Part shown: piece after piece, positions 1 to 64,000 of the stretch | Position numbering within the stretch: the stretch's first letter is position 1 | How the letters are laid out: each line of letters opens with the position of its first letter | IMG/VR virus record: IMGVR_UViG_3300028490_000005 | Coordinates: 1-64,000 of that record | Length of the DNA: 64,000 nucleotides | Direction: 5' to 3' (one strand) | DNA from: a virus | Notes under the pieces: model-generated | The model's input: the letters and a program-made list of their open reading frames with translations, nothing else | What the model was told of the DNA's origin: nothing | The model's database searches: none | Made by a program: the position numbers and the translations under genes

Positions 1-137
1 ATGAATTGTTTGGTGAATCAGCGAATGATAACATAGCATCCCACTTGGGGAAAGTTGGAATGACTAGGGAGTCTCAGGGTGAAGCAGTAGCTGAGGTAGA
101 AGTAAAAACAACTAGAACATCAGAAAAGGTTGATTAA
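1..137 (+). CDS. 3' end of an upstream gene (partial, unknown)
   Basis: Open frame from the window edge to TAA at 135-137 (...VEVKTTRTSEKVD*), directly abutting the next ATG. Confidence 0.55.
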   Translation, partial: ELFGESANDNIASHLGKVGMTRESQGEAVAEVEVKTTRTSEKVD

Positions 138-575
138 ATGGATGAATGGGGTATAGAAGAGACTCCAGAAGTTGTTTTTGATGAATATAAGGCTCCCAAA
201 GGTCGCTCGACTTGGGACGTGATGAATTCTGCAATTAATAAGAAAATTAAACCAACTCTCGAAGAAAAGAAAAAGATAAATGAGTTTATGTTTCATAAGC
301 TCCTTTCTAGATTCGAACAAACATTGGAATTGGCTTTGATGTTCACTACAAAAAACATACCAATAGAGAATCAATATGATATCATAGATTCCCTTGTACC
401 AAAGGGCTTTGTTCCTTTCGAAAAGGGGAAAAAGAAAGTCAGTAACTCAACAATAACAAATATTTCGAATCATTATAGGTGTTCAGAAACATTAGCAGAA
501 CGATATGTTCAAATGATGCCTGAACACGAAATTGAGCGAATTAATATCAAATACAATAAAAAAGGTAAAATATGA
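138..575 (+). CDS. 62: Clamp loader small subunit (T4 gp62-like)
   Basis: Size and motifs WDVMNSAIN, FMFHKLLS, QYDIIDSLV, HYRCSETLAERY resemble gp62 of T4-like phages; replication gene context. Confidence 0.65.
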   Translation: MDEWGIEETPEVVFDEYKAPKGRSTWDVMNSAINKKIKPTLEEKKKINEFMFHKLLSRFEQTLELALMFTTKNIPIENQYDIIDSLVPKGFVPFEKGKKKVSNSTITNISNHYRCSETLAERYVQMMPEHEIERINIKYNKKGKI

Positions 576-1558
576 CACAATATATAAATATCAGTCACAA
601 TGATATGGATGGAGCAGGATGTAATATCGTTCTGAGAGAAAAGTTTCCAGATATGGAGACTTATCATGTAAGTTACGGTAATATAGTGGAGACTCTTCAA
701 TCAATTGATGCTGATATTTCTCATCTAACTAAAATTCTTTTTGTTACGGATCTTGCTTTCGATGTCAAAGCGTTTAATGAATTAATGAGAATAGCTGAAT
801 CACACCCAGATTTAAAGATTGTGTATATCGATCATCACCCATATGAAGATGATGTTCAACTAGCGTTCAACGAATTGAATGGGTTTGATAATGTGCACAC
901 AAAACATGCGATTGGTATAAGTGCCACTCAGTTATGTTTCGATATGATAAAAAGTGATAACACGGATCTCAAGAACTTAGTAAAATGGATTAATGCATAT
1001 GATATATATTTGGAACAAGAAGACCCTAACAATTTTAAAATAGGAAGCTTCTTGAATACCATATTCTGGGAAGTGAAGATGTCAGGCTTTAAAATAAATC
1101 TCATTAATGAGAACTATAAAATCCCTAAATTCTTTAAATCTATGTATAAAGATACCATAAATGATAAAAATGAGTATTTCGAGAAACAAATAAAAAATGG
1201 ATTGGTAGTTTTCGATGATGATAATAGTATCCTATTGGCATTTTCTGACAAACATAAGTCTTTTTGGCAAGTTGATTACCCGCAATATGATTACTTGGTA
1301 CTCCCATACCACACAAAAGGTAATAATATGTCTATCAGATTTTCTAGCACATTAACGGACCATGATGCAAAAAACATCAAAGATGATATTCTACAATATA
1401 CAAAACAAAGTCCTTGGTTTGTATCTGGTGGTGGTCACCACCACGCGTTTGGGTTGACATTGGATAATGCTATGCCAAAAGATGAACAATTGGTTCTCAT
1501 TGAAGGAATAGTTGATATTATCGAAGCATGGAATGCAAGTATCAATATGCCATTTTAA
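572..1558 (+). CDS. DHH-family phosphoesterase
   Basis: SHNDMDGAG, VTDL, IDHH and GGGH motifs. Confidence 0.85.
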   Translation: MTQYINISHNDMDGAGCNIVLREKFPDMETYHVSYGNIVETLQSIDADISHLTKILFVTDLAFDVKAFNELMRIAESHPDLKIVYIDHHPYEDDVQLAFNELNGFDNVHTKHAIGISATQLCFDMIKSDNTDLKNLVKWINAYDIYLEQEDPNNFKIGSFLNTIFWEVKMSGFKINLINENYKIPKFFKSMYKDTINDKNEYFEKQIKNGLVVFDDDNSILLAFSDKHKSFWQVDYPQYDYLVLPYHTKGNNMSIRFSSTLTDHDAKNIKDDILQYTKQSPWFVSGGGHHHAFGLTLDNAMPKDEQLVLIEGIVDIIEAWNASINMPF

Positions 1559-1600
1559 GCGACTCTTAATCTTAATGAAGTATAATATAAAGAGGTAAAA

Positions 1601-2962
1601 ATGGAAAATGTAATATTAAAAAACTTGATGGTGGATGGTGATTTTTTCGCCAAAGTCTTCCCTCATTTAAAAGAAAGTCACTTTGACACATTAGAAAATA
1701 CTGAAATTTTCAAGTCACTAAGTGCATACAACAAACAATATGACGCAGCACCAAACATTAAAGAGCTTGGGTTGTATATAAAAAATTCTGGGGAAATTAC
1801 TGACGCAATCAGAACTAAGGTTATTACACAATATAAAGATGTAATGTTAGAACCCCCAGTGGAAAATAAGGAATTCCTTATAGACCAAACTGAAAAGTGG
1901 ATTCAAAAAGAAGAATTATCTGAAGCAATTTTTAAATCTGCTGACCTCATAGAAAACAATCAACCATTTGCACCAATTATTGGTATGATAGAAAATGCTC
2001 TCAGTGTCAGTTTTGATTATGATACTGGAATGGTGTATAAGGATTCTGAAGCTACAATCAGTAGATATGAATATTATACACAGAGAATTACTGGTCTAAG
2101 TATTGGATTACCATCAGTTGATACGGCACTCGGTATGGGATTAAGGTCAAAGACTCTCAATCTCGTCGTAGCACCGTCTCACGGTGGTAAATCAGCACTA
2201 TTGATGTCGGCAGCAAGCACTGCTTATGTATTGAAAAAGAACGTCCTATTCGTATCCCTCGAAATGACTGATATGGAAATTTCAAGAAGAATAGATGCGA
2301 ATTTACTACACCACCCAGCAAACGAACTTGGGAAAATTAATAAAGCAGAGTTCACTAAAAGATTGGATGATATAGCTGAACTTTCTGGTAACTTAGTCAT
2401 AAAAGACTTTGCCGCAGGAACATTTAGCGTGTTGACATTAAAGTCGTTGATAAATGAATTAAAGGCAAATAATGGATTTGTGCCAGATTTAATCTGTATT
2501 GATTATATTGGTTTAATGACTTCAACTAGGACTACAATCGCACAGAGTGGAGGATATTCATTTTTTAAATCGATTGCTGAAGAACTACATGGTTTTGCCA
2601 AAACTGAAGATACAATAATTTTCACCGCAGCACAACTCAATAGGGGAGCATACGATAATCTAGATTCTGGGTTAGACTCCATAGCAGACTCATTGGGAGT
2701 TATTCAAACAGCTGACTGTGTTATTGCGTTACTTGCAAACCAATCACTTAGAGACCAGAACCAGAGCCTTATTAAGTTTCTTAAAAATAGAAATACTGGG
2801 CGATTAAGTTCTCATCTTGTAGAGGTGGATTTTTCTACAGTTACGTTTGTAGATCTTGAAGATCAAGACCAACAACAAAGATCGGTGGATTCAGTGAACG
2901 CTGGTATCCTCCAAAATACTGTTAATAGAGAAGTCGACACTTCTGTGATACAGTTTAATTAG
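1601..2962 (+). CDS. 41: Replicative DNA helicase (T4 gp41/DnaB family)
   Basis: Walker A APSHGGKS, VSLEM, IDYIGLM, TAAQLNR, LKNR motifs. Confidence 0.93.
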   Translation: MENVILKNLMVDGDFFAKVFPHLKESHFDTLENTEIFKSLSAYNKQYDAAPNIKELGLYIKNSGEITDAIRTKVITQYKDVMLEPPVENKEFLIDQTEKWIQKEELSEAIFKSADLIENNQPFAPIIGMIENALSVSFDYDTGMVYKDSEATISRYEYYTQRITGLSIGLPSVDTALGMGLRSKTLNLVVAPSHGGKSALLMSAASTAYVLKKNVLFVSLEMTDMEISRRIDANLLHHPANELGKINKAEFTKRLDDIAELSGNLVIKDFAAGTFSVLTLKSLINELKANNGFVPDLICIDYIGLMTSTRTTIAQSGGYSFFKSIAEELHGFAKTEDTIIFTAAQLNRGAYDNLDSGLDSIADSLGVIQTADCVIALLANQSLRDQNQSLIKFLKNRNTGRLSSHLVEVDFSTVTFVDLEDQDQQQRSVDSVNAGILQNTVNREVDTSVIQFN

Positions 2963-2970
2963 GAGATAAT

Positions 2971-3237
2971 ATGGAATTATTAATGATGTATAGAAAAGTA
3001 TCAGCACGTACAAATTCATGGTATGTACTGACTAATTTTTTAAAAATAAAACACGAACTAGAGGTGATACAATATCTGTCAGAAAAATTCGGAGTAATTC
3101 ACCTATACGACAGATGGATAGAACACCCATTCCTCGCAGTACCATACCCAAGAATAGTGTCCACAGTTGCTGAATACGATGCTGGTAGAGGTAAGAATTA
3201 CCAAATTGAATTAAAGAAAATATATGGTGCACTATAA
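2971..3237 (+). CDS. Hypothetical protein
   Basis: GGAG RBS; TAATG coupling to the polymerase gene. Confidence 0.6.
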   Translation: MELLMMYRKVSARTNSWYVLTNFLKIKHELEVIQYLSEKFGVIHLYDRWIEHPFLAVPYPRIVSTVAEYDAGRGKNYQIELKKIYGAL

Positions 3238-4757
3238 TGTATGATTATGAACAATATGAGAAAGTATGGAGAAGTGGTTTTGAATATTTCTGTCGAACAA
3301 GGAATACTGAGACCAATCAAGTCAGGTTTGAAAAAATAGAACCAACTTGGGAATTTTATGAAAATAACCCGAGTGGTGATATGTCATTTGTCCTAGACCC
3401 AACAGTAAAACTTTCCAAACGTGAATTTTCTGATCCAAAGGAAATGAAGCAATTTAAGGGGTTGATGGATTCTTTGGGTAAGGAAGTTTATGGTGGTCAG
3501 GCTCCTGAATATAAACATATCAGGGATAATTTCTTCCAAAGTGGAAAAGTTAATGATATGAGGATTTGGTTCTTGGATATAGAAACTATGAATGATGATC
3601 CGAATGATAAATCATTCCCAGACCCTCAGTTGGCTGAAAAACCTGTATCTCAAATTCAAATTTACGATAACTATACGGATAAGATTATCATTTTAAGTTT
3701 GGATAAAATGAAAGATGAAAGTAAATTTAAACACCACAAGAATCTGATATTCAAACACTATTATGACGAAAAGGATTTATTTAAAGATTTCATTAAATTG
3801 TTGGGTAAATTGAACCCAACAGTTATTACGGCTTGGAATGGGGATTACTTCGACTTTCCATATCTAACAAATAGAGCCATGGGATTGAGTGGCGTAAATT
3901 ATAGGAAGTTATCACCAATATTAAAAGTGAGAGAAATTAAAACGGTTGATGGTCTTAACTATGACTGGGAAGGTATCTTTTTAATTGATATGATGCAAGC
4001 GTATAAAAAGTTTATCCCAAAACCACAAGTATCGTACTCCCTCGATAACATTTCAAAATCTGAACTTGGTATTGGTGAGGGAAAGGTTGATTATGGTGAA
4101 TTTGATGATATAATTGATTTCTATCACGGTGACATCGATAAATTTCTTGAATATTCTATTCAAGATGTTGTGACATTGAAAAAGCTAGAAGACAAATTGA
4201 AATTGATAGAATTAATGCAAATTCTAGCTACAATGATGGGAATTAACATTGATGATTCCATGGGTACAGTGAAGCCATGGGGTCAGTATCTCACAAATCT
4301 AGCAATGAAAAAAGGTATGGTGATGCCATATGATAGAAAATCACATTTAGATAAAACTATTGTCGGTGGGTATGTTCGACACCCTCAAAAGGGGAAACAC
4401 AATTGGTTAGTTTCTATAGATGTTGACTCAATGTACCCACTACTCGGTATGAGAGCATTTAATATGTCCCCAGAGACATATGTAAATGATTATGAATTAC
4501 CTGATGATTTGATGGAAATTAGGCGAAAATATCACACACATGAAGATGAAGAGGTTTATTTAGATGAAAAGGTTTTATCTGAAATTCGGGAAGTCTGTCA
4601 TAAACACGATGTAGCATTCGGTATGAACGCATTTTTCAGGCGAGAACAAGAGGGAATAATTCCAACTATTGTAGCTGACATTTATGCGACGAGAAAGGAA
4701 GCAAAACGTAAAATGCTTGTTTATAACGCTTTAAAGGCAAAATTAGCATCAATTTAA
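3237..4757 (+). CDS. 43A: Family B DNA polymerase, N-terminal part (exonuclease + palm motif A; gp43A)
   Basis: ExoI LDIET, ExoII WNGDYFDFPYL, YSLDNI, ExoIII YSIQDV, motif A SIDVDSMYP; ends just after the first fingers helix (RKEAKRKM). Confidence 0.93.
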   Translation: MYDYEQYEKVWRSGFEYFCRTRNTETNQVRFEKIEPTWEFYENNPSGDMSFVLDPTVKLSKREFSDPKEMKQFKGLMDSLGKEVYGGQAPEYKHIRDNFFQSGKVNDMRIWFLDIETMNDDPNDKSFPDPQLAEKPVSQIQIYDNYTDKIIILSLDKMKDESKFKHHKNLIFKHYYDEKDLFKDFIKLLGKLNPTVITAWNGDYFDFPYLTNRAMGLSGVNYRKLSPILKVREIKTVDGLNYDWEGIFLIDMMQAYKKFIPKPQVSYSLDNISKSELGIGEGKVDYGEFDDIIDFYHGDIDKFLEYSIQDVVTLKKLEDKLKLIELMQILATMMGINIDDSMGTVKPWGQYLTNLAMKKGMVMPYDRKSHLDKTIVGGYVRHPQKGKHNWLVSIDVDSMYPLLGMRAFNMSPETYVNDYELPDDLMEIRRKYHTHEDEEVYLDEKVLSEIREVCHKHDVAFGMNAFFRREQEGIIPTIVADIYATRKEAKRKMLVYNALKAKLASI

Positions 4758-4820
4758 GCAAGGTTTAAGCTAACTTACGGTATAATAGAGTATATGAAAA
4801 GTTTGAAAGGCTTAAAGATG
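4753..4820 (+). promoter_or_regulatory. Conserved early promoter + RBS cassette (copy 1)
   Basis: TTTAAGCAAGGTTTAAGCTAACTTACGGTATAAT...AAAGTTTGAAAGGCTTAAAGATG; -10 TATAAT at 4781-4786. Confidence 0.85.
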
Positions 4821-5066
4821 AAAATAGAAATTTATAAAACAATTGGTGGTGAAAATACTCTTTACACTGCAACTGTCAATGAAATGATTATTATCGATAA
4901 TAATTCAAAACTTCCAATGGTTATTTATACCAATAGTCTTCAAGCAATACTTGACTATTTGGATAGCGTTGAACAAGGTAAATTGAAAATTTCATCTCGA
5001 GAATTATTCGAAGAAGGAAGTGCGGTTGAATACGAATGGGTTGAAACTCTTCAAACTCGACATTAA
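4818..5066 (+). CDS. Hypothetical early protein
   Basis: ATG 4818 follows the conserved AAAGGCTTAAAG leader, preferred over the track start at 4794. Confidence 0.65.
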   Translation: MKIEIYKTIGGENTLYTATVNEMIIIDNNSKLPMVIYTNSLQAILDYLDSVEQGKLKISSRELFEEGSAVEYEWVETLQTRH

Positions 5067-5067
5067 T

Positions 5068-5137
5068 TTTAAGCAAGGTTTAAGCTACATTACAGTATAA
5101 TAGTATATAACAATTAAAACACAAAGGTTTAAAGATG
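5068..5137 (+). promoter_or_regulatory. Conserved early promoter cassette
   Basis: TTTAAGCAAGGTTTAAGCTACATTACAGTATAAT; -10 at 5096-5101; AAAGGTTTAAAGATG leader. Confidence 0.85.
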
Positions 5138-5470
5138 GCAAGATTACCAAAAGTATTTAAAGTTCAAGAAAGTAAATCAGGACGTTTCGGTGGAGAAACT
5201 AGAACATATAACCAAGTAGGAACATTAGAAAGACTTGTGAAAGCATATAGTTATTCATTAGAAGTTGGTCAGTCATGGGAACATGAAAAAGGTAACAAAA
5301 AGATTAATAGAAATCCTAAGTCAATTAAGACTTTGGTATCTAACCTTTATAACGCTAAAAACAATGCTGCGGCAAATGGTTATAGTGGTAGTCGATTTGA
5401 ACAAGTTGAATTGTCTAAAGACGAAGTTGCTGAGTACTGGGAAGAAAATCCAATTGAAGAGGTAGCATAA
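5135..5470 (+). CDS. Hypothetical early protein
   Basis: ORF directly behind the promoter cassette. Confidence 0.7.
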   Translation: MARLPKVFKVQESKSGRFGGETRTYNQVGTLERLVKAYSYSLEVGQSWEHEKGNKKINRNPKSIKTLVSNLYNAKNNAAANGYSGSRFEQVELSKDEVAEYWEENPIEEVA

Positions 5471-5796
5471 TGTTACTTCTTGAAATTCAATTTAAAGATA
5501 GTCACGGTGACTTTGATAACGAAAATCAAGTTATACTTATAAACTTGGAAAATATGGAAATTACTGGAAATGAAAATGGAGAAGATGTTTGGTCTAAAGT
5601 AGTAGACACAGCAACTTACACGCTCATTTATGATGGTGGGCAAACTGAAATCTCTAATGATTATGTACCAAATTGTATCCCAAATGAGTACGGTGATTAT
5701 TTGGACTTGTGTGTAATGAGTGGAAAGATTACAAATTGGGAAAGTACGTTGGAAGAGATAGAAGAAGAATTCGAAAAAAAGGGAAAAGAGGTATGA
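5470..5796 (+). CDS. Acidic hypothetical protein
   Basis: TAATG coupling; D/E-rich. Confidence 0.65.
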   Translation: MLLLEIQFKDSHGDFDNENQVILINLENMEITGNENGEDVWSKVVDTATYTLIYDGGQTEISNDYVPNCIPNEYGDYLDLCVMSGKITNWESTLEEIEEEFEKKGKEV

Positions 5797-6663
5797 AAAA
5801 AATGATACCTAGAGAATCGACTGAAGTTGTGTATTTAGAGGACGCGACTTTCCCAAATCACTTTGGTGCAATTTGGGAAGATAAAAAAGTTATGTTGGTT
5901 AGAAATATGGATATGGGAATAGATGAGGATAATCAAAAATGTTTATTTCAATGGCATACCGATAATATGTGTTTCTTACACATAGGAAGACCAAACACGT
6001 TGAACGAAGCATTAACTGAGTGTGGTCTAGATGAAGTTTTCCAATTTGATACTTTGGTTGAACTAGCAACATGGATGGAATCATGATTAGACCAACAGAT
6101 GAAGAATTGACGAAGGACATACAAAACCTTTCACGGTTCTATTCCCAGAGTGAAATAATGGCTCAATACGATGAGATTGGTATTTCATTAACGGCTCAGG
6201 AGTTTATTACTTTAAAATACCCAGATGGGTTACACGAAAAGGCTTAAAATGACTTACGAACAAATTCTCAATGACATAGCTGAAGAAGCGTTTGAAAAGC
6301 GTTTACATGGTTCTGGTGGGTTATATCAAATTGGTAGAATTCCTAACATTGAAAATTTAGATTATGATTACGTTATTAAAGAACTGGATGAGATTATGGT
6401 AACTCTAGAATCAAATTTTGAGATGGGTGAAATATTTTATGATGATTTCTAATACTACTCCTGGATTGAGTGAAGTATCAAAAGAAGATGCAATATTAGC
6501 ATTATTTACTAGAGGACAATATGTCACTAGGGATAAATGGGATGATGATTATTTCATATATTTAGATGATGGTGCTGTGATGACTACTAAATACAATATT
6601 GAAGTCGAACCAAAATATTTTGCTCACTTTTTACTTGGACAACAATTTTTTATTAGGAATTAA
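5793..6663 (+). other. Run of small coupled hypothetical genes (about 5793-6086, 6083-6247, 6249-6452, 6439-6663)
   Basis: Overlapping start/stop codons; AAAGGCTTAAAATG leader before 6249; 6083-6247 read manually (MIRPTDEELTK...). Confidence 0.5.
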
Positions 6664-6673
6664 ATAACTAAAA
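6658..6673 (+). promoter_or_regulatory. Putative late promoter (TTAAATA)
   Basis: AATTAAATAACTAAAA identical to 32397-32412; resembles T4 late TATAAATA. Confidence 0.55.
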
Positions 6674-6688
6674 TGACAAGGAGAAAGT

Positions 6689-7471
6689 ATGTTAAGCGTT
6701 AAAATTTCTGAAGGCTTGGGGAATCAAATGTTCCAATATGCTTATGCTAAGGCTCTTCAAGTAAGGGGATACGACGTTGTTATAAATTTCCATAATTCTC
6801 GTATGCCACATGGTGGGTTTTCACTAGGTAAATATAAAATAGATTTGAATCCCATCAATCACTTAACACCACATAACATAGTTCATGAGGGTAAGTTATC
6901 ATTCCGAGAAAATCTTTTAAACGTTACTGATGGTAGTGAAATAAGTGGGTATTTTCAATCAGAATTATATTTTAAAAATATCCGAGACACTATTGTTAAT
7001 CAATTTACATTAGATGAATACTCACCATATGCGAAAAATATACAAGCCTTCATAGAAACAAACACTTGTACTTGTTCAATACATATCAGGAGAGGTGATT
7101 ACGCACACCATAAACAACTGAAATTGTTACCCATTGATTATTACAATGACGCAATAGAATATATCAATTCAAAATTTAAAGAAGTGAATTTTTTAGTTTT
7201 TTCAGATGATATATTATTTGCTAAGGGATTTTTGAAAAACCAAAATATCACATTCATTAACAGTACGGAAAAAAGACCACCACATGAAGATATTTATTTG
7301 ATGAGTTTATGTGAACACAATATCATAGCAAATAGTAGTTTTTCTTGGTGGGGTGCGTGGTTGAACTCTAATAAAGATAAATTAGTAATTGCACCAGAAC
7401 ATTGGTTTATTGATGAGTATACACATGAAGAACCAACTGATATAGTATGTAAATCATGGGTGAAGATATAG
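6689..7471 (+). CDS. Alpha-1,2-fucosyltransferase (GT11)
   Basis: GLGNQMFQYA, GYFQSE, HIRRGDY, FSDD, NSSFSWWGAWL motifs. Confidence 0.92.
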   Translation: MLSVKISEGLGNQMFQYAYAKALQVRGYDVVINFHNSRMPHGGFSLGKYKIDLNPINHLTPHNIVHEGKLSFRENLLNVTDGSEISGYFQSELYFKNIRDTIVNQFTLDEYSPYAKNIQAFIETNTCTCSIHIRRGDYAHHKQLKLLPIDYYNDAIEYINSKFKEVNFLVFSDDILFAKGFLKNQNITFINSTEKRPPHEDIYLMSLCEHNIIANSSFSWWGAWLNSNKDKLVIAPEHWFIDEYTHEEPTDIVCKSWVKI

Positions 7472-7475
7472 GAGT

Positions 7476-7508
7476 TTTAAGTCGTTCTTAAGGTTATTTT
7501 AGTATAAT
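7476..7508 (+). promoter_or_regulatory. Sigma70-type promoter for gp43B
   Basis: TTTAAGTCGTTCTTAAGG...TATAAT (7503-7508). Confidence 0.7.
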
Positions 7509-7520
7509 TAACCTATAAAT

Positions 7521-8699
7521 ATGGAGCGATTAATGACATTAGACGAAATATACGAAAAAATAGAAGACGGGTCTATGACCGTCGATGACATCAATACCAT
7601 GGACTTGTCCCACCTCAAGGGAACTAATTTAGACCACATAGAAGGTCGTTCTGCGTATTGGAATACATACCAATTGGCTCTAAAAATTTCAATTAACTCA
7701 TTATATGGTGCACTTGCAAACACTTACTTCTTATTGTTTAATAGGGACGTTGCTGCGTCAATCACAGGAAATGGTAGAATTTTCATTCAAGGTCTTGCAA
7801 ACTATATCAATGACAAACTGAAAAAAGTTCTAAAGTCAAAGAAAGATTTTGTTGTTTACGGAGACACAGATTCAGTTTACTTCACACTCGGTGATCTAGT
7901 AACTAAATTAGATGTAGACACCAATAAAGAAATTCTCGATAAATTGATTAAATTCGATAAGAAATTCCTAGACGTTTGGACCCAAGAATATATAGAAATA
8001 TACGCTGACAACTTCAATGCATTTAATAAGGATCCTATTGGTGCGAAACTTGAAAAGGTCGCGGACAAAGGTATGTTTGTTGCTAAGAAGAAATACGCTC
8101 TAAGAGCAGTTTGGGATGAAGGTGCGATTCTTTTAGATGACCCAAAAATGGCTGTAACTGGTTTAGAAATTGTTAGAAGTTCAACGCCAGCATTTTGTAG
8201 AAAACACCTCAAAGATATGGTTGATGTTATTCTAGATAACGATGCTAAATTTACAATAGATAAATTAACGGGAATTGAAGAATTATTTTTTGAAGCTCCA
8301 ATTCAGGATATAGCTAGAGTTTCTGGTATTGGTTCACTTGCGTATGAGGGTTCAATAGGTAGATACACGAAATGGAAAAATGATAAAACATTAACTGCAC
8401 CAATGAATGTCCGTGCCGCAATGAATTTTAATTTATTTGTACAAGAAACTGGATTAACTAAATACCCTCAAATATTGGATTCAGATAAAATAAAGTATGT
8501 ATTTCTCAAGAAACCAAACACATTGGGTGATGATGTTGTTGCATTCCTAGACGCTGATTTTATCACTGATTCAGGTTTGGAAAAATACATTGATAGAGAG
8601 CGTATGTGGGAAGACTTCTTTATTTCCCCAATGAAAATTATGCTTGAAGCAGTTGGGTATGATTTAAATCAAAACTTTGATATGGAGGAATGGATGTGA
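7521..8699 (+). CDS. 43B: Family B DNA polymerase, C-terminal part (motifs B, C, thumb; gp43B)
   Basis: QLALKISINSLYGA, SITGNGR, YGDTDS, KKKYA, GLEIVRSSTP. Confidence 0.93.
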   Translation: MERLMTLDEIYEKIEDGSMTVDDINTMDLSHLKGTNLDHIEGRSAYWNTYQLALKISINSLYGALANTYFLLFNRDVAASITGNGRIFIQGLANYINDKLKKVLKSKKDFVVYGDTDSVYFTLGDLVTKLDVDTNKEILDKLIKFDKKFLDVWTQEYIEIYADNFNAFNKDPIGAKLEKVADKGMFVAKKKYALRAVWDEGAILLDDPKMAVTGLEIVRSSTPAFCRKHLKDMVDVILDNDAKFTIDKLTGIEELFFEAPIQDIARVSGIGSLAYEGSIGRYTKWKNDKTLTAPMNVRAAMNFNLFVQETGLTKYPQILDSDKIKYVFLKKPNTLGDDVVAFLDADFITDSGLEKYIDRERMWEDFFISPMKIMLEAVGYDLNQNFDMEEWM

Positions 8700-8892
8700 T
8701 AACTGGAATAGCAATTGAATCGTATTTGACAGATGAAGGGAATTTTATAATTGGGAAGAGATATTTCTTCAAACGTTTTCAACCAAATTTCCTCAAAGAT
8801 GATGAATTGGTTTGGAGCACAACTGATGAATATCAACAAGATATGTCATTTACGAGCGAAAAACACATCTTAAAATATTTTAAGGAAATAGA

Positions 8893-9225
8893 ATGACTAA
8901 GAAAGAAAAATTACAAAAGAAATTAGCAAAAATGGAAAGAAAAGAAACTAAGAAGCGTAAAAAATGGGATATGTATTTGGACGCATTTTGTAGTGATTGT
9001 GGTAGTTCTGGTGTATATTATCAATCGGTTGGGCAAGGTGCGATGGCTTATATTAATAGACTTCGATGTAATTGTACATATACACATACAAATCGTTATG
9101 AAAAGGCTCTTAATGCTACTGATATTATGGTCAAGGACTATAATAAAAAACTAAAGAAGTTCAAAGACAATCATTCTCACATCGAAAGTACATTTGGTGA
9201 TGAGTGTGGTCGTTCATGGGATTAA
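8893..9225 (+). CDS. Hypothetical protein with CxxC/CxC
   Basis: ORF track; CSDC...CNC. Confidence 0.55.
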   Translation: MTKKEKLQKKLAKMERKETKKRKKWDMYLDAFCSDCGSSGVYYQSVGQGAMAYINRLRCNCTYTHTNRYEKALNATDIMVKDYNKKLKKFKDNHSHIESTFGDECGRSWD

Positions 9226-9632
9226 AAAACAACAATTCTTTAATGAAATGGGTTGATCTACATGAAGTACGGTCATTCATTGAAAAAATGAATATTCCTA
9301 AAATATATAGACCATGGGGTTACTATTCAATTTTAGAGACTGGTGATAATTTCAAAGTGAAATTAATTCATGTAGATCCAGGAGAGATGACATCTTTACA
9401 GTACCATCTATATAGAACGGAATATTGGGAAGTGTTAAAAGGTGAGGCATTCATCACAAAGGGTGATGTGATATTCAACGCTTCAAGTGGGGATCTGGTA
9501 TCAATTCACGTCAAAGAGCTTCATAGGATAGAAAATAAATCGATACAAGGCATCCAACTTATAGAAATTCAAGTTGGTGAAATTTTAGAAGAAACTGATA
9601 TAATTCGCATTTCTGATAAATATGGGAGATAA
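9204..9632 (+). CDS. Mannose-6-phosphate isomerase type II cupin (ManC C-terminal domain only)
   Basis: RPWGYY, SLQYHLYRTEYW, HRIEN, IEIQVG, DIIRISDKYGR; true start may be slightly downstream. Confidence 0.85.
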   Translation: MWSFMGLKNNNSLMKWVDLHEVRSFIEKMNIPKIYRPWGYYSILETGDNFKVKLIHVDPGEMTSLQYHLYRTEYWEVLKGEAFITKGDVIFNASSGDLVSIHVKELHRIENKSIQGIQLIEIQVGEILEETDIIRISDKYGR

Positions 9633-9634
9633 TA

Positions 9635-10660
9635 ATGAAAATAGCATTTATTACTGGGATCACTGGGCAAGATGGTCAATACCTTTCAGAATTATTAATT
9701 GAAAAAGGTTATGAAGTTCATGGGCTTGTTAGGTATTCTAGTTCTGAATTTGACACAGAACGTATGCACCAAGATGTGAAAATTCATTTAGGCGACATGA
9801 CCGATTCATTACGACTATTTAGTATTTTGAAAGAAGTACAACCAACTGAAATTTATAATCTTGCGGCGATGACACATGTAGGTGTGAGTTTCAACACACC
9901 AAAATATACTTCAGAAGTAAATTCAATGGGTGTGATAAATATCCTTGAATCTATTCGAGTTCTTGGGTTAAACACCAGAATATATCAGGCGTCTACATCG
10001 GAACTATTTGGTAAGGTTATGCAAGTTCCTCAAAGTGAAACGACTCCATTTTATCCAAGAAGTCCCTATGGTGTGTCTAAATTACACGCATATTGGAATA
10101 TAGTCAATTACAGAGAAGCATATGGGATATTTGCTTGTAATGGGATTTTATTTAACCATGAATCACCAATAAGAGGTGAAAACTTTGTAACCAGAAAAAT
10201 TACAAAGGCTATTGCTAAAATGTCATTGGATCAAAGTTGTGTATTAAAGTTAGGCAACCTCAACGCTGAACGCGACTGGGGACATGCAAAGGACTATGTT
10301 TATGCGATGTGGTTAATGTTACAACAACCAGAACCCGAAGATTTCGTAATTGCTTCTGGTAAAAGTCACAGTGTAAGACATTTCTTAGAAACTGCCTTCT
10401 CGGTTGTTGGTGTAAAACTTTCATTTTTAATTGATGATGGTGTAGAAGTAGGTATTGTAAATTCTAGTACCAATGACGCGTTTGTTATTGGGAGAAAAGT
10501 TGTTGAAACAGACGGTCAATTTATCAGACCGTCTGAAGTTGAAACATTATTGGGTGACCCATCAAAGGCTATAAAAATCCTTGGTTGGGAACCAGAATAT
10601 ACATTTGAAGAATTAGTAAATGAAATGATGGAGAAAGATTTAAATGAAATTAGAAAGTAA
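9635..10660 (+). CDS. gmd: GDP-mannose 4,6-dehydratase
   Basis: ITGITGQDG, YNLAA, QASTSELFG, PRSPYGVSK, NHESP, RDWGHA. Confidence 0.96.
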   Translation: MKIAFITGITGQDGQYLSELLIEKGYEVHGLVRYSSSEFDTERMHQDVKIHLGDMTDSLRLFSILKEVQPTEIYNLAAMTHVGVSFNTPKYTSEVNSMGVINILESIRVLGLNTRIYQASTSELFGKVMQVPQSETTPFYPRSPYGVSKLHAYWNIVNYREAYGIFACNGILFNHESPIRGENFVTRKITKAIAKMSLDQSCVLKLGNLNAERDWGHAKDYVYAMWLMLQQPEPEDFVIASGKSHSVRHFLETAFSVVGVKLSFLIDDGVEVGIVNSSTNDAFVIGRKVVETDGQFIRPSEVETLLGDPSKAIKILGWEPEYTFEELVNEMMEKDLNEIRK

Positions 10661-11576
10661 AATTTACATAGCTGGGCATAACGGCTTAGTTGGCTCTGCG
10701 ATTAAGTCTAAATTAATAAATAACGGGTATAATAATATTATAGTTCGTACACATAATGAATTAGATTTAATGAACGCAGAAAAAGTTAGGGAGTTCTTTA
10801 AAAAGGAAAGACCAGATTACGTGTTTCTTGCCGCAGCAAAAGTGGGTGGTATATTGGCCAATTCGGAATACCCCGTTGAGTTTTTGTACAATAACTTACA
10901 AATTCAAAATAACGTGATACATAGTAGTTGGGAATTTGGGGTTAAAAAGCTATTATTTCTTGGAAGCACGTGTATCTATCCAAGAATGTGCCCTCAACCT
11001 ATGAAGGAGAGTTATTTATTAACTTCTGAATTAGAACCAACCAATGAAGCATACGCTATAGCGAAGATCGCTGGTTTGAAACTGTGTGAAAGTTTTAATA
11101 AACAACATGGTACAAATTTCGTATCAGTCATGCCAACAAACTTATATGGGATAAATGATAATTTTGATTTAAAGTCTTCACATGTTTTACCAGCATTAAT
11201 GGTAAAGATTATTGACGCCAAAAAGAACAACACTGACGTTGAAATTTGGGGAGATGGAAGTCCAATTAGGGAATTCTTATTTGTAGATGATATGGCACAA
11301 GCTTGTGTGTTTATTATGGAAACGATAAACTCTGAAGATATGCCTCACTCTTTTGTAAATATTGGTTCTTCGGAAGTGGTATCTATTGCTGAATTAGCTG
11401 AAATAATTAAAGAGGTTGTTGGGTTTAAAGGTGACTTTATTTTTGGGAGTGACACGCTTAACGGTACGCCGATAAAAATGACAGATACATCAGTGCTTTC
11501 AGAACTCGGTTGGGAAAACTCAATGAAATTAAAAGACGGAATTGAATACATATATAAAAATAGGAGTTGGGAATGA
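10644..11576 (+). CDS. fcl: GDP-L-fucose synthase
   Basis: AGHNGLVGSA, AAAKVGGI, GSTCIYP, EPTNEAYAIAK, MPTNLYG, SHVLPAL, REFLFVDD. Confidence 0.96.
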   Translation: MKLESKIYIAGHNGLVGSAIKSKLINNGYNNIIVRTHNELDLMNAEKVREFFKKERPDYVFLAAAKVGGILANSEYPVEFLYNNLQIQNNVIHSSWEFGVKKLLFLGSTCIYPRMCPQPMKESYLLTSELEPTNEAYAIAKIAGLKLCESFNKQHGTNFVSVMPTNLYGINDNFDLKSSHVLPALMVKIIDAKKNNTDVEIWGDGSPIREFLFVDDMAQACVFIMETINSEDMPHSFVNIGSSEVVSIAELAEIIKEVVGFKGDFIFGSDTLNGTPIKMTDTSVLSELGWENSMKLKDGIEYIYKNRSWE

Positions 11577-12085
11577 GATTATACACATTTACACATTACA
11601 TGCTATCACCAATAGCAAAGGGAATACAATCAGGGCACGCAACGACGGAATTATTCGTAAAATACAATGATCCTAAAGAACAAGATACTTCAATCAAAGA
11701 AATTGAAAAAGGTTTAATGGTATTTGATTGGGCAAGAGATCACAAAACCCATATAGCATTAAATGGTGGTACATCACCAGATCTTCAGGAAATAGTAGAT
11801 ATATTAACAGAAATTTGTGATTACCCATGGGCTGATTTCAATGAAGATGAATCCCTCGGTGGTTTGAGAACTAGCATCGCGATGGTTATCCCTGAGAAAA
11901 TATACACCATTGCTGAATTAGTTAGAAATAAAATTCTAATTGATGTTGAATATGGTTATAGAGTTAATTCAGAAGATGATGTAGTTATTTACGACGCTAA
12001 ATTAACTCTGAATAGATTCATTATTTCAGATAAAGATAAAAAATTGATTGACTATATTAACAACTTTAGATTAATGGGAGTTTAA
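11567..12085 (+). CDS. Pth2-like peptidyl-tRNA hydrolase, phage type
   Basis: LSPIAKGIQSGHA, W..HKTHIALNG, FNEDESLGG..TSIA pattern of the PTH2 fold. Confidence 0.6.
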   Translation: MGMRLYTFTHYMLSPIAKGIQSGHATTELFVKYNDPKEQDTSIKEIEKGLMVFDWARDHKTHIALNGGTSPDLQEIVDILTEICDYPWADFNEDESLGGLRTSIAMVIPEKIYTIAELVRNKILIDVEYGYRVNSEDDVVIYDAKLTLNRFIISDKDKKLIDYINNFRLMGV

Positions 12086-13264
12086 ATGAAAACAAAAGAA
12101 GCAGACATACTTTATTGTGGTGTAGACAAAGAAAAGATTAAGAACGCAAATCCGATCTTAAATGAAGAAGTCCTTGGGTATCATCACTCTTACATGACTG
12201 AACGCCATAATATTTATAAGCGTAAAGAAATTGAAAAGTTACCACAAGACGAATGGACTGAAGATGAAGTGTTTAAAAATTATAGGTTCACAAATGTCAG
12301 AAGAGAACTTGACCGTGAGTCAGTGTGGTTAATAGCTCACATTTCAGAAAATCCAAATTTTACCCTTGAAGAAAAAATACTTTGGACTATGTTATTTAGA
12401 ACTTATAATAAATCATCAACTTTCATTAAGCTCGGTTTCCCATTTGATATTGATATTTTGAAATTCGATGATTCTGATAAAGAAAACCTTAGAAAAATCA
12501 TAGAAGACGAAATAGAAAGAGACCCTAAATATGTTTGGTTCACACCCGCATTCAACACTGGTGGTCTCAAGGCTACATGGGCAATGCCTGAAACAAAGGG
12601 TATGTACGAATGTACAAGTTCAAACATAGAAGTTGAAGTTGAGACTGATGACGGTATTGAAAAGATGACTTGGCGTGAAGCTAAAGATCTTCAAAAAGAA
12701 AATCCCAATTATAATATCAAAGGTGTAGAAAAGTCTATGCCTATGCGAATGATTCACTTAATAGACTATGTCAGGAAGACAGATATAGTAGAGCGTATCA
12801 TAAATGCAGAAACTCAAGAAAAGGCTTATGATATTATCAGAGAAATTGACGGGTTTTCCAACTTCTTAGGTTATCAGATATTTGTCGACTTCACTTATAT
12901 AAAAGAATACAAGTTCAGTGAAAACGAATTTACTATTTCCGGACCAGGATGCGACAGAGGACTTGATCTTATGTTTACGGATAAAGATGGAATGGATTCT
13001 TCAGAAGCATTGTTTTGGATTAGAGATAATATTGAAGCAGAGTGGAAGAAACGGGACTTGGAATTTGACGCAGAAGTGTTATTTGACCACCTCGAGCCTG
13101 AAGACCGTTGCATTAACGTGATGATGTTGGAAAATTCATATTGTGAAATCTCAAAATTTGTCAAGGCGAAACGTGGCACAGGAAGACCTCGTAACCGTTA
13201 CCACCCCACAATTGAAAGTGATGTAATTACACCAAATGAATGTTCAATCGACGAGTGGTTATAG
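12086..13264 (+). CDS. Alpha-glutamyl/putrescinyl thymine pyrophosphorylase, clade 1 (amino acid:DNA transferase)
   Basis: ERHNIY, WTEDEVFKNYRFTNVRRELDR, LFRTYN, FLGYQIFVD, GPGCDRGL, ENSYCEISK. Confidence 0.85.
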   Translation: MKTKEADILYCGVDKEKIKNANPILNEEVLGYHHSYMTERHNIYKRKEIEKLPQDEWTEDEVFKNYRFTNVRRELDRESVWLIAHISENPNFTLEEKILWTMLFRTYNKSSTFIKLGFPFDIDILKFDDSDKENLRKIIEDEIERDPKYVWFTPAFNTGGLKATWAMPETKGMYECTSSNIEVEVETDDGIEKMTWREAKDLQKENPNYNIKGVEKSMPMRMIHLIDYVRKTDIVERIINAETQEKAYDIIREIDGFSNFLGYQIFVDFTYIKEYKFSENEFTISGPGCDRGLDLMFTDKDGMDSSEALFWIRDNIEAEWKKRDLEFDAEVLFDHLEPEDRCINVMMLENSYCEISKFVKAKRGTGRPRNRYHPTIESDVITPNECSIDEWL

Positions 13265-13300
13265 TTCGAGGGGCGTTTTTGCGAACTAAGACGTTAAATA
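13263..13300 (+). promoter_or_regulatory. Hairpin followed by putative late promoter TTAAATA
   Basis: TAGTTCG...CGAACTA inverted repeat; TTAAATA at 13294-13300. Confidence 0.45.
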
Positions 13301-13313
13301 CTTTTAAGGAGTA

Positions 13314-14075
13314 TTGATGATCTTAGAAAAACTAAAAGAACTTGGTATAGAAAAACCACAACAATTATCAAGGTTCTTTCAAAAGCATTATAGAACTGGG
13401 AAGATGCCAAAGGGGCGTGAAGAATATTATGAAGAATTGTTGGAAGCTACTAAATGGCTTCCGATAAATTCCTCATATACACATCGTTGGTTTGTTCTTG
13501 AAAACGGGCTTAAGGACTATCCTGAGTGTTGTGAGTGTGGTGAACCGATTATTTGGAGACCACAAGCACCAGATGATATTGACCGTGATGTTTGTGGGAA
13601 GAAATGTTCAGCTATAAAAAGACAGCGTGAATATGTTGATGTTTATAAATTGGCTGCCCAGAAAGGTCATAAGTCCAAAGACCAAAAGGTTATTGGTAAA
13701 AAGATTTCAGAAGCTCGGTTATCATGGGATGATGAGTTTAAGAAAGAATTAACCAAACGTGTTTTGAAGACAAAATATGACAAAGGGATTTATAAAACTG
13801 GTAGATATAAAACAGATTGGCAACATTATAAGTCATTAGTCATTGCAATTACGAGAAAGGTAGATGTAACGCAATTTGAAAACTCTGAAAAAAGAGGGAA
13901 ATGTGGTATTGACGGAGCTTACCAATTAGACCATAAAATTAGCATAGATGAGGGGTTCAAACTTGGTTTGCTGCCATATATTGTTGGGAACTCTGAAAAT
14001 TTACAGATGATTCCTTGGTTAGAAAATTCAAGAAAAAAGGCAAAACCATATAAAGAATGGTTAGAAGGAGCTTAA
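13314..14075 (+). CDS. Putative HNH-type homing endonuclease
   Basis: Cys-rich N-terminal half (CCECG, CGKKC); C-terminal YQLDHKISI...NLQMIPWLEN. Confidence 0.7.
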   Translation: MMILEKLKELGIEKPQQLSRFFQKHYRTGKMPKGREEYYEELLEATKWLPINSSYTHRWFVLENGLKDYPECCECGEPIIWRPQAPDDIDRDVCGKKCSAIKRQREYVDVYKLAAQKGHKSKDQKVIGKKISEARLSWDDEFKKELTKRVLKTKYDKGIYKTGRYKTDWQHYKSLVIAITRKVDVTQFENSEKRGKCGIDGAYQLDHKISIDEGFKLGLLPYIVGNSENLQMIPWLENSRKKAKPYKEWLEGA

Positions 14076-14076
14076 A

Positions 14077-14205
14077 ATGTTAAAAGAAGTTTTAGATAAA
14101 ATAAAAGAAGAAAATATTAGTGATCTTGGTAAAAAGTCATCAAAAACCGTGGATGCGAATAAACCAGTTTTAGACAAAAAGGTTAAAGAAAATGCAGATA
14201 AGTAG
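14077..14205 (+). CDS. 42-aa protein with MLKEVLD leader (not in ORF track)
   Basis: AAGGAG RBS; MLKEVLDKIKEENISDLGKKSSKTVDANKPVLDKKVKENADK. Confidence 0.6.
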   Translation: MLKEVLDKIKEENISDLGKKSSKTVDANKPVLDKKVKENADK

Positions 14206-14276
14206 AGGTACGGGGCGTCCTAGAAATAGATATACCCCAACAGAAGTTCAAGTCTGTGACAATGAGTGTAGTATAG

Positions 14277-14693
14277 ATGAGTGGTTATAGATTAGCTGTC
14301 GTTGGCTCCAGATACTTCGATGATTTTGAATTATTTGTCAAGGTCATGGATCGTTTAAGGTTAGTTAAAGATATTAAGGCTATAATATCAGGTGGAGCAC
14401 GGGGTGCTGACGCCATGGCTGAACATTATGCCGAAGTGAATAAAATACCATTAACAGTATTTGAAGCTGAGTGGGGCAAGTACGGAAAAGGTGCTGGTTA
14501 CATTCGCAACAAAGATATATGGGATGCTTCTGACATGGGTATAGCCTTCTGGGACGGTGAATCTAAGGGAACTGAACATTCATTTGAAATTGCTAGAAAA
14601 CAAAATAAACAATTACTTATATTTAATTATAAAAAGAATAGATGGGTAAATGAAAAAGGAGAAGAAATTGAGCAAATTAGACAAAGTAATTGA
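14277..14693 (+). CDS. SLOG/YspA-like (DUF2493) protein
   Basis: VVGSR, ISGGARGAD, W.KYGKGAGYIRN, FWDGESKGT. Confidence 0.85.
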   Translation: MSGYRLAVVGSRYFDDFELFVKVMDRLRLVKDIKAIISGGARGADAMAEHYAEVNKIPLTVFEAEWGKYGKGAGYIRNKDIWDASDMGIAFWDGESKGTEHSFEIARKQNKQLLIFNYKKNRWVNEKGEEIEQIRQSN

Positions 14694-14916
14694 AACGATT
14701 ATCATTGTAAGAGATGGTAAGTTGGGTGAGGAAGTTCTTCGCAACCCATACCATAGTGCATTTTTCATGAGACAAATGGTTGAGTACGGGTTAGAAGGGT
14801 TTCACATCTCAGTGAAAAGTGGTATTTCAGATGATGAAAAATCAGAGATCATACAAGAAACGATAGATACTTGGGACAATGAACCCACAGAAATTACAGA
14901 CTTATAAGGAAAAATA

Positions 14917-15594
14917 ATGAAAACAGAAAACACAGAAAAGGCGTTTGAAATATTAACATCAGAACAATTTAATGAAATACTAGATGCACAAATGGAACTG
15001 AATGTAAAATATTCAGGAGAAAATTGGGCAAAAGATATTCCTGATTCACATATGCTCGCAGCAGCATTTGCGGAACTTGGAGAACTACTTGAATCTGGAC
15101 CAAGAGTTGGGGATTCAGACCTTAATGGTTGGAAATGGTGGAGAGAGAATTTAGACAATGATGATAATAATTTGAAAGTAGAAGCAGTGGACATTATTCA
15201 CTTCACTTTCTCTTCACTTGCTAAAAAATATAACGATATTGATTTATTGAAAAAGCATTACGCTGAATGTTCTAATGCATACAGAACTTCTCCAAATGCA
15301 CAAAGTGATGGTGAATCAACTGGTGTAGTTTATGATTTACTCCTTTCACTTAGTGTGTTCACTGTCACGTGTTTAATTGAAGACTCAGAAAAAGAGCAAC
15401 TTATGGATATGATGGTATTCCTTGTTAATGGTTTGTGTAGATTTTCAAACATGACAGCTGATGAAATGTTCGAGTTATATGGAAAGAAAAATAAACTAAA
15501 TCACAAAAGAGTTGAGGGTGGGTACAAAACTGGGGACTATGAAAAAGTAGATTCAGACGGAAATGAAGATAACGTAAAACTTTTTGAAGATTAA
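14917..15594 (+). CDS. dut: Dimeric all-alpha dUTPase (dUTPase_2)
   Basis: ELGELLE, WKWW, VEAVDIIHF, KNKLNHKR..GY..GDY.K...EDN. Confidence 0.85.
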   Translation: MKTENTEKAFEILTSEQFNEILDAQMELNVKYSGENWAKDIPDSHMLAAAFAELGELLESGPRVGDSDLNGWKWWRENLDNDDNNLKVEAVDIIHFTFSSLAKKYNDIDLLKKHYAECSNAYRTSPNAQSDGESTGVVYDLLLSLSVFTVTCLIEDSEKEQLMDMMVFLVNGLCRFSNMTADEMFELYGKKNKLNHKRVEGGYKTGDYEKVDSDGNEDNVKLFED

Positions 15595-15652
15595 GCTTGT
15601 TTTAAGTGAACTTACGGTATAATAGAGTATATTAAAATAAAGGTTCAAAATG
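15591..15652 (+). promoter_or_regulatory. Early promoter cassette
   Basis: TTAAGCTTGTTTTAAGTGAACTTACGGTATAAT (-10 at 15618-15623). Confidence 0.8.
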
Positions 15653-15913
15653 GCAAAGTTTTTAGATATAGATGAAGTATTTGTAGCAGAAGGTGATTTA
15701 AGATCAGTTGCGACTGAAGATGGGGAAGCATTCTATCCAGATTTACAGGTGGTTGCAATTGTAGACGATGAATATTTCGCTCACCCAAAAATTTATCCTG
15801 GAGGAGTTGGAGCTTTGGCTGACGCTGAAGACTTTGCGGAAGCTATTGATGACAGAGCTGAGATCAATGCATCCATTTGGGTTAGGGTAGATGAATTCGG
15901 AAGAAGAGCGTAA
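15650..15913 (+). CDS. Highly acidic small early protein
   Basis: Behind the promoter cassette; D/E-rich. Confidence 0.65.
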   Translation: MAKFLDIDEVFVAEGDLRSVATEDGEAFYPDLQVVAIVDDEYFAHPKIYPGGVGALADAEDFAEAIDDRAEINASIWVRVDEFGRRA

Positions 15914-16244
15914 TGAGTTGTTTCTTGTACGCGATCTTGGCAGTAGCAGTTTCATTTTACCTATTGGCAGTTTTTGCCTACTGGATAAGTGAAAATTAAG
16001 TTTAAAATAGTATAATAAAATAAAAAGGTGAAAGAATGAAAAAAGAATTAAATTGGGCATGGCAAACTCCGGAGTACAATTCCCCAACATGGGATAAAGT
16101 TGACTCGGTAATTGATAATGGTTTGGCTACAGCGTTTGACAATAAGGCTGGTAATGCATTAGTGAACATTGTTGATTTCGGTATTATGAAATTAGAACAA
16201 TTTGGTGCTAAATTGGAAAATTACTTCAAAAAAGAAAGTGCTGA

Positions 16245-16774
16245 TGTCTAAAAAGATAATTGCAATTGACGTTGACTTGACTGTCGTAGACTCAGTCACC
16301 CCTTGGAAAGAGTGGTACACTGGTCTCACTGGGCACGATTTAGGTGAAATTACATCTGAAAATAATGACCTCGAAACTATGATGAAAAATCACAATGACC
16401 CTCTTCAATTCTGGCGAAAGCCTGATTTATATGACACTATGCAACCAATACCTGATGCTGTGAAATATATAAAATTGATTAAAGACCTTGGGTTTGAAGT
16501 GATATTCGTATCGGCTTGTATGGCTGAACATGAACAATCTAAGAGGTATTTTCTTCAAAGACATTTCCCTTACGCTGACGGCTTCATTTCTACTGGAGAT
16601 AAATCATATGTAAGATGTGACTATTTTGTTGATGACTATAAAAAGTATTGTAGACAAATGGTTAATAACGCAACAGTGTTCCAAATAATTACCGAATTGA
16701 ATTCTCCTTGTGATGAATTCCCTTATGTTACTTGGAAGGAAATATACGAAGTTATCGTTTCGGAGAATGAGTAG
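16245..16774 (+). CDS. HAD-family 5'(3')-deoxyribonucleotidase
   Basis: IAIDVDLTVVD, IFVSA, YFVDD; start approximate. Confidence 0.8.
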
Positions 16775-17415
16775 TGTGTGGGGTCATTGGTGTTAATATG
16801 AAAGATGTGTCTAAAGAAGATTTAGACACAATCAAACGAGTATTTTTAGAAACTGAAATTAGAGGAAAACACGCAAGTGGTATTGCTTGGTATGACGGTG
16901 AAAAAATTACTTCTCAGAAAGCACCAGTACCCATATCACAATTCATGAAAACATTCGATTTATCTAAATGTTTATATGGAGATAACCAAATAACTCTGAT
17001 AGGGCACATTCGCTACAGTACCTCGGACATAAAGTATAATCAGCCCATAGGTAATGAAGCTGGAAGTTTTATTGTTCATAACGGAGTCGTGACACAATCT
17101 GATCCAGAACATTGGGAAGAACGCTATGGTTATTCTTGTCAGACAAAAAATGATTCAGAACTATTATACCATTGTTTAGAAGAAGGATTGGATATTGAAA
17201 CTAAATTCCCAATGGCTTCATATGCTCTACTTAGGCTTACTAGAGATGGTGAAATTGAATTTGAAAGGAATGGATTACGTCCAATGTGGGAAGCCACTTT
17301 AAGTAATGGTCACATTTTCTCAAGTACAAGAGATATTTTATTCAGATCTGGTGTATCAATTGATTCACTGAAAAGAGTACAAGCCAATAACGACAAACAA
17401 CACAGGACATTCTAA
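16774..17415 (+). CDS. Class II (Ntn) glutamine amidotransferase
   Basis: N-terminal MCG, RGKHASG, GHIRYST, HNG, NDSE. Confidence 0.88.
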   Translation: MCGVIGVNMKDVSKEDLDTIKRVFLETEIRGKHASGIAWYDGEKITSQKAPVPISQFMKTFDLSKCLYGDNQITLIGHIRYSTSDIKYNQPIGNEAGSFIVHNGVVTQSDPEHWEERYGYSCQTKNDSELLYHCLEEGLDIETKFPMASYALLRLTRDGEIEFERNGLRPMWEATLSNGHIFSSTRDILFRSGVSIDSLKRVQANNDKQHRTF

Positions 17416-18407
17416 TGGATAGAAAAGACTTATTTATCGATTATTTCATAAATTCAGATAATGTGAGTGACATCGACCCAAATATTTGGATGGCGAACTA
17501 TGTAGTCGATAGGATGGAACTCAACGATGAACAGATTATATGGTTTTGTTTCTTAAATTCAATTACTTACCAATTCCCAACTTCTTACCTTTTAATTAAC
17601 GAATACCCAGATTTAGAAAATGTTGATATAGACAGATTATCGAATTGGTGGTTAGATGTGCAATCTAGGTGCCCATTTCAAACGGATAAACTCAAACAGA
17701 GGAAATTCCTACCTGAATCGATAGAAAGTTACCAGAAATTGGTGGACGGTTCCCAGAAAGAATATTTTGATAATATTCTTAATAAATCACCACAAGAAAA
17801 TTTTAGACTATTGTGGGAAGAGGTCTATGTACCAATTAGACACTTTGGTAGATTTTCAGTATGGAATTTTGCACAGATGTTAAAGCAAGTGGCTGGATAT
17901 GATATAGAACCAGATACTTTATTTCTAGGTGAAAGTAATTCGGAAAGTCACACACATGGTTTGTGTTATGCATTTGGTAAAGATGAATGGGCAAAGAAAG
18001 AACGCTATAAAGATGAAAATGGAAAGAGAAAAAAGAAAACTCATAAATTCTCAACTGAAGATAAATTGTTTTTAGAAACTGAAGCAGCAGAAATGATGGT
18101 CACTCTTAAATCAAAGGGTGCCAATGTTGATGCTTTTAATATTGAAACTGTAGCGTGTGCATTCAAGAAATTGTTCAGGGAAAGTGATAGTAGGTATGTT
18201 GGTTACTATTTAGATAGACAAGCCGAAGATATTATCAAATTAGAAAAGTTAAAATGGGACGGAGTCGATTGGTCTATTTTATGGGATGCTAGGAAAGAAT
18301 TGTTGGATAATGATTTATTATACACTACAATTCAAAAAGAAAGATTCAAAGAAGAACCAGATTCTAAGAAGTTTTCGAGTAAAAATACAATGTTGGAGTG
18401 GTTTTGA
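17415..18407 (+). CDS. aGPT-PPlase clade 2 (amino acid:DNA transferase)
   Basis: DIDP, EQ..WFCFL...TY, FQTDK, FGRFSVWNF, IETVACAFKK, RYVGYYLDRQ. Confidence 0.8.
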   Translation: MDRKDLFIDYFINSDNVSDIDPNIWMANYVVDRMELNDEQIIWFCFLNSITYQFPTSYLLINEYPDLENVDIDRLSNWWLDVQSRCPFQTDKLKQRKFLPESIESYQKLVDGSQKEYFDNILNKSPQENFRLLWEEVYVPIRHFGRFSVWNFAQMLKQVAGYDIEPDTLFLGESNSESHTHGLCYAFGKDEWAKKERYKDENGKRKKKTHKFSTEDKLFLETEAAEMMVTLKSKGANVDAFNIETVACAFKKLFRESDSRYVGYYLDRQAEDIIKLEKLKWDGVDWSILWDARKELLDNDLLYTTIQKERFKEEPDSKKFSSKNTMLEWF

Positions 18408-20500
18408 TATTTAAAATAATTAATGAAAGTGATATATTGGGTGCAATGATCCCAAATGATTATAAAAAAGATAGTTTTGCTAGAACTGTAATTAGTAAGT
18501 GCAACACATATGATTTATGGGATAAAACCTATGGATATTATGTCGGTGATGAGTTGGTTGGAATTATGATAACTACATTTACAAAGAGAAATCCAATAAC
18601 TGCTAATTTACAAATTCTATTCACATATTATAGGTATAGAGGAAACGGTTATGCCAAAGCAATGGTTTTAGAAACTATCCGACAAGCACATGAATATGGT
18701 TGTGAATACTATAGGGTGTCATCAGAAGCTAGTGCAGTAGAATTCTATGAAAAAATTGGCTTTAAATTTTTCTGTAAACAAAAAAGTGGGACACAGTTAA
18801 GTATTTTTAAAGTTAATAATAGTATAATAGAGGATAAAGATTTTATCCGAGATGAAAATATGGATAAAATGTATTTCAGAAAAGGTAAAGGTGGTTGTGT
18901 GGAAATTTTAGGTGAATATAAAAAAGAGGATTTATCTTTCGGTACGGAATTGGAATTTTCGAATATACCGAAGAGTAAAGAGGTTCCCAAAGAGTTGGGA
19001 AAATGGGAATATTCTGAACTTGATGTTGTAAATACTAAGGGTGAATATGCATTTAAGTGTGCAGACCCTCGAGGTACAGAAGTTCCAGTCGGTGGGGAAA
19101 TTAATACAATTCCATCAAAAAACTTTGTTGATCAAGTTGATAAAATTATGAATATCATAAAATATTTTAAGGAAGATGATGTTGATGTTGGATTAACCGC
19201 ACACACTCATTTACACGTACATATAGATGGTATCGAAGATGATCCGGAAGCATTAGCAAGGTTAGTGAATTATATCTACGATAATCAGGAAACTACCTTG
19301 CGAGAATGTTATGCGTTCAATGAAGATATAATTCCAAAGGAAAAAAGGTTTTCAAAAATTAAAAGGTATCTGAAATTTGATGGTGGGAGACCTTTACCTG
19401 AATGGTTCAAGGATAACGCAGTTGATAATGTTGACACATTCGACGGCTTCTTAGACGCTATTGGTTGGGGGATTAAAAAAGAACCAATTAGATATCAACG
19501 GTATCACATTAATTTACATGCTTTGAAAAATTCAAAGACAATAGAATTCAGGTGTTTCAGGGGATCTTTGGACGAAACTGAGTATTTGGATATGTTTGCA
19601 TTTGTTCAGGAGTTTATCCTTAATGGGTTGAACGGTGGTGACTCTGTTCAGGAAATATTAAACAAACGAGACTATAAATTTCCTCGGATGCAATTTAACG
19701 AAGATCAGGCGATTGGTTGGCAAGATACGAAATATGATTCAAATAGATGTGGTAAGAAGAATAGAGAATATTGGCAAGCAGATAAAGCTTCTGAAAAAAT
19801 ATATGAAATGAAGAAAAAGGAGAAAATTATGGGAAATTTACATTTAATAAATTATATGGGTGCAAACGGTGTCGGGAAGTCTACTAGAACTTTTCATTTA
19901 GTGGATTACATGAAAAATACCATGGATTTTACTGAATTCAAATATGGCATTACACGTAAAGGTAATGATGAAAAGGAAGAAACTATCGGGTTGTTATTTG
20001 AAAATGGTTGGTTAGTTCTTGGTAAATTTTCTAAAGAGAATACTCAATGGGTTTCACTTGATTCAGCCATTTTAAGCAAGTGGGAACATCGTATTGCCTT
20101 CATAGAAGACATGTCCAAAAGGGGTGAAATTAAGGTAGTGTTCATGGAAGGGTATTTCAATAACAGAAGTCGCCAATCATCCCCTGAGAATTTAAAGGCT
20201 CACGGGGTTTCCAAAGTGGAAATTCTAACTTCATATTATAATGATATATCAGAATTTATTGACAGAACTAATGGTAGAACTGGAAAGAATAGAGGGATGG
20301 AATGGGCTGAACAATCTCCTGGATGGAATGATAATAAATTATTCGACAAACTATACAATGAATTTATAGAAGAGGTTAATGAGTCTGCTATAGTCGAAAG
20401 AATTGATATAAACTCACCCCGTGACACATTGGTCAATAGGTTTTTTGATAAGAGTTATGTCAAGAAAGAAGAAGTAAATGTAATGGATGAATGGTTGTAA
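18398..20500 (+). CDS. Fusion: GNAT acetyltransferase + amidoligase (COOH-NH2 ligase) + P-loop kinase (5hmdU DNA kinase-like)
   Basis: YRGNGYAK / AVEFYEKIGF; SFGTELEF, GGEIN, HTHLHVH, TIEFR; MGANGVGKST. True start may be TTG 18404. Confidence 0.8.
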   Translation: MVLIFKIINESDILGAMIPNDYKKDSFARTVISKCNTYDLWDKTYGYYVGDELVGIMITTFTKRNPITANLQILFTYYRYRGNGYAKAMVLETIRQAHEYGCEYYRVSSEASAVEFYEKIGFKFFCKQKSGTQLSIFKVNNSIIEDKDFIRDENMDKMYFRKGKGGCVEILGEYKKEDLSFGTELEFSNIPKSKEVPKELGKWEYSELDVVNTKGEYAFKCADPRGTEVPVGGEINTIPSKNFVDQVDKIMNIIKYFKEDDVDVGLTAHTHLHVHIDGIEDDPEALARLVNYIYDNQETTLRECYAFNEDIIPKEKRFSKIKRYLKFDGGRPLPEWFKDNAVDNVDTFDGFLDAIGWGIKKEPIRYQRYHINLHALKNSKTIEFRCFRGSLDETEYLDMFAFVQEFILNGLNGGDSVQEILNKRDYKFPRMQFNEDQAIGWQDTKYDSNRCGKKNREYWQADKASEKIYEMKKKEKIMGNLHLINYMGANGVGKSTRTFHLVDYMKNTMDFTEFKYGITRKGNDEKEETIGLLFENGWLVLGKFSKENTQWVSLDSAILSKWEHRIAFIEDMSKRGEIKVVFMEGYFNNRSRQSSPENLKAHGVSKVEILTSYYNDISEFIDRTNGRTGKNRGMEWAEQSPGWNDNKLFDKLYNEFIEEVNESAIVERIDINSPRDTLVNRFFDKSYVKKEEVNVMDEWL

Positions 20501-21075
20501 TGGATATATTTGATCTACTGAGAACTGAAGTAATTGTACACGACGACGAAATTTCAGAACATGTTGCATTCAAGGTAAAAGAAATTCAGGGTAACAACCA
20601 AACATTTGGTCGTGACCAAATGACAATGGAAAACCATGTGAAAAGTGGTTCAATTCTCGAGATAGGGCTTGCTAAGTTAATTGATGGAGTTGTTAATCCA
20701 AATCTATTCGATTCAAGTGATCCTGAAAGCTTTGCTTGGGATGTTGAAAAAGGTGGTGTTAGGTTTGAAGTCAAATCATCACCAAAGGCAGATTCTTGGT
20801 TTAATTTTAATCTCCATGGTGTTGAGAATAGTTCTAATGAAACACTAACCAGAGTTAATTTAACAACTTTTCTGAAATATTCATCATATTCTAATTTCAT
20901 TATCGCTGGGTATTATACTGAAAGTGGTAGTGGTTATGTTGTGAAGTTTAAGTGGTTGATGAAATCACTCACATTTCAAAATTATGTTAAAAAGTCTAGA
21001 GCTTCTGGAAAGGGGACTACTAATTATTATGATATCGTCAGTTCGAAGAGAAATTTGGATTGTTTCGAACTTTAA
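20500..21075 (+). CDS. Possible PD-(D/E)xK nuclease
   Basis: G.ILE...WDVEKGGVRFEVK spacing; TAATG-coupled to the fusion gene. Confidence 0.45.
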   Translation: MDIFDLLRTEVIVHDDEISEHVAFKVKEIQGNNQTFGRDQMTMENHVKSGSILEIGLAKLIDGVVNPNLFDSSDPESFAWDVEKGGVRFEVKSSPKADSWFNFNLHGVENSSNETLTRVNLTTFLKYSSYSNFIIAGYYTESGSGYVVKFKWLMKSLTFQNYVKKSRASGKGTTNYYDIVSSKRNLDCFEL

Positions 21076-21104
21076 GATTGTTTTAAGTTAAATTACGCTA
21101 TAAT
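21071..21104 (+). promoter_or_regulatory. Sigma70-type promoter
   Basis: TTTAAGATTGTTTTAAG...GCTATAAT. Confidence 0.75.
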
Positions 21105-21128
21105 ATACGAAATAAAGAAGGGTAAATT

Positions 21129-22286
21129 ATGATAAGAGAACTAGACGCAAAATCCGAGAAAAATAAGAAAAGATTAATAAAGTTACTCAATGACGATATT
21201 GTATTGGTTGCCGATGAAAATAAAATTTGTAGGTTGAGAACTAAGGATTTAGAATGTGTTGATGGTGAAATTTCCACAGCTGAATTCCATAAACAAAAAT
21301 CACATGATATTTTTATTAATGAATCACTTTGGTACATATACTTCATCAATAAAGACAAAAAAGAATTTGGTATTAAATTCAACAGCCAATCAGACGCAGT
21401 TTCCTTTTGGTATAAAGAAGTATTCAATGTAGATGATGCGACTTTTGTGACTGTAGTTGCTACAGAGACAGCTAATGAAGAGAGAGTGAAAATAGTTTTG
21501 GAAAACAACAAATCATATTCATTCACTGAAAGATTGATGTCAAATAGTGGTGAAGAAGCTAGAGCATATAAATTCTATTCACATAAATTGGATGAGTACG
21601 CTATAATTTCGAAAGATAATTTAAAAGATAATTGTGAGACATTGGATTTAGATGATCATTTACCAGCTGAATATCTATTTTGTGTGGAATATGAAAGAAT
21701 TTTTAACATAAGCCTTGATTATAGAAATATCATCTCACTTGAATATGTCAATAAAGATGGTCAAAAATTGGCTACTTTTAAGGACGGTTCTTCATATAAA
21801 TATAACCAGTCTCAATTACATCGAAATAATAACTTTCCAATTATGTCATATATGAATTTTGGCTCAGAAGAATTTAAATCTCTTGTTTGTAGAATTACTG
21901 GACATAGATTTTTCAATGACAGTAAAATCCTAAAACATCAAAATTATTCTGCTAAATTTAGTGCTGATTTTCACCACATGTTAGTTATTGATGGTGCAAG
22001 CGTACATAAGATTAGTAAAGAACCTTCTGCACTATTAAACGGTAAAATGAATGACCAAATATTCTTTGAATTGTTGTTTTGTACTATGATTTCTGGTTAC
22101 GCTCATAAAGATTACCATTCAAAAGCTAGGAATATGAAGTTAAGTGATTACTATGAAGAACATTTACCGTTACACGTAGTGAGTGAGAGCCACTACTACA
22201 TTACTCATAAGAAATATGGATTTGTACCGAGACTTACTTGGCACGAGTTTAGACAAGCATTGGAAGGGGTATTAACAATTGATTAA
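21129..22286 (+). CDS. Hypothetical protein (385 aa)
   Basis: Long ORF with its own promoter; no recognised motif. Confidence 0.7.
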   Translation: MIRELDAKSEKNKKRLIKLLNDDIVLVADENKICRLRTKDLECVDGEISTAEFHKQKSHDIFINESLWYIYFINKDKKEFGIKFNSQSDAVSFWYKEVFNVDDATFVTVVATETANEERVKIVLENNKSYSFTERLMSNSGEEARAYKFYSHKLDEYAIISKDNLKDNCETLDLDDHLPAEYLFCVEYERIFNISLDYRNIISLEYVNKDGQKLATFKDGSSYKYNQSQLHRNNNFPIMSYMNFGSEEFKSLVCRITGHRFFNDSKILKHQNYSAKFSADFHHMLVIDGASVHKISKEPSALLNGKMNDQIFFELLFCTMISGYAHKDYHSKARNMKLSDYYEEHLPLHVVSESHYYITHKKYGFVPRLTWHEFRQALEGVLTID

Positions 22287-22538
22287 TTTACTTGGGCAAA
22301 AGGATTGGGGTGTTGGATACATAAAGCAATGTAGGAATGATCAAGTGAAGGTGGAAATCGAAGATTACATAAACAAATTGTCATCTGGGTTTAAATATGA
22401 TTATGATATATCTGATATACAAATACATAAGATTAACGATTCTATGTATTGTTCAGTTTGGTTTTCATATTCTAGAACCAAATAATTAAGTCTCCTTTAA
22501 GGTTTTACAGATATAATAAAACAAAAAGGAGACTATGT

Positions 22539-23648
22539 TTGAAACCAACATTAATAAACGGAAAAAGTATAAATGAGGTCGTATTCAATTCACTGGATAG
22601 ACTTATTCATAACGGATACCGAACAAAATCAAGAAACGGTGATATTAACACCGTGTATAACGCATTTGTCACTCTAGACAATCCCAAGGCAAGACACCTT
22701 TCATTAGAAGGGCGTAAAAACAACATATTCGCAACAATAGCCGAGACTTTCTGGGTATTCGCTGGTTCTAATGATATAGACCCTTATTTGAGCTTCTTTC
22801 TACCAAGAGCTAAAGACTTTTCAGATGACGGTAAAACATGGCGTGGTGGTTATCCTGAGCGTATTTTCGCGAATGAACAAATCGACGATGTCATTGAACA
22901 ATTTAGAAACGAGGGTATTCATACCAGACGAGCAGTTATGGTAATTTCAGACCCAAGCCTTGATACAAGGGTGGCACTTGATAAGGTGTATGGACTTGAA
23001 ACAACTAAAGATAGACCATGCAATATGATTATTGACTTCTTTATTACACCAGACAAACGATTACACATGAACGTGAAATCAAGATCAGGTGATGTAATTT
23101 GGGGATTTGGATCAATTAATATTTTTGAATGGACTTTCCTTCAAGAAATGATTTTAGGTTATATCCAAGATGAAATTGACCCTGATGTAACACTCGGAGA
23201 ATACAACCATCACGTGACGAATTTACACCTTTATGACTTCAATGGCTCACAAGGTTACGATGTAGTAAGAAATAAGCTTGAACAGAAGTTAGGGTTAAAT
23301 GCTGATGACAAAATTGAATTCCCAGTTATTGAAGAAGTACATGAGTTCTTTAAAGAACTTGTAAATATGTATAGTAAATGTATCACCTCTCCGGAGTTAC
23401 CAGATTTTGGTAGAGATATACTTGATATGAACTTCATTTTCGATAAATATAGAGTTCCTCAAACAGATAATATCTTGTATGAATATGCTTGTTTGGTTTT
23501 AGCGTATATTATGCAAAAACGCCATAAGTTAGCAGAAGAAGATTTCTTCCTCTTAATAGACCTCAAAGCATCTGACGAATTCTTCCATTGTATAGAAAGT
23601 TCACCGTTCAAGAAGTTTGAAATTGAAAGAGTAACGGGGAATCATTAA
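22539..23648 (+). CDS. Thymidylate synthase family, probable dUMP hydroxymethylase
   Basis: AETFWVFAGSND, TRRAV, catalytic PCN, RSGDVIWG..IN (Asn at the dUMP-specificity position), NLHLY. Confidence 0.8.
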   Translation: MKPTLINGKSINEVVFNSLDRLIHNGYRTKSRNGDINTVYNAFVTLDNPKARHLSLEGRKNNIFATIAETFWVFAGSNDIDPYLSFFLPRAKDFSDDGKTWRGGYPERIFANEQIDDVIEQFRNEGIHTRRAVMVISDPSLDTRVALDKVYGLETTKDRPCNMIIDFFITPDKRLHMNVKSRSGDVIWGFGSINIFEWTFLQEMILGYIQDEIDPDVTLGEYNHHVTNLHLYDFNGSQGYDVVRNKLEQKLGLNADDKIEFPVIEEVHEFFKELVNMYSKCITSPELPDFGRDILDMNFIFDKYRVPQTDNILYEYACLVLAYIMQKRHKLAEEDFFLLIDLKASDEFFHCIESSPFKKFEIERVTGNH

Positions 23649-23863
23649 TGGAAATTTATGAAATCACAATTAATGATGAAGTTTTTGTTAGTATGGATAC
23701 GGATTACGAAGGCACAATCGATACTGTAATTCTTGAGAATAATCTATATGGTAAGAATAAATTCCTAAGAAAAGAATTCTTTCATAGATTTACTGAAGAT
23801 GGACCAGAAAAAATAACACGGATAGAAATGTCTAAAATTTTAATTCACAGTGAGGATAATTAG

Positions 23864-24685
23864 ATGACAAGTTGGGAAATGATTGAACGAAACGCAAAAG
23901 AAGTTAGAGAGAACGGGTATTATATTCAAAGAGGTATGCTTTCAAATTTAGATATTGAATGTATCCTTGACGTAACAATTCCTGCAATAGCTAATAATTA
24001 TACAGAAGAATATGTAGAAAAGCGTTTGTATAGAAAACGCGAGAATACTGAAGGGAGACAAGGCGATGCTGTATTAATGTCTATTGGTACACCAGATACA
24101 GCACCATTCATGTCGCTAGATGATAGATTCCCTTGTATTGGTGGGTTGTACTTAAGTTACGTGAACACATTAAGTCAACTCCTTTATGGTGATTTTAGAC
24201 TTGAAGATAATACAAAAGTTCTTGTAAATTATCAACAATACAAAGAAGGGGCAAGTAATTCTTTACCTTTCCACTTTGACGCTGAGATTTTCAAGGGTGA
24301 TTGGAACAAAGACTACATTAAGCTTGAAGAAGGGCTTATCCCTAGAATGGTAATGGTGGTTGTGCTTGAAAATGAAAATGATGGTAAGGGCTTACAAATC
24401 ATGACACCAAAGGGTGACATCATTGATTTAGACCTTGTTCCTGGAGACATTTTATATTTCGATAATACGGCTGTTCTACATGGTGTACCAGATGATCTTG
24501 ATAAAAAGCGTACAATGATTGGTTTCAGAAGTTTTGAAACTGAACCACTTTTATTCAATAAACTTGGGTTTATGGATGGAACGGGTGTTATTGAGATTGA
24601 TACACCATATGTCAAGGGTGAAGCGATTGAACTTACTACTGAAAACGCAAAAGAAGAACTAATAAGAGAAGGATGGTATTATTAA
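23864..24685 (+). CDS. 2OG-Fe(II) dioxygenase
   Basis: N.Q.Y, HFD (HxD), LHGV, distal R (KRTMIGFR). Confidence 0.75.
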   Translation: MTSWEMIERNAKEVRENGYYIQRGMLSNLDIECILDVTIPAIANNYTEEYVEKRLYRKRENTEGRQGDAVLMSIGTPDTAPFMSLDDRFPCIGGLYLSYVNTLSQLLYGDFRLEDNTKVLVNYQQYKEGASNSLPFHFDAEIFKGDWNKDYIKLEEGLIPRMVMVVVLENENDGKGLQIMTPKGDIIDLDLVPGDILYFDNTAVLHGVPDDLDKKRTMIGFRSFETEPLLFNKLGFMDGTGVIEIDTPYVKGEAIELTTENAKEELIREGWYY

Positions 24686-24867
24686 TGAAAAAGTATAAAT
24701 ATTCAAAGTTGGTAGAGAAGGACATTGTTAAGAGATGTCCTTCTTGTGAGGGTTCTGGGCGTTGGTATGGTCATGGAGCATTCGGTGAACCAGAAAGTGA
24801 TACGTGTGGCAGATGTCGTGGTGAAGGTGTTATATTAAATTGGGATAATATTAATCGGGAAAAATGA
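24685..24867 (+). CDS. Small DnaJ-type zinc finger protein
   Basis: CPSCEGSG ... CGRCRGEG. Confidence 0.65.
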   Translation: MKKYKYSKLVEKDIVKRCPSCEGSGRWYGHGAFGEPESDTCGRCRGEGVILNWDNINREK

Positions 24868-25072
24868 TGATTGAAATTAATGATGTGAGACAACTTGACC
24901 AATTAAAAATCGGTGCTGATTTTAAGCTAGTCAGTGGGTTGAATATCCTCATCACCGATACGGGAATGAATTTAATCTTCATAGAAACTGAACATCTAAC
25001 CATAAAGGCGTTCCCACTTGGGGAAGGCATGTATAGATTTAAAGATAAACAAATAAACATTTAGGAAAAATA

Positions 25073-25615
25073 ATGATAAATATAAATTTTTTTGGTGGAC
25101 CTGGAACGGGAAAATCAACAACATCAACTGGAGTTTTCCATGCTATGAAAAAAGAAGGGTATAGTGTCGAATACGTTTCGGAATATGCTAAAGACCTTGT
25201 TTACAGTAAAGATTATTTCAAACTCAAAGATCAATTAATGATTTTGGCTAACCAATCTCATCCTTGGTTCAAATTAGAAGAACAAGTGGACTTTACTATT
25301 AATGATGGACCATTTCTTCTTGGGTTAGTATATTTACAAGACAACCCGCATATGCCAACTGAAGAGTTTAAAGCGTTCTTGGTAGCGATGTGGAATTCAT
25401 ATACCCACATTAACATATTCATTGAAAGAGACGTAGAAGCTCACGGTTATCAAGAATATGGGCGTGGTCAAACATTAGCAGAAGCTGTTGAAAAAGATAA
25501 CGAAATCAAACAAATCCTTTATGATAACAATATACCGTTCTTTTCAGTTGTGATGGGTGATGACACGGTTCAATATGCTCTTGATATTATTAAAGATTTG
25601 AAAAGGGGTAAATAA
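25073..25615 (+). CDS. P-loop nucleotide kinase-like (AAA_28/NadR-like)
   Basis: GGPGTGKST, EYVSEYAK, YQEYGR.Q. Confidence 0.75.
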   Translation: MININFFGGPGTGKSTTSTGVFHAMKKEGYSVEYVSEYAKDLVYSKDYFKLKDQLMILANQSHPWFKLEEQVDFTINDGPFLLGLVYLQDNPHMPTEEFKAFLVAMWNSYTHINIFIERDVEAHGYQEYGRGQTLAEAVEKDNEIKQILYDNNIPFFSVVMGDDTVQYALDIIKDLKRGK

Positions 25616-26167
25616 ATGGAAACAATTAAAATAGCGTTCATGGGTGTCAGTGGTAGTGGTAAAGATTACATTGTAGATGTAGCAAAAAAGAATTTCGAAT
25701 TCACGAGGTTCAGTTTCTCTGACCAACTAAAGAAATTGGGTGCTAAAATATACCCATGGTTGGAAAGTGATTATCCACCAGAAGAAAAGGAAAAGTCACT
25801 TAATATTAAGATTCCTGAGACTGGTGAAGTAATTACTAAATCACCAAGGGAAATTTGGCTAGAACTTAATAAAATGAGAAATGTAGAAGATAACTTATTT
25901 GTCAGGATGTTGGCTCATGAAATTTGGTTGACACAAGTTGACCGTCTAGTAATATCTGATATTAGAACGCAAAATGAATATGATTGGTGTGTGGAAAATG
26001 ATTTTACTATCATCGCCATAAAAGGGGATGCCAAACACCCTGAAAACTCATTTGATGACTGGGTTAGAGACATGATAGACATGGGTGAATATGATTTTGA
26101 ATTTACTAATGAATTTGATGGTCATGAAAAGATTGAGACTTTCTTTACAAGTTGCTTCGACCTTTAA
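25616..26167 (+). CDS. Deoxynucleoside monophosphate kinase (T4 gp1-like)
   Basis: GVSGSGKD, SFSDQLK, SPRE, ISDIR..NE. Confidence 0.8.
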   Translation: METIKIAFMGVSGSGKDYIVDVAKKNFEFTRFSFSDQLKKLGAKIYPWLESDYPPEEKEKSLNIKIPETGEVITKSPREIWLELNKMRNVEDNLFVRMLAHEIWLTQVDRLVISDIRTQNEYDWCVENDFTIIAIKGDAKHPENSFDDWVRDMIDMGEYDFEFTNEFDGHEKIETFFTSCFDL

Positions 26168-26225
26168 GCAAGGTTTAAGTTACATTACGGTATAATAGAG
26201 TATAAAGTTTGAAAGGCTTAAAATG
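26163..26225 (+). promoter_or_regulatory. Early promoter cassette
   Basis: TTTAAGCAAGGTTTAAG...CGGTATAATAGAGTATAAAGTTTGAAAGGCTTAAAATG. Confidence 0.85.
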
Positions 26226-26698
26226 GAAATATTAAATTTTATTTTACTGTTTGTTACAGTAACTTACGGTATCGTGTATGGAGTTAGAAATTGGGCATTA
26301 GGATTTATTGGTTTATTTGGAAGTGGTACTAGACAAAGCACTTTAGGTAATATTCTAGATGGTCTTTTTATGACAGCAGTTCTTTACTTCTTGACATACG
26401 GTAAAACGTTTATAGCAACTGTAATAGCAGGAGCTTAGTATGAATTCTAACCAAACCATATCAGAACTTATAGATACAGTGATTTGTGGGAATAAAATTG
26501 CTGGAGATGTAACTTATACAAAAATGGCAAACTCTGTCACATTTAAAGAAATCAAACAATATTGTGACGAATACGAATATAATCTTGTTGGTTCATATTG
26601 GGCTCCAAGGGGTGACCATCAAATATACCCTAAACAAATGGGTACTGGGAACACAATCAGTAAATTGGATTTTTTCGATAAAATAATTAAACAATCTT

Positions 26699-26765
26699 TT
26701 TAAGCAAGGTTTAAGCGAAGTTACGGTATAATAGAGTATATTAAAAGTTTGAAAGGCTTAAAATG
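26699..26765 (+). promoter_or_regulatory. Early promoter cassette
   Basis: Same repeat; -10 at 26727-26732. Confidence 0.85.
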
Positions 26766-27119
26766 GTTTACACAGAATTAAAGTTTGTTAGATTGATGGA
26801 AGAATTAGATGCAATGAGAGATGAAATGTCAGATTTGGGTGGTGAGTTCAACTCAATTGAAGATAGAGATGCAGATTACGAAACACATGATGAAGAGGGA
26901 GATATTCTACCTGATAGTTTTGACCGTTTAGAAGAAATTGAAATTTTAATCGAAATTCTAGAAGCTAAAGAAACTGATATTGCTAAACAACTTGGTGTTA
27001 CGGCAATGGTTCTCGAAACACATTTCGACTCTTGTATCACCAATAGATGGGAAATTTACGCTCAAGTAATGAGTGCAGATATTGTTCCAATTCACACCAC
27101 TAAAAATAGAAAGGTTTAA
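26763..27119 (+). CDS. Highly acidic early protein
   Basis: Behind the cassette; D/E-rich N-terminal half. Confidence 0.7.
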   Translation: MVYTELKFVRLMEELDAMRDEMSDLGGEFNSIEDRDADYETHDEEGDILPDSFDRLEEIEILIEILEAKETDIAKQLGVTAMVLETHFDSCITNRWEIYAQVMSADIVPIHTTKNRKV

Positions 27120-27415
27120 AATGAAATTATCAGTAAAATTAGACATTGTAACAATAGTTTACAAACCAACCAACGCAGAAATTTTTAAGTGTGTTCAGTT
27201 CAACCAAAGTGAAGATGACACTATCTCAAATATTCCAAATAAAATTGATCACAACTTTACACCATCCCCTGAACATTTAGAGGAACTTGAGCAAAGTATG
27301 GTGATGTATGACGGTGAGCTAAATATCGAAGGGTACGAAGATCTATATAGGTTTTTGAGTAATGTCGAAGGGCACGATTTCTTTGATGTAAATTATTCTT
27401 CTCAAACTGTGGAGT

Positions 27416-27477
27416 TTTAAGCAAGGTTTAAGCTATATTAGGGTATAATAGTATATAAAATATAAAGGCTTAAAATG
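27416..27477 (+). promoter_or_regulatory. Early promoter cassette
   Basis: Same repeat; -10 at 27444-27449. Confidence 0.85.
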
Positions 27478-27648
27478 GACATAGATCTTACAGACGGAAA
27501 ACGTTTATTTATAGACACTAAAGGGCTTGGAGAAATCTTAATTAAAGAAACTTCAAAAGGCTTAGAAATCTCTGCTACCAACGCTTCAATTTTAATTAAG
27601 CCACGTGGAGAAAACGCAATCACCATTATCAATCAGGAGATAGAATGA
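27475..27648 (+). CDS. 57-aa hypothetical protein (not in ORF track)
   Basis: AAAGGCTTAAAATG leader; MDIDLTDGKRLFIDTKG...; ATGA overlap with thg1. Confidence 0.65.
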   Translation: MDIDLTDGKRLFIDTKGLGEILIKETSKGLEISATNASILIKPRGENAITIINQEIE

Positions 27649-28541
27649 AATCAAAATTTGAAACATTAGGTGATAGACTCAAAGACTATGAAGCTCAATA
27701 TGAATATTATATTTGGTCAGATAAACATATTGTAGTACGAATTGACGGGCACAAGTTCTCAAAGTATACTAAGGGGTTCAAGCGACCATTTGACGAAATT
27801 CTTTCAAAAGCTATGGAACAAACGACTATTGATTTGGTTCAAGAGTTTCAAGCCGTTGTAGGATATACACAAAGCGATGAAATTACATTAGTAATTCCTT
27901 CACCGAAGCCTAAAAAAGTTCATTACAACAAGTTACCTTCACAAGATTTGAAGCACACGTATTCAGGTAGAATTCAGAAGATTGCTTCATTAACTGCGGG
28001 GTTCGCTACTATGGCGTTCAACAGACATTTATTATCTCTTTACAAAGAACAAAAAATATTAGAGAAGGATTTAGATCAAACTCACGGAATAGAATACAGA
28101 AGGGAATTTGGGAAATATATGAATACTATTGAGGGCAAACTTGGCAAGGCTTGGTTTGATTCCCGTGTTTACGCTGTACCAAACGACGTAGAAGCGTTCA
28201 ACTCTGTTCTATGGCGAGTTAGGGATGCAGAAAAGAACAGCCGTTCAATGTTCGCTCAGGCTCATTGTAGTCACAAGGCACTTCAAAACATGTCTGGTAG
28301 AGAGCAAGTAGATTTCTGTAAGGAAACGACGGGTGAAGATTGGGATCTTGTTGATGATAGATATAAGTACGGAATTCTCGTAAAGAAAGAGAAGTACATG
28401 AAAGCTGTTGATTTCGACCAAAATGATACAGTGTATGAAGGTCCAGAAGAAGTTGAAAGAACTCGGTTGGTTTCATTTAGTAAACATCTAGTATTCAGCG
28501 AAGAAAACGTTGAATTGATTATGAGTAAGTATAAAGGATAA
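27645..28541 (+). CDS. thg1: tRNA(His) guanylyltransferase Thg1-like protein
   Basis: RIDGHKFSKYT, KRPFD, YTQSDEITL, GRIQK, FDSR. Confidence 0.9.
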   Translation: MKSKFETLGDRLKDYEAQYEYYIWSDKHIVVRIDGHKFSKYTKGFKRPFDEILSKAMEQTTIDLVQEFQAVVGYTQSDEITLVIPSPKPKKVHYNKLPSQDLKHTYSGRIQKIASLTAGFATMAFNRHLLSLYKEQKILEKDLDQTHGIEYRREFGKYMNTIEGKLGKAWFDSRVYAVPNDVEAFNSVLWRVRDAEKNSRSMFAQAHCSHKALQNMSGREQVDFCKETTGEDWDLVDDRYKYGILVKKEKYMKAVDFDQNDTVYEGPEEVERTRLVSFSKHLVFSEENVELIMSKYKG

Positions 28542-28948
28542 ATGTGAATTATATTACACAGAAGATTAAAGATTATTTTACAAAAGAAAACGCTACTAAG
28601 GTCTTAGAAGTTGGTGTAGACGGAGCGACAGAAGTTGCCCATGGTTTTCTTAATGGGATTTTAATGAAGATAGTTTTTACGGTATTCGTAATAATTTTAC
28701 TCATTGGTGGTGGCTGTGTAGGTACAAATATGGCAATAGATGCTGTAACAACTAAAGGATAATTATGGAATTCTTAAATGCACATTCATCTACTTGGTGG
28801 ATTAAAGATATGGCAGTTTCGGAGTTGTTTACACATGTATATGAACCAATCAACCCTTTCTACCACAACAGTGGGGAAATAGTTCCATCAAACACAAAAC
28901 GCGTAAATCTTAGAAAGAAACGAAAATTAAAGAATAAAAGGAAATAAC

Positions 28949-29983
28949 ATGACACCAAAATTAATTAAAATGCCATCAATTGCACAATTCAATCAAGTAA
29001 TTAAAGATATCCAACATGATGCTAGATATGCTGGTCAGGACGTAAATGATGAGCCAATATATAACAGAAATGCAAAACTGCCAACGGTTATATTTTTCGG
29101 TTCAGTTAAGCTGCATGGAACAAATGCATCAATTTGTTATGATGGTGAAAACCTTTGGGCACAATCTAAGGGTAGTGTTTTAACCATCGAAAGCGATAAT
29201 TATGGTTTTGCGTCATTTGTTGAAATGAACAAAGAATATTTGACAAGTGAACTTAAGATTATGCGTGACACATTTAATCTTCAAAAGGTTTGTGTGTATG
29301 GTGAGTGGGCTGGTAAGGGTATCCAAAAGGGTGTAGCAATTTCTGAAATCAATAAAACCTTCTTTGCATTTGGTATTAAATTTCTACGATTAAATTCAGA
29401 AGTGTTTGAGTGGGTGCAAAAACCATCAGTTGTCTTAAAGCACTTCAGTGACGGTAACAGAATTCGCTCAATATTCGAATTTGATACATATTACGTTGAA
29501 ATTGATATCAATAACCCAAAAGCTATGCAAAACGACATGATTAAAATCACTGATGGAATTGATAAAATGTGTCCAGTAGCTCGTGATCTTGGTCATATTG
29601 GTCATGGTGAAGGCGTTGTTTGGGTTGGTTGGTATAATGACAATAAGTACAACTTTAAGATCAAAGGACTAAGTCATGCAAATTCTAATGTTAAGACACT
29701 AAAGCCAGTTGATGAAGAAAAGGAAAATGCTAAAATTGCTTTCGCTAACTATGCTACACCAGCATGGAGACTAGAGCAAATGTACAAAGAAACATTCGGT
29801 GAAGGTCAAGGTGATATCAAGAGAACGGGGGAATTCCTTAAAGCTGTTGTATCTGATGTTATGAAGGAAGAGCTACTGAATATGTCAGAAGCTAACCTTG
29901 AGCCAAAAGAAGTTAATGGTATGATTTCTAAAATTGCTAGAACTTGGTTCATGGAGCAGTTAGATAGAGAGGTTCTTGGATGA
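28949..29983 (+). CDS. RNA ligase (Rnl2 family)
   Basis: Motif I KLHGTN, YGEWAG, FAFGI, GEGVVW, FKIKG. Confidence 0.85.
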   Translation: MTPKLIKMPSIAQFNQVIKDIQHDARYAGQDVNDEPIYNRNAKLPTVIFFGSVKLHGTNASICYDGENLWAQSKGSVLTIESDNYGFASFVEMNKEYLTSELKIMRDTFNLQKVCVYGEWAGKGIQKGVAISEINKTFFAFGIKFLRLNSEVFEWVQKPSVVLKHFSDGNRIRSIFEFDTYYVEIDINNPKAMQNDMIKITDGIDKMCPVARDLGHIGHGEGVVWVGWYNDNKYNFKIKGLSHANSNVKTLKPVDEEKENAKIAFANYATPAWRLEQMYKETFGEGQGDIKRTGEFLKAVVSDVMKEELLNMSEANLEPKEVNGMISKIARTWFMEQLDREVLG

Positions 29984-31996
29984 GCCTTGCCCAAACTAGA
30001 TTAGACATAACTCATAATAGAGTTGTCACTGAAAAATACCAAACGATGTTACGAAAAGCTGATGACTACATACAAGCCCATTTACTTGATATCGATGAGG
30101 TTGAAAAGAGAAAAATCCTAGTATGTGATCATATTAGGAAAACGAGAATAAAATTTGTAAATTGGACAGACGAACAGATATTAGACAGATTTGAGAAACT
30201 TAATGAAAAACATGAACGGGAAGAGGAATTAGTATGATTAAAATTACGAATAAAGTTAAAAAACACGTGAAAAAGAACCCAACGTCTCAGTATCAGTTAA
30301 TTGTAACTTTCGACGATGGAGACGATATACTACATATGGGTCTAACACCAGAATTGCTAGAAAAATTAACATCAGCTTATGATGCTTTCAGAGAGAGATT
30401 AGATGCTGATTGGAATAAATGGTGTAACCCAGAATCTTATCAAATTAAAGAACTATTTGAAGAATTTGGCGTAATTGAAGAAGATGAGGATGAATATGAT
30501 TTTCTTGAATTAGAATATTGGTCATGGAGTAATGAATATCCTGACCCTATGGCAAGAGTTGATGGTTATACTATCACGTATTGGGATGAAAATGGTATAG
30601 AATGGAATACGGAGGTACAAAAATAATGGACACAAGAAACGCATTAGGTCAACCAATTAATGTTGGTGACTGGTTAGGGCATTCAAATAGGACGGCTGGG
30701 GTTGTAGAGGTTACAACTGGGCAAGTCAAAGAAATTAATGACGGTAAAGTTGTATTGGAAAACGTGCATAGAGGGAGAGCTTCTTATGAAGATGTGATCT
30801 CACAAATTAAAGTAAAACGCTCAGTTGTTACTCTAGTTGCGAATTCACTTTTCCCAATACAATCAGTAATTATGTGGGATGGTATTATTCAAGATGTTTA
30901 AATTTATTTGTGAGGGTGGACACGTTTATAGTCAAAATGATATGGACGAACATTACATTTCACCCACTGCTGTTGGTGAACTTTATGGTATTAGACCAGC
31001 TAAGTGTATTTGGAAAAAGAGACATATATACTCAGAAACTGGAGCAAGTGAAACAATTTACCTCACGCCAGACAGTAGTGGTAAATATGATTTAGTGGAT
31101 GAAGTTGTACGCCAAATTAATCAACGTATTATACCGAAGGTGTTAAATAGACAAATTACATCTATTGAAAACTTCTCATTCTTCCAAAGACTGAAATTCC
31201 TATTCACTTCGAGATTAGTTTAATGGATTGCACTGAATATAAATTCGACTATTGGAAACGCATAGTCATTAAGGATATCATCGGTGCTGAATATAGATGG
31301 TATGTTAATGTAGAAGACGTTTTCCAAGGGGTTGATATTAACCGTTGTGACGATTGTTTGGTTGAAGGCTATGTTTCAATCAGTATTGTTTTTAATATGC
31401 AAGATATGAGTACACATGAACTTGATTGTACTCTACAGTCCATGGGATTGAAAAAGTTAAATTTTACGGATTTAGACCTGATGGGTGAACTAATTACCAC
31501 TGAGAGTGGCTTCTTGTGTGAGCATTGTAATGATATATTAGAAGAGTTTGATATATTGGATTTAAGTCAATAATAAGGTTACGACGCTATAATAAGTTAT
31601 GGATATATTTAAAGAACTGGAACTCGCAGAATCAGAGTTGAACACATTAGATCACATTGATATTTGGTTTCACCGAACTTTCGGTGGGTTCATTGACTTC
31701 TTCAGGTATGATTTACCACAAGGGATTAAAAACTTCTGGTATTATAGGAAAGTAATATGGAGACACCGTTGGTATGACTATGGTTTTGCCGATGACGTTG
31801 TTCGTAGGTTGTATGAAGATAGGTCTGAAAATTGGCACAAGAGCCACTATGTAGGATTTGAAAAAGATGCTTTACAACTTGACATAATCGTAGAACTTTT
31901 TAAAAGACTAGAAGATGCCGAATTCTTGACAGTAGAAGATGACCCTGAAGATAAAATCAGAAAAGAAATTTACAGAAGAATAGCGAGGAAACGATA

Positions 31997-32398
31997 TTGG
32001 GATTAATAGAAAAATTGTTTGATAAATACAATGAGTTTATAAAATTTGAAACCATTGATATTGAAGATAGGCTCAGACGACACACCGAAATCTTGGGCTT
32101 CTATCAATCAACATTTTACACCATGAAACAAAAACATACTAAATATTCATTTGAATTGGATAGACAATGGCAAGAAAAATACCTCTACTATAAAAACGAA
32201 TTCAATATAGTCTTAAACAACAATGAAATTAAGTCCTTTATTGAAAAGGACTTAGAATATTTAGAAATTAAGAGAAAACTTCAAGAAGTGACTGACATTT
32301 TAGAACAAATAGAATTAATCCTGAAAGGGTTGGATTCAATGAGATGGACTATAAAATCTATAATTGATTGGGAAAAATTTAAGGCTGGTCAGTTCTAA
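31997..32398 (+). CDS. uvsY: Recombination mediator UvsY
   Basis: K.LYY, helical body, C-terminal WTIKSIIDWEKFKAG. Confidence 0.75.
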   Translation: MGLIEKLFDKYNEFIKFETIDIEDRLRRHTEILGFYQSTFYTMKQKHTKYSFELDRQWQEKYLYYKNEFNIVLNNNEIKSFIEKDLEYLEIKRKLQEVTDILEQIELILKGLDSMRWTIKSIIDWEKFKAGQF

Positions 32399-32412
32399 TT
32401 AAATAACTAAAA
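32397..32412 (+). promoter_or_regulatory. Putative late promoter
   Basis: AATTAAATAACTAAAA, identical to 6658-6673. Confidence 0.55.
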
Positions 32413-32427
32413 CAACTAGGAGTTTTA

Positions 32428-32667
32428 ATGTTAAAACAAATCATAGAAAAAATTACAAATGAAGTTATGTGCCCAGAAGCTAGATCTTTTGCATCTAAAT
32501 TGGCAAAGAAGAGTGGTATGGTAACTATTAAGTGTAAAAAGACTGGGGATGAATTTGAAGTTGATTCAGATGCGAGCATTTTAGGTGGTTGGGTTTCAGC
32601 CAAAGGCAGTGATGGTAAATCAACTGATATAGATCTTTGTGGTAATAAAGATTATAAATTCGCATAA
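32428..32667 (+). CDS. Small protein with MLKQIIE leader (candidate internal head protein)
   Basis: Shared N-terminal motif with the neighbouring genes. Confidence 0.6.
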   Translation: MLKQIIEKITNEVMCPEARSFASKLAKKSGMVTIKCKKTGDEFEVDSDASILGGWVSAKGSDGKSTDIDLCGNKDYKFA

Positions 32668-32676
32668 GGTATTGTA

Positions 32677-32937
32677 ATGTTAAAAGAAATCTTAGAAAAA
32701 TCAAATGAAGTGAAAGATAAGAAAGCTTACGAAAAGATTTATAAAGACATCATTGAATACATGGAAGAAGTGATTGCATATAGAGAAAAGATGAAATCTC
32801 GTGGTGATAAATTGGATGAATTATATAAAGAACAAACTGGGAAGTCTATTTTGTTCCAAAGTCTCTATAATGGTAGTGTTATCACTAAAGATGATATTGA
32901 TAATTTGAAAAAATTATCTAAGAAGAGGTTATCGTAA
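32677..32937 (+). CDS. Small protein with MLKEILE leader
   Basis: Shared N-terminal motif. Confidence 0.6.
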   Translation: MLKEILEKSNEVKDKKAYEKIYKDIIEYMEEVIAYREKMKSRGDKLDELYKEQTGKSILFQSLYNGSVITKDDIDNLKKLSKKRLS

Positions 32938-33128
32938 TGTTAAGAGAAATAGTAGAAGCCATTTCTTACGGTAACGTTAAGCAAAGACACGGGGCGTATA
33001 TCTTTCATTTTGATGGAGATACAATTACTATGGTAGATAAAGCTGGTAAGGTGATGGGCACTAAAAAATCCCCTTCTTTAGCATCAGTCCATACTAAAGC
33101 TATGACAAAAGAATTTGGTGGTAAGTAA
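32937..33128 (+). CDS. Small protein with MLREIVE leader
   Basis: Shared N-terminal motif; TAATG coupling. Confidence 0.6.
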   Translation: MLREIVEAISYGNVKQRHGAYIFHFDGDTITMVDKAGKVMGTKKSPSLASVHTKAMTKEFGGK

Positions 33129-33310
33129 TGTTAAGAGAAATAGTAGAGGGTGCAGACTGGGGTGAAGATGCTGAATTAACATTTTCAAAAATCATGAAGA
33201 TAGTTGATGACATTAATTCTAAGATAAGTTCTGCTAAATTAGACGCAAGAACTTACCAAACACTAGAAAAAGCTAAACAAGAGCTTGAGAAAGCGTTAAG
33301 GAGAATGTAA
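33128..33310 (+). CDS. Small protein with MLREIVE leader
   Basis: Shared N-terminal motif; TAATG coupling. Confidence 0.6.
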   Translation: MLREIVEGADWGEDAELTFSKIMKIVDDINSKISSAKLDARTYQTLEKAKQELEKALRRM

Positions 33311-33609
33311 TGATTAGAGAAATAGTAGAAGGGTTGGGATTAGCTTCTGGTTCTAATTATTCGTACTTGAGTGGGAATAAAGATAACCGTCCAACTGGGA
33401 TTTTAGTTCACACAAAAAGTGAGCGTGGTTCAATAAAGATCGCGTCAGAAGTAGAGAAAAGAGGACTTAAGTCTGAAATTCGTGACGGTAAGAAACAAAT
33501 TGAAATATACGCAAGTCATTATAGTGATGAGGAAAAATCTTATTTATCTAATATCATCGCTGGAGATGAATTAGATAAATTAATTAAAAAGATAGAAATA
33601 TTAAACTAA
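33310..33609 (+). CDS. Small protein with MIREIVE leader
   Basis: Shared N-terminal motif; TAATG coupling. Confidence 0.6.
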   Translation: MIREIVEGLGLASGSNYSYLSGNKDNRPTGILVHTKSERGSIKIASEVEKRGLKSEIRDGKKQIEIYASHYSDEEKSYLSNIIAGDELDKLIKKIEILN

Positions 33610-33683
33610 AAATTCAAGGAGAATGTAATGAGAGATATAGTATTTTGTGGTGAAGAAATCTTAAAAGAAGGAGGAGACGCATA

Positions 33684-33899
33684 ATGTTAAAAGAAATTAT
33701 AGAAAAAATCGAAGAAAAAGATATGATCAATCTTGGTGATTTTGAAAACCAAAAACATAAGAAATTGATTGATGAAGATTCAGATTATCAAAAATTCTTT
33801 CAGAAAAAGCTTAAGTCTTGGGGTGTAAAATCACCAGCTGAACTTGATAAAGAAAAGAGAAAGAAATTCTTTACTGAAATCGAAAAGGATTGGAAGTAA
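33684..33899 (+). CDS. Small protein with MLKEIIE leader
   Basis: Shared leader; YQKFF...GVKSPAEL..E.RKKFF segment reminiscent of small proteins in T4-like phages. Confidence 0.65.
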   Translation: MLKEIIEKIEEKDMINLGDFENQKHKKLIDEDSDYQKFFQKKLKSWGVKSPAELDKEKRKKFFTEIEKDWK

Positions 33900-33900
33900 A

Positions 33901-34194
33901 GTGTTAAGAGAAATTTTAGAGGAGCTTGAAATTGATGAGCTTAAGGGAAATATTGACCCAAAGGCTAAGAAACATGCTAAGATAGTTTCAAAAGCTAGAG
34001 CGAAAGTAAAATGCTCCGGAAATAATACTCCCTCTAAAATTAAAGACACTGGGACATCTGTTCGTTTCAAGTGTACTCCCAAAGACAAAACAAAGGCTAG
34101 AAAGATGGTAAAGGTTAGGAAGAAATTCAATAAGACCTCTGCAGGAAAGAAAGCCGTGAAAGTATCAAAACTTACAAAGAAATTTAGAAAATAG
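33901..34194 (+). CDS. Very basic protein with (M)LREILE leader, possibly prohead core gp68-like
   Basis: GTG start at 33901 restores the leader; Lys/Arg-rich with two Cys. Confidence 0.5.
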   Translation: MLREILEELEIDELKGNIDPKAKKHAKIVSKARAKVKCSGNNTPSKIKDTGTSVRFKCTPKDKTKARKMVKVRKKFNKTSAGKKAVKVSKLTKKFRK

Positions 34195-34200
34195 TCCATA

Positions 34201-34263
34201 TTTAAGCAAGGTTTAAGCCAACTTACGGTATAATAGAGTATAAAGTTTGAAAGGCTTGATATG
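34201..34263 (+). promoter_or_regulatory. Early promoter cassette
   Basis: TTTAAGCAAGGTTTAAGCCAACTTACGGTATAAT. Confidence 0.85.
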
Positions 34264-34992
34264 ACTATCCAACTACCAAAATTCACATTACTAGAGAAGT
34301 TATCTACTTCTGACGCAATATCTTGTTGCGATCGTTGTGAACGTGAAATCAAAAACTCATACATTATTAGAAATAACGAAGATAACTCTGTACACAACTA
34401 TGGTTCTGGATGTGCTAAGCACGTTATGGGAATTTCAATTACAGAAGTTGTTGAGCAAAATAAAGCTTATGACGAAGACCAAAAAAGAATAGCACGTGAA
34501 GCCGATCAAGAAGCTATGGGTAGAACTTACATACAATCGTTTAATGAAGCTAATCCTAAAATGCTTAAGTTTATTGCTGAAGGTGCTACTGACAACAATT
34601 TCCTTTCTGACATGAAGAAGCGTATAGAGGAAACGGGTTCATTGACTGATGGGCAGTTTCACGCTGTGTATCGTATGATGTTACCTTTCGCTCAACTTGA
34701 CGACAAAGTTAAGGACATGAAAGTGTACCCTTCAAAGATTAATGCTCAAGAGGGTCAATGGGGTTGGTCTTATACAGTAACATGTATTACTGAAAACGAT
34801 GAGAAAGTTCGTATATTCTTTTCATCATTGAATTTGGCTAACGGTGACCTCCTTGAAAAATGTGGTGTGATAGATGGTGATTTATTCCCTTCAAGAATTG
34901 ACAAAGAAAATCCTATATTGGTTTCTGGTTCATTCGATGGGTATAAAATCAAAAGAGCTAAGTTGGCAACTATTAAGCAAGATTTAAACTAA
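34261..34992 (+). CDS. Early protein with N-terminal Zn-binding motif
   Basis: CDRC...YGSGC. Confidence 0.65.
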   Translation: MTIQLPKFTLLEKLSTSDAISCCDRCEREIKNSYIIRNNEDNSVHNYGSGCAKHVMGISITEVVEQNKAYDEDQKRIAREADQEAMGRTYIQSFNEANPKMLKFIAEGATDNNFLSDMKKRIEETGSLTDGQFHAVYRMMLPFAQLDDKVKDMKVYPSKINAQEGQWGWSYTVTCITENDEKVRIFFSSLNLANGDLLEKCGVIDGDLFPSRIDKENPILVSGSFDGYKIKRAKLATIKQDLN

Positions 34993-35421
34993 CTTAGGGT
35001 ATAATGAATAAAATTGGTAAGGAATGAAATGATTAAATTGATAAAGGCTAAATATTCTGGTCACAGTGTGGTATCTAAATTGGAACTGTTAATTGGAACC
35101 GAAGGATTATCGTATTTTAAAGAAGATATAGTTAATTTCGAAGATTACGACGCCACAAAAACGAATGTCTTGGTATTCGACTATTCACCAATTAAACAAG
35201 GTAAAATATTAATTAAAGTACCAAATGGTGTGTGGGAAGTTTTAAAAATGAATTCTAAGATTTTCAATAGACTTAAAAAATTGGTAGATTATAAAGAACC
35301 ACATTCTTCTGTAAAAAGTAATTGGTTGAGTTCAATTCGCTCATCATCAGTCACCGAGTTTTAAGTCAATCTTAAGGTAAATTTAATATAATAGTTCATA
35401 AATTAATGAAAGGACTATTAT

Positions 35422-37116
35422 GTGTTAATAAAAGATAGAGATGAAAGTTACTCGATTTTATCATTCGAAAATCACTCAAACAGTGAAGCTATAGAGCTGA
35501 GAGTTAAGCTTATGGATGACTTATCAGTATTTGTTGATGGATATAAATTCAGTCCTAAATTCAGAGCTGGTGTGTGGGACGGAAAGAAATACTACTTCAA
35601 GATGCAAGTAGATATGTCAATGCAAATACCAAAAGGCTTGGCGGAAACTATATCGAAACGGTATGCTCAGCACTTAGATGAACCATATGAACCAATCAAC
35701 AAACCAACACCATACCCAAAGGAAGTTGTCGAAAGTCACATAGAATCATTAAAATTACCATTTGAACCATACGATTATCAAATTGATTCGCTCTATGAAG
35801 TATTAGAAAATCCTAGAAGGATTTTGGTGGCAGCGACTGGTGCGGGTAAATCACTAATAATATACATAATAATGACATTTTTTGAAGCTCAAAATATGAA
35901 AGGATTATTGATTGTTCCAAATGTTGGTTTGGCTGAACAAATGCGGACGGATTTTATAAGTTATGGAATGAGTGATGAAGAAGTAGATAAACGACTTCAT
36001 ACAATATTCGCTGGTAAAGAAAAAACATTCAGAAAACCGATGACAGTAACTACTTGGCAATCAGCCGTCCTTATGGATTCATCACATTTCGATCAATTAA
36101 ATTATGTGATTGTCGATGAAGCTCACCTAGCAACTGGGGAAAGTTTACAAAAATTATTAGCAGTGTCAAGGAATTGTACATATAAAATTGGATTAACTGG
36201 AACTCTACCAAAAACTTATGAAGGTAGGTTCACACTATCAGCTACTCTTGGTAAAAGTGCTAAGATGATTACTCCTCAAGGTTTAATTGAAAGAGGGTTG
36301 GCTACACCAGTTACAATCATTACTGCTTATTTGAATTACAGTATCGCTGATAAAAAGAAAGTTAAGGTATTAAAAAATTACCAAAAGGAAATAAAATTTC
36401 TCGAGGAACATCAAGGTCGTAACGACTTTATTGCCAAACTAGCAATTCAAGCAACCAAGAAATATGGAAATACATTGATGATGTATAGTTCAATTCAACA
36501 TGGAACGAATTTGTTAGGATTTGTCCTTTCCAATAAATTCAACATAGACACACCAACAATTCTAGAAAAGGTTACTCCGAAAAGAGTTGCGGAAGCTAAG
36601 GAAGCTTGTTCAGACGCCGAAGGATTGTTTGTATTGACTAAGCTCACACCAAAGGATATCAAAACTCTGAGTAAATACTATTCAGGCTCCGAAATAACCA
36701 ATATAAAAGTCCTGAGTGATTATCACATATACTTGATAAAAGGAAGTATTGAGGGAGAGGTGAGAAATGAAATCAGGGCATTGTTGGAGAAGGTTGATGA
36801 TGCTATTTTAATTGGTTCAGCACAAACTGTTTCCACTGGTATGAATATTAAGAGATTGCACAACATATTCCTGACAAGCAGTACAAAATCATCGATTAGA
36901 TTGAATCAAACTATTGGACGTGGTATGAGATTACATGGTGAAAAGAAAATGATGAGATTCTTTGACTTTATTGATGATTTTAGTACAAAGACGAAAAGAG
37001 GTAAGGTCACTAACAAAAACTATACTCTGAAACACAGTTATGAAAGATTGAACGAATACCTGGAACACGGGTATCCAATTAAAGAATTAGAAATAAATAT
37101 AAAGGAAGACGATTGA
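35422..37116 (+). CDS. uvsW: UvsW SF2 helicase
   Basis: F.PKFRAGVWDG, PYDYQ, ATGAGKS, VDEAH, GLTGT, STGMNI, QTIGRGMR. Confidence 0.93.
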   Translation: MLIKDRDESYSILSFENHSNSEAIELRVKLMDDLSVFVDGYKFSPKFRAGVWDGKKYYFKMQVDMSMQIPKGLAETISKRYAQHLDEPYEPINKPTPYPKEVVESHIESLKLPFEPYDYQIDSLYEVLENPRRILVAATGAGKSLIIYIIMTFFEAQNMKGLLIVPNVGLAEQMRTDFISYGMSDEEVDKRLHTIFAGKEKTFRKPMTVTTWQSAVLMDSSHFDQLNYVIVDEAHLATGESLQKLLAVSRNCTYKIGLTGTLPKTYEGRFTLSATLGKSAKMITPQGLIERGLATPVTIITAYLNYSIADKKKVKVLKNYQKEIKFLEEHQGRNDFIAKLAIQATKKYGNTLMMYSSIQHGTNLLGFVLSNKFNIDTPTILEKVTPKRVAEAKEACSDAEGLFVLTKLTPKDIKTLSKYYSGSEITNIKVLSDYHIYLIKGSIEGEVRNEIRALLEKVDDAILIGSAQTVSTGMNIKRLHNIFLTSSTKSSIRLNQTIGRGMRLHGEKKMMRFFDFIDDFSTKTKRGKVTNKNYTLKHSYERLNEYLEHGYPIKELEINIKEDD

Positions 37117-37721
37117 GAATTAAAAAACAACAACGTGGGCTGATATTGTGGGAAAATAAATATCAACATTATATATGGGAAATTTTAATGAAAGATGAAA
37201 TTGATTGTGGTTTCTGGTCAAATGCTAAATTCGATACATTCCCATATATGACAGCAAATAGTTTTGTATTTCCTAAAAAACCAGGAATTTCATTCCCACC
37301 AAGTATGACCAGCTTCAATTTCATTAGTAAAGTGTTCATTGAAGATAAGGGATATTTTGTTGCCATGTTAGTGAAATTAATTGAAAGATATGATCTTTCA
37401 ATAGAGGACATGAAACGACTATCATTTCATGCAGATTCTTTTATATCAATAGATTTTATGGATAACAATTCAGACTATCGTAGAGTTCAGGTGTCGTATT
37501 TTGACCCCATGGATAGAAACATAACTGATTCACATAGAGAAATGATGCTCACTGAATACGCTTATTTTAAGAATTTAGGTGTTGATATGAAAGAAGTGGC
37601 TGATGTTATTAAACATGAACCATTAACAGTCCTACAAACTCGTAAGATTTTATTGAGAATGGGAGAAATCACCAGAAAAAGCGTAGACCTGAATGAAGTG
37701 GCTGAATTAAGTCAATCTTAA
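37113..37721 (+). CDS. Hypothetical protein
   Basis: ORF track; coupled to uvsW. Confidence 0.6.
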   Translation: MRIKKQQRGLILWENKYQHYIWEILMKDEIDCGFWSNAKFDTFPYMTANSFVFPKKPGISFPPSMTSFNFISKVFIEDKGYFVAMLVKLIERYDLSIEDMKRLSFHADSFISIDFMDNNSDYRRVQVSYFDPMDRNITDSHREMMLTEYAYFKNLGVDMKEVADVIKHEPLTVLQTRKILLRMGEITRKSVDLNEVAELSQS

Positions 37722-37762
37722 GGTTATAATATTATAATAACAAATACAAAAGGAGAAATAAA

Positions 37763-38464
37763 TTGTTAAACACACAAACTAGAAAGGGTCTTAAGACCTT
37801 AACAACCGTTGGAAATACTGCTATCGTACGATATCCTTGGACATCTGTACTACAAAAGAATAAATCATTAATTGCTTTCATTAATATGGAAGAATATGGT
37901 GAAGAACCATTTGAGGAATTTGGGTTAGAAAGTATGAGCGAATTCTTAAGCTTAGTCGACTTCTATAACGACCCTGAAATTTCAGAGGAAGATGGTATTA
38001 TATCTATCGAATCTGGTAAATATCACCAAAAATATGGTACTTCTGATTTAGATACTATGAAATCATTTGATGTTAAGATTACTACTCTAGAAAAAATGTC
38101 TGCTGCTCCGGAAGTAATTGCATTCGATATATCACAAGATGAACTTGTTAGATTTAAGAAAATTGCATCTCTTACTAAGGCAACAAACTTAGTTGTTTCT
38201 GGTAACACGGAAGGTGAGAGTACGCTTACAATTTGTAAGTTGGATAGATCTAAGAATATGTCCGATGAGAGTACGTCCGAATTCCCTATGTCAGTATCTA
38301 AAAATATTAATATATCATTTGATGTACAAAACTTCATGAAATTACCAGATAAAACTTATTCAGTTAGTATCAAACAATCAGAAACTACTGGGAATTGTAT
38401 ATCGATTTGGGAAGTAGATGACGAACCAATTAGTATCGTCGTAAGCGTTTCGGATGTTTACTAA
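37763..38464 (+). CDS. 45: Sliding clamp (T4 gp45-like)
   Basis: About 230 aa; T.K.LK.L, EFGL..MSEFLSLV, F..QNFMKL....Y.V.I pattern; next to gp32. Confidence 0.75.
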   Translation: MLNTQTRKGLKTLTTVGNTAIVRYPWTSVLQKNKSLIAFINMEEYGEEPFEEFGLESMSEFLSLVDFYNDPEISEEDGIISIESGKYHQKYGTSDLDTMKSFDVKITTLEKMSAAPEVIAFDISQDELVRFKKIASLTKATNLVVSGNTEGESTLTICKLDRSKNMSDESTSEFPMSVSKNINISFDVQNFMKLPDKTYSVSIKQSETTGNCISIWEVDDEPISIVVSVSDVY

Positions 38465-38486
38465 ATATTGTTAAATATTTGGTAAA

Positions 38487-38508
38487 AAGACCATTTTTAT
38501 GGTCTTTC
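38487..38508 (+). terminator. Hairpin, probable terminator
   Basis: AAAGACCAT-TTTT-ATGGTCTTT inverted repeat. Confidence 0.6.
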
Positions 38509-38554
38509 CACATTAAATAGTAATGTAACTCATAATGGAGGATATCGAAATGTA

Positions 38555-38645
38555 ACGAGAAATACGAAAAAACGAAAAACACGAAAAACGGAAAAGAGTC
38601 ATACGAAAAATACGAAAAATACGAAAAAATACGGAGAAACGAAAA
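38555..38645 (+). repeat. About 10 imperfect ACGAAAA repeats in the gene 32 leader
   Basis: ACGAGAAAT ACGAAAAA ACGAAAAAC ACGAAAA ACGGAAAAG ... ACGAAAAAT ACGAAAAAT ACGAAAAAAT ACGGAGAA ACGAAAA ATG. Confidence 0.9.
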
Positions 38646-39713
38646 ATGGGAAAATATAACTGGGATAACCTGAAAGGAAATTTACAAAAAGGTGTTGGTG
38701 AAAAAACACAAAACGACTTCAATGATCCACGAGAGTGGAAACTACAAAGAGATGAAAATGATAACGGTACAGCAGTAATTAGATTGCTTCCAGGTAAAGG
38801 TGGAGACACTCCTGCAGTAGTACGAGTTTACGAACATTCACTCAGATTCTTCAACAAACAATCAAACAAATATAGATGGTTCATCGAATCTTCCCCATCA
38901 AGTATCAAAAAAGACTGTCCTGTAAGTCAAGCATGGTATGAATTAGGTGATGTTGGTACGGATGAAGCTAAGAAAATGCAAGAAGCATTTAAGCGTTCTA
39001 CAAAATTTGTGTCTAATATTCTTGTGGTGAATGACCCTATGAATCCAGAAAACAATGGTAAAATCTTCTATTGGAAGTACGGTGTTAAATTATTCGATAA
39101 GTTCCAGTCTGTTCTTGAACTAACTGAACAACAAATTAAGGTTGGTAAGAAGCCAATTCAATTATTCGACCCTGAAGACGGTGCTGATATCATACTTGAA
39201 ATAGCAAAAGTTGGTAACTTCTTGAACTATGACGGTACTACAATTGAAACTCCTTCAAGAGCATTCGATACAGACGAAGAAATGGATGAAGCAGTGCTTG
39301 AAAAATGTTTCGACTTAACTGAATTTATCAGCGAAGATTACTACAAACCATACAGTGAATTGAAAAAGAAACTTGCGTGGGTAATTGAAAAGCAACCAAT
39401 CGAATCTTTCTTAATTGAAAATGGTTCACAAGTGATTACTGAACTTTATAAAAAGAATGCATCAACAGACAACTCATCTTCTGAAGATAGAGAAACTTCT
39501 AGTATGCCCAGCACTTCTTATACACCAAAAACTAAAAAAGCTCCAGAGCCCACAGTTGAAGTGAACGAAGATCCTGCAGTAGAGGAAACTCCTGAAGCAG
39601 TTGAAAAGCCAGTAGTAAAGAAGCCAACAGTTGAGAAAAAAGCTACTAAAGCAAAACCTCAAGGTGAAACAGAAGAAGATATGGACATACTAGCAATGCT
39701 AGATGATATGTAA
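38646..39713 (+). CDS. 32: Single-stranded DNA-binding protein gp32
   Basis: DPREWKL..D..DNGTAVIRLLP, CPV, NILVVNDP.NPENNGK, YG.KLFDK; acidic tail. Confidence 0.93.
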   Translation: MGKYNWDNLKGNLQKGVGEKTQNDFNDPREWKLQRDENDNGTAVIRLLPGKGGDTPAVVRVYEHSLRFFNKQSNKYRWFIESSPSSIKKDCPVSQAWYELGDVGTDEAKKMQEAFKRSTKFVSNILVVNDPMNPENNGKIFYWKYGVKLFDKFQSVLELTEQQIKVGKKPIQLFDPEDGADIILEIAKVGNFLNYDGTTIETPSRAFDTDEEMDEAVLEKCFDLTEFISEDYYKPYSELKKKLAWVIEKQPIESFLIENGSQVITELYKKNASTDNSSSEDRETSSMPSTSYTPKTKKAPEPTVEVNEDPAVEETPEAVEKPVVKKPTVEKKATKAKPQGETEEDMDILAMLDDM

Positions 39714-39715
39714 TT

Positions 39716-40516
39716 CTAGACTGACACCAATTTATAACCACAGAACTTAGAACGTCCTTGGTTGTGAATTCGTTTAAAAATTCCTTGGTTTGTGATGTCA
39801 CTATATACTCTACAAGAGTCAATGTATTTGCATGCATTCTTAGGCAGTCCAACATCGACTAAAGTTTCATACATTGCACCCTGAGCGACAATTTCACCAA
39901 GTAAATCATAAATTATTATCTCCCTAGCCATAGGGTTATCGGTGCCAAGTCGTTTTCCTTTTCTAACATTAGACATTTTGTTCTTTGTTTCTTGAGAAAG
40001 AACTTTACCTAAATTTGCTTGTCTTAATTTTTCAAGGTGTTCTTTTGATTTTTGTTTTCCTTTTAATGAATTAGATATTTTTTGACGGTGTTCAGGTGGT
40101 AAATTTTTACCCCTGAACGCAGAGCCATTTTTATATCTAGTTTCATCGGAAGGGTTTCTGTGACCTTCACTTATTCTTTTTCTAGTTTCTTTTGAAAAAA
40201 TTATACCTGATTGGTCGAATCCAGAAGAAGTTTGTTTAGCTTTATTAATGAATTTTTCATTTTTCGCAACATCAAACTTCTCATGTAGGAATATTTCATA
40301 TTCAATTGCAGATTCTCTATCTACAAATGTTTCAATGATAAAATATAAGTATTCTTCTGGGTTTGAAATTTGTCTTTGTTTAAAATTTTTATCAGTTGAA
40401 GAAGTACGGTATTTTGTGATATCGACTTCTGGTTCGATATCACTTGAACGTGCACCTATGTAGTATCTATCAGTTGGTATTTCAAAAACTATATATACAT
40501 AATTATATTTTTTCAT
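39716..40516 (-). mobile_element. GIY-YIG homing endonuclease with NUMOD3 repeats
   Basis: YVY...YYIG, Y.TSS, A.EYE, N; repeated ETR..IS/EH..K.S; the only convincing minus-strand gene. Confidence 0.88.
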
Positions 40517-40822
40517 TTATATCTTCCTATGTGCTATTTATATAGTTATTTAATGATTAAGTTAAAATTAAGAAGTAATAGATATAATAGAGTTTCAAAG
40601 GAGTTAAAATGGAACAAATTCAAGAATCTTTTGATTCAATGAAGTGTGGGATGAAATATTTCATCCTTCAAGAGGGGTCTAGTGTAGAACTAGGTAAATT
40701 TCAAGTCGATGAAAAGACAGATAATGTTATTCTGTTCAGTAACATGAATAAGAAAGTTGAGTTCGGACTTTCGATTTTCAAGGAAGATTTTGGAAATTAT
40801 GAAGTATACAAAATAAAGGAGA

Positions 40823-41917
40823 ATGATTAATATGGTACTAATTGATTTTTCCCATATGTCGATGCGTAACTTATATGTCGCCCTTTCTCAAGCTAGACCG
40901 AGAAAGGTCGAGGGAGAGTACATTACGAGTGAATTCATAACATTTTATTACCACTTGATGCTACAATCTTTGAGACATATATCAGATAAATTTGATAATT
41001 ACGGTGAAATTGTCCTTGCTTTAGATAGTAAGGACAATTGGCGTAAAGATATCTATCCAGAATACAAGGGTCACAGAAAGAAAGATCGTGATAAGAGTGA
41101 AGTGAATTTCAGTGAATTCTTTGAATATGTTGAATCTTTCACTGATGTATTGAATGCTAATTTTCCTTATAAGGTGATACGAGTTCATAGAGCCGAAGCA
41201 GATGATATTATTGGTATTTTAGCTGAAAGATATGCTGATTATGAAAAGGTCATAGCCGTTTCCAGTGATAAAGACTTTAAACAAATCCTTGAAGTTGGTG
41301 CTGAATTATATGACCCAATTAAAAAGGCAAAGATTAGAATGTCCACTGAAGAATTGAAGAAATGGAAAATTGTACACATATTATGTGGTGATTCTGCTGA
41401 TAATATTCCTCATGTTAAAAGAGGTACGGAATTCACGCCAACATTTATTTCATACTTAAAAGAAAATGAAATTCACGTGAAAGACCCAGCAACTTTTAAT
41501 AAATTGACAATATCAGAGAAATTATATTCTGATTTCAATGTTTATAAAGTCAATAAAAAGGGAGAAGTGCTTGATGAATTGGACATATTCAAAGCAACAC
41601 CATTCGGTCCAAAGACGGCTGAAAAGTTTGCAGATGATTTGAAATCAAATCTAAAATTAAATCCTATATATGCGTCTAATTTTAGGCGAAATATGGACTT
41701 GGTATTATTTAGTAAGATACCTCAAGATATTCAAGACACTATCATTAATGATTTTAAGGGTATTGAAGTTCAATATGACCCGAATGGTATTTTCAAGTTT
41801 CTTTCTGAAAACCATTTAAGTCAACAATTAATGAATGTTACTGACTTCTATATAGATTCTAAAAAATCTCAGGATAGAACTTCATCTCCTGCTGAAGCAA
41901 TGGATGAATGGATTTAA
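40823..41917 (+). CDS. rnh: T4-type RNase H / 5' flap nuclease
   Basis: LIDFS, WRKDIYPEYKGHRK, EADDIIG, SSDKDFKQ, GDSADNIP. Confidence 0.92.
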   Translation: MINMVLIDFSHMSMRNLYVALSQARPRKVEGEYITSEFITFYYHLMLQSLRHISDKFDNYGEIVLALDSKDNWRKDIYPEYKGHRKKDRDKSEVNFSEFFEYVESFTDVLNANFPYKVIRVHRAEADDIIGILAERYADYEKVIAVSSDKDFKQILEVGAELYDPIKKAKIRMSTEELKKWKIVHILCGDSADNIPHVKRGTEFTPTFISYLKENEIHVKDPATFNKLTISEKLYSDFNVYKVNKKGEVLDELDIFKATPFGPKTAEKFADDLKSNLKLNPIYASNFRRNMDLVLFSKIPQDIQDTIINDFKGIEVQYDPNGIFKFLSENHLSQQLMNVTDFYIDSKKSQDRTSSPAEAMDEWI

Positions 41918-42538
41918 GTGAGTTGTAAGAAACTCACGCTATAATTGGTAAAGGATTAATAATGGTACATAACGCATTTAAATCTGCTTTGAAAAAAGCA
42001 GGATTATTGGAATCAAGTGCTTCTTTCGATAGAGCAGAAAATTACTACACTGTCATCAAGGTGACAACTAAAGAAGTGGCTGACAAGTTTCTATTCGAAG
42101 CAAAGAAGCTCGGTATTAAACACAAAGCAAGTCTATACGCTGGATCAGATCAGATCTGGGTATTCAAAGCATATAATTAAAGGGATAAAAATGAAAATAG
42201 AATTAAATCATGAATTGGATGACATCGAACAAATTATAGAAGAAGCATTAATCACAGATGATACTTCTGATATCAATGAAGTTAAGGAATCTTTACGAAG
42301 ATTCAATACCGCATTTCAGGCGTTTGAAGTAGGAATATTTGTAGGGTATGTTGGAATTGTAAAAGGTGAACCAATTACAAAGATGTCAGAAATCATACAA
42401 GAAATTATCAACCGTGATGGATACCAAGTATTCACTGAATTACTCGAAATGATAGAGGTTCCATACTTAAAAGAAGTTGAACTTATAAGAGAACTTGCTG
42501 AAGATGGTAACGAAGATACGATAGATTAAGGAGATAAT

Positions 42539-43549
42539 TTGCTAGATCCTATAAATACAAAATATTTTAGATATGCTGTAGGTTCGGATGTTGGCAAGGA
42601 AACTCCTAATGACATTTCCGCGAAATGTGTAATCTGTGGGGACTCTGATAAAGATTCCCGACAAAAAAGACTACACCTATATCGAAAAGAAAGATATGAT
42701 GATGATGCTATACATTGTTTTAATTGTGAATTTTCTGGGAATATGTATAGTTTCCTTAAAGAAGTGAACTCAAACCTATTTGAACAATATAAGAAAGAAA
42801 AAAGAGAGTCTAGTTTTGCTAACTTGAAAAGTAAAAGGGAAAATACTCAAACTGACATTGATGAAGTGCCATCATTCATATATAAGAAGAAAGAAGCTCC
42901 GAAATTTAAGACATTCAAATTACCACCAGAATTATCACCAGCAATCGAAAGTGAAAGGGCAACCGAGTATCTTAATGGTAGGATGATAGACCCGTTGGAA
43001 ATGTTTTATTCTGAGACAAGCTTTAAGTACAATGGGAAAATATTACCAATAAAAGACTGTGTGGTAATCCCTCTATGGTACAAACGTGAAGATGAATTGG
43101 TATATGGATTTCAAGCCAGAAGTATAGAAGGAAAGACATTCTATACATATATTCCAGATGAAAATAGTGGGATGAAAATATGGCTCGGTATTGATTTTGG
43201 TGAACATAGTGACATAGTATTGGTTGCCGAGAGTGCATTTGATGCAATGAGCATGGGTGTGCCAGCAAAATATTCTGGTGCAATTTTAGGTGCTTCTGAA
43301 AATGATTATTTCAAACAACACTATAAGAAGGTTGTTTGGTGTCTAGACAATCAGAGATTAGACCATACCGCAAAGAGTAAGACAAAAGATTTACTAAAAA
43401 TGGGTGAATATGTATTCATTTGGCCAAAGGGTGTGAAGGAGAAGGATTTCAATAAAATGAAGACTTCCGGAGCCACTGATGAGGAGATAAAGAAAATGAT
43501 TATAGAGAACACTTATCAAGGTTTAATTGGTATATCCAAATTACTGTGA
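42539..43549 (+). CDS. 61: DNA primase (T4 gp61)
   Basis: CVICGDS...HCFNC zinc finger; GFQARS; ESAFDA; LDN; KDFN. Confidence 0.9.
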   Translation: MLDPINTKYFRYAVGSDVGKETPNDISAKCVICGDSDKDSRQKRLHLYRKERYDDDAIHCFNCEFSGNMYSFLKEVNSNLFEQYKKEKRESSFANLKSKRENTQTDIDEVPSFIYKKKEAPKFKTFKLPPELSPAIESERATEYLNGRMIDPLEMFYSETSFKYNGKILPIKDCVVIPLWYKREDELVYGFQARSIEGKTFYTYIPDENSGMKIWLGIDFGEHSDIVLVAESAFDAMSMGVPAKYSGAILGASENDYFKQHYKKVVWCLDNQRLDHTAKSKTKDLLKMGEYVFIWPKGVKEKDFNKMKTSGATDEEIKKMIIENTYQGLIGISKLL

Positions 43550-43563
43550 TAACAGTATAACTC

Positions 43564-43575
43564 AATTAAATAACT
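43564..43575 (+). promoter_or_regulatory. Putative late promoter
   Basis: AATTAAATAACT. Confidence 0.5.
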
Positions 43576-43598
43576 TTATAAAACTCAGGAGAACGTAA

Positions 43599-45089
43599 AT
43601 GGTAGAGATAAGAAAAATTATAGAAAACTTAAGTGACTATGGGCTTATTGAAGGTGAATTGAATGAATCTTCATTCAGTGCTTCAAAAATAAAGAAGGTA
43701 TCAGACCTTCTTGCAGTAGTCCTTGGGCATTCTTTTGGAGAATTTAAACAACTTGGTGGAAGCCTTGGTTTTGAAGAATTCAAGAAGAAAGGGATGGGTG
43801 AAGGAAAGGGATACAAATACATGAACAACAAAGGGTTCATGATTAGATTTGGTTGGCTTAAAAAGTCTAAAAAGTCCAAATACCAAATTAACGTGGTAGA
43901 CTTTTGGAATCCAAAAGATGGTAAGAAAAGATGGGATACACCTTCATTGACAATTAGATTAGCTGATTGGATGAATATTGTGGACGTAGTTTCTGAATTG
44001 AAAGATGTACTTATTTCTGGTAATGTTAATTCTATTGTAGAATCACATTCAGATAAGAAATCACTGTCACTATTAGAATCAAAAGAACCTGGAAGTAAAT
44101 TAATCCAATACGCAGCATTTAAAGGTGTTGAATATGTTGGTCCAATGACACCTTACAAATTCATACAAACTCTTAAAGACGGTGGTCACTGGGATGAAGA
44201 TGAATATAAAGGTTATGCAATCACTAAACATGAGAAAGAAAGTAACTCAACTGGAGAAGTTTTCAAAGCAGCAGACAAGAAATTGGCTGAAAAGAAATGG
44301 TCAGATCCTGAATTAGTATTTGATGACATCGAAAAGTTGACTAAGATTGTAGCAACTGGTGGAGCAAACGGACTAATTGTAGCTGGAATGGCTGGTATGG
44401 GTAAAACTTTCCACGTTGAAAAAACTATGAAGGCTTTACTTGGTACGTCACAAGGTGCTGATGCTAAGTGGAGACACAGAAAAGGTGCTAAATTATCACC
44501 ATTCGGTCTATATATGGACTTGTTCATGAATAGAAATGATATGACTATTGTATATGATGACTCTGACTCAGTATGGAATGATAAAGATTCAGTGAATATT
44601 CTTAAGTCAGCAATTGATACATATAAGGTGAGACAAGTATCTTGGCCATCTAAAGCAACTGTGAACCTTGAGCTTATGGGTGTGGAAGAAAAAGAAGAAT
44701 ACCTTGAAAAATTGTATGATGCAATGGTGAATAACCCAGAAGCTGTTGGTACAAGTATTAAACTTCCTTCTGCGTTCGACTTTACATCAAGAATTATTTT
44801 CATATCAAATATGCCCGCAGCAAAATTTGATAAAGATGCTAACATGTCTGCTATTAAGTCGAGAACATTCTTCATGGACGTTCAACTTAAGCGTGAGGAT
44901 GTCATTAATAGAATTAGATCCATTCTACCATTCATTGAACCAGAAGTAGATATCAATATGAAAGAAGAAATTCTTGCTCAATTAGCAGAATCGGATCACA
45001 CACTAACTATGAGAGCCGTTGTTGCCGCAATAGCAATTAGAAAAGCTGGTCTTACAGACTGGGACAGATTGGTTAAAGAGTACGCGTAA
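43599..45089 (+). CDS. AAA+ ATPase with N-terminal extension
   Basis: GMAGMGKT, IVYDDSD, IIFISN, AIKSR. Confidence 0.8.
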   Translation: MVEIRKIIENLSDYGLIEGELNESSFSASKIKKVSDLLAVVLGHSFGEFKQLGGSLGFEEFKKKGMGEGKGYKYMNNKGFMIRFGWLKKSKKSKYQINVVDFWNPKDGKKRWDTPSLTIRLADWMNIVDVVSELKDVLISGNVNSIVESHSDKKSLSLLESKEPGSKLIQYAAFKGVEYVGPMTPYKFIQTLKDGGHWDEDEYKGYAITKHEKESNSTGEVFKAADKKLAEKKWSDPELVFDDIEKLTKIVATGGANGLIVAGMAGMGKTFHVEKTMKALLGTSQGADAKWRHRKGAKLSPFGLYMDLFMNRNDMTIVYDDSDSVWNDKDSVNILKSAIDTYKVRQVSWPSKATVNLELMGVEEKEEYLEKLYDAMVNNPEAVGTSIKLPSAFDFTSRIIFISNMPAAKFDKDANMSAIKSRTFFMDVQLKREDVINRIRSILPFIEPEVDINMKEEILAQLAESDHTLTMRAVVAAIAIRKAGLTDWDRLVKEYA

Positions 45090-45424
45090 TGGAGTCTTGG
45101 CCACCAGTATTATAGAGTTTTAAGTTAATCTTAAGACTCTTTTAATATAATTAAGTTTAAAAAGGAGAAAATGTAAATGGAAAAAGTAATGAGTTATTTA
45201 TCAACATTTGATTGGTATAGCGTCGGTATACATACTGGTGAGTTTTTAATTCAATTTTTATTCTTCCTATTCACAATACAAATCACAACCATAGTTTTCA
45301 GTAAGATAGTATTCACTACAGCAAAGGTCTCAGAAGTCACACAAGATTTCTATTCAAATGTTACAGTGATGTCTTTCATGTGGGCACTTGGAATTGTGAC
45401 TTATATTAATTAATAGGATATGAA

Positions 45425-45895
45425 ATGTTAAAAGGATTAAGAAAAGCTGGAACTGATAAAACAATTTTATTGAAAAATGTTTCGGTAGTATCTCTCGACG
45501 AAGAGAGAAATAGGATAGTGTTTAACTTCATGAACAATATATTTGTGTTCGGAAGATGGACGCCAGATTATCATTATGCACCTTATGGTTCTCTTTTAGA
45601 AGCCAAGGAAGCATTTACGAAGATTAAGAATATGCCATACTTTCAATTGAACTTCTTTATATCAGAAAGTGAAGATAACCTTCACCTCGTGAATAGAGAT
45701 TCAGTTACCTCATTAAGTGTGAAAGAAGACGAATTAAAAGTAATTTTTAATTTAAACTTCTCAATCACTTCATATAAGGAAAACCAACCAATTGAAATTA
45801 GTAAGTTCATATTCTGGAATTACGATAATGAAGATGTGTTCGACGACGATAGATTTGAAATAATCGAGTTGTTGGGTGAAATAGAAGAAATTTAA
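45425..45895 (+). CDS. Hypothetical protein with internal duplication
   Basis: NVSVVSLDEERNRIVFNFMNNI versus SVTSLSVKEDELKVIFNLNFSI. Confidence 0.65.
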   Translation: MLKGLRKAGTDKTILLKNVSVVSLDEERNRIVFNFMNNIFVFGRWTPDYHYAPYGSLLEAKEAFTKIKNMPYFQLNFFISESEDNLHLVNRDSVTSLSVKEDELKVIFNLNFSITSYKENQPIEISKFIFWNYDNEDVFDDDRFEIIELLGEIEEI

Positions 45896-45907
45896 GGAGA
45901 AATTGAA

Positions 45908-46213
45908 ATGGAAATATACGAAGAAGTAGAAATGGTAGACGCAGACGGTAAAGAGCAAACAATGGACGTATTGGATTACGCAGCATCAATTATTGCTTGT
46001 CAAATTGAAATGAAGGCAATTCAAGACGATATAAAGACAATCAAGGGTGAAGCGAAAGAAAACGGTGTACTTGTAAAAGAAATCGACTCAGCTATTAAAG
46101 AGATTAAGAAAGAGTTGAAGACTAATCCTGCAGACCTTGCACTAGAAGTTGAAATCACTGATATGCTTAGAAACAACCAAGATATTATGGACTCAATTGC
46201 AATGACTATCTAG
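45908..46213 (+). CDS. dsDNA-binding protein (T4 DsbA/GapR-like)
   Basis: E.KAIQDDIK.IK.EAKE.G pattern; about 100 aa. Confidence 0.55.
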   Translation: MEIYEEVEMVDADGKEQTMDVLDYAASIIACQIEMKAIQDDIKTIKGEAKENGVLVKEIDSAIKEIKKELKTNPADLALEVEITDMLRNNQDIMDSIAMTI

Positions 46214-46576
46214 TCATTGCAAAATAGATTCGAAAAGGAAACAAAAATATGAAAGTAGGAATTCTAATAAAAGACTCAATGGTTTGGCGTCCAGCTAACC
46301 GTTTCTTTAAATTATTCAGGGACGGAATTGAAGCTCAGGACCACCAGTACCTTCCCCCAAAGGAAGTTTTGGTACAAACATATAATTCAATGGTTGGTAA
46401 TATATACCTACTATTGAACACTGCCCTCGAACCAACCGAGTACGATTTAAAAACATTGGAAATCGAAACAAAGGATGTTTTCTACAACGATGAACTAGAT
46501 GAATTGATGGAAAGTCATAGAAGATTTCAGGTAGATGATGAATCTTATGTGAATTTAAATCAACACTTAATTATTT

Positions 46577-46894
46577 ATGATGAAAACAAAAGTGGAATTA
46601 GAATTTATTAAAGTCTTCTCTTATGGTACTCTTATACACAAGTATCCAAATAGTATCATCAGTGAAGACGCTGAATTGATAGGAAACTTCACACTAGACG
46701 ATAGTGGTTGGTATCCTTGTTTATTCAGATATGGAAACAAAACAACAATACATGGTCATTTACTCAATTTGACCAAAGAAGAATTATATGAAGCAGACAA
46801 ATACGAAGATGAAGGTGGACTTTACTTCAGAAGAGAAGCTGAAGTAAAGGTAGGGAACTCAATCTATAAATCATGGGTATATTTTTCAAACTAG
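46577..46894 (+). CDS. Gamma-glutamylcyclotransferase (GGCT/AIG2-like)
   Basis: VFSYGTL, YPCL, D.YE..GLYFR, WVY; start approximate. Confidence 0.75.
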   Translation: MMKTKVELEFIKVFSYGTLIHKYPNSIISEDAELIGNFTLDDSGWYPCLFRYGNKTTIHGHLLNLTKEELYEADKYEDEGGLYFRREAEVKVGNSIYKSWVYFSN

Positions 46895-47283
46895 ACTCCC
46901 AAATTAAGATTGTTTTAAGCTAATCTACGCTATAATATAGTATAAAGGCTTAAAATGAAAACTAGACAAGAACTATTAACTATTGCAACTGGTGCACAAA
47001 TTCTAAGAAACACCAATTCACTTACAGAAGTTGTTATCAGAGCAACGGATAAATTCCTAAATCAACAAGTGAATTCATATGGCAATTTATCCGTTGAATG
47101 TAATATAGGTAAATCTTCATTGAATAAATTCATCCAAATTGAAGATATCCGTGATAGCAAACACCTTGATGAAATTGCAATTAGAAGATATTTCACGAAC
47201 TTGGGAATATTTATAACTTTCAAAAACATAGGTTCCATTGAAGATAAGTCAATTATTGTTAGTCTTGTACAAGAAGGTATTGA

Positions 47284-47616
47284 ATGAAACACCTAAAATC
47301 ATTTTTACTATTATCAATATTAATTCTAAATGGTTGTACCCATTACGAAAGTCAGGTAGCACTCGGAGCAATAGCTGGAGCATCTACTGGAGCGTTAATA
47401 GTTGATAGGAATTATAACAACTATCCTCGAGCTTCCTATGACCGTTATTCAAGAGGTTACGGTTACGGTCAGCAACGGACTATGTACACTCAACCAATAA
47501 GACAATCAACGTACTATGTACCATACCACCCAGCGTATAGAGATGCGTATGGTGGATACCATCCTGGGAATGGTAATACTTACGGCTATAAAACAATCAC
47601 ACATCCCCAATATTAA
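47284..47616 (+). CDS. Putative lipoprotein with glycine zipper
   Basis: LILNG-C lipobox; GAIAGASTGA. Confidence 0.6.
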   Translation: MKHLKSFLLLSILILNGCTHYESQVALGAIAGASTGALIVDRNYNNYPRASYDRYSRGYGYGQQRTMYTQPIRQSTYYVPYHPAYRDAYGGYHPGNGNTYGYKTITHPQY

Positions 47617-48060
47617 GATTGTTTTAAGGTTGTTTACGCTATAATATATAAATTAAAATAAAGGTTTAAAATGTTAATACTAGAAACGGGTGAATATGGG
47701 ATTCAAAGAATGAATAACACTCATACAAATAATTTGAGAAAAAAGATAGTTGTATACAAAGGCATGGATTTAACTGGAGTAATCAGTGTATCAGAAAACA
47801 TTGTTAATCTCGGGTATAATGAAATTATCACATGTGAAACTGATGTCCAAGCTGGTTATTTATTTTATAAAATTGCAGAGGAGCTTTAATGAAAGTTGTA
47901 TTAATGAATGTTGTATTCTATTCGTTCTTAGGATTAACTGCGTATTTCGTAACTCCACACGTGCTGTGGGTGTTAGCATTCATTCAAGGTTATACGGAAA
48001 CAAAAGAAACTAAAACACTTAAGGGTGTAGAAACTCTTGACGCTATTAAGGAAGTAATGA

Positions 48061-48426
48061 ATGATTAAAGGTGACGAGTTCTTAACTGAAGGACAACGAA
48101 GTTGGACAATGGCTAGAGTAAGAAAAGAAATTGAAAAAGTAGAAAACTTACACGGTCAATCCATCAGTAGACCATTAAGAGCGATGAAGCTTAAGGAACT
48201 GAGACTTGTATTAAAGGTAAAATTATTACAAGATAGAATGTTATTGGAAGATAAGGTTCGAAAGGTTCTTAAGCAAGACAAGGTCGGTGGTAATTATCAA
48301 CCTCATCAAGTTGCATTGGTAATAGGTGAAACTGAAAGACAAGCTGTCGTGATTGAGCGTAAAGCTCTTGCGAAACTAAAATCACCAACACTAGGTAAAC
48401 GGATTAGAGGAGCAATGTATGCGTAA
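48061..48426 (+). CDS. Protein with sigma70 region 4-like HTH
   Basis: HQVALVIGETERQAVVIERKALAKLKSP resembles RpoD EVG..F.VTRERIRQIE.KALRKLRHP. Confidence 0.55.
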   Translation: MIKGDEFLTEGQRSWTMARVRKEIEKVENLHGQSISRPLRAMKLKELRLVLKVKLLQDRMLLEDKVRKVLKQDKVGGNYQPHQVALVIGETERQAVVIERKALAKLKSPTLGKRIRGAMYA

Positions 48427-48715
48427 TTTTAAATTTGACAAACCAGATGCAAATAAGACTAAGTTCAAATCAATAAGAATTTTTGTAATTTCATTTATTG
48501 TATTGGTATTTGTTATTATAGTTGCTTCTTGTATTAATAGAGATTATGATTATTCTGTAATCTCAAATGAAAAGGTTATCGGATACACATTTACACCTTA
48601 CGCGACTGAAGGTTGTGTTGTATATTACACTAAAGATGGAGTAATGAAGGGAACTACTTGTGGTAACTTCACTATTCAAAAAGGCTATAAAGCCAAAGTG
48701 AATCAGGATTATTAA
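48419..48715 (+). CDS. Membrane-anchored protein, paralogue of 49780-50052
   Basis: N-terminal hydrophobic segment; K.IGY...GC..YT..G...G..CG.F.I..G.K. Confidence 0.6.
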   Translation: MRNFKFDKPDANKTKFKSIRIFVISFIVLVFVIIVASCINRDYDYSVISNEKVIGYTFTPYATEGCVVYYTKDGVMKGTTCGNFTIQKGYKAKVNQDY

Positions 48716-49779
48716 TGGGTGAATTTACTAGAAGACTTGAGTTAATGAAAGAGTCAGGTGATCGAGCTACACTTACTGACCTCTGGGAATTGAAAATCAT
48801 GAAGGGTCGTGAGAAACAAAAGGTCGATGTAGAAGTAGACGCTATTGCCACTGCTATTATAGTGGTACAGAATAATATCCTAAGAGAAGAGAAAAGGCTC
48901 GCAGATGCAGAATTTTGATGATATTTGCCCCGAAGACTTTATTGACTACATTGATATCACTTCTGACGAACAAGAAGTAATTGATCAAACTATTCATATG
49001 CAACGTATGATGACAGCGAAAATGTCTGTGAATTTATTGATGGCAAAGCCAATAATCATAGATACACCTTGTTCAGCAGATACTTCACAACTCATCAATA
49101 ACATAACTGAAGGTGGAATTGTAGTGGCATCACCAAGTGGCTTTATGTTACATGACCCACACATGAGACCAGCAGAGAGTGGGAAGACTTGGTACGCTCT
49201 ATCTGAAAGAGATTTAATGTACCCTGATAACTTTGAAGATTCTGTAAAGTGTAATAGGGATAGCAAACCATTATTTGGCTTAGACCCGAATGATGTATTT
49301 AGAAAGGGTAGAAAGAAATGGTAGATTTTGAAACTGTTTCAATTATTATATTTGGTGTCGCGTTGGCGATGAACATGGTTCTCATATGCTTAGTTATATA
49401 TGATGACATTACATCTTTCAGATAGGAAAAAATAAATGAAATTATTACAATACCCAAATTATTTCGACGATGAATTAGATGTTAGGCTAATAATCGTCGA
49501 AAAGGAAACTGGTAAAATCAATTACCCAGTAGTTAGATGTGTAGGAAGCTATACTGATTATATTGTCGTTGGTTTAATGATGATTCATGGAGATTGGGAA
49601 ACGTATATTGTATATGCGACGGATAATTTACCAAAAGAGGAATTCACGGTGACTCACTCAGCTCAAGTTGTCGGGACTCCAGGAAATAAAACTACTTGGG
49701 TCGATGATATCAAATTCATCGAAAAGAGTATAACAGCGAGAGCTAAAGATAGATTACTTAATTTTAAAGGGGAAAAGAA

Positions 49780-50052
49780 ATGAAACAAATGAAACAATTA
49801 ATTGCAATGACATTAATATTCGTGGGTATATTATTGAGTGGGTGTAATTCAGGGAAGATTGAAAACTTCAGGGCGAAATATACTATAATAAAAGATGGTA
49901 AGATCATCGGATATTCTGAAAGACGTGGTTCGTATGATTCTGGTTGTAAGGAAGTTTATACAGCACAAGGCGATTTCTCTGGTAAAATTTGCGGTGATTA
50001 TTTCATCAAAAACGGTGTGAAGATGGAGTTTGATAATGGTTCAGTTAAGTAG
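49780..50052 (+). CDS. Lipoprotein, paralogue of 48419-48715
   Basis: LLSG-C lipobox; shared Cys-pair domain. Confidence 0.6.
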   Translation: MKQMKQLIAMTLIFVGILLSGCNSGKIENFRAKYTIIKDGKIIGYSERRGSYDSGCKEVYTAQGDFSGKICGDYFIKNGVKMEFDNGSVK

Positions 50053-52156
50053 TGGATTAGAACACAATACTGTAATGAAAATATTTGAGTTAGAAGGCAA
50101 TGTGGCAATTATAAGTTCTCCACTATGGGGTGATTATCTAACCACATTAATGTTGTTTGATCATGAAGAGGAAGAACTCCTCGAATATTTACTAAAAAGA
50201 AAAATGGAAAGGGAAAAATAATGTATTTTGAAAAGGTAAATGTAGGGGACGAAGTATATGGCTTCGTCTATGGAAAAGGTAAAGTGAGTTATGTCATTGA
50301 CGACAAATTCGATATGGATGGTTTTTATTCGTTCGAAGTGTTATATGATAACGGCGAAAGTGTGTTTTACACTAGAGAGGGTGTTCCGAATTGGTGTAAC
50401 GCTGATGGTTGTATCCAAACCGTGTATTGGGCTGATGATATTGACTTGATGGAAGAAGACTTCAGTCCATCAGAGGGGTCATTGACACCAAAGAAGATTA
50501 TGAAGTTAAGAGTGAAAGGTACGCTTGAAATGAAATGCCCATCAGGTATTTGGAGAAGCGTTGATAATTGTCCCGATAATGTATTTCTCGGAGCAATAAC
50601 AAAAGAACAATATTTCTTATTTAGGAGAGCAGTATGAGAATACCAAAATTGAGTGACGATGTATCTGTAGCATTTACCACAATGCTAGTTATAGGTTATA
50701 TGGGTGGAATGTTGACATATATTTTTGAAGGGTTGCAATCAGGACACATCAGGTTCTTAACTGTGTTTATTCCATTAACAATAATCTGGGTATTCACTTC
50801 GAGCCATGTAGTTAAGGGTTCATTGAAATGACATATTCAAGAGAGGGAAATAACCACTTAGGTAAAATCCTTCAACATCAAAAGTTGGAAAATATATTAA
50901 GCTTCTTTTAAGCAACATTACGGTATAATAGAACAACTTAAAAGATTGGAGACTTATGAAACCTTTAGGATACGATAAAATGATAAACTTCGGGTATGAG
51001 GACTGTGCTGACATATTACAATATGGTTCTCCCAGTGCTAAATCTCACATCAAAGGTAAAGGTGGGGTTATTAGAAACTCTATGAACCCTAAATCAAAAG
51101 CATCTTCACGCAGAATATATAAAAGAGTATCTCGCAACGAGGGCAAAGAAACTTGTAAAAACTACAAAAAGGATTACGAATGAGAAAAATTAAAGAAATG
51201 AAGAATAAAGCAATGAGAAAAGCGTCAACGATAGTTGAACTGATTTTTGTGATATTGAGTATTGGTGCATTAGTCGGTTGGGTAATGAATATCATGGCTG
51301 TAATTCAATTAGCAATGGCTAACTCAGAATTGACAACTATGTTTATATTGAGAATAGCAGGAATCTTTGTAGCACCACTTGGTATTATCTTAGGTTATAT
51401 GTAATGTTTTCAATAGCTACAATTATCACCCTAGTGATTTTGCTAGTGTTTGTCTGTGCTATGTATAGGAACGAAAGAATTTGGTCAACGAGAAACGATT
51501 TATTAAATGCAGCAAGAATTGCCATTAGTGAAAAGGATCTCGAACGTTATGATACTATCATGGAGTCGTATCATAAATATTCTTATACAGAGATGTTATA
51601 TAAACACCTGACCAAATTTTCAGTGAAAGATTTTTATCCTGAATTAAATGGGATGAAGATTTAGATGTTTACGTTTAATAATTGTGACGACTTAATGAAT
51701 TGTTCTAAGGCTGAATTCCAAATGAGGGTTATAAATACCATTTTAGCTTTTCTCATCTTGGTTGATTTAGTTTTTGGTAATATGGACTTAATGTTCATTG
51801 AAATACCAACTCTTATTTTAGGGTTATGGTACAACAAAATACTCCACGACAACCTATTGAAGTCGATGAAGAAATACATACTTAAGGATTAATATGAATA
51901 ATGTTTTAGACCCTGATTTTAAGCAATGGATTGAGAAATCCTTTAAGCGTGGTGGTGTAACTACTTCAGCTGGTAATCCAGAAGAGTATCTATTGGTTCG
52001 CTTAGATACAAAGGCTATTGCGATTAATAGAATAGATTCAACAGTTTGGAACGTATTTTATAATTGGGAAAATGAGCTTAAGGTCACACTGGACAGAAAG
52101 TTCTAATTAAGTTTGATTTAAGATAAATCTAGTATAATAATCAAAAAGGAAAAAGT

Positions 52157-52816
52157 ATGAACAAAGAAAGTAATGAATTTGCGTCAGAAATAGTTTGGCA
52201 GTCTACTGAAACAACACCAGACGGGAAGCCGTTTATGTCAGTTAAAAAAGCTAGAGGGTATTACTACTATGCCGAAAGAGGTGGTAGAGATTCTATAGCA
52301 TTTATCCTATATGATGAGGAAACTGGATCACTTGGACTTATTAAGGAGTCTAAGCCACCAATGGATGAAGAATTTAATCAAAAACACATGAAGGTGACAG
52401 CGTTCGGTGGTTCTATTGATATGGACAAAACACCTGAAGAAATTTGTCAAATTGAAGTTCTTGAAGAAGCTGGTTACAATATCCCGATGGAAAATATAGT
52501 ATATATTGGTAAAACTATGGTATCAACTCAAATGAACCAAAGTTGTTTCGGATATATGGTAAATGTTACAGGTTTCACTCCAGGAAAAACGGAAGCTGAT
52601 ATCCACAATGAAGCTCAAATTGCTAAAGATGCTGATGAGTTCAGCCACAATGAAGTTGTTTGGGTAACTGAAAACGAAATTATGGACAACAACGATTGGA
52701 AGTCTATTTGGATATACAGTAAAATGTATTTTGCAAGTGTTAGACATATCATAGAAAAAGAGAAAGCTACTAAGAAAGCTGAAGACCCAAATTATCACCC
52801 AAAGAAGGAAGTGTAA
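52157..52816 (+). CDS. Nudix hydrolase
   Basis: GGSID.....E..QIEVLEEAGY Nudix box variant. Confidence 0.75.
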   Translation: MNKESNEFASEIVWQSTETTPDGKPFMSVKKARGYYYYAERGGRDSIAFILYDEETGSLGLIKESKPPMDEEFNQKHMKVTAFGGSIDMDKTPEEICQIEVLEEAGYNIPMENIVYIGKTMVSTQMNQSCFGYMVNVTGFTPGKTEADIHNEAQIAKDADEFSHNEVVWVTENEIMDNNDWKSIWIYSKMYFASVRHIIEKEKATKKAEDPNYHPKKEV

Positions 52817-54151
52817 TGATTAAAATTGAAAACGACGAAATAACACTGAACGCAAGTTCATTAACAGAACTATTAACAGAGATTAGTGCCCTTATCTCAG
52901 CAGTATCAAAACAAGTGGTAGAAAGCTCAGGTGGTACAGATGCGGATATAGAAATTATCGAAAGGGATATATTTGACTCTTTGAGATTTACGAGACTTGT
53001 AAATGGTGGAATGTCGGGTGAAGAAGCGTTCAATACTATCAACCCAGAACTAAATAGATCTGATGATACAGATACTACTGACTCGGCTGGTACACCAGAT
53101 AAAGAAGAATCTAAGGAAGCTTAGATGGTAATCATAGTTCAATCAACTACATATGAAGACTTCAACTCAATTGAAGAGGGGTTGTACTTCACAAGTAGAT
53201 ACAACGCAACTATTTATATTGGGGACAAGGTATCCAAGCTCCCAAAAGAGTTAAGGGAAAATTTCAATGTTGATGAGGTATTCATCAACGAATTAGAAAC
53301 AAATCAATAAAGGTAATAAATGTATTTATTAATTTCATTAGTAATCATCGCAGTAATAGTGTACTTTATATTCATCAACCACGCAAAAACAATCATTATA
53401 GAGAATATTGAAGAATATCAGTATAATCAGGGGCTTGGATATAAGGCATTAAAGAGTAGAGAAACCTTTCTCAAAAGTAAGGAAGTTCAAAAGGTCGGTG
53501 ATAAAGATAAAATTATATTCGCATTAACGGCTATTCAACGAAGAAGATTCTCACTAAATGATATCAAAAAACACGGGTTCATTCTAAATGGTGGAAAAAC
53601 ATATATCAGTCTTGGTCACAACAGTGTTGAAGTCTCTGATATGGTTAAGCTTCTCATTGAACAAATTGGCGTCAAAGAAACTGTGTTTTCTAGTAGACTA
53701 GGGAACCACACTGATCTATGTGTAAAAATACTAAATGATGGTACATTTTTAGAGCCAATATTAGTTAGACATAAGGATTATGACGGTCAAGAAGATTCAT
53801 CATACATTGAACAACATTTCAAGGTAGCTATTATCAACGAAGAAAAGGGTTGGGATTATGTAATTGACCAACTTAAATCACCAGCACCCAAAGAGGGACA
53901 AGGGAAAGATTGGTACTACAGTTCATCAATTATCCAATGGAACCTTACTCAAATCGGTGACTTCTTAAGTGTACTTTGGAAACATGATGACATATAAGAA
54001 TCTATAATGACTCCACAAGAATTTACTGAACTTATGGCTGAACTCGAAAAGGAATATGAGTACTATATTTCAATCGGGGATCAAATTAGTGTTGATATAT
54101 TAATTGGCCAAATGAACTCCCTTGAGGCAGATTACGGGAGAGGTGGTTGAA

Positions 54152-54213
54152 TTAAGTTTGTTTTAAGCGAATATACGGTATAATAGAGTATAAAGTTTGA
54201 AAGGCTTAAAATG
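54152..54213 (+). promoter_or_regulatory. Early promoter cassette
   Basis: TTAAGTTTGTTTTAAGCGAATATACGGTATAAT...AAAGTTTGAAAGGCTTAAAATG. Confidence 0.8.
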
Positions 54214-54538
54214 AAATTAACAAATTATGTATTAACGTTCACGGACAACAAAGGCAATTCAGTATTATGTAAAAACGACGGGTCATCAGTCGACATTTCT
54301 GAAAAGCCATTCTACAAATCAAGAGACAACGCCGAAAAGGCTATTTCTAAAATCAATAACACTTTAAAAACATTACAAGAGAAAAGACTATTCTGGTACG
54401 AAAAAGTTCAGAATGCTGGACTATACTCTCAAGATGATTCCCAAAGAAATCTTATAGTGGACAGCTATGAGAACGGTGAATTGATTTTAGCAAACGGACT
54501 TGAAATTAAAGAAGTTATTATTGAAATTAATCTTTAAA

Positions 54539-54599
54539 TTAAGCAAGGTTTAAGCTAACTTACGGTATAATACAATATAAAATATAAAGGTTCAAAATG
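54539..54599 (+). promoter_or_regulatory. Early promoter cassette
   Basis: TTAAGCAAGGTTTAAGCTAACTTACGGTATAAT. Confidence 0.85.
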
Positions 54600-55196
54600 A
54601 CAAAAGAAATTGAAGTAGGAAGTGAAGTTCAGATATTGGACATGGATCCATGTCTAAGAAACGACGGTGACTATGAAGTTGGTCAAATTTGTTTAGTGAA
54701 GGATATCACTGAAGTTTATGGTAGAGCTAAAAAATACACAGTTTGGACAGAAGATCGTTCAGGGTATTGGTTCTTCGTAGAGCCACAGTTAAAGTTGGTG
54801 TCGTAATGCCTAAAATTATCACGAACGAAACTAGAGAAATCATCTATGGTTATTCTACATATGGTGCCGATGGGTCACCAATGTCAGTTGGGGACGGGTC
54901 ATTTCAAATTCATGGACAATATGAAGTAGGTGAATTAGTGAAAGCCGTGAGAGAAGCTATTGTTGAGTCGATTAACAACCCTAATATTACGTCAAAAAAC
55001 ATCATCCTCACATTCATGTTTGAAAATATAGTTTATAAGGAAGTTGACAATGGATAATTTAGGACAAGCTATGGTTGGAGCCATACTAGGAATTGCAGTT
55101 GCAGTTGGATTGATAGGATTGGTCATAGGAACCATCGTCGGTGCTCTGATAGGGTCATAAACTCTTTCATTGAGAAATAAATTATAAAGGTTTAAA

Positions 55197-55814
55197 ATGA
55201 AATATAATGTCGGGAACAGAGTTCATATAAAGAAAGATTATCATGACATCACTGTATCTAAAGATAGTATTAGAGTAATAAGTTCTAGAGTAGGATTGAA
55301 CTATGATCTTACTGATGCTAAATTAGAAGAAACTTATGAAATTTCACGCATTGATGATGATGGTGATTTGTGGATATATTCAATTAATGAAAGTGAAGAC
55401 TCTTCATTTGCAGTACATGTAGAAGTAGTTACTATCATCGAAGCTTTTAATTTGAAAAACTCACGTCACATATATAATAGAAATGATATGGATGATATCG
55501 GTATGGCAGTTTCAAGCTTTATCTATGAGCACGAGTTACCGTCATATTCGTACCCAGAAGTGTATGCGTACTTCGTTGAAAGAATAGACGGAATAGACGT
55601 GGCACGGTACGGTCACTCAGAAAGATTCCTAGTCAATGGAGAACCTCTGAAAGAATGGGACACACTAGCTGATCAAATCAGACACATGCATAAAACTTTT
55701 AAATTATTTTTTCAACGAAAGAACAAAGAGGTTTCGGTGATTAGAAATGAGATAATCGAACTTCAAATGAAATTGGAAAACGCTATAAGAAAATCAAAGA
55801 AGGTAATTGAATAA
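55197..55814 (+). CDS. Hypothetical protein, tandem paralogue A
   Basis: Shares V.I.KDY, D.DGD.WI, NLKN..IY..M.D, ELP.Y.YPE.Y.YFV, LFFQRKN with the next gene. Confidence 0.75.
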   Translation: MKYNVGNRVHIKKDYHDITVSKDSIRVISSRVGLNYDLTDAKLEETYEISRIDDDGDLWIYSINESEDSSFAVHVEVVTIIEAFNLKNSRHIYNRNDMDDIGMAVSSFIYEHELPSYSYPEVYAYFVERIDGIDVARYGHSERFLVNGEPLKEWDTLADQIRHMHKTFKLFFQRKNKEVSVIRNEIIELQMKLENAIRKSKKVIE

Positions 55815-56458
55815 TGAAGTCAAGAAGAATTAGAGAAGATGATGTCGTTACTATATCAAAGGATTATGAAGAGTTGACTAGGGAGGTAGATTCACGAAGA
55901 CAAGTTAATGATCAACCATTATGTGGTGTGAGTGAAAGATTAATGGTTTATTTAAAGAGTCGGAAAGATCCGCATGAACAATTCATAGTTAAAAGATTGG
56001 ATGGTGATGGTGACGTATGGATCCGCACTTCGGGTGATAGCTCATTTGTAGTGTATCCCGAAGTCCTGACATTAGTGACGGAAGCTCCAGTAGAATCAGA
56101 TATTGCAGATATCGATGAATGTTATTCAAGTGATTTCAATTTAGATTTGAAAAACACTTCAAAAATATATTCACAAGATGAAATGGGTGATGAGAGGGAT
56201 GCTATAGTAGACTTTATCACACAAAATGAACTTCCGATATATGCGTACCCAGAAGCTTATGAATATTTTGTGACAAGAGGTAATGTATATGATAGTAATG
56301 ACAATGAGCTTATTTCGGAAATAATCAACATGAAAGAGCAAGAAACTCTGTTCTTCCAGAGAAAGAACATTGGTGTTCGTAGAGCAAAGAACCTATTTGA
56401 AAAGGCTAAAAATGACTTACGAATAGAAATTGATAAATCAAGAAAGGTGTTAATTTAA
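55814..56458 (+). CDS. Hypothetical protein, tandem paralogue B
   Basis: See paralogue A. Confidence 0.75.
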   Translation: MKSRRIREDDVVTISKDYEELTREVDSRRQVNDQPLCGVSERLMVYLKSRKDPHEQFIVKRLDGDGDVWIRTSGDSSFVVYPEVLTLVTEAPVESDIADIDECYSSDFNLDLKNTSKIYSQDEMGDERDAIVDFITQNELPIYAYPEAYEYFVTRGNVYDSNDNELISEIINMKEQETLFFQRKNIGVRRAKNLFEKAKNDLRIEIDKSRKVLI

Positions 56459-57144
56459 TGTTTAAATGTAAATATAAATTGAAAGATGAATCTAAGGCTG
56501 AATTGTATGAATTCATGATAGGTATGTTAATGTTCATGATCACTATGTTCGTGATATTTCTTGTGGGTTATTTCGGGGATAATTGGTTTGGGTTACTTAC
56601 GGCAGAACAAAATGACCACTTTGTATTCAGTGAATATTGGGATGCGGTGTTTGTGCATTTCTTGGCTGGTGTAGCTTTAATTGGTGGATTTCTCATATTT
56701 ATACTTTTCCTTAATGGGGTACTCATTGGGATCAGTGATTTAATTGAACACCTTAAAGATCAAGTGGAGTGTCGTGAAGATTACGAAGCCGTTAAAAAAC
56801 GTGAAGCTCGCGAAAATAGGGATAATTAATGATAAGAACATTAAGAAAATTCAGAAACAAATATTCTGAAAAGGTAGACGGGTTAATAGACACAGCTGAA
56901 CTAGCGTACAAGTACAAAATGGATTTCAAAGTCGATATGGGTTCTATTTTAAGTATGGAACATTATGTCGAACTCATTGGAAATTTAGATAAAGCTATTG
57001 AAGATGTGTATGATGAGGCAGATAGAGTCAGTGAGAACGGTGAAAACGGTGAAAAGAAGCGAAAGATTTCTAATATACATGATATAATTAAAATACAAGA
57101 AGCTCAATTAAATTCTTCAAAAGAAATTCTTAGAAATTTAACAA

Positions 57145-57206
57145 TTTAAGCAAGGTTTAAGCTACATTACGGTATAATAGTATATAAAATATAAAGGTTC
57201 TAAATG
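57145..57206 (+). promoter_or_regulatory. Early promoter cassette
   Basis: TTTAAGCAAGGTTTAAGCTACATTACGGTATAAT. Confidence 0.85.
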
Positions 57207-57374
57207 AAAACATTATTTATTTGTAATAATTGCGGTGACGAAGCCAACTCGGAACATTGTCAAGGTTGTGGGTCAACAGACACTACAGAACTAGACACTG
57301 AAGAAGTTACATTAGAACAACTAGATGACTTCTATTCAGAAGAAGATTTGGCATCATTTGAAGAGGAAAATTAA
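57204..57374 (+). CDS. 56-aa zinc-ribbon protein with acidic tail (not in ORF track)
   Basis: MKTLFICNNCGDEANSEHCQGCGSTDTTELDTEEVTLEQLDDFYSEEDLASFEEEN. Confidence 0.7.
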   Translation: MKTLFICNNCGDEANSEHCQGCGSTDTTELDTEEVTLEQLDDFYSEEDLASFEEEN

Positions 57375-57402
57375 TATGTGGGCAAGAAAAACAATAAGAT
57401 AG

Positions 57403-57435
57403 TTAAGCTTCTTTTAAGGAAGTTTACGCTATAAT
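57403..57435 (+). promoter_or_regulatory. Promoter of the tmRNA-like RNA
   Basis: TTAAGCTTCTTTTAAGG...GCTATAAT; -10 ends 8 nt before the acceptor stem; no RBS follows. Confidence 0.8.
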
Positions 57436-57443
57436 ATAGATAT

Positions 57444-57692
57444 GCTCCGACTGGTTTGGGGGAAGCATTTAGGCGAAAACCTAGAATAATTAAGGAAAAC
57501 GAGAAAAGTGTTCAGACGGGTTAGTTCCCTTTCTGTCCCCGATTCAAGTTATAATAGATAATTTACTGATTCCCACTGTGGTTTCAGATGAAATGAATCT
57601 GAAGATATGAACTATAAGCTTCAGATAATTTCGGGTTATTTATTGGAATCCTTGCAGTCCCTTTCGTGGTTCGATTCCTCGACGGAGCACCA
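57444..57692 (+). ncRNA. ssrA: Divergent, compact tmRNA-like RNA
   Basis: GCTCCG/CGGAGC acceptor stem + A-CCA; T-arm TCGTGG-TTCGATT-CCTCGA; GG in the D-like loop; internal 10-codon frame with its stop in a hairpin loop. Confidence 0.7.
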
Positions 57693-58325
57693 AAAATTAA
57701 AGGCTAGAAATGAACACTGAAAAACAATATACAATCTTATTTGGTAAGAATAATAACTCAGATAAAATCGAAGTTGGTAGCTTTTATCTTTACTTAACAA
57801 GATTCTTTGTTGAATGGGAAGAATTTCAAAATTGGGGAAGAGAAAGATTTCGCCAAAAGTATTTATCTGAAGGAACGAAACAAAATGAAGCTACTTCTTA
57901 TGAAGGGTTTAGACAACATACTACAGAAGACGATCTTTATTACTTCACTTTAGAAGAAGCAGAAAGAATTTTGAAGAAACTTCGAAAGAAGGCGTTCAAA
58001 ATTAACAAAACACGAAGAGAAGCATTTCGCGATTATAAATATGGTAAAGCTAGAGCGAACGAATTATATGCATATGGTAAAGAGCCGTTCATTGTTAAGA
58101 AAACTAAAATTAAACAATACTTAAAGAAAGGTTAATGTGGAAAAGAAATATTTTGAAAGAAAAGATGGTAAGATTTTCAAACTCGTTTCAATGAAAGTTT
58201 ATGAAAAAGGTTCTGGTTTGGAGAAATGGCAAACTGTTGCTTGGCATGAATCAAATGAAATAGGTTGTTCAACAAACTTCTACAAGGAACTATGTATAAC
58301 TGAATGTGAATATATTTGTAAAGCA

Positions 58326-58388
58326 TTTAAGCAAGGTTTAAGCGAACTTACGGTATAATACAGTATAAAGTTTGAAAGGCTTAAAATG
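58326..58388 (+). promoter_or_regulatory. Early promoter cassette
   Basis: TTTAAGCAAGGTTTAAGCGAACTTACGGTATAAT...AAAGTTTGAAAGGCTTAAAATG. Confidence 0.85.
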
Positions 58389-59102
58389 AAACGCAAGATT
58401 ATAACAGCGACATTAATGCTCGGAGTTTCACTATCTCTCTTAAGTGCTAACGTATGCCAAGAGACTGAGGTTCACGTTGGTTCAATAAAACAAATGGACC
58501 TCCTTATAGAGAAGTGTGAGAAGTTAGAAAGTGTTTCTAAAACAGTAGATTTAAATGTATCAACTGCTAGTGCTTCACAATTAGAAAATATATTAGTTGT
58601 GAGTAAATTGGTAAGCGTTTATCCTAATGAGCCAGAAGCTAAAACTCAGATCATAAAGTCCGTCTTGAAGTATTCAGAGGAATATGATATTGACCCACTT
58701 ACATTGACAGCGTTGATTGCTAAAGAGTCTAGTATGAATAAGGGTGCAAAACACGGTTCAGTATTTGTAAAAATTCCTACTGCCCCTCATTGGACTAAGA
58801 TTAAATCAGCTAGAGTAACAGCCGTTGGTATGGGTGGCGTCATATTTGAAATTTGGAAGTATGAGCTTGCCGAAATAGGGATTACAAGTAGAGAAGAACT
58901 ATTCGGTATCGAAACAAATATTAAGGCATCAGCATTTATCCTCAGTATCTATACACATGAACGTAAACAACTCAAACATACAGATTCAAGAGAACAGTCA
59001 GCCTTACTTAGATATTACGGTGTAACAAGAAACAAATGGGGTGTGCCAAACAAAACGTATAGCACACAAGTATATAAAATTAAAAATTCAATTGAAGGGT
59101 AG
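58386..59102 (+). CDS. Secreted lytic transglycosylase (SLT domain)
   Basis: Signal peptide; IDPLTLTALIAKESS, NIKASAFIL, ALLRYYG. Confidence 0.75.
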   Translation: MKRKIITATLMLGVSLSLLSANVCQETEVHVGSIKQMDLLIEKCEKLESVSKTVDLNVSTASASQLENILVVSKLVSVYPNEPEAKTQIIKSVLKYSEEYDIDPLTLTALIAKESSMNKGAKHGSVFVKIPTAPHWTKIKSARVTAVGMGGVIFEIWKYELAEIGITSREELFGIETNIKASAFILSIYTHERKQLKHTDSREQSALLRYYGVTRNKWGVPNKTYSTQVYKIKNSIEG

Positions 59103-60507
59103 ACATGAGCGTATTAGACATATTTAACTATTTGAGATTAGAGAGTATTGGGTTGTGGTTTGAAAACTTACTATTGAATCATTTTGGTATGTTATTTTTA
59201 GTGATTTCAGTTATAGCGTTATTCATCGTAATAGTGCTAGAAACCAGTCCTCGTGATATATTCACAAACGGTGGTTGGGTAATTGATTATACTGAAATTC
59301 AGAGTAAGAGTTTAAGACCTGAGGCAATTTTGGCAACTGTTGGAAGAACTATATCTCTGACGTTTGTATTATTGGTGGTATTCGGATTATTGGTGGTATT
59401 CACGGAATTCATTTTCTTATTACTTGGTGCATTGACATTTTTGGCAACAATTTACGGTGTACTGTACGGTTTGAAGAAAGTTTCAATCTCAATACAAAAT
59501 AAACGTTTAGAAAACAAGAAGGAAAAAGATGAAAGATAAAATTTTATACGGTCTATTAATGGTAGGAATATTGGTAGTTTGGTTATGGGGAATGTCAGTG
59601 GTTTCTTGGAGGGTATTTTAATGAATAGAGTACTCATCATGTCTGAAATTTTAGGAGTTGAGGTTGAATCTATTTCAGATACCTTAAGCCCATCAGTGCC
59701 ATTTATTAATGACGGGTTTTCTTATAACCTATTGGGTGATGAAAACCATGTTCATCATGTCGTAAATCCAGATAGTTTCTATGATTTAGTTTCTGAATAT
59801 ATGATTAAAAATAAAGTCGATATTCATTTAGTAAATGCTCACAGCATTTTAATTTATAAAGAATATGCTGGTGTATTAAATCCAGAAACGTGTGATTTAG
59901 AAGTATATTTTGAAACTAGGGACAAGAAGATAGATGCTTTATTTAAAGCATCTGAATTTGTAATTCAAATAGGAAAAGAAAATGAATAGAACGGTCGCAG
60001 CAGAACTCAAGCACTTAGAGATGCTTCAGAAAGAGCAAGATAAGATAGTTTCATTAATGGTGTCTGATATTAATGAGCGTGACGAAATTCTTCATAAAGA
60101 ACGCCTTCAGTCTCAAAAGATTAGTAAACAAATTAGAGATCTTAAAAATATGAATAAAGAGGTTATTGTTAGTGAACATGCTACTCTAAGATACATCACA
60201 AGAGTAATGGGAATTGACGTAGAAAAATTACGAACGAAAATCCTACCAAACGGGACAACTGGTATTATCGATGGTAAGTATCCAATCGGTGATGGGTTTG
60301 TATCAGTCGTAAAGAACAACGTTGTTGTTACAGTTGAATAGGGGATAATATGAACTTATATGTAGTTACAGTAATAGTGATAATCACTTTAGGATTTCTT
60401 TATGTGTTTAGAGACATAAAGAAAAGAGTACAAAATGGCGAAAGCTATGAGATAGATTCAGATGTTGCTAACTCTGGTGGCTTCTAAAATAACATACTCC
60501 TAACACA

Positions 60508-60514
60508 TTAAATA
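60508..60514 (+). promoter_or_regulatory. Putative late promoter
   Basis: TTAAATA before the structural genes. Confidence 0.5.
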
Positions 60515-60545
60515 CTTTAAATATTAAAATTTAAAGGAATGTTAT

Positions 60546-61370
60546 ATGGCATTAGGAATAAAATTCAGAGGAAACTTGAAACAAAATTTAAGTCCTCACC
60601 ATGAAGGAGAAATACTTCATGCAGCAGATACAAATGAATGGGGTCTTGTTTTCTCGAACAATGGTGCCCTTGACATTATCTGGCGTCAAAACGAGAGTAC
60701 TCAACACATATTTTCAGGTGACGATACTCCAAATCTAGATGTTGGTCAAAATTATGATTACTACATCGACAATACATCAAACATATTATATAGAAAAAAT
60801 GGGCATTGGGCACAAGTTGAATATCCAGCAGGACTAGCTTTCTTTACTAAATTCTTACCAATCCCAGGAATTGCAGATTACACTAAAACTCTCAGAACAG
60901 ACGGGTCAGTCTTAATAGACGGCGTCACAACTCTCCCAAATGAAGTTTCAACATATGAATACCTATTGAGTAGATCTACTATATCATCTGATGGCGATAG
61001 AAAGTTTCTTGATAATATGGTTACTGATAAATTCGGTGCCATTTTCAGGAATGCGAATGTTGTTCCCGCAGTTGAAAGAAGCGTTGAATGGGAAGAATAT
61101 GTTGGTAGTAGAAGTGGTATGGGTGGTTTAGAAATTGTAGTTAAGAATTCTGATGATGCTACAGTTTTCCATAATGACCAATGGTTAAGGAAAGAATTGA
61201 AGTTTGACATTTTAGTAACTACACCAGAAAGACCAAAGTTAAAAGGGGTACAAGGTGGAGAGATTGACATCATAGATAATTGTGATGGAACATATTCACT
61301 ACAAAGCAGTGATGATATCACCCACTTTCAAATAGTCGGTGCAGATTATATATATCAAGAAAGTCAATAA
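60546..61370 (+). CDS. Tail fibre-like structural protein
   Basis: I.FRG...GEI....DTNE N-terminus; G.D.P...G...DYYID.....LY.K..G.W fibre motif. Confidence 0.55.
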   Translation: MALGIKFRGNLKQNLSPHHEGEILHAADTNEWGLVFSNNGALDIIWRQNESTQHIFSGDDTPNLDVGQNYDYYIDNTSNILYRKNGHWAQVEYPAGLAFFTKFLPIPGIADYTKTLRTDGSVLIDGVTTLPNEVSTYEYLLSRSTISSDGDRKFLDNMVTDKFGAIFRNANVVPAVERSVEWEEYVGSRSGMGGLEIVVKNSDDATVFHNDQWLRKELKFDILVTTPERPKLKGVQGGEIDIIDNCDGTYSLQSSDDITHFQIVGADYIYQESQ

Positions 61371-61429
61371 GATGTACTTTAATTACTCAGATTACAATAA
61401 TAATTTATTAAGATTAAAAGGAGAATAAT

Positions 61430-62272
61430 ATGGCAGCAATAGCACCAAACGACTGGTTCTTATATGGAGACCACTCACCAATTACAAAAATAGAAATTAA
61501 AAAAATGAAAACGGTAAATAATCTATATGATTCTTTTAGAGGGTTGGATAGATTATCTGAGTTTATTTGTGACTTCGATCAAATGGAAAATGTGGTTGTA
61601 CTTGATCACACTTGGCATCTTTGTCTTAATTTAGATTCAATACCATTAATAGATACATCGAAAGTAATAAACTTCAATAATGCATTCTTTGGTTGTCGAT
61701 CATTGACTTCATTTCCTTTAATAGATACATCGAAAGTGACTCACATGGGGGCAGCATGGAACTATTGTGACTCATTAACTTCATTCCCTTTAATAGATAC
61801 ATCAGAAGTAATAAGAATGGGTAGTACTTGGTCTAATTGCCGATCATTGACTTCATTCCCTTTAATAGATACATCGAAAGTAACTTTTATGACAGCAACA
61901 TGGAACTATTGTGACTCATTAACTTCATTCCCTTTAATAGATACATCAGAAGTAACATCCATAGATATCGCTTGGGCTAATTGTCAATCATTGACTTCAT
62001 TTCCTTTAATAGATACATCGAAAGTGATAACAATGGGTAGCACTTGGTCGAATTGTAAAAAAATAACTTCATTTCCTTTAATAGATACATCGAAAGTTGA
62101 GGCATTCGGATACACTTGGGCTAATTGTGACTTATTGACTTCATTTCCAACACTTGATGTGTCAAGTGGTACAAATTTTTATGGTACTTGGTCATTCAAC
62201 ACTCCAGTGTGTCCGCGAGATGATGGTTCAATTACATTCCCAGTTGGTGCTGATGTCGGTTCGGCGTGTTAA
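61430..62272 (+). CDS. BspA/DUF285-like leucine-rich repeat protein
   Basis: Seven to eight 24-aa repeats SLTSFPLIDTS.V..M...W..C. Confidence 0.8.
   Translation: MAAIAPNDWFLYGDHSPITKIEIKKMKTVNNLYDSFRGLDRLSEFICDFDQMENVVVLDHTWHLCLNLDSIPLIDTSKVINFNNAFFGCRSLTSFPLIDTSKVTHMGAAWNYCDSLTSFPLIDTSEVIRMGSTWSNCRSLTSFPLIDTSKVTFMTATWNYCDSLTSFPLIDTSEVTSIDIAWANCQSLTSFPLIDTSKVITMGSTWSNCKKITSFPLIDTSKVEAFGYTWANCDLLTSFPTLDVSSGTNFYGTWSFNTPVCPRDDGSITFPVGADVGSAC
61620..62190 (+). repeat. 72-bp tandem repeat array
   Basis: TTAATAGATACATC recurs at 61646, 61718, 61790, 61862, 61934, 62006, 62078. Confidence 0.9.
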
Positions 62273-62288
62273 ATGAAAAGGAGATAAT

Positions 62289-63371
62289 ATGATAGGAAAA
62301 ATAATTTTAAGAACGGGTGTAGAGCCCACAGATAGAGAAATTACATTCAAAAATGATAAGATTGCTACCAAAGAAAAGGGTATCACAACTTCTAGAGGGA
62401 TTTTCAACTGGACTACAGTAACTGGTGGTCCACTCGATACTGTACAAGGAATAATAGACGATTTGAATACATCTGATCTAACTAATGTTTTATTATACAA
62501 TAGTTTCAAAGATAAAAAATTCAATAGATATTTTAGAATTAACGGTACATTTGTAAAATTCCCTAGTGGATTAAATGAAACAAATGCACTAGCTACATAT
62601 GTAGCAAAGGTTGACTCATCTATATATTTGAGAAAGGATCTTCAAAATGGTATATTAGAAAGCTATACTGCCACAGATCCTCAAGGAATAGTTGCGAAAA
62701 GACAAGCTGACCCACTATTTGTGAAGTCTACTGAGTTGTTGATGGATGATGATTTCGTTAATACTAAAGAATTTGAACCTCACGTTGTTGATGATGAAGC
62801 CATGTATGTTAGGTTGGATACAACCGAACCTACTGGAATGGGATTACTTTGGAATGACAAAGGTGAAATTAGAAGAACTCAAGAAGTTAAATTTGAGCTT
62901 GAGGTGACTACATTACAACCAGGAAAAGACGCTGATAGATACATACCAAAAATAAGAGCCCTTCAATCTTTCACACCAAAAGTGTATATAATCAGGAATT
63001 CAGTAATTTCATTTACGATACGTTCATATTCGAAGGTGGAAAAATTCAGACTAATTGGGGAAGGTATAACAACAGTTGAAGTGAAAAAGTTGGGTGTTGA
63101 TTCCCTCTCAAATTCGTTTAACGGTCTCCATGAGCTTACTGAATTCATTTGCCCGTTCGAAGCAACTGCGAACATTACTAATTTCTACAGTGCTTGGGAG
63201 GACTGTCCTAAACTTCACGAGAACACATTCCCGTCCATTGATGTTAGTTCTGCAAATCAACTTTCTCGAGCTTGGTTTGGAACATTCACTTCAATTAATT
63301 GTCCAGGAACTAACGGGATTGTCACGGTGCCAGCTGGTGCATATACACATGACATGTGTTCTCCAACATAA
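62289..63371 (+). CDS. Tail fibre-like protein with C-terminal short LRR/DUF285-like module
   Basis: LDTTEP...GLLWNDKG; SFNGLHELTEFIC, NITNFYSAW..C..L, FPSIDVSS, P.GA.T..MC like the preceding gene. Confidence 0.6.
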   Translation: MIGKIILRTGVEPTDREITFKNDKIATKEKGITTSRGIFNWTTVTGGPLDTVQGIIDDLNTSDLTNVLLYNSFKDKKFNRYFRINGTFVKFPSGLNETNALATYVAKVDSSIYLRKDLQNGILESYTATDPQGIVAKRQADPLFVKSTELLMDDDFVNTKEFEPHVVDDEAMYVRLDTTEPTGMGLLWNDKGEIRRTQEVKFELEVTTLQPGKDADRYIPKIRALQSFTPKVYIIRNSVISFTIRSYSKVEKFRLIGEGITTVEVKKLGVDSLSNSFNGLHELTEFICPFEATANITNFYSAWEDCPKLHENTFPSIDVSSANQLSRAWFGTFTSINCPGTNGIVTVPAGAYTHDMCSPT

Positions 63372-63389
63372 TAAATATAAGGAATATAA

Positions 63390-64000
63390 ATGAAAGGAAT
63401 AATTTTAAGTAAAGGAACAAAGAGTGAGTTTGAATCAATGAACATCACTGATAGAATTTCGGGAACTGTTGTTCTCGCTACTGATACAAACGAAGTAGGA
63501 GTTATATCCTCTGAAAAACTCTATATATGGAGAAAATGGCAAGAAGGTGATTCAAATTCACTTAAACATGATGGGGAACTGATTACTCTAGACGACGGTG
63601 GGTTATTCGTTGACAGTGATGGTAATGAACATTATCTAGATAACGGAGAGTTGTTACCAGTTGAAATTGGAATCAGTGAACAAAGAGCTAATGAAATTCT
63701 AGAACCTAATTGGCATAATGCTCAGGACTTCCCGTTTATTGGTCAATATGACAATTTAGTAACTGCAACAGTTACTAAAGATGAAGATATCATTACAAAT
63801 ACTTATGTTGATGATGTATTGGTTGCCGATAATATTCAACAAAAAGGAAAAGTGATTGGAAACATAGACTTTTCAGAAGCTGGAATCAACTCAAAGACTA
63901 TAGTGAATTTAAACTACCTTATGGAACACCCAGAAAAATTCCCTAATGAAGATCCTTGTGACAAAGGAATGGCTGGAGTGTTGTGGACACCAAACGGTGG
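63390..64000 (+). CDS. Tail fibre-like protein (partial, runs off the window)
   Basis: AAGGA RBS; MKGIILSKGT...GTVVLATDTNEVG...WR, similar to the 60546 N-terminus. Confidence 0.6.
   Translation, partial: MKGIILSKGTKSEFESMNITDRISGTVVLATDTNEVGVISSEKLYIWRKWQEGDSNSLKHDGELITLDDGGLFVDSDGNEHYLDNGELLPVEIGISEQRANEILEPNWHNAQDFPFIGQYDNLVTATVTKDEDIITNTYVDDVLVADNIQQKGKVIGNIDFSEAGINSKTIVNLNYLMEHPEKFPNEDPCDKGMAGVLWTPNG

Follow-up and report, generated by a model that had tools for sequence, protein, structure and literature searches.

Uncultured T4-like phage, with a record of 82,337 bp and 164 ORFs over the whole record. The window is a stretch of 64,000 nucleotides of this record; its features are collected in Table 1. 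No match to cultured phages is obtained by megablast of 7521-20500. C-terminal [MLI]-x-E-W-[LVIFM] is present on five of the 164 ORFs: the C-half of PolB, a FEN-type RNase H, a predicted 5-hmdU DNA kinase (HMUDK), a predicted amino-acid:DNA transferase (AADT) and a GNAT-amidoligase-HMUD2-kinase fusion. All five C-termini (FDMEEWM, CSIDEWL, NTMLEWF, NVMDEWL and EAMDEWI) read as reported in the first-pass annotation of this DNA.

Table 1. Coordinates of the tail-bearing genes, their tails and neighbouring features.
Feature	Position	Strand	Basis or remark
gp62-like clamp loader small subunit	138..575	+	phrog_225, E 3e-16; N-terminus MDEWGI
PolB N-half	3237..4757	+	Exonuclease domain and start of polymerase domain; PF03104, E 6e-21; PF00136, E 3e-8
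PolB C-half gene	7521-8699	+	PF00136, E 1e-20; ends ..NFDMEEWM
Tail MEEWM, PolB C-half	8682..8696	+	C-terminus of gene 7521-8699
Predicted 5-hmdU DNA kinase (HMUDK) gene	12086-13264	+	PF18723; ends ..ECSIDEWL
Tail IDEWL, HMUDK	13247..13261	+	C-terminus of gene 12086-13264
MazG-like gene	14917-15594		Acts on free nucleotides; without tail
PNK-like gene	16202-16774		Acts on free nucleotides; without tail
GATase gene	16774-17415		Acts on free nucleotides; without tail
Predicted amino-acid:DNA transferase (AADT) gene	17415-18407	+	PF18724; ends ..KNTMLEWF
Tail MLEWF, AADT	18390..18404	+	C-terminus of gene 17415-18407
GNAT + amidoligase + predicted HMUD2 kinase fusion gene	18398-20500	+	700 aa; start perhaps TTG 18404 or ATG 18446; ends ..VNVMDEWL
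Tail MDEWL, fusion	20483..20497	+	C-terminus of gene 18398-20500
TS-like gene	22539-23648		Acts on free nucleotides; without tail
gp45-type sliding clamp, proposed receptor	37763..38464	+	AF2 model and Foldseek
gp32-type single-strand DNA-binding protein (SSB)	38646..39713	+	phrog_224, E 1e-65; alternative hub
FEN-type 5'-3' exonuclease / RNase H gene	40823-41917	+	PF02739, E 6e-20; ends ..AEAMDEWI
Tail MDEWI, RNase H	41900..41914	+	C-terminus of gene 40823-41917

The closest polymerase relatives of PolB are about 35% identical. The HMUDK is matched over its full length by PF18723 (E 1.2e-58, 199 bits, cut-off 25), formerly aGPT-PPlase clade 1, and is predicted to be a kinase. The AADT is matched by PF18724 (E 2e-16, 60.9 bits, cut-off 26.2) and is predicted to be a transferase. 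In the fusion, residues 483-679 are matched by PF18747 (29.7 bits, cut-off 25), predicting an HMUD2 kinase; GNAT domains are matched as well. Stand-alone HMUD2 kinases of 225-241 aa end in GMDEWL (G001), DTEWF (G002) and GMDEWI (G003), and the amidoligase homologue of G001 is a separate gene without tail. The tail of the fusion belongs to its predicted HMUD2 DNA-kinase domain. The motif therefore gives no independent word on GNAT or amidoligase action on DNA, for which it had been put forward as a sign.

ORFs ending in EW[LIVMF] number five of 164, where composition predicts 0.056 (Poisson P 4e-9). No internal enrichment: EW[LIVMF] occurs 12 times anywhere in the proteins of the record vs 8.7 expected. 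At positions -3/-2, EW is the top dipeptide in G000 and G002 and joint top in G001. G001, a 140-kb relative with structural genes included, has only six bearers, all in DNA-transaction families. No structural protein or free-nucleotide enzyme is tailed among about 600 ORFs of four contigs. The count at C-termini that the first-pass annotation had proposed, here and in relatives, confirms the shared ending. Its remark that soluble nucleotide enzymes are tail-less also holds, here for the TS-like, MazG-like, GATase and PNK-like genes of Table 1. A possible second motif, R[SY]W[DE] at the end of three ORFs, was dismissed, since an ATG or ATGA shared with the start of the next gene accounts for it.

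Every orthologue on the six contigs related to this one retains the tail. Orthologues end in AMEEWI, EMDEWLI and KLEEWF (PolB), SIDEWL, SISEWL and TDEWLKTH (HMUDK), SIEEWV (AADT, with paralogues of 26% identity ending in TLGEWI and QISEWL) and LEEWV, LSEWV, MREWV, LSEWV and LAEWS (RNase H, n=5, the linker before each unrelated in sequence). In a set of 25 tails from 7 families on 7 contigs, the E and the W never vary. Of the 25, 24 have M, L or I at position -5, 24 a hydrophobic residue at -1 and 20 D, E or S at -4. Three family tails in relatives have one to three residues after the motif, as T4 gp55 does; one of the three is not among the 25. The 10-18 residues upstream of the motif are unrelated among orthologues, although the proteins are 62-84% identical. 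The Glu codon is GAA or GAG, and many codons are used at the hydrophobic positions. Linker and codons drift; therefore selection acts on the peptide. A Dam-like methylase with the same tail is present in one relative (G003). Its ending KCSIDEWL differs from that of the neighbouring HMUDK, NECSIDEWL, by a single residue (K/E), and within the shared CSIDEWL all synonymous sites able to differ do differ.

These codon data bear on the motif as a nucleotide-level by-product, in which GA(A/G)-TGG holds an ATG or GTG and the preceding codons may form a Shine-Dalgarno sequence for an overlapping gene. A possible start or Shine-Dalgarno of the next gene does overlap the tail at three of the five sites: 8690/8696 (GGAGGA 8683-8688), 18398/18404 (GGAG 18394-18397) and 20491/20500. 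This reading is contradicted and is left with next to no probability: the motif is present at 41917 and 13264, where no gene overlaps (the HMUDK stop codon lies clear of any downstream gene), an intergenic spacer comes after most orthologous tails, both GAA and GAG are in use with flanking codons varying freely while the residues are constant, and the Dam and HMUDK tails have the same residues in different codons.

By phmmer, PolB C-half residues 35-385 align with T4 gp43 537-890 (of 898). Because the alignment stops at residue 890, the last 7 residues of PolB replace T4 gp43 891-898 ASLDFLFG, a demonstrated gp45 epitope (PMC6212786; PMC2988020). Cyanophage polymerases end in TLEDFFS or TLESFFA and that of Vibrio phage phiKT1024 in SLDDW; as compared by sequence, these endings bridge LDFLF and MEEWM. 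Similar to the T4/RB69 gp43, gp33 and gp55 epitopes (SLDFLF type; RB69 clamp-peptide structure 1B8H; PMC2988020) in being short, hydrophobic-acidic and placed at the very C-terminus after a variable flexible linker, common to the polymerase and other clients, with the polymerase tail at the homologous position and a gp45-fold clamp encoded. Different from LDFLF in the form [MLI]xEW[LVIFM] with invariant Trp and in that clamp binding is putative here. Among the putative clients are also a Dam-like methylase and enzymes of DNA hypermodification, kinds of enzyme not known to be clients of gp45 in T4. The LDFL tail is absent from the T4 DNA-modifying enzymes alpha-gt, beta-gt and Dam, so the model phage T4 offers no precedent. 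A degenerate LDFL scan of T4 DNA recovers the gp43 and gp55 tails together with many out-of-frame sites (25 vs 18 in the control). T4 RNase H has its clamp motif at the N-terminus and binds gp32 by its C-terminal domain (PMC3012046), so a tail at the C-terminus of an RNase H need not be one for the clamp. T4 DNA ligase binds gp45 by the loop EPEGLDFLFD with a Kd of about 11 uM, recognised by its likeness to the gp43 tail (PDB 6DRT; PMC6212786). There, a polymerase-type peptide on another DNA enzyme suffices for clamp binding; the ligase motif is internal, whereas the tails here are terminal and on base-modifying enzymes.

In relatives, the same tail is borne by a protein of 82-85 aa. It is matched by PF16805 with E 0.002 and 18.4 bits, below the cut-off of 25. 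The best VIA-align match of its model among 48,161 chains is T4 gp33 (3tbi_A, Z 5.3, rmsd 4.9 over 68 residues), with unrelated helical chains within 1 Z unit. From these two weak matches it looks like gp33. Neither Foldseek nor a profile search of PDB sequences gives a match for the 85-aa protein; residues 75-85, the tail, have pLDDT <50 in the model (one tail modelled). The neighbouring gene encodes a 185-aa protein of phrog_12320 without EW tail. No gp55 homologue is found in G000, G001 and G002 by search with T4 gp55.

The product of 37763-38464 is not matched by any Pfam or PHROG family, PF02916 has no match in this genome, and phmmer against PDB sequences gives spurious internalin matches only. 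Its AF2 model (pLDDT 86.4) has RB69 and T4 gp45 as top Foldseek matches (1b77, 6drt, 3u61, 1czd; TM 0.72-0.79). By the fold of this model, with TM 0.76-0.79 to RB69 and T4 gp45, it is a gp45-type clamp, the fold search having settled its identity. Homologues are present in G001, G002, G004, L004 and L006, the relatives in which the clamp region is recovered, and one of them has PF09116. The tails do not match the PIP box Q-x-x-[LIM]-x-x-[FY]-[FY], since they have one Trp with an aliphatic residue after it and lack both a Gln at -7/-8 and an aromatic pair. Nor do they match the bacterial beta-clamp motif QL[SD]LF or QLxLxL, and the clamp is of two-domain gp45/PCNA type, not three-domain beta. 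The MDEW start of the gp62-like subunit, which the first-pass annotation joined to the motif, is present as MDEWGI and kept as [DE]EWGI in G001 and G002; it is N-terminal, in a different context.

The tail might dock instead on another replisome hub (the gp32 SSB core, the helicase-primase or the clamp loader), with coupling to replication kept through that receptor. The gp32-type SSB encoded here itself ends in an acidic tail (..EDMDILAMLDDM). In known systems the SSB presents its own tail to clients and does not receive theirs. The polymerase tail lies at the exact position of the T4/RB69 clamp epitope, and the gp33-like proteins are tailed, T4 gp33 binding gp45 by its C-terminus (PMC2988020). 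Another hub is accordingly considered unlikely.

In other phage lineages this set of clients comes back with peptides of unrelated sequence. In the cultured Salmonella phage Vi01 the pattern is VNLLxxM: polymerase VNLLSMMGKKG, HMUDK VNLLDRLKKPE, AADT homologue VNLMSLLKR, HMUD2 VSLLGLMRKA and a 70-aa protein VNLLSLMRK; five of the six pattern matches in the proteome are C-terminal. In the cultured Vibrio phage VPALA the peptide is AKRLW: STAKRLW is the ending of HMUDK, AADT homologue and a DNA methyltransferase alike, and NTRRLF that of a gp33-like protein. The VPALA polymerase ends in NAKR-stop-W-stop, the motif being complete only with an in-frame TAA read through. Identity of the catalytic domains between lineages is 24-40% (39-40% for the HMUDK here and those of Vi01 and VPALA), and in each of Vi01 and VPALA the tail is of its own polymerase type. 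For a fourth lineage, a blind start from P0078 (..SDLFDMFT), a distant HMUDK representative, led to the relatives G005 and G006, in which HMUDKs end in VNLFDI or VNLFEGF and polymerases in SVMDWFA or SVMDWFS. These are loosely alike only, no other ORF of the 170-kb G005 shares either tail, and this ambiguous lineage is not counted as support. A scan with representative P0033 (..SLEEFF) reached no viral contig. Of 116 distant HMUDK representatives with an intact C-terminus, roughly a quarter have recognisable short aromatic tails (acidic-W, KRLW/KKLF, L-acid-F, xLF), in classes defined after inspection of the data, and F or W in the last three residues shows just a modest enrichment, 33% vs 22% background. 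This is suggestive only.

Short C-terminal tags of this size can act as degrons. A sorting, turnover or packaging tag (degron, replication-compartment or capsid signal) unrelated to any replisome protein is nevertheless improbable, more so than another hub: the bearers are exactly DNA-transaction enzymes among the ORFs of the four contigs, the tail corresponds in position, by homology, to the clamp epitope of T4, and the client set returns with other peptides in Vi01 and VPALA.

The peptide [MLI]-x-E-W-[LVIFM]-COOH is thus likely to be the gp45-clamp docking peptide of this clade, also put on enzymes that modify thymine in DNA. Because the modifying enzymes share the tail of the polymerase, at the site by which T4 polymerase grips the clamp, base modification is probably hitched to replication. 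The first-pass annotation had proposed both the motif and the hypermodification enzymes as clients; its core is strengthened by the position of the polymerase tail, the encoded gp45 fold, conservation in all orthologues, the tailed gp33-like protein in relatives and the two lineages with other peptides matching their own polymerase, and the clamp stays a putative partner. We infer both the clamp as receptor and the importance of tethering for modification.

The tail would dock into a pocket on the face of the clamp. Expected clients would be the polymerase, the FEN-type RNase H and, in relatives, the gp33-like late-transcription coactivator. Further clients would work on thymine already in DNA: HMUDK, AADT and HMUD2 (here fused to GNAT and amidoligase), with the Dam-like methyltransferase in one relative. 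These enzymes would be recruited by clamps that remain on newly copied duplex and could scan by sliding; phosphorylation and aminoacylation of nascent 5-hmdU DNA would then take place directly behind the fork. In a broader form, which is slightly favoured, DNA-acting kinases, transferases and methylases would each acquire the C-terminal peptide of their own polymerase, and the three-pocket clamp behind the fork would serve as a travelling assembly line, with nascent DNA modified before it is seen by host nucleases.

How post-replicative hypermodification enzymes cover the genome fast enough against restriction is not explained in the searchable literature, within which no paper linking such enzymes to the clamp was found; in ViI-type phages, modification level and site choice are described as unknown (PMC6449724). 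A clamp tether would be a concrete, testable mechanism, parallel to eukaryotic DNMT1-PCNA. Among PIP-box clients of PCNA (PMC9690074), FEN1 is likewise a flap endonuclease whose clamp motif lies in a disordered C-terminus, and DNMT1 a DNA-modifying enzyme tied to the clamp, new DNA being modified behind the fork; those systems are eukaryotic, and the modification there is CpG maintenance, in contrast to phage thymidine hypermodification or adenine methylation. The sequence rule 'ends like its own polymerase' could pick DNA-acting proteins among unannotated phage genes, and the tail peptides are an experimental handle, Vi01 and VPALA being cultivable.

The modification families, PF18723, PF18724 and PF18747, are those of the thymidine hypermodification pathway of ViI, M6, SP10 and PhiW-14 (5-HMUDK, aGPT-PPlase/AADT), which act post-replicatively on 5-hmdU in DNA (PMC6449724). 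Unlike the ViI-type cluster, the present one also has a GNAT/amidoligase fusion, a GATase and sugar-nucleotide genes, and the final base is therefore probably different.

Five open reading frames of the virus record end in the peptide [MLI]-x-E-W-[LVIFM], here called the tail: the C-terminal half of the family-B polymerase, both 5-hmdU DNA kinases (the second within a fusion protein), the amino-acid:DNA transferase and the FEN-type exonuclease. The five C-termini read exactly as given in the first-pass annotation. EW[LIVMF] ends 5 of the 164 ORFs of the whole record, versus 0.056 expected from composition (P 4e-9). Inside proteins it is not enriched (12 observed, 8.7 expected). Cluster enzymes acting on free nucleotides are without the tail, as had been claimed for the soluble nucleotide enzymes.

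The record is an 82,337-bp linear IMG/VR virus fragment, ~53% complete (CheckV), and the 64-kb window is its first part. GC content of the window is 34%; the + strand holds nearly all genes. No close cultured phage was found, megablast being without matches; the best polymerase matches are ~35% identical. The replication set is of T4 type. A thymidine-hypermodification cluster spans 6.7-24 kb. The polymerase halves are separated by ~2.7 kb of other genes, the glycosyltransferase among these; cyanophage S-H34 and the Vibrio phages phiKT1024 and VPALA likewise have a split polymerase. The sole sizeable minus-strand gene of the window is homing-endonuclease-like (phrog_314) and lies between gp32 and RNase H. 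Five small ORFs in succession (60-99 aa) all have the N-terminus ML[KR][EQ]I[IVL]E, the rest of the proteins differing.

Features of the window phage and of the compared genomes, with positions and C-termini
Genome	Feature	Positions	C-terminus
Window	gp62-like clamp-loader subunit	138-575	
Window	DnaB-like helicase	1601-2962	
Window	family-B polymerase, split	3237-4757 and 7521-8699	FDMEEWM
Window	second helicase	35422-37116	
Window	proposed clamp	37763-38464	
Window	gp32-type SSB	38646-39713	
Window	FEN-type 5'-3' exonuclease ('RNase H')	40823-41917	EAMDEWI
Window	primase	42539-43549	
Window, cluster	glycosyltransferase	6689-7471	
Window, cluster	two sugar-nucleotide epimerases or dehydratases		
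Window, cluster	5-hmdU DNA kinase (PF18723)	12086-13264	CSIDEWL
Window, cluster	MazG-like pyrophosphatase		
Window, cluster	GATase		
Window, cluster	amino-acid:DNA transferase (PF18724)	17415-18407	NTMLEWF
Window, cluster	700-aa fusion, GNAT + amidoligase + second 5-hmdU DNA kinase (PF18747)	18398-20500	NVMDEWL
Window, cluster	thymidylate-synthase-like protein		
Window	three ORF endings	9217-9225, 11568-11576, 31998-32006	R[SY]W[DE]
Window	TGRPRNRY box of kinase	13175-13198	
Window	HNH/EndoVII-like ORF	13314-14075	..PYKEWLEGA
Window	five small ORFs	32428-33609	
Window	homing-endonuclease-like gene, minus strand	39716-40516	
G003 (L024)	Dam-like methyltransferase (PF02086)	17242-17994	KCSIDEWL
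Vi01	polymerase		..RRVNLLSMMGKKG
Vi01	kinase Vi01_130c		..GSVNLLDRLKKPE
Vi01	amino-acid:DNA transferase homologue Vi01_199		..TSVNLMSLLKR
Vi01	second-kinase homologue Vi01_196		..SSVSLLGLMRKA
Vi01 (L032)	70-aa protein Vi01_049c	30355-30567	..DKVNLLSLMRK
VPALA (L034)	polymerase C-part (positions: 3' end)	85745-85760	..NAKR, then TAA TGG TAA

As the first-pass annotation had suggested, the motif was followed in relatives. The tail is kept by every orthologue of the five families in six related contigs (G001, 140 kb; G002, 110 kb; G003, 25 kb; G004; L004; L006), the clamps of which are 57-70% identical to that of the window phage. The 10-18 residues preceding it are unrelated among orthologues; RNase H linkers are DRTSSPAEA, KKMENRNSG, KERHDKKES, SKKTEQGAG, AKKAQETQG and RAKERDSGS. 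All of the 25 tails compared, from seven families, share E and W. Position -5 holds M, L or I in 24 of them and position -1 holds L, V, I, F or M, again in 24; at position -4, D, E or S predominates. A tail could also arise at the nucleotide level, as a by-product of overlap with the downstream gene, and at three of the five window sites the start or Shine-Dalgarno sequence of the next gene does overlap it; the other two sites are without overlap, however, and a spacer follows most orthologous tails. Tail codons vary freely, with Glu encoded by GAA or GAG and hydrophobic residues by many codons. In G003, the Dam-like methyltransferase adjoins the kinase, which ends NECSIDEWL; the two tails are alike in residues, but all synonymous sites able to differ do so, e.g. 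Ser TCA versus AGT. The free codon variation and these synonymous-site differences rule out the by-product explanation; selection acts on the peptide.

The methyltransferase of G003 and the HNH/EndoVII-like ORF of the window phage occupy the same slot directly downstream of the kinase, a variable insertion point. The R[SY]W[DE] endings were rejected as a peptide motif: in all three, the ATG of the following gene overlaps the region of the Trp codon (xCA-TGG or ATGA), and they look like gene-overlap geometry.

For the proposed clamp, no sequence match to any family was found. Its predicted fold (pLDDT 86) is that of a clamp, with RB69 and T4 gp45 as the best structural matches (TM 0.76-0.79). 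Residues 35-385 of the polymerase C-terminal half align (phmmer) to T4 gp43 537-890 of 898; since the alignment ends at 890, the seven-residue FDMEEWM occupies the place of T4 ASLDFLFG. The T4 peptide binds gp45; gp43, gp33 and gp55 share it and can exchange it with one another (PMC2988020, PMC6212786). Other marine T4-like phages have polymerase tails that bridge the T4 and window-phage sequences (cyanophages TLEDFFS and TLESFFA; Vibrio phage phiKT1024 SLDDW). Relatives possess an extra tail bearer, a helical protein of 82-85 aa encoded next to gp46/gp47, with QLDEWI, KMSEWL or NIEEWV at its C-terminus. Its match to the gp33 family PF16805 is below threshold; the best of 48,161 PDB chains is T4 gp33 (3tbi_A, Z 5.3, rmsd 4.9 over 68 residues), a weak hit tied with other helical chains. 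The protein is probably gp33. The window phage lacks this gene because its contig ends just upstream of gp62. With polymerase, flap nuclease and probable gp33 among the bearers, the set would thus comprise classical clamp clients plus DNA-modifying enzymes, and the clamp is the presumed receptor of the tail.

The tail covaries across lineages. Among cultured phages, the PF18723 kinase has its closest homologues (36-40% identity) in those of ViI type and in certain Vibrio phages; the alignments end before the tail. In Salmonella phage Vi01, five of the six matches to [VIL][NS]L[LM]xx[LM] lie 2-4 residues from a C-terminus (45,289 residues, record 10,001-157,061); the pattern was derived from four matches, so the fifth is independent. 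Vi01_049c is Cys-rich (CxxC..CPCC) with a polymerase-type VNLLSLMRK tail, and is a candidate unannotated clamp client in a model phage. In Vibrio phage VPALA, STAKRLW ends the kinase, the transferase homologue and a DNA methyltransferase; a gp33-like protein adjoining gp32 ends NTRRLF. The VPALA polymerase terminates within AAG AGG TAA TGG TAA; TTA for the first TAA would give AKRLW, as in the three modification enzymes, and the TAA may reflect an error in sequencing, a nonsense mutation of recent date or readthrough. BLASTP shows the catalytic domains of all three lineages to be homologous (24-40% identity), with the tails replaced. A fourth lineage, picked blind via a distant kinase representative, is ambiguous: its kinase ends VNLFDI or VNLFEGF and its polymerase SVMDWFA. 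An LDFL tail is absent from T4 alpha-gt, beta-gt and Dam.

In the 700-aa fusion, the tail belongs to the domain of the second 5-hmdU DNA kinase (HMUD2); G001, G002 and G003 encode this domain by itself, as a tailed protein of 225-241 aa. The amidoligase homologue of G001 (311 aa) has its own gene and ends ..DLGENF. The motif had been taken to suggest that the GNAT and amidoligase domains act on DNA; with the tail assigned to the kinase, it provides no independent evidence of this. Fusion with the tailed kinase would co-tether both domains. The gp62-like subunit, earlier listed with the motif for its initial MDEW, begins MDEWGI (138-155). N-terminal [DE]EWGI is conserved in two relatives (G001 MLEEWGI, G002 MLADEWGI), but no connection to the C-terminal motif was made. 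T4 gp62 has the C-terminus ..LALEW.

In the proposed mechanism, clamps would be loaded onto primer-template junctions by a gp44/62-type loader and would persist on duplex DNA behind the fork, as T4 clamps do during late transcription (PMC2988020). Each clamp would offer three pockets for the tails of the 5-hmdU DNA kinase, the transferase and the second-kinase fusion; once docked, these enzymes would slide along with it and convert 5-hmdU of nascent DNA stepwise. Clamp tethering would presumably be of functional benefit. Full-text literature searches found no statement that hypermodification enzymes bear clamp-binding tails; the closest parallels are the loop of T4 ligase (PMC6212786) and FEN1 and DNMT1 on PCNA (PMC9690074). 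The docking principle is known; the peptide and the proposed client class are new.

A TGRPRNRY box, the GRP core of which resembles an AT-hook, occupies residues about 364-371 of the PF18723 kinase, ~20 residues upstream of the tail. It is invariant in 4/4 orthologues and may contact the DNA minor groove. A similar GRPRxxY box is located near the C-terminal end of many distant representatives of this kinase, which end just past it.

Follow-up and report, generated by a model that had tools for sequence, protein, structure and literature searches.

The 64,000-nt window analysed here is part of an 82-kb IMG/VR phage record estimated to hold about 53% of the genome, and its sequence indicates a full gene set by which 5-hydroxymethyluracil would take the place of thymine and be decorated on the DNA. 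The set comprises a dUMP-hydroxymethylase-type TS homologue, a dUTPase, an NT5C nucleotidase and a dNMP kinase, together with a coupled cassette that runs from a class II glutamine amidotransferase (GATase) through an amino-acid:DNA transferase (AADT, formerly aGPT-Pplase2) to a fusion of GNAT, amidoligase and 5-hmdU-DNA-kinase domains. All of these genes lie on the + strand, and their coordinates and Pfam/PHROG matches agree with the gene content of the original prediction. The TS-superfamily enzyme (22539..23648; Thymidylat_synt 34.9 bits, phrog_3676 1e-85) has relatives in Ackermannviridae, M6-like phages and Bacillus phages, and among solved structures it is closest to the CMP hydroxymethylase MilA (8e-13). 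It has a conserved Cys and, at the position of the MilA Asp, an Asn, the dUMP-type residue previously reported for this gene; 5-hmdUMP is most likely supplied by this enzyme acting as a dUMP hydroxymethylase. An all-alpha dUTPase_2 pyrophosphatase (14917..15594; PF08761 7e-17), kept in the related loci L002, L003, L005 and L008, would remove dUTP/dTTP from the nucleotide pool, and an NT5C/HAD 5'-deoxynucleotidase (16202..16774; PF06941 8e-13), probably of dTMPase type, opens the translationally coupled run. The dNMP-kinase-like protein (25616..26167), which has weak P-mevalo_kinase and DNMK matches, would convert 5-hmdUMP to 5-hmdUDP; in other cassettes, a distant match to the dNMPk HMM (3e-7) scores 2.9e-9 for DNMK (L108:13899-14567).

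Other genes accompany this backbone. The HMUDK_hel protein (12086..13264; PF18723 1e-58, phrog_2396 7e-73; C-terminus ...SIDEWL) is kept in the same four loci as the dUTPase and is paralogous to the DNA transferase, its role being putative. Its assignment to aGPT-PPlase clade 1 is inferred from the naming of SP10 gp186C (aG/PT-PPlase1 in the 2018 paper, a domain fused to the SP10 kinase). A 2OG-Fe(II) oxygenase-like protein (23864..24685) has a weak TauD match (0.004), an HxD...H...R pattern and Atlas look-alikes in 2OG-Fe oxygenase, HalD and PhyH clusters at 0.92-0.95, and is present in L002, L003, L005 and L006; an AAA_28 P-loop NTPase/kinase-like protein (25073..25615; PF13521 6e-8) is kept in L002, L003 and L005. 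Both genes track the TS-like/dNMP kinase backbone and occur in relatives missing the GATase or the amidoligase (L003, L005, L006). By this distribution they belong to the conserved backbone, the oxygenase-like gene lies outside the tailoring cassette, and the suggestion that the base is also hydroxylated has no specific support. A DenB-like endonuclease IV homologue (20491..21075; phrog_1360 8e-11) overlaps the fusion gene by 10 nt, and a DenB-like gene adjoins the HMUD2 kinase in L003 too. The 385-aa protein at 21129..22286 has no match in Pfam, PHROG or Atlas; L002 holds a 27%-identical counterpart in the same position (L002:11670-12770, BLAST 6e-14) and L003 holds none. As previously reported for tailoring enzymes of the radical SAM and PLP types, the 82-kb record (about 53% of the genome) holds no radical SAM enzyme, PALP-type PLP enzyme, DAO-type flavoenzyme or PanD, and no Tet/JBP or HMUD1 kinase.

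Translational coupling of the cassette genes, with the transferase between the GATase and the fusion, is real: TAGTG at 16772-16776 joins the NT5C stop to the GATase start, TAATG lies at 17413-17417, and 10-nt gene overlaps lie at 18398-18407 and 20491-20500. The GATase (16774..17415) is a stand-alone class II (Ntn) protein of 213 aa with the N-terminus M-C-G and a GATase_6 score of 31.9 bits (cut-off 27 bits). Its family spans 314 clusters at E<=1e-30, and Cys2, IRGxHA, HxRYSTS, HNG and ND.E are invariant across 26 homologues; all the glutaminase hallmarks are invariant. The AADT (17415..18407; Pfam ADDT PF18724 2e-16; C-terminus ...MLEWF) belongs to a GATase-linked clade, and its placement in aGPT-PPlase clade 2 is supported by the ViI gp247 orthologue, which bears the GenBank label 'aGPT-Pplase2 domain-containing protein'. 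The catalytic residues D21, E244, T245 and C248 align with D24, E243, T244 and C247 of PUGT and are invariant in 88/88 sequences. The 700-aa fusion (18398..20500), whose true start is possibly a TTG at 18404, opens with a GNAT domain (18398..18907; Acetyltransf_10 5e-9 over residues 43-125) that has an RGNGYA acetyl-CoA loop. The Amidoligase_2 domain that follows (18908..19837), a glutamine-synthetase-like carboxylate-amine ligase, reaches 22.4 bits for PF12224 when taken alone, against a cut-off of 22 bits, and matches weakly when the whole fusion is scanned. PF12224 is matched by 7 of 18 homologues of this domain, GxExE, GGE, HxH, R..N and TxEFR are invariant, and a stand-alone homologue (L002:10681-11616) scores 9e-10. 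The fusion ends in a 5-hmdU DNA kinase 2 (HMUD2) domain (19838..20500; PF18747 29.7 bits over residues 483-679; Walker A GANGVGKST; C-terminus ...MDEWL), which is a stand-alone gene in L002 and L003; the C-terminal EW tail is common to other DNA-acting proteins.

We judged about 90 non-redundant loci, 32 of them seeded on the AADT with enough upstream sequence and 58 seeded on the GATase. A GATase occurs in 30 of the 32 AADT-seeded loci (directly adjacent or overlapping in 21/30), and an AADT in 58/58 GATase-seeded loci, a judged set that consists of all the AADT-holding loci, the six without an AADT being incomplete contigs. An amidoligase occurs in only 7/32 and 27/58 loci, respectively. On gene content, the GATase family thus pairs with this AADT clade almost without exception, regardless of the amidoligase. 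Ligase-free GATase-GNAT-AADT-kinase cassettes are the commoner sisters of the window type. In L010, L013 and L050, the GATase and AADT stand alone: their neighbours are DHH, lysin and terminase genes, and the surroundings contain neither a ligase nor any other synthetase. L002 has no GNAT; immediately 5' of its GATase lies a gene for the aspartate decarboxylase PanD (1e-47), a position that fits beta-alanine as the acid joined by the L002 amidoligase. In L027, an SbmA/BacA-like transporter adjoins the AADT. Among the cultured phages of the collection that was searched, none carries the cassette.

These distributions bear on what the GATase serves. Spelled out, the original prediction would have a free amino acid joined through its amine by the AADT, its carboxylate activated with ATP by the amidoligase and turned into a carboxamide with GATase ammonia, and N-acetylation by the GNAT, giving a neutral N-alpha-(acetyl)aminoacyl-amide thymidine. 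The window does encode the four activities in a single coupled run, and the AADTs with characterised activity use glycine, serine or putrescine (PMC8989533). A partnership of GATase and amidoligase is also conceivable, as the pair recurs: in a fusion of the two (P0143), in the commonest cassette, in which the GATase gene lies directly 5' of the amidoligase gene and overlaps it (seen in the TET-type), and, as distant GATase and Amidoligase_2 pairs, in LUZ24-like phages lacking an AADT. We nevertheless consider carboxamidation unlikely, because under this model the GATase would have nothing to do in the many amidoligase-free cassettes and the GATase-AADT fusions would go unexplained. These fusions form at least three protein clusters (P0179, P0264 and P0266), all in the canonical order of N-terminal glutaminase and C-terminal acceptor. 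In the AF2 model of the P0179 fusion (mean pLDDT 88.4, pTM 0.82 over both domains, with a disordered linker, from an alignment unpaired except for the three fusions), the N-terminal domain matches PurF (Z 23.9, 25% identity) and the C-terminal domain matches PUGT 8z2m (Z 18.8), a confident prediction in which a glutaminase resembling PurF is linked to a transferase resembling PUGT. Moreover, AADTs from cassettes with and without an amidoligase are interleaved in the AADT tree, where starred branches force at least five changes, and some are nearly identical, so the transferase step is probably the same in both cassette types and a differing nucleophile is improbable. The glycine-binding W146 and K150 of PUGT are F147 and N151 in the window and are replaced throughout the clade, although the ViI-like serine transferase likewise has N at the K150 position and the replacement is therefore not specific. 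Of the original prediction, 5-hmdU-based hypermodification with an unusual GATase, GNAT and amidoligase set stands; supply of ammonia by the GATase to the amidoligase for carboxamidation finds no support in that form, and the more likely recipient of GATase ammonia is the AADT.

Stand-alone Ntn domains can also be gamma-glutamyl hydrolases instead of ammonia donors. EgtC, which is also a stand-alone domain and shares both fold and size (Z 21.1), raises the possibility that the 'GATase' trims gamma-glutamyl from a DNA adduct, for example one of gamma-glutamyl-cysteine or glutathione thiol or an amidoligase-made amide, and that the GNAT acetylates the freed amine. The usual neighbours of Amidoligase_2 are reportedly gamma-glutamyl-cleaving enzymes, as the Pfam PF12224 entry and Iyer et al. 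2009 are said to state. Within this shared fold, however, identity is far higher to PurF (25-26%) than to EgtC (11-12%), gamma-glutamyl thiols are not available in every host, and the fusions have the domain order of true amidotransferases, making trimming very unlikely even though beta-mercaptoethanol adds to the AADT intermediate (PMC8989533). That intermediate takes varied nucleophiles, including small foreign ones such as borohydride (PMC8989533), and a small amine (such as an N-acetyl amino-acid amide or a gamma-glutamyl amine) could be made in free form by the amidoligase, GATase and GNAT before a promiscuous AADT moves it to 5-PmdU, with ammonia or another amine used in ligase-free cassettes. 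PanD in L002 could supply a small-molecule precursor, and the transporter in L027 would suit this route. It is quite unlikely, since near-identical AADTs would need different nucleophiles and the GNAT and amidoligase are fused to a DNA-base kinase with the shared EW tail, which points to work on polymer. Finally, the GNAT, GATase and amidoligase domains have folds of general metabolism and might act on free nucleotides, protein or a cell-wall precursor beside 5-hmdU genes by coincidence; strict linkage of the cassettes to AADT and 5-HMUDK genes and a 5-hmU source (TS-like or Tet/JBP) across the loci, and the fusions to AADT and to DNA-base kinase, make this exceedingly improbable.

We propose, with about an even chance of being right, that glutamine-derived ammonia attacks phosphorylated 5-hmdU to give 5-aminomethyl-dU, which the amidoligase and GNAT then acylate to an undescribed N-acyl(amino)methyl-dU. 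Before replication, as family membership and known hmU-phage biology suggest, the TS-like enzyme would make 5-hmdUMP for phosphorylation by the dNMP kinase while dUTPase_2 and NT5C drain dUTP and dTTP/dTMP, so that DNA would be synthesised with 5-hmdU. On the polymer, the HMUD2 kinase domain would turn 5-hmdU into 5-PmdU, an activity shown in the wider 5-HMUDK class for M6 gp54, ViI gp67/gp243 and SP10 gp186. The AADT would then form a Cys-C6 adduct and an exocyclic methylene intermediate, both of which have been shown for M6 gp51. We infer that the nucleophile is ammonia, freed from glutamine by a GATase docked on the AADT, yielding 5-aminomethyl-dU. More speculatively, the amidoligase and ATP would couple a carboxylic or amino acid to its primary amine, and the GNAT would acetylate the remaining amine, leaving a charge-neutral N-acyl(amino)methyl-dU. 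Amidoligase-bearing cassettes do hold GNATs related to that of the fusion; PaMx11 gp48, a 5-NmdU acetyltransferase, resembles these and not the GNATs of amidoligase-free cassettes, which is awkward for an order of ligase first and acetylation second and does not fit neatly.

The cassette is widespread and its gene association already published: Lee 2021 (PMC8989533) noted amidoligase and glutaminotransferase domains beside 5-HMUDK and aGPT-Pplase2, and a 2026 PNAS paper (PMC13229309) noted GATase, kinase and AADT beside T-dioxygenases, neither with a function, role or product given. The final base of the window pathway is probably undescribed, as originally suggested; the cassette chemistry is directly testable. 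Phage DNA hypermodification offers a precedent in the GATase-fused Gat-QueC, which leads to dG+ (PMC6884629). The proposed ammonia step follows the logic of PurF, where a phosphate-type leaving group gives way to ammonia supplied by an N-terminal Ntn glutaminase. The sister cassettes limited to GATase, GNAT, AADT and kinase are predicted to make 5-acetamidomethyl-dU, which has been proposed as the PaMx11 base, and would do so with no need for glycine or the FAD lyase.

We report here that a class II glutamine amidotransferase (GATase; 16774-17415, + strand) and the DNA transferase encoded next to it (AADT; 17415-18407) belong to a system found in at least 552 IMG/VR viral contigs. We tentatively propose, as a reading that falls a little short of an even prospect, that the two would act as a "DNA amidotransferase" which, in a PurF-like manner, aminates phosphorylated 5-hmdU (5-PmdU) in duplex DNA with glutamine-derived ammonia. 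The product, 5-aminomethyl-dU, would be a hub from which a GNAT makes 5-acetamidomethyl-dU and an amidoligase makes an as yet undescribed family of N-acyl- or aminoacyl-aminomethyl uracils, for example beta-alanyl where PanD is encoded. Beyond family membership, all functions assigned here are inferred.

All genes listed in the original prediction are present, as judged by Pfam, PHROG and inspection of the sequence. The window has a GC content of ~33%, and all substantial ORFs of the studied region are on the + strand. The gene at 12086-13264 (+ strand) encodes a HMUDK_hel protein (PF18723, 1e-58). In a 2018 paper, SP10 gp186C, the domain fused to the SP10 kinase, was listed as "aG/PT-PPlase1", and for this reason we infer that PF18723 is the clade 1 aGPT-PPlase family under a new name. 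The AADT matches Pfam ADDT (PF18724, 2e-16). The clade 2 label given to it was right, since the corresponding protein in Ackermannviridae, an orthologue of ViI gp247, carries the annotation "aGPT-Pplase2 domain-containing protein". The predicted translational coupling is also borne out, in that the genes from NT5C through a DenB-like nuclease are chained via overlapping stops and starts. This nuclease, an endonuclease IV homologue at 20491-21075, overlaps the end of the preceding fusion gene by 10 nt, follows a HMUD2 kinase in the related contig L003 too, and may spare modified DNA.

The TS-superfamily enzyme (22539-23648, + strand; Thymidylat_synt 34.9 bits, MilA 8e-13) has its catalytic Cys in DRPCN and, as predicted, a dUMP-type Asn, in GSINIF, where the cytosine-specific MilA has Asp. 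Its only matches among solved structures at E<=0.01 are entries of the CMP hydroxymethylase MilA, with no TS at E 0.01. Its phage relatives come from Ackermannviridae, M6-like and Bacillus phages, to which the known hmU phages ViI, M6 and SPO1 belong, and its genomic context is a kinase and an AADT. The other members of the pre-replicative module are a dUTPase_2, NT5C and a dNMP-kinase-like protein. In the related contig L002, the gene for the TS-like putative hydroxymethylase (12835-14907) is split by an intein that contains an HNH endonuclease (Intein_splicing 6e-15, HNH_3 5e-13); the window copy is uninterrupted. In the parent record (82,337 bp, estimated to be 53% complete), whose first 64 kb form the window, we found no radical SAM, PALP, DAO, PanD, Tet/JBP or HMUD1 match, in agreement with the earlier statement that no radical SAM or PLP tailoring enzyme is visible.

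Several neighbouring genes deserve mention. Just upstream, at 9635-11576, a GDP-mannose 4,6-dehydratase (3e-127) and an NAD-dependent epimerase/reductase form a gene pair of a GDP-fucose-type sugar pathway, which is kept in L002. Downstream of the modification genes, 27645-28541 encodes a Thg1-like tRNA-His guanylyltransferase family protein (2e-28). The 385-aa protein encoded at 21129-22286 has no match in Pfam, PHROGs or Atlas. Five window proteins share an acidic-E-W-[LFIM] C-terminal tail: those encoded at 7521-8699 (...MEEWM) and 40823-41917 (...MDEWI), the HMUDK_hel protein (...IDEWL), the AADT (...MLEWF) and the fusion (...MDEWL). The tail recurs in L002 and L003 orthologues and in the GATase-AADT fusion P0179, and is absent from AADTs of other lineages.

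The 213-aa GATase starts M-C-G from GTG, placing the catalytic Cys directly after the initiator Met, and every full-length homologue found begins M-C-[GA]. Cys2, IRGxHA, HxRYSTS, HNG and ND.E are invariant across 26 GATases, and this includes H102-N103-G104, R80 (in HxRYSTS) and N126-D127. From what is known of PurF and GlmS, we take the Asn-Gly of HNG to provide the oxyanion site and the Arg and Asp to hold the carboxylate and amine of glutamine. Searching 1.84 billion representative proteins with a profile of this GATase family returned 314 clusters at E<=1e-30, nearly all of them stand-alone proteins of 200-255 aa and 4 of them longer. Pfam identifies two of these, P0179 and P0264, as GATase-ADDT fusions. 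AADT motifs in its sequence mark P0266 as another GATase-AADT fusion, and P0143 joins a GATase to Amidoligase_2. P0179 was folded using an alignment of fusions, GATases and AADTs, and structures were compared by VIA-align. The model (mean pLDDT 88.4, pTM 0.82) is disordered only in the linker (225-248) and the tail; it has the four-layer Ntn fold, with pLDDT >90 over most of the GATase domain. PurF is the closest structure to this N-terminal domain (Z 23.9, rmsd 2.8, 214 aligned residues, 25-26% identity), and the GlmS glutaminase domain scores Z 23.4. The natural fusions, together with a pTM of 0.82 for the two-domain model, are suggestive, and only that, of a GATase that would pass ammonia to the AADT.

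The window AADT scores 60.9 bits against Pfam ADDT (cut-off 26.2). D21, E244, T245 and C248 are invariant in 88/88 AADTs of the clade and align with D24, E243, T244 and C247 of PUGT, the glycine:DNA transferase gp46 of phage PaMx11. In PUGT, D24 contacts the glycine amine, E243 and T244 are metal ligands, and C247 belongs to a pair of side chains clamping the base. The glycine-holding residues singled out in the PUGT paper, W146 and K150, are both kept by the glycine transferases PaMx11 gp46 and M6 gp51; the window has F147 and N151 in their place, and the clade F/Y and N/F. These replacements would fit a nucleophile lacking a carboxylate without proving it, and Asn is found at the second position in the serine transferase type too. 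The relationship to PUGT was established through MAFFT motifs and structure. Identity between AADT and PUGT is below BLAST and HMMER detection, the AADT clade profile has no significant match among PDB sequences, and when the clade was compared with PUGT by hhalign, the alignment was restricted to the N-terminal DxDP...RMEL motif. Residues 259-546 of the P0179 model superimpose on PUGT (8z2m) with Z 18.8 and rmsd 3.4 over 254/287 aligned residues, a PUGT-like fold.

The third protein (18398-20500, + strand) joins a GNAT, a probable Amidoligase_2 domain and a HMUD2 5-hmdU DNA kinase in 700 aa. Such fusions are rare, with only eight related proteins among 5.8 billion, and their architecture argues that all three activities would work on the polymer. 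The start could be TTG at 18404 instead of GTG at 18398, which would place GGAG (18394-18397) 6 nt upstream; the database copy of the protein has 698 aa. The GNAT domain scores 36.6 bits against Acetyltransf_10 (cut-off 23.6) and contains the RGNGYA acetyl-CoA loop. The predicted kinase (HMUD2, PF18747, 29.7 bits, cut-off 25) covers residues 483-679, with the Walker A motif GANGVGKST. Amidoligase_2 (PF12224) scores 19.2 bits in the whole fusion, under the cut-off of 22, and 22.4 bits when the domain is taken alone, aligned only over the last 36 profile residues. Homologues in L002 and P0143 score 39.2 and 33.7 bits, and BLAST links the window domain to its homologues at 4e-19. The motifs GxExE, GGE, HxH, R..N and TxEFR are invariant in 18 sequences, and from the superfamily we presume these to be metal and ATP ligands. 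Searching PDB sequences with the amidoligase profile found no solved relative, and a model of the whole fusion built without an alignment (pLDDT 35) was set aside. We asked whether PaMx11 gp48 is similar to the GNATs of amidoligase-free cassettes, a resemblance that would have supported direct acetylation of 5-aminomethyl-dU there. Instead, gp48 weakly matches the GNATs of amidoligase-bearing cassettes and not those of amidoligase-free ones, a result for which our reading does not account.

Comparison with the two IMG/VR contigs L002 and L003 separates a constant backbone from a variable interval. The three share HMUDK_hel, SLOG, dUTPase_2, NT5C, TS-like, 2OG-oxygenase-like, AAA_28 and dNMP kinase genes at 45-75% identity. 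From NT5C to the TS-like gene, L002 encodes PanD, a GATase, an AADT, a stand-alone HMUD2 kinase and a stand-alone Amidoligase_2 protein, without a GNAT; in L003, the same interval encodes a ViI-gp247-like AADT of 411 aa, a 596-aa HMUD1-kinase fusion and a HMUD2 kinase, without a GATase or ligase. Since the 2OG-oxygenase-like and AAA_28 genes are kept while this interval differs, they are backbone and not tailoring genes, and the suggestion that the transferred group might also be hydroxylated gains no specific support.

To survey the cassettes more widely, 58 loci were fetched with the AADT clade alignment, and the best 80 of at least 552 viral contigs, many of them close relatives, were taken with the GATase; a GATase scan seeded with a two-sequence alignment had returned only L002. 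Contigs from marine metagenomes (TARA and marine ENA assemblies) are among the relatives obtained. Locus ORFs were scored with ad hoc ORF calls and HMMs from the window, L002 and L003, and unlabelled neighbours were scanned with Pfam and PHROG. A GATase is present in 30/32 AADT-seeded non-redundant loci with enough upstream sequence, and abuts or overlaps the AADT in 21 of those 30. Among loci seeded with the GATase (the best 80 of the at least 552 contigs), 73/79 have an AADT within the flank, and the six that lack it are on contigs ending too early. The 73 comprise 58 non-redundant loci, all of which were judged. An amidoligase accompanies the pair in only 7/32 AADT-seeded and 27/58 GATase-seeded non-redundant loci.

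The two dominant cassettes read Tet/JBP - GATase - GNAT - AADT - kinase and Tet/JBP - GATase - amidoligase - GNAT - AADT - kinase; TS-like versions, as in the window, are also present, and bare GATase-AADT pairs occur amid DHH, lysin and terminase genes. The kinase 3' of the AADT belongs to phrog_800, whose label "terminase small subunit" is also carried by the proven 5-HMUDKs M6 gp54 and PaMx11 gp49. In a subset of the amidoligase-bearing Tet/JBP cassettes, a conserved ORF of ~440 aa with no Pfam or PHROG match lies between GNAT and AADT (L108, 10135-11466; also L130 and L085). Some GATase-AADT cassettes have TET-associated-glycosyltransferase-like or other glycosyltransferase genes (L011, 2204-3148; L114, 8668-9465; L097, 11360-12406), which hints at partial glycosylation of the 5-hmU of these phages. 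On one phage-like contig, the gene for an SbmA/BacA-like inner-membrane transporter (L027, 5504-6547; 5e-77) lies two genes downstream of the AADT, and ORFs of comparable length occupy the corresponding position in L036 and L039.

On a quick maximum-likelihood tree (IQ-TREE) of 92 AADTs, amidoligase-bearing and amidoligase-free cassettes are interleaved; parsimony gives 8 changes in ligase presence, and well-supported branches force at least 5. Near-identical AADTs occur in cassettes with and without the ligase. We therefore regard the ligase as a plug-in; on the simplest view, the transferase step does not differ between the two types.

5-HMUDKs make 5-PmdU, and AADTs form a Cys-C6 adduct and an exocyclic methylene that borohydride or beta-mercaptoethanol can trap (PMC8989533). 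We propose that the GATase would deliver ammonia to this methylene intermediate, giving 5-aminomethyl-dU. Where the cassette is of the common GATase-GNAT-AADT-kinase type, this amine would next be acetylated to 5-acetamidomethyl-dU, the base deduced for PaMx11, whose route runs through glycine and a FAD lyase. The ligase domain of the window would attach a carboxylic or amino acid to the amine before acetylation or in place of it, with the GNAT capping what results. PanD (1e-47), encoded beside the GNAT-less cassette of L002, suggests that the acid could be beta-alanine there. The original prediction had the GATase serve the amidoligase instead, with the two carboxamidating the transferred amino acid. 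We consider this less likely because a GATase that feeds the ligase should be lost where the ligase is absent, and it is still present there. It is nonetheless favoured, against our own reading, by the GATase-ligase fusion P0143, by the overlap of GATase and ligase genes in the commonest cassette and by distant GATase and Amidoligase_2 pairs in LUZ24-like phages without any AADT. The GATase might also serve both AADT and ligase, or it might work with the ligase and the GNAT to build a free amine in advance. On fold alone, it is possible that the GATase is an EgtC-like hydrolase; the N-terminal domain of the P0179 model matches EgtC with Z 21.1 and an identity of only 11-12%.

Hypermodified thymidine protects phage DNA against nucleases, restriction enzymes included, and such modifications are also a source of enzymes for making functionalised DNA. 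To our knowledge, all AADTs characterised so far take an amino acid or polyamine from the cell. If our proposal is true, a glutamine-coupled AADT would be a new entry route that places a primary amine handle directly on DNA, and the amidoligase would bring the first case of ATP-dependent amide ligation to a base of DNA. A likely product could also be assigned to hundreds of environmental phage contigs, and a gene association that two papers reported without a function would be explained. In 2021, Lee et al. described contigs from IMG/VR2 and GOV2 in which genes for 5-HMUDK and aGPT-Pplase2 adjoin Pfam domains of the amidoligase and glutaminotransferase kinds, "functions not yet known" (PMC8989533), and a 2026 paper on T-dioxygenases found ParB-dependent enzymes "consistently linked" with GATases, P-loop kinases and AADTs (PMC13229309). 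Our literature search found no paper that gives the GATase a role or identifies the base. Cassette DNA has no match among cultured phages, INPHARED phages have no GATase (by tblastn) and no AADT >30% identical to those of the window, and tblastn of the fusion gave only a 25% match to the ligase part, in phage Simon. The missing cultured carrier may explain the lack of virion DNA analysis.

Parts of the system have parallels in known ones. In LUZ24-like phages, the same two Pfam families, GATase and Amidoligase_2 (with a COOH-NH2 ligase and ATP-grasp), adjoin in the early region; that GATase is a distant homologue (25-30% identity) of 486 aa with an extra C-terminal part, and the set has no AADT, kinase or hydroxymethylase. 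Gat-QueC of phage 9g (dG+) likewise shows a glutamine amidotransferase domain recruited to phage DNA hypermodification, yet it uses a QueC-type domain on a 7-deazaguanine nitrile and is unrelated to AADT/5-hmdU chemistry (PMC6884629). The Tet/JBP (T-dioxygenase) metavirome cassettes, seen in Fig. 2 of Lee et al. and in the ParB-dependent 5mYOX neighbourhoods of the 2026 PNAS paper, share the GATase, AADT, GNAT and amidoligase families (HMM 1e-35 to 1e-80). Their 5-hmdU arises by oxidation of T in DNA, whereas that of the window would be made before replication, by the TS-like putative hydroxymethylase; their kinase is phrog_800/HMUD1-type and not HMUD2-type, and their order is GATase-ligase-GNAT-AADT-kinase, compared to GATase-AADT-[GNAT+ligase+kinase]. 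PaMx11 gp46-gp49 likewise include a GNAT, a kinase of 5-hmdU DNA and an AADT that agrees with ours in fold and in the catalytic D/E/T/C residues, and both systems are predicted to pass through 5-aminomethyl-dU to an N-acetylated neutral side chain. In contrast to PaMx11, the FAD-dependent glycinyl-thymine lyase (gp47) was not found, with no DAO match in the incomplete 82-kb record, and the AADT lacks the glycine-binding W146/K150. Instead, the AADT has a class II GATase as its obligate partner, the system gains an amidoligase, and GNAT, ligase and kinase form a single protein of 700 aa. PurF, likewise an Ntn glutaminase with Cys1, matches the GATase best in structure and with the highest identity, and in both, glutamine-derived ammonia would displace a phosphate-type leaving group on an activated carbon. 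Unlike in PurF, the acceptor is a DNA enzyme of helix-hairpin-helix glycosylase fold and not a phosphoribosyltransferase, GATase and AADT are usually separate proteins, and the proposed substrate is a base in duplex DNA.

Follow-up and report, generated by a model that had tools for sequence, protein, structure and literature searches.

'tRNA-like stable RNAs of unknown function' have stood in the annotations of phages T4 and T5 for decades. In the T5 record two such genes, RNA1 (144 nt, T5s03) and RNA2 (125 nt, T5s06), are annotated as 'tRNA-like stable RNA with unknown functions', and T4 rnaC and rnaD are comparable RNAs. T5 RNA2 folds into an acceptor stem, a D-arm, an enlarged middle arm and a T-arm; it is present in 436 phage records, and its D and T stems show compensatory changes across T5-like phages.

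Two other kinds of RNA are relevant here. The tRNA-like domain (TLD) of tmRNA mimics the tRNA type with a long variable arm. A tmRNA consisting of the TLD only has been recorded in mycobacteriophage DS6A, and TLD-like molecules, chargeable or not, are reported to inhibit tmRNA, perhaps by titrating SmpB (PMC4131195); the DS6A record carries no annotation of this TLD-only tmRNA, and we located none in it with confidence. In Lak phages, tRNA genes with 'enigmatic' introns have been reported (Devoto et al. 2019; PMC6784885). Here we describe a phage locus that has tRNA-like ends around a large insert, and compare it with these systems.

A separately promoted RNA gene in a coding gap

The source record is 82,337 bp long, about 53% complete and 34% G+C, and the window analysed is its first 64 kb. 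Around the locus the + strand is densely coded, apart from a gap of 335 bp (57374 to 57710) without a credible ORF. This gap holds a tRNA-like RNA gene of 249 nt on the + strand (57444-57692), which runs from G1 of an acceptor stem to an encoded CCA. The first-pass annotation had proposed an unannotated, separately promoted RNA gene with a tRNA-like end module and no normal anticodon arm, and the proposal is borne out, both the ends and the promoter being present; every sequence element that it listed within 57444-57692 was found at its position. In the 82-kb record, a scan for T-loops with a T-stem that have NCCA and, no more than 800 nt away, a Watson-Crick acceptor of 6 bp gave this one site, compared with 0.01 expected per random genome matched in dinucleotide composition; it is the sole acceptor, T-arm and CCA module in the record. 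Considering the rarity of the module, its position at the start of a promoter's transcript and the ORF-free gap, we take the gene as real: 57444-57692 is an unannotated, promoter-driven RNA gene with tRNA-like ends.

The promoter (57403-57435, + strand) consists of a TTAAG-box pair (57403-57418) and TACGCTATAAT, with the -10 hexamer at 57430-57435. It belongs to a family of nine copies of a 33-nt motif, TTAAGnTTnTTTTAAG-N6-TAYGnTATAAT, all of them on the + strand of the 82-kb record. Eight of the nine are followed, within about 15-30 nt, by a ribosome-binding site (RBS; AAAGG or GGAG) and an ATG, and the copy at 57403 is the only one that leads into the 249-nt RNA instead. TATAAT ends at 57435 and G1 lies 8 nt after it, which puts the predicted transcription start (57442-57444) on the first acceptor-stem base or 1-2 nt ahead of it. 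The -10/discriminator GCTATAATATAGA recurs in the sister phage described below. The nine-copy family and the 8-nt spacing to G1 strengthen the earlier claim of a dedicated promoter. The accompanying claim that there is no RBS holds for the leader, which lacks the RBS and ATG seen at the other copies, but is not strictly true for the RNA as a whole: UAAGGA (57491-96) sits 11 nt before a GUG at 57508, from which an internal frame of 17 codons (start 57508-10, stop 57559-61) would encode the peptide MFRRVSSLSVPDSSYNR.

Downstream of the RNA, and apparently co-transcribed with it, are an RBS (AAAGG, 57700-04) and an ORF of 141 aa (57710-58135, + strand). No terminator-like site was found between the RNA and this ORF, and the 249-nt RNA is therefore probably excised from a longer transcript. 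The 141-aa ORF matched no Pfam or PHROG family, its Atlas matches were below 0.85, and its AlphaFold model has a pLDDT of 49; when relatives were sought in IMG/VR and in a set of 5.8 billion proteins, the ORF itself was the only sequence retrieved. In general, the ORFs that neighbour the RNA are uninformative orphans.

Parts of the RNA and predicted folding

The acceptor stem is formed by six base pairs between GCTCCG (57444-57449, pair probability 0.78-1.0) and CGGAGC (57683-57688), the latter followed by the discriminator A57689 and the encoded CCA (57690-57692); A57450 stands opposite A57682 and gives a mismatch at 7:66. The T-arm, CGTGG-TTCGATT-CCTCG (57665-57681), has its stem at 57665-69/57677-81, with a T.T mismatch at 51:63. 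The acceptor stem, the T-arm with its TTCGATT loop, the discriminator and the CCA thus stand as first described.

A GG-containing loop, ACTGGTTT (57450-57457), comes directly after the acceptor 5' strand. It is part of a D-region, ACTGGTTTGGGGGAAGCA (57450-57467), that may be read either as a D-like loop plus the 5' strand of a proposed helix 2 (57458-63 and 57465-67), or as a small D-arm, GTTT/AAGC (57454-57/57463-66), with the loop GGGGG; the second reading is the D-arm of the ARAGORN model discussed below. The hairpin TTTAGG-CGAAAA-CCTAGA (57468-57485) has a pair probability of about 0.45, and its 5' strand is the anticodon-stem 5' strand of the ARAGORN model. A more stable hairpin, CAGA-C-GGG / CCC-TT-TCTG (57513-57535, pair probability 0.76-0.85), holds TAG (57522-24) in its loop and had been put forward as a helix-5 analogue. 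Next is an AU-rich branched arm (57552-57645), with a 13-bp base helix (57552-64/57633-45) and hairpins at 57566-87 and 57590-57632, which appears in free as well as constrained folds. Finally, TGC-AG-TCCCTT (57653-57663) comprises the proposed 3' strands of helix 2, or, in a cloverleaf model, part of the anticodon-stem 3' strand and the variable loop.

The unconstrained fold of the 249-nt RNA has a minimum free energy (MFE) of -64.5 kcal/mol, and the stability of the whole molecule is not unusual (z = -1.0). Helix 2 had been proposed from the complementarity of GGGGGA (57458-63) to TCCCTT (57658-63) and of GCA (57465-67) to TGC (57653-55). The complementarity is there, and a fold with helix 2 forced and the acceptor and T-arm fixed is energetically feasible (-63.1 kcal/mol, 1.4 above the MFE), but the helix itself is unproven: its pair probability in the ensemble is about 0.02, since the GGGGG can pair with UCCCC at 57536-40 instead, and D-arm-like pairing competes with it as well. 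The small D-arm has a pair probability of 0.001 in the thermodynamic ensemble, and forcing the ARAGORN cloverleaf gives -50.7 kcal/mol, 13.8 above the MFE. As modelled, thermodynamics permits the tmRNA-like layout of the first-pass annotation without singling it out.

Comparison with tmRNA

The locus had been read as a minimal tmRNA, and the general layout of a TLD is present, with an acceptor stem, a T-arm, ACCA and no anticodon arm. Searches with tmRNA models gave a different answer. The 249-nt RNA had no match in Rfam 15 at the gathering score, and at E<=10 a 401-nt stretch matched no tmRNA, tRNA, group I or Y-RNA model, whereas the same search, as a positive control, scored the canonical, full-length tmRNA of the sister phage at 57.8 bits. 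ARAGORN called no gene in the window in its default mode, and in tmRNA mode made no call at the locus at thresholds from 100% down to 40%. Both of these checks, the Infernal/Rfam models and the ARAGORN tmRNA mode, are thus negative.

Pair 3:70 is, as had been claimed, U3-A70 (T57446 with A57686) and not G3.U70, and under the G3:U70 rule this excludes the RNA as an acceptor of alanine. The conserved TLD motifs (D-loop ..UCGAC and pre-T-arm ..GGAC) are absent from it: the RNA has ACUGGUUU-GGGGG and GUCCCUUU, as against UAUCGACG and UUUCGGACU in the tmRNA consensus and in the sister-phage tmRNA. We found no pseudoknot in the RNA, and the upstream element TTTAGG/CCTAGA, suggested as the counterpart of pk1, is a plain hairpin. 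As to the tag, the proposed frame (AAG...GGT TAG, from 57492) does encode KENEKSVQTG, a hydrophilic and atypical peptide that ends in QTG, and its stop codon does lie in a hairpin loop. On the other hand, the frame was picked by eye and has no independent support, no upstream boundary and no Ala-type resume codon, and the resume signal consists of T,A at -5,-4 of AAG 57492, two bases in an AT-rich sequence. Moreover, the helix-2 fold would pair the proposed resume codon (57493-96 with 57649-52). SmpB is encoded in neither phage record (source or sister), and antisense complementarity of the RNA to the sister-phage tmRNA or to the phage genome was not above chance. With Rfam, ARAGORN, the TLD motifs, the pseudoknot and the resume codon all against it, the tmRNA reading is not supported, and the 249-nt RNA is not a member of the tmRNA family.

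Comparison with interrupted tRNA genes

When introns were allowed (-i300), ARAGORN made a single call in 82 kb, a tRNA-Ser(GGA) of 80 nt exactly on the ends 57444-57692. The predicted 'intron' of 169 nt (57475-57643), a weak placement, follows C32, and the anticodon GGA (57645-57647) lies in a good C-U-GGA-A-U loop. The call was kept at a threshold of 100% and lost at 105%, while 17 of the 25 sister-phage tRNAs survive 110%. Shuffling the interior while keeping the acceptor/D/T frame gave an equivalent call in 88 of 400 cases (22%), compared with 1/400 after a full shuffle between the acceptor 5' strand and the T-arm, suggesting that the D-region pairing is informative and that the anticodon stem and splice site are not. 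The modelled tRNA has a 5-nt D-loop, a 3-nt spacer, mismatches in the acceptor, anticodon and T stems, discriminator A, and an unpaired variable loop of 10 nt without the long variable arm of the Ser type.

A recognisable intron class (group I, RF00028) had no Rfam match at E<=10, and RtcB is not encoded. Splicing of the archaeal type was considered and rejected, there being no RtcB and, by eye, no convincing bulge-helix-bulge motif. Splicing to an ordinary tRNA was the outcome that the first-pass annotation had set beforehand against its own reading; the ARAGORN call on the exact ends speaks for it, but marginally only, and the 249-nt RNA is at best a marginal intron-bearing tRNA, not a convincing interrupted one.

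tRNA ancestry and the sister phage

A search of IMG/VR with the SLT-like neighbour protein led to the only sister phage found, IMGVR_UViG_3300005095_000172 (140.6 kb), which is collinear with the source record in reverse. The 5' segment of the 249-nt RNA, TCCGACTGGTT--TGGGGGAAGCATT, aligns with the D-arm and the anticodon-stem 5' strand of a class II tRNA-Ser(UGA) of this phage (21/24 identities, z = 5.8, 0/300 shuffles). Its 5' 27 nt also align with the D-arm region of T5 RNA2 (20/25, z = 4.3, p=0.002). The acceptor resembles that of the sister phage's odd 70-nt tRNA-Arg(TCG), GCTCTGT/ACGGAGT-ACCA, and at the 3' end, 27 of the last 30 nt (57663-57692) are identical to the end of a tRNA-Arg of Klebsiella phage KP12. 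The RNA looks tRNA-derived, with a D region of the long-variable-arm (class II) type.

The syntenic interval of the sister phage is without the 249-nt RNA, which sits in a 5-kb block (about 53-58 kb) missing from that genome. The sister phage has 25 tRNA genes, 20 of them with an encoded CCA, and its tmRNA carries G3.U70, both of the motifs named above and the tag ANNTSYTGALVA. It also has a Leu-type tRNA-like RNA with cargo and a YrlA-like RNA (36.6 bits) beside a Ro60-type (TROVE) gene, and the lineage encodes a T4 Rnl1-type RNA ligase (in the sister phage) and an RNA_ligase-family protein. The Leu-type RNA, the YrlA-like RNA, the tmRNA and the RNA ligase suggest that this lineage invests heavily in tRNA-like RNAs. 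The source record does not extend over the part of the sister genome with the tmRNA, the 25 tRNAs and the other RNA genes, and synteny suggests that the source phage probably also has a canonical tmRNA.

Among 50,697 phage records, blastn with the locus found no homologue, nor was one found with exact or gapped patterns (four in IMG/VR, two in GTDB genomes). In metagenomes, the SLT-like neighbour was found on one 1.3-kb fragment, with no homologue of the 249-nt RNA, and relatives of the DNA polymerase were found on two short contigs only, covering another region. No homologue thus came to light in phage records, IMG/VR, GTDB genomes or metagenomes, or by way of neighbouring proteins.

Weighing the explanations

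The explanation that we favour, tentatively and at somewhat less than an even chance, is a tRNA mimic that takes no part in decoding, similar in kind to T5 RNA1/RNA2 and derived from a class II tRNA. Host RNA polymerase would start at the TTAAG-box/TATAAT promoter, at or 1-2 nt before G57444, and the transcript would continue into the downstream ORFs; ordinary tRNA end-processing would then free the tRNA-like part, down to the encoded CCA. In the product, the acceptor stem, the T-arm and a D region that contains GG and is able to form the elbow would preserve a tRNA 'top half', and about 185 nt of folded 'cargo' would stand in place of the anticodon arm; this RNA would be stable and presumably unable to read codons. 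Most likely it would act as a decoy, tying up some protein of host or phage that recognises a tRNA by its top half or its CCA end; candidate targets are a defence nuclease directed at tRNA, a factor of tRNA processing or surveillance, and SmpB/EF-Tu.

The promoter, 8 nt before G1 and the only one of its nine-member family without RBS and ATG, argues that the gene behind this reading is real, as do the end module, expected 0.01 times per random genome, and the 335-bp ORF-free gap in a densely coded strand. That the RNA is not a normal tRNA or tmRNA is borne out by the empty results of ARAGORN in default mode and of Rfam, and by an intron-mode call that is lost at 105% where 17/25 sister-phage tRNAs pass 110%, and that needs a 5-nt D-loop, a mismatch in the acceptor, anticodon and T stems and a 'Ser' anticodon without a long variable arm. 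Descent from tRNA is indicated by the matches to tRNA-Ser(UGA) and T5 RNA2 on the 5' side and to phage tRNA-Arg on the 3' side, and there is precedent in T5 RNA1/RNA2 and in the tRNA-like RNA genes of the sister phage. Against the mimic, the lack of a homologue leaves no covariation and no sign of purifying selection, the T5 RNA2 family covariance model does not score the RNA, the fold is ordinary (z = -1.0), the orphan neighbours point to no binding partner, and the absence from the syntenic region of the sister phage means that it could be a recent relic. The corresponding rival, unlikely in our view although less so than the others, is that the 57710 operon has in its 5' leader a relic of a tRNA in the course of degeneration, without function in trans and at most an RNase P/RNase E processing site for the 57710 mRNA. 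The unremarkable fold, the missing homologues and the 5-kb block absent from the sister phage also count in its favour, together with the lack of a terminator before the ORF at 57710 and the mismatches in the acceptor (7:66) and T stems. However, a relic would hardly be expected to have its acceptor 5' end at the predicted transcription start and a perfect NCCA, or to be kept as 250 nt of non-coding DNA in a compact genome where the other eight leaders behind the same promoter are about 15-30 nt long. We give almost no credence to a role in integration, with the element as the attP-type copy of a 3' end from a host tRNA: the 3' 30 nt do resemble tRNA-Arg/Thr 3' ends, but a matching 5' acceptor strand lies exactly at the promoter start, and the sister genome, with 25 tRNAs, a tmRNA and RNA ligases, looks like that of a large virulent phage. 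A tyrosine integrase is found in neither phage record (source or sister), and with no integrase encoded we rejected the attP reading.

The locus would be an interrupted tRNA gene if 57475-57643 were removed from the anticodon loop to leave an 80-nt decoding tRNA with anticodon GGA, a removal that could be achieved by an unrecognised ribozyme or by cleavage and a phage RNA ligase. The sole -i300 call in 82 kb, with its exact ends and good loop, and the single call among 400 fully shuffled interiors favour this, and so do the RNA ligases of the lineage, the resemblance of the 3' half (AATCCTTG...GTGGTTCGATTCC) to the 3' half of the sister phage's tRNA-Phe, and the enigmatic tRNA introns of Lak phages (PMC6784885). 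We nevertheless regard it as improbable, because, with 22% of shuffled interiors still called in the kept acceptor/D/T frame, little importance can be attached to the anticodon arm and the intron site, the call is gone at 105%, no group I or other Rfam model matches at E<=10, no RtcB is encoded, constraining the fold to the cloverleaf costs 13.8 kcal/mol relative to the MFE, the product would have a D-loop of 5 nt but not the long variable arm that tRNA-Ser has, and no intron-less counterpart was found. A reduced tmRNA analogue, which would enter stalled ribosomes and template KENEKSVQTG, charged perhaps by a synthetase that ignores anticodons, or which would titrate SmpB as an anti-tmRNA decoy, seems to us very improbable. 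Its layout is like that of the tRNA-like domain, its D-loop ACUGGUUU resembles ACUUGGUAU of the sister-phage tmRNA, the helix-2 fold is 1.4 kcal/mol above the MFE, the stop codon is in the loop of a stable hairpin (probability about 0.8), and the TLD-only tmRNA of DS6A and the reported inhibition of tmRNA by TLD-like molecules offer parallels (PMC4131195). At the same time, Rfam gives no match where the sister-phage tmRNA reaches 57.8 bits, and the ARAGORN tmRNA mode is negative even at 40% thresholds. The RNA has U3-A70, lacks the UCGAC D-loop motif, the GGAC pre-T-arm motif and any pseudoknot, and would lose its resume codon to base-pairing if helix 2 formed; this helix measures 9-13 bp as opposed to the long P2 of tmRNAs, the tag frame has no independent support, and a canonical tmRNA already present in the lineage is awkward for the decoy idea. 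It is more far-fetched still, and hardly to be expected, that this is a second, non-alanine ribosome-rescue RNA, in which the long helix mimics a class II variable arm and allows charging by an anticodon-blind synthetase (SerRS or LeuRS), and which works alongside the canonical tmRNA of the lineage to give stalled phage proteins a short, hydrophilic tag that is not a degron.

Significance and comparison with known tRNA-like RNAs

The 249-nt RNA is an orphan without comparative support, and its value is that of an experimental candidate, not of a discovery. As such a candidate it is unusually clean, being a single gene with its own consensus promoter, a predicted start at the mature 5' end, a large insert and an encoded CCA, in a lineage that also has a tmRNA, a Ro60/Y-RNA pair, an RNA ligase and about 25 tRNAs. 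If RNAs of this type do act as decoys for tRNA-directed defences or for ribosome-rescue factors, they would constitute a new class of RNA-based counter-defence.

Compared with tmRNA (RF00023 and the TLD-only form of DS6A), the RNA is alike in having the acceptor, T-arm and ACCA, a D-loop without a clear D-stem, a possible long helix that exits the body just before the T-arm, and an internal hairpin that carries a stop codon. It differs in U3-A70, in the lack of a covariance-model or ARAGORN match, of TLD motifs and of pseudoknots, in its atypical tag, and in length, 249 nt versus 486 nt for the sister-phage tmRNA. With the intron-bearing tRNAs of Lak megaphages and the group I introns of bacterial tRNAs it shares tRNA-like ends interrupted in the region of the anticodon loop, so that its detection by ARAGORN and tRNAscan-type tools depends on introns being permitted; unlike them, it has no group I core and no intron-less allele, and it would make a poor tRNA of inconsistent isotype. 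YrlA and phage Y RNAs (RF02553) are likewise tRNA mimics in a lineage with a Ro60-type (TROVE) protein, but the 249-nt RNA is not circularly permuted and has free tRNA-like ends with CCA, and the YrlA and Y_RNA models gave no match to it at E<=10.

The closest comparison is with T5 RNA1 and RNA2. We built a covariance model from five T5-like RNA2 genes; its best scores overlapping the 249-nt RNA were about 2 bits (E>2), and membership of the RNA2 family was rejected on this negative result. Both the ARAGORN model and the 5' alignment (z=4.3) are compatible with an RNA2-type architecture, but the D-arm that such an architecture calls for has a pair probability of 0.001. The insert, at about 185 nt, is three times longer than the roughly 55 nt of RNA2, and the 249-nt RNA encodes its CCA, is served by a promoter of its own and is not part of any tRNA cluster; it is without relatives, as opposed to the 436 phage records with RNA2. 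The 249-nt RNA is thus analogous to the T5 RNA2 family and not a member of it: like T5 RNA1 and RNA2 it is phage-encoded, among small early genes or tRNA genes, and like them it is closed by a stem of the acceptor type and has a canonical T-arm, a G-rich D region and, where an anticodon arm would be, an enlarged middle of another kind.

A candidate internal frame and the promoter of the 249-nt RNA

Within the 249-nt tRNA-like RNA (57444-57692, + strand), the first-pass annotation had read a tag frame, KENEKSVQTG, at 57492-57524. We observed, in the stretch 57491-57561, an SD-like UAAGGA placed 11 nt 5' of a GUG at 57508, which starts a candidate 17-codon frame, MFRRVSSLSVPDSSYNR, with its stop at 57559-61. 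Judged from sequence, this frame could be an alternative to the tag frame, and both are candidates only.

The promoter at 57403 is one of nine members of a TTAAGnTTnTTTTAAG-N6-TAYGnTATAAT family in the phage's record, all nine on the + strand: the others lie at 15591, 21072, 46904, 47613, 50897 and 54152 in the window, and at 64925 and 75739 in record numbering. The -10/discriminator of this family, GCTATAATATAGA, is found again in the collinear sister phage, G001 (IMGVR_UViG_3300005095_000172). Also kept in G001 is the arrangement of the DNA polymerase as two ORFs (window 3237-4757 and 7521-8699), separated in the window by 2.7 kb containing small ORFs; this may reflect either a split gene or introns.

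Possible tRNA repair, and structured RNAs in the sister phage

A T4 Rnl1-type RNA ligase in G001 (6141-6713, minus strand), taken jointly with an RNA_ligase-family ORF in the window (28949-29983), suggests a capacity for tRNA repair.

G001 encodes a canonical tmRNA (minus strand, 89493-89978, or 9493-9978 of the G001 stretch L019; Rfam RF00023, 57.8 bits), missed by ARAGORN, which has the G3.U70 pair, encodes the tag ANNTSYTGALVA and carries an insertion of ~176 nt. At ~94.5 kb, a 529-aa Ro60-type (TROVE) ORF adjoins a circularly permuted tRNA-like RNA (minus strand, 2412-2530 of the G001 stretch L026), whose YrlA score of 36.6 bits is below the gathering score of 69.

The G001 tRNA cluster is located at 112-115 kb and includes a 70-nt tRNA-Arg(TCG) with a degenerate D-arm (112936-113005, minus strand); in about half of the 25 G001 tRNAs, an unusual T-loop, ATCGTWA, replaces TTCRANY. 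Elsewhere in G001, tRNA-Leu and tRNA-Asn are separated by a structured-looking gap of ~900 nt (99308-100203, minus strand); it gives zero Rfam matches, but at 99625 it contains the sequence of an orphan T-arm, GGTTCGATTCC.

ARAGORN -i labelled G001 99072-99201 a tRNA-Phe with a 41-nt intron, which we rejected as a mislabel. This 130-nt tRNA-like RNA (minus strand, in L019) carries ~45 nt of cargo, and its Leu-type D-arm, GCGGAACTGGTAGACGC, is the same as that of T5 RNA1.
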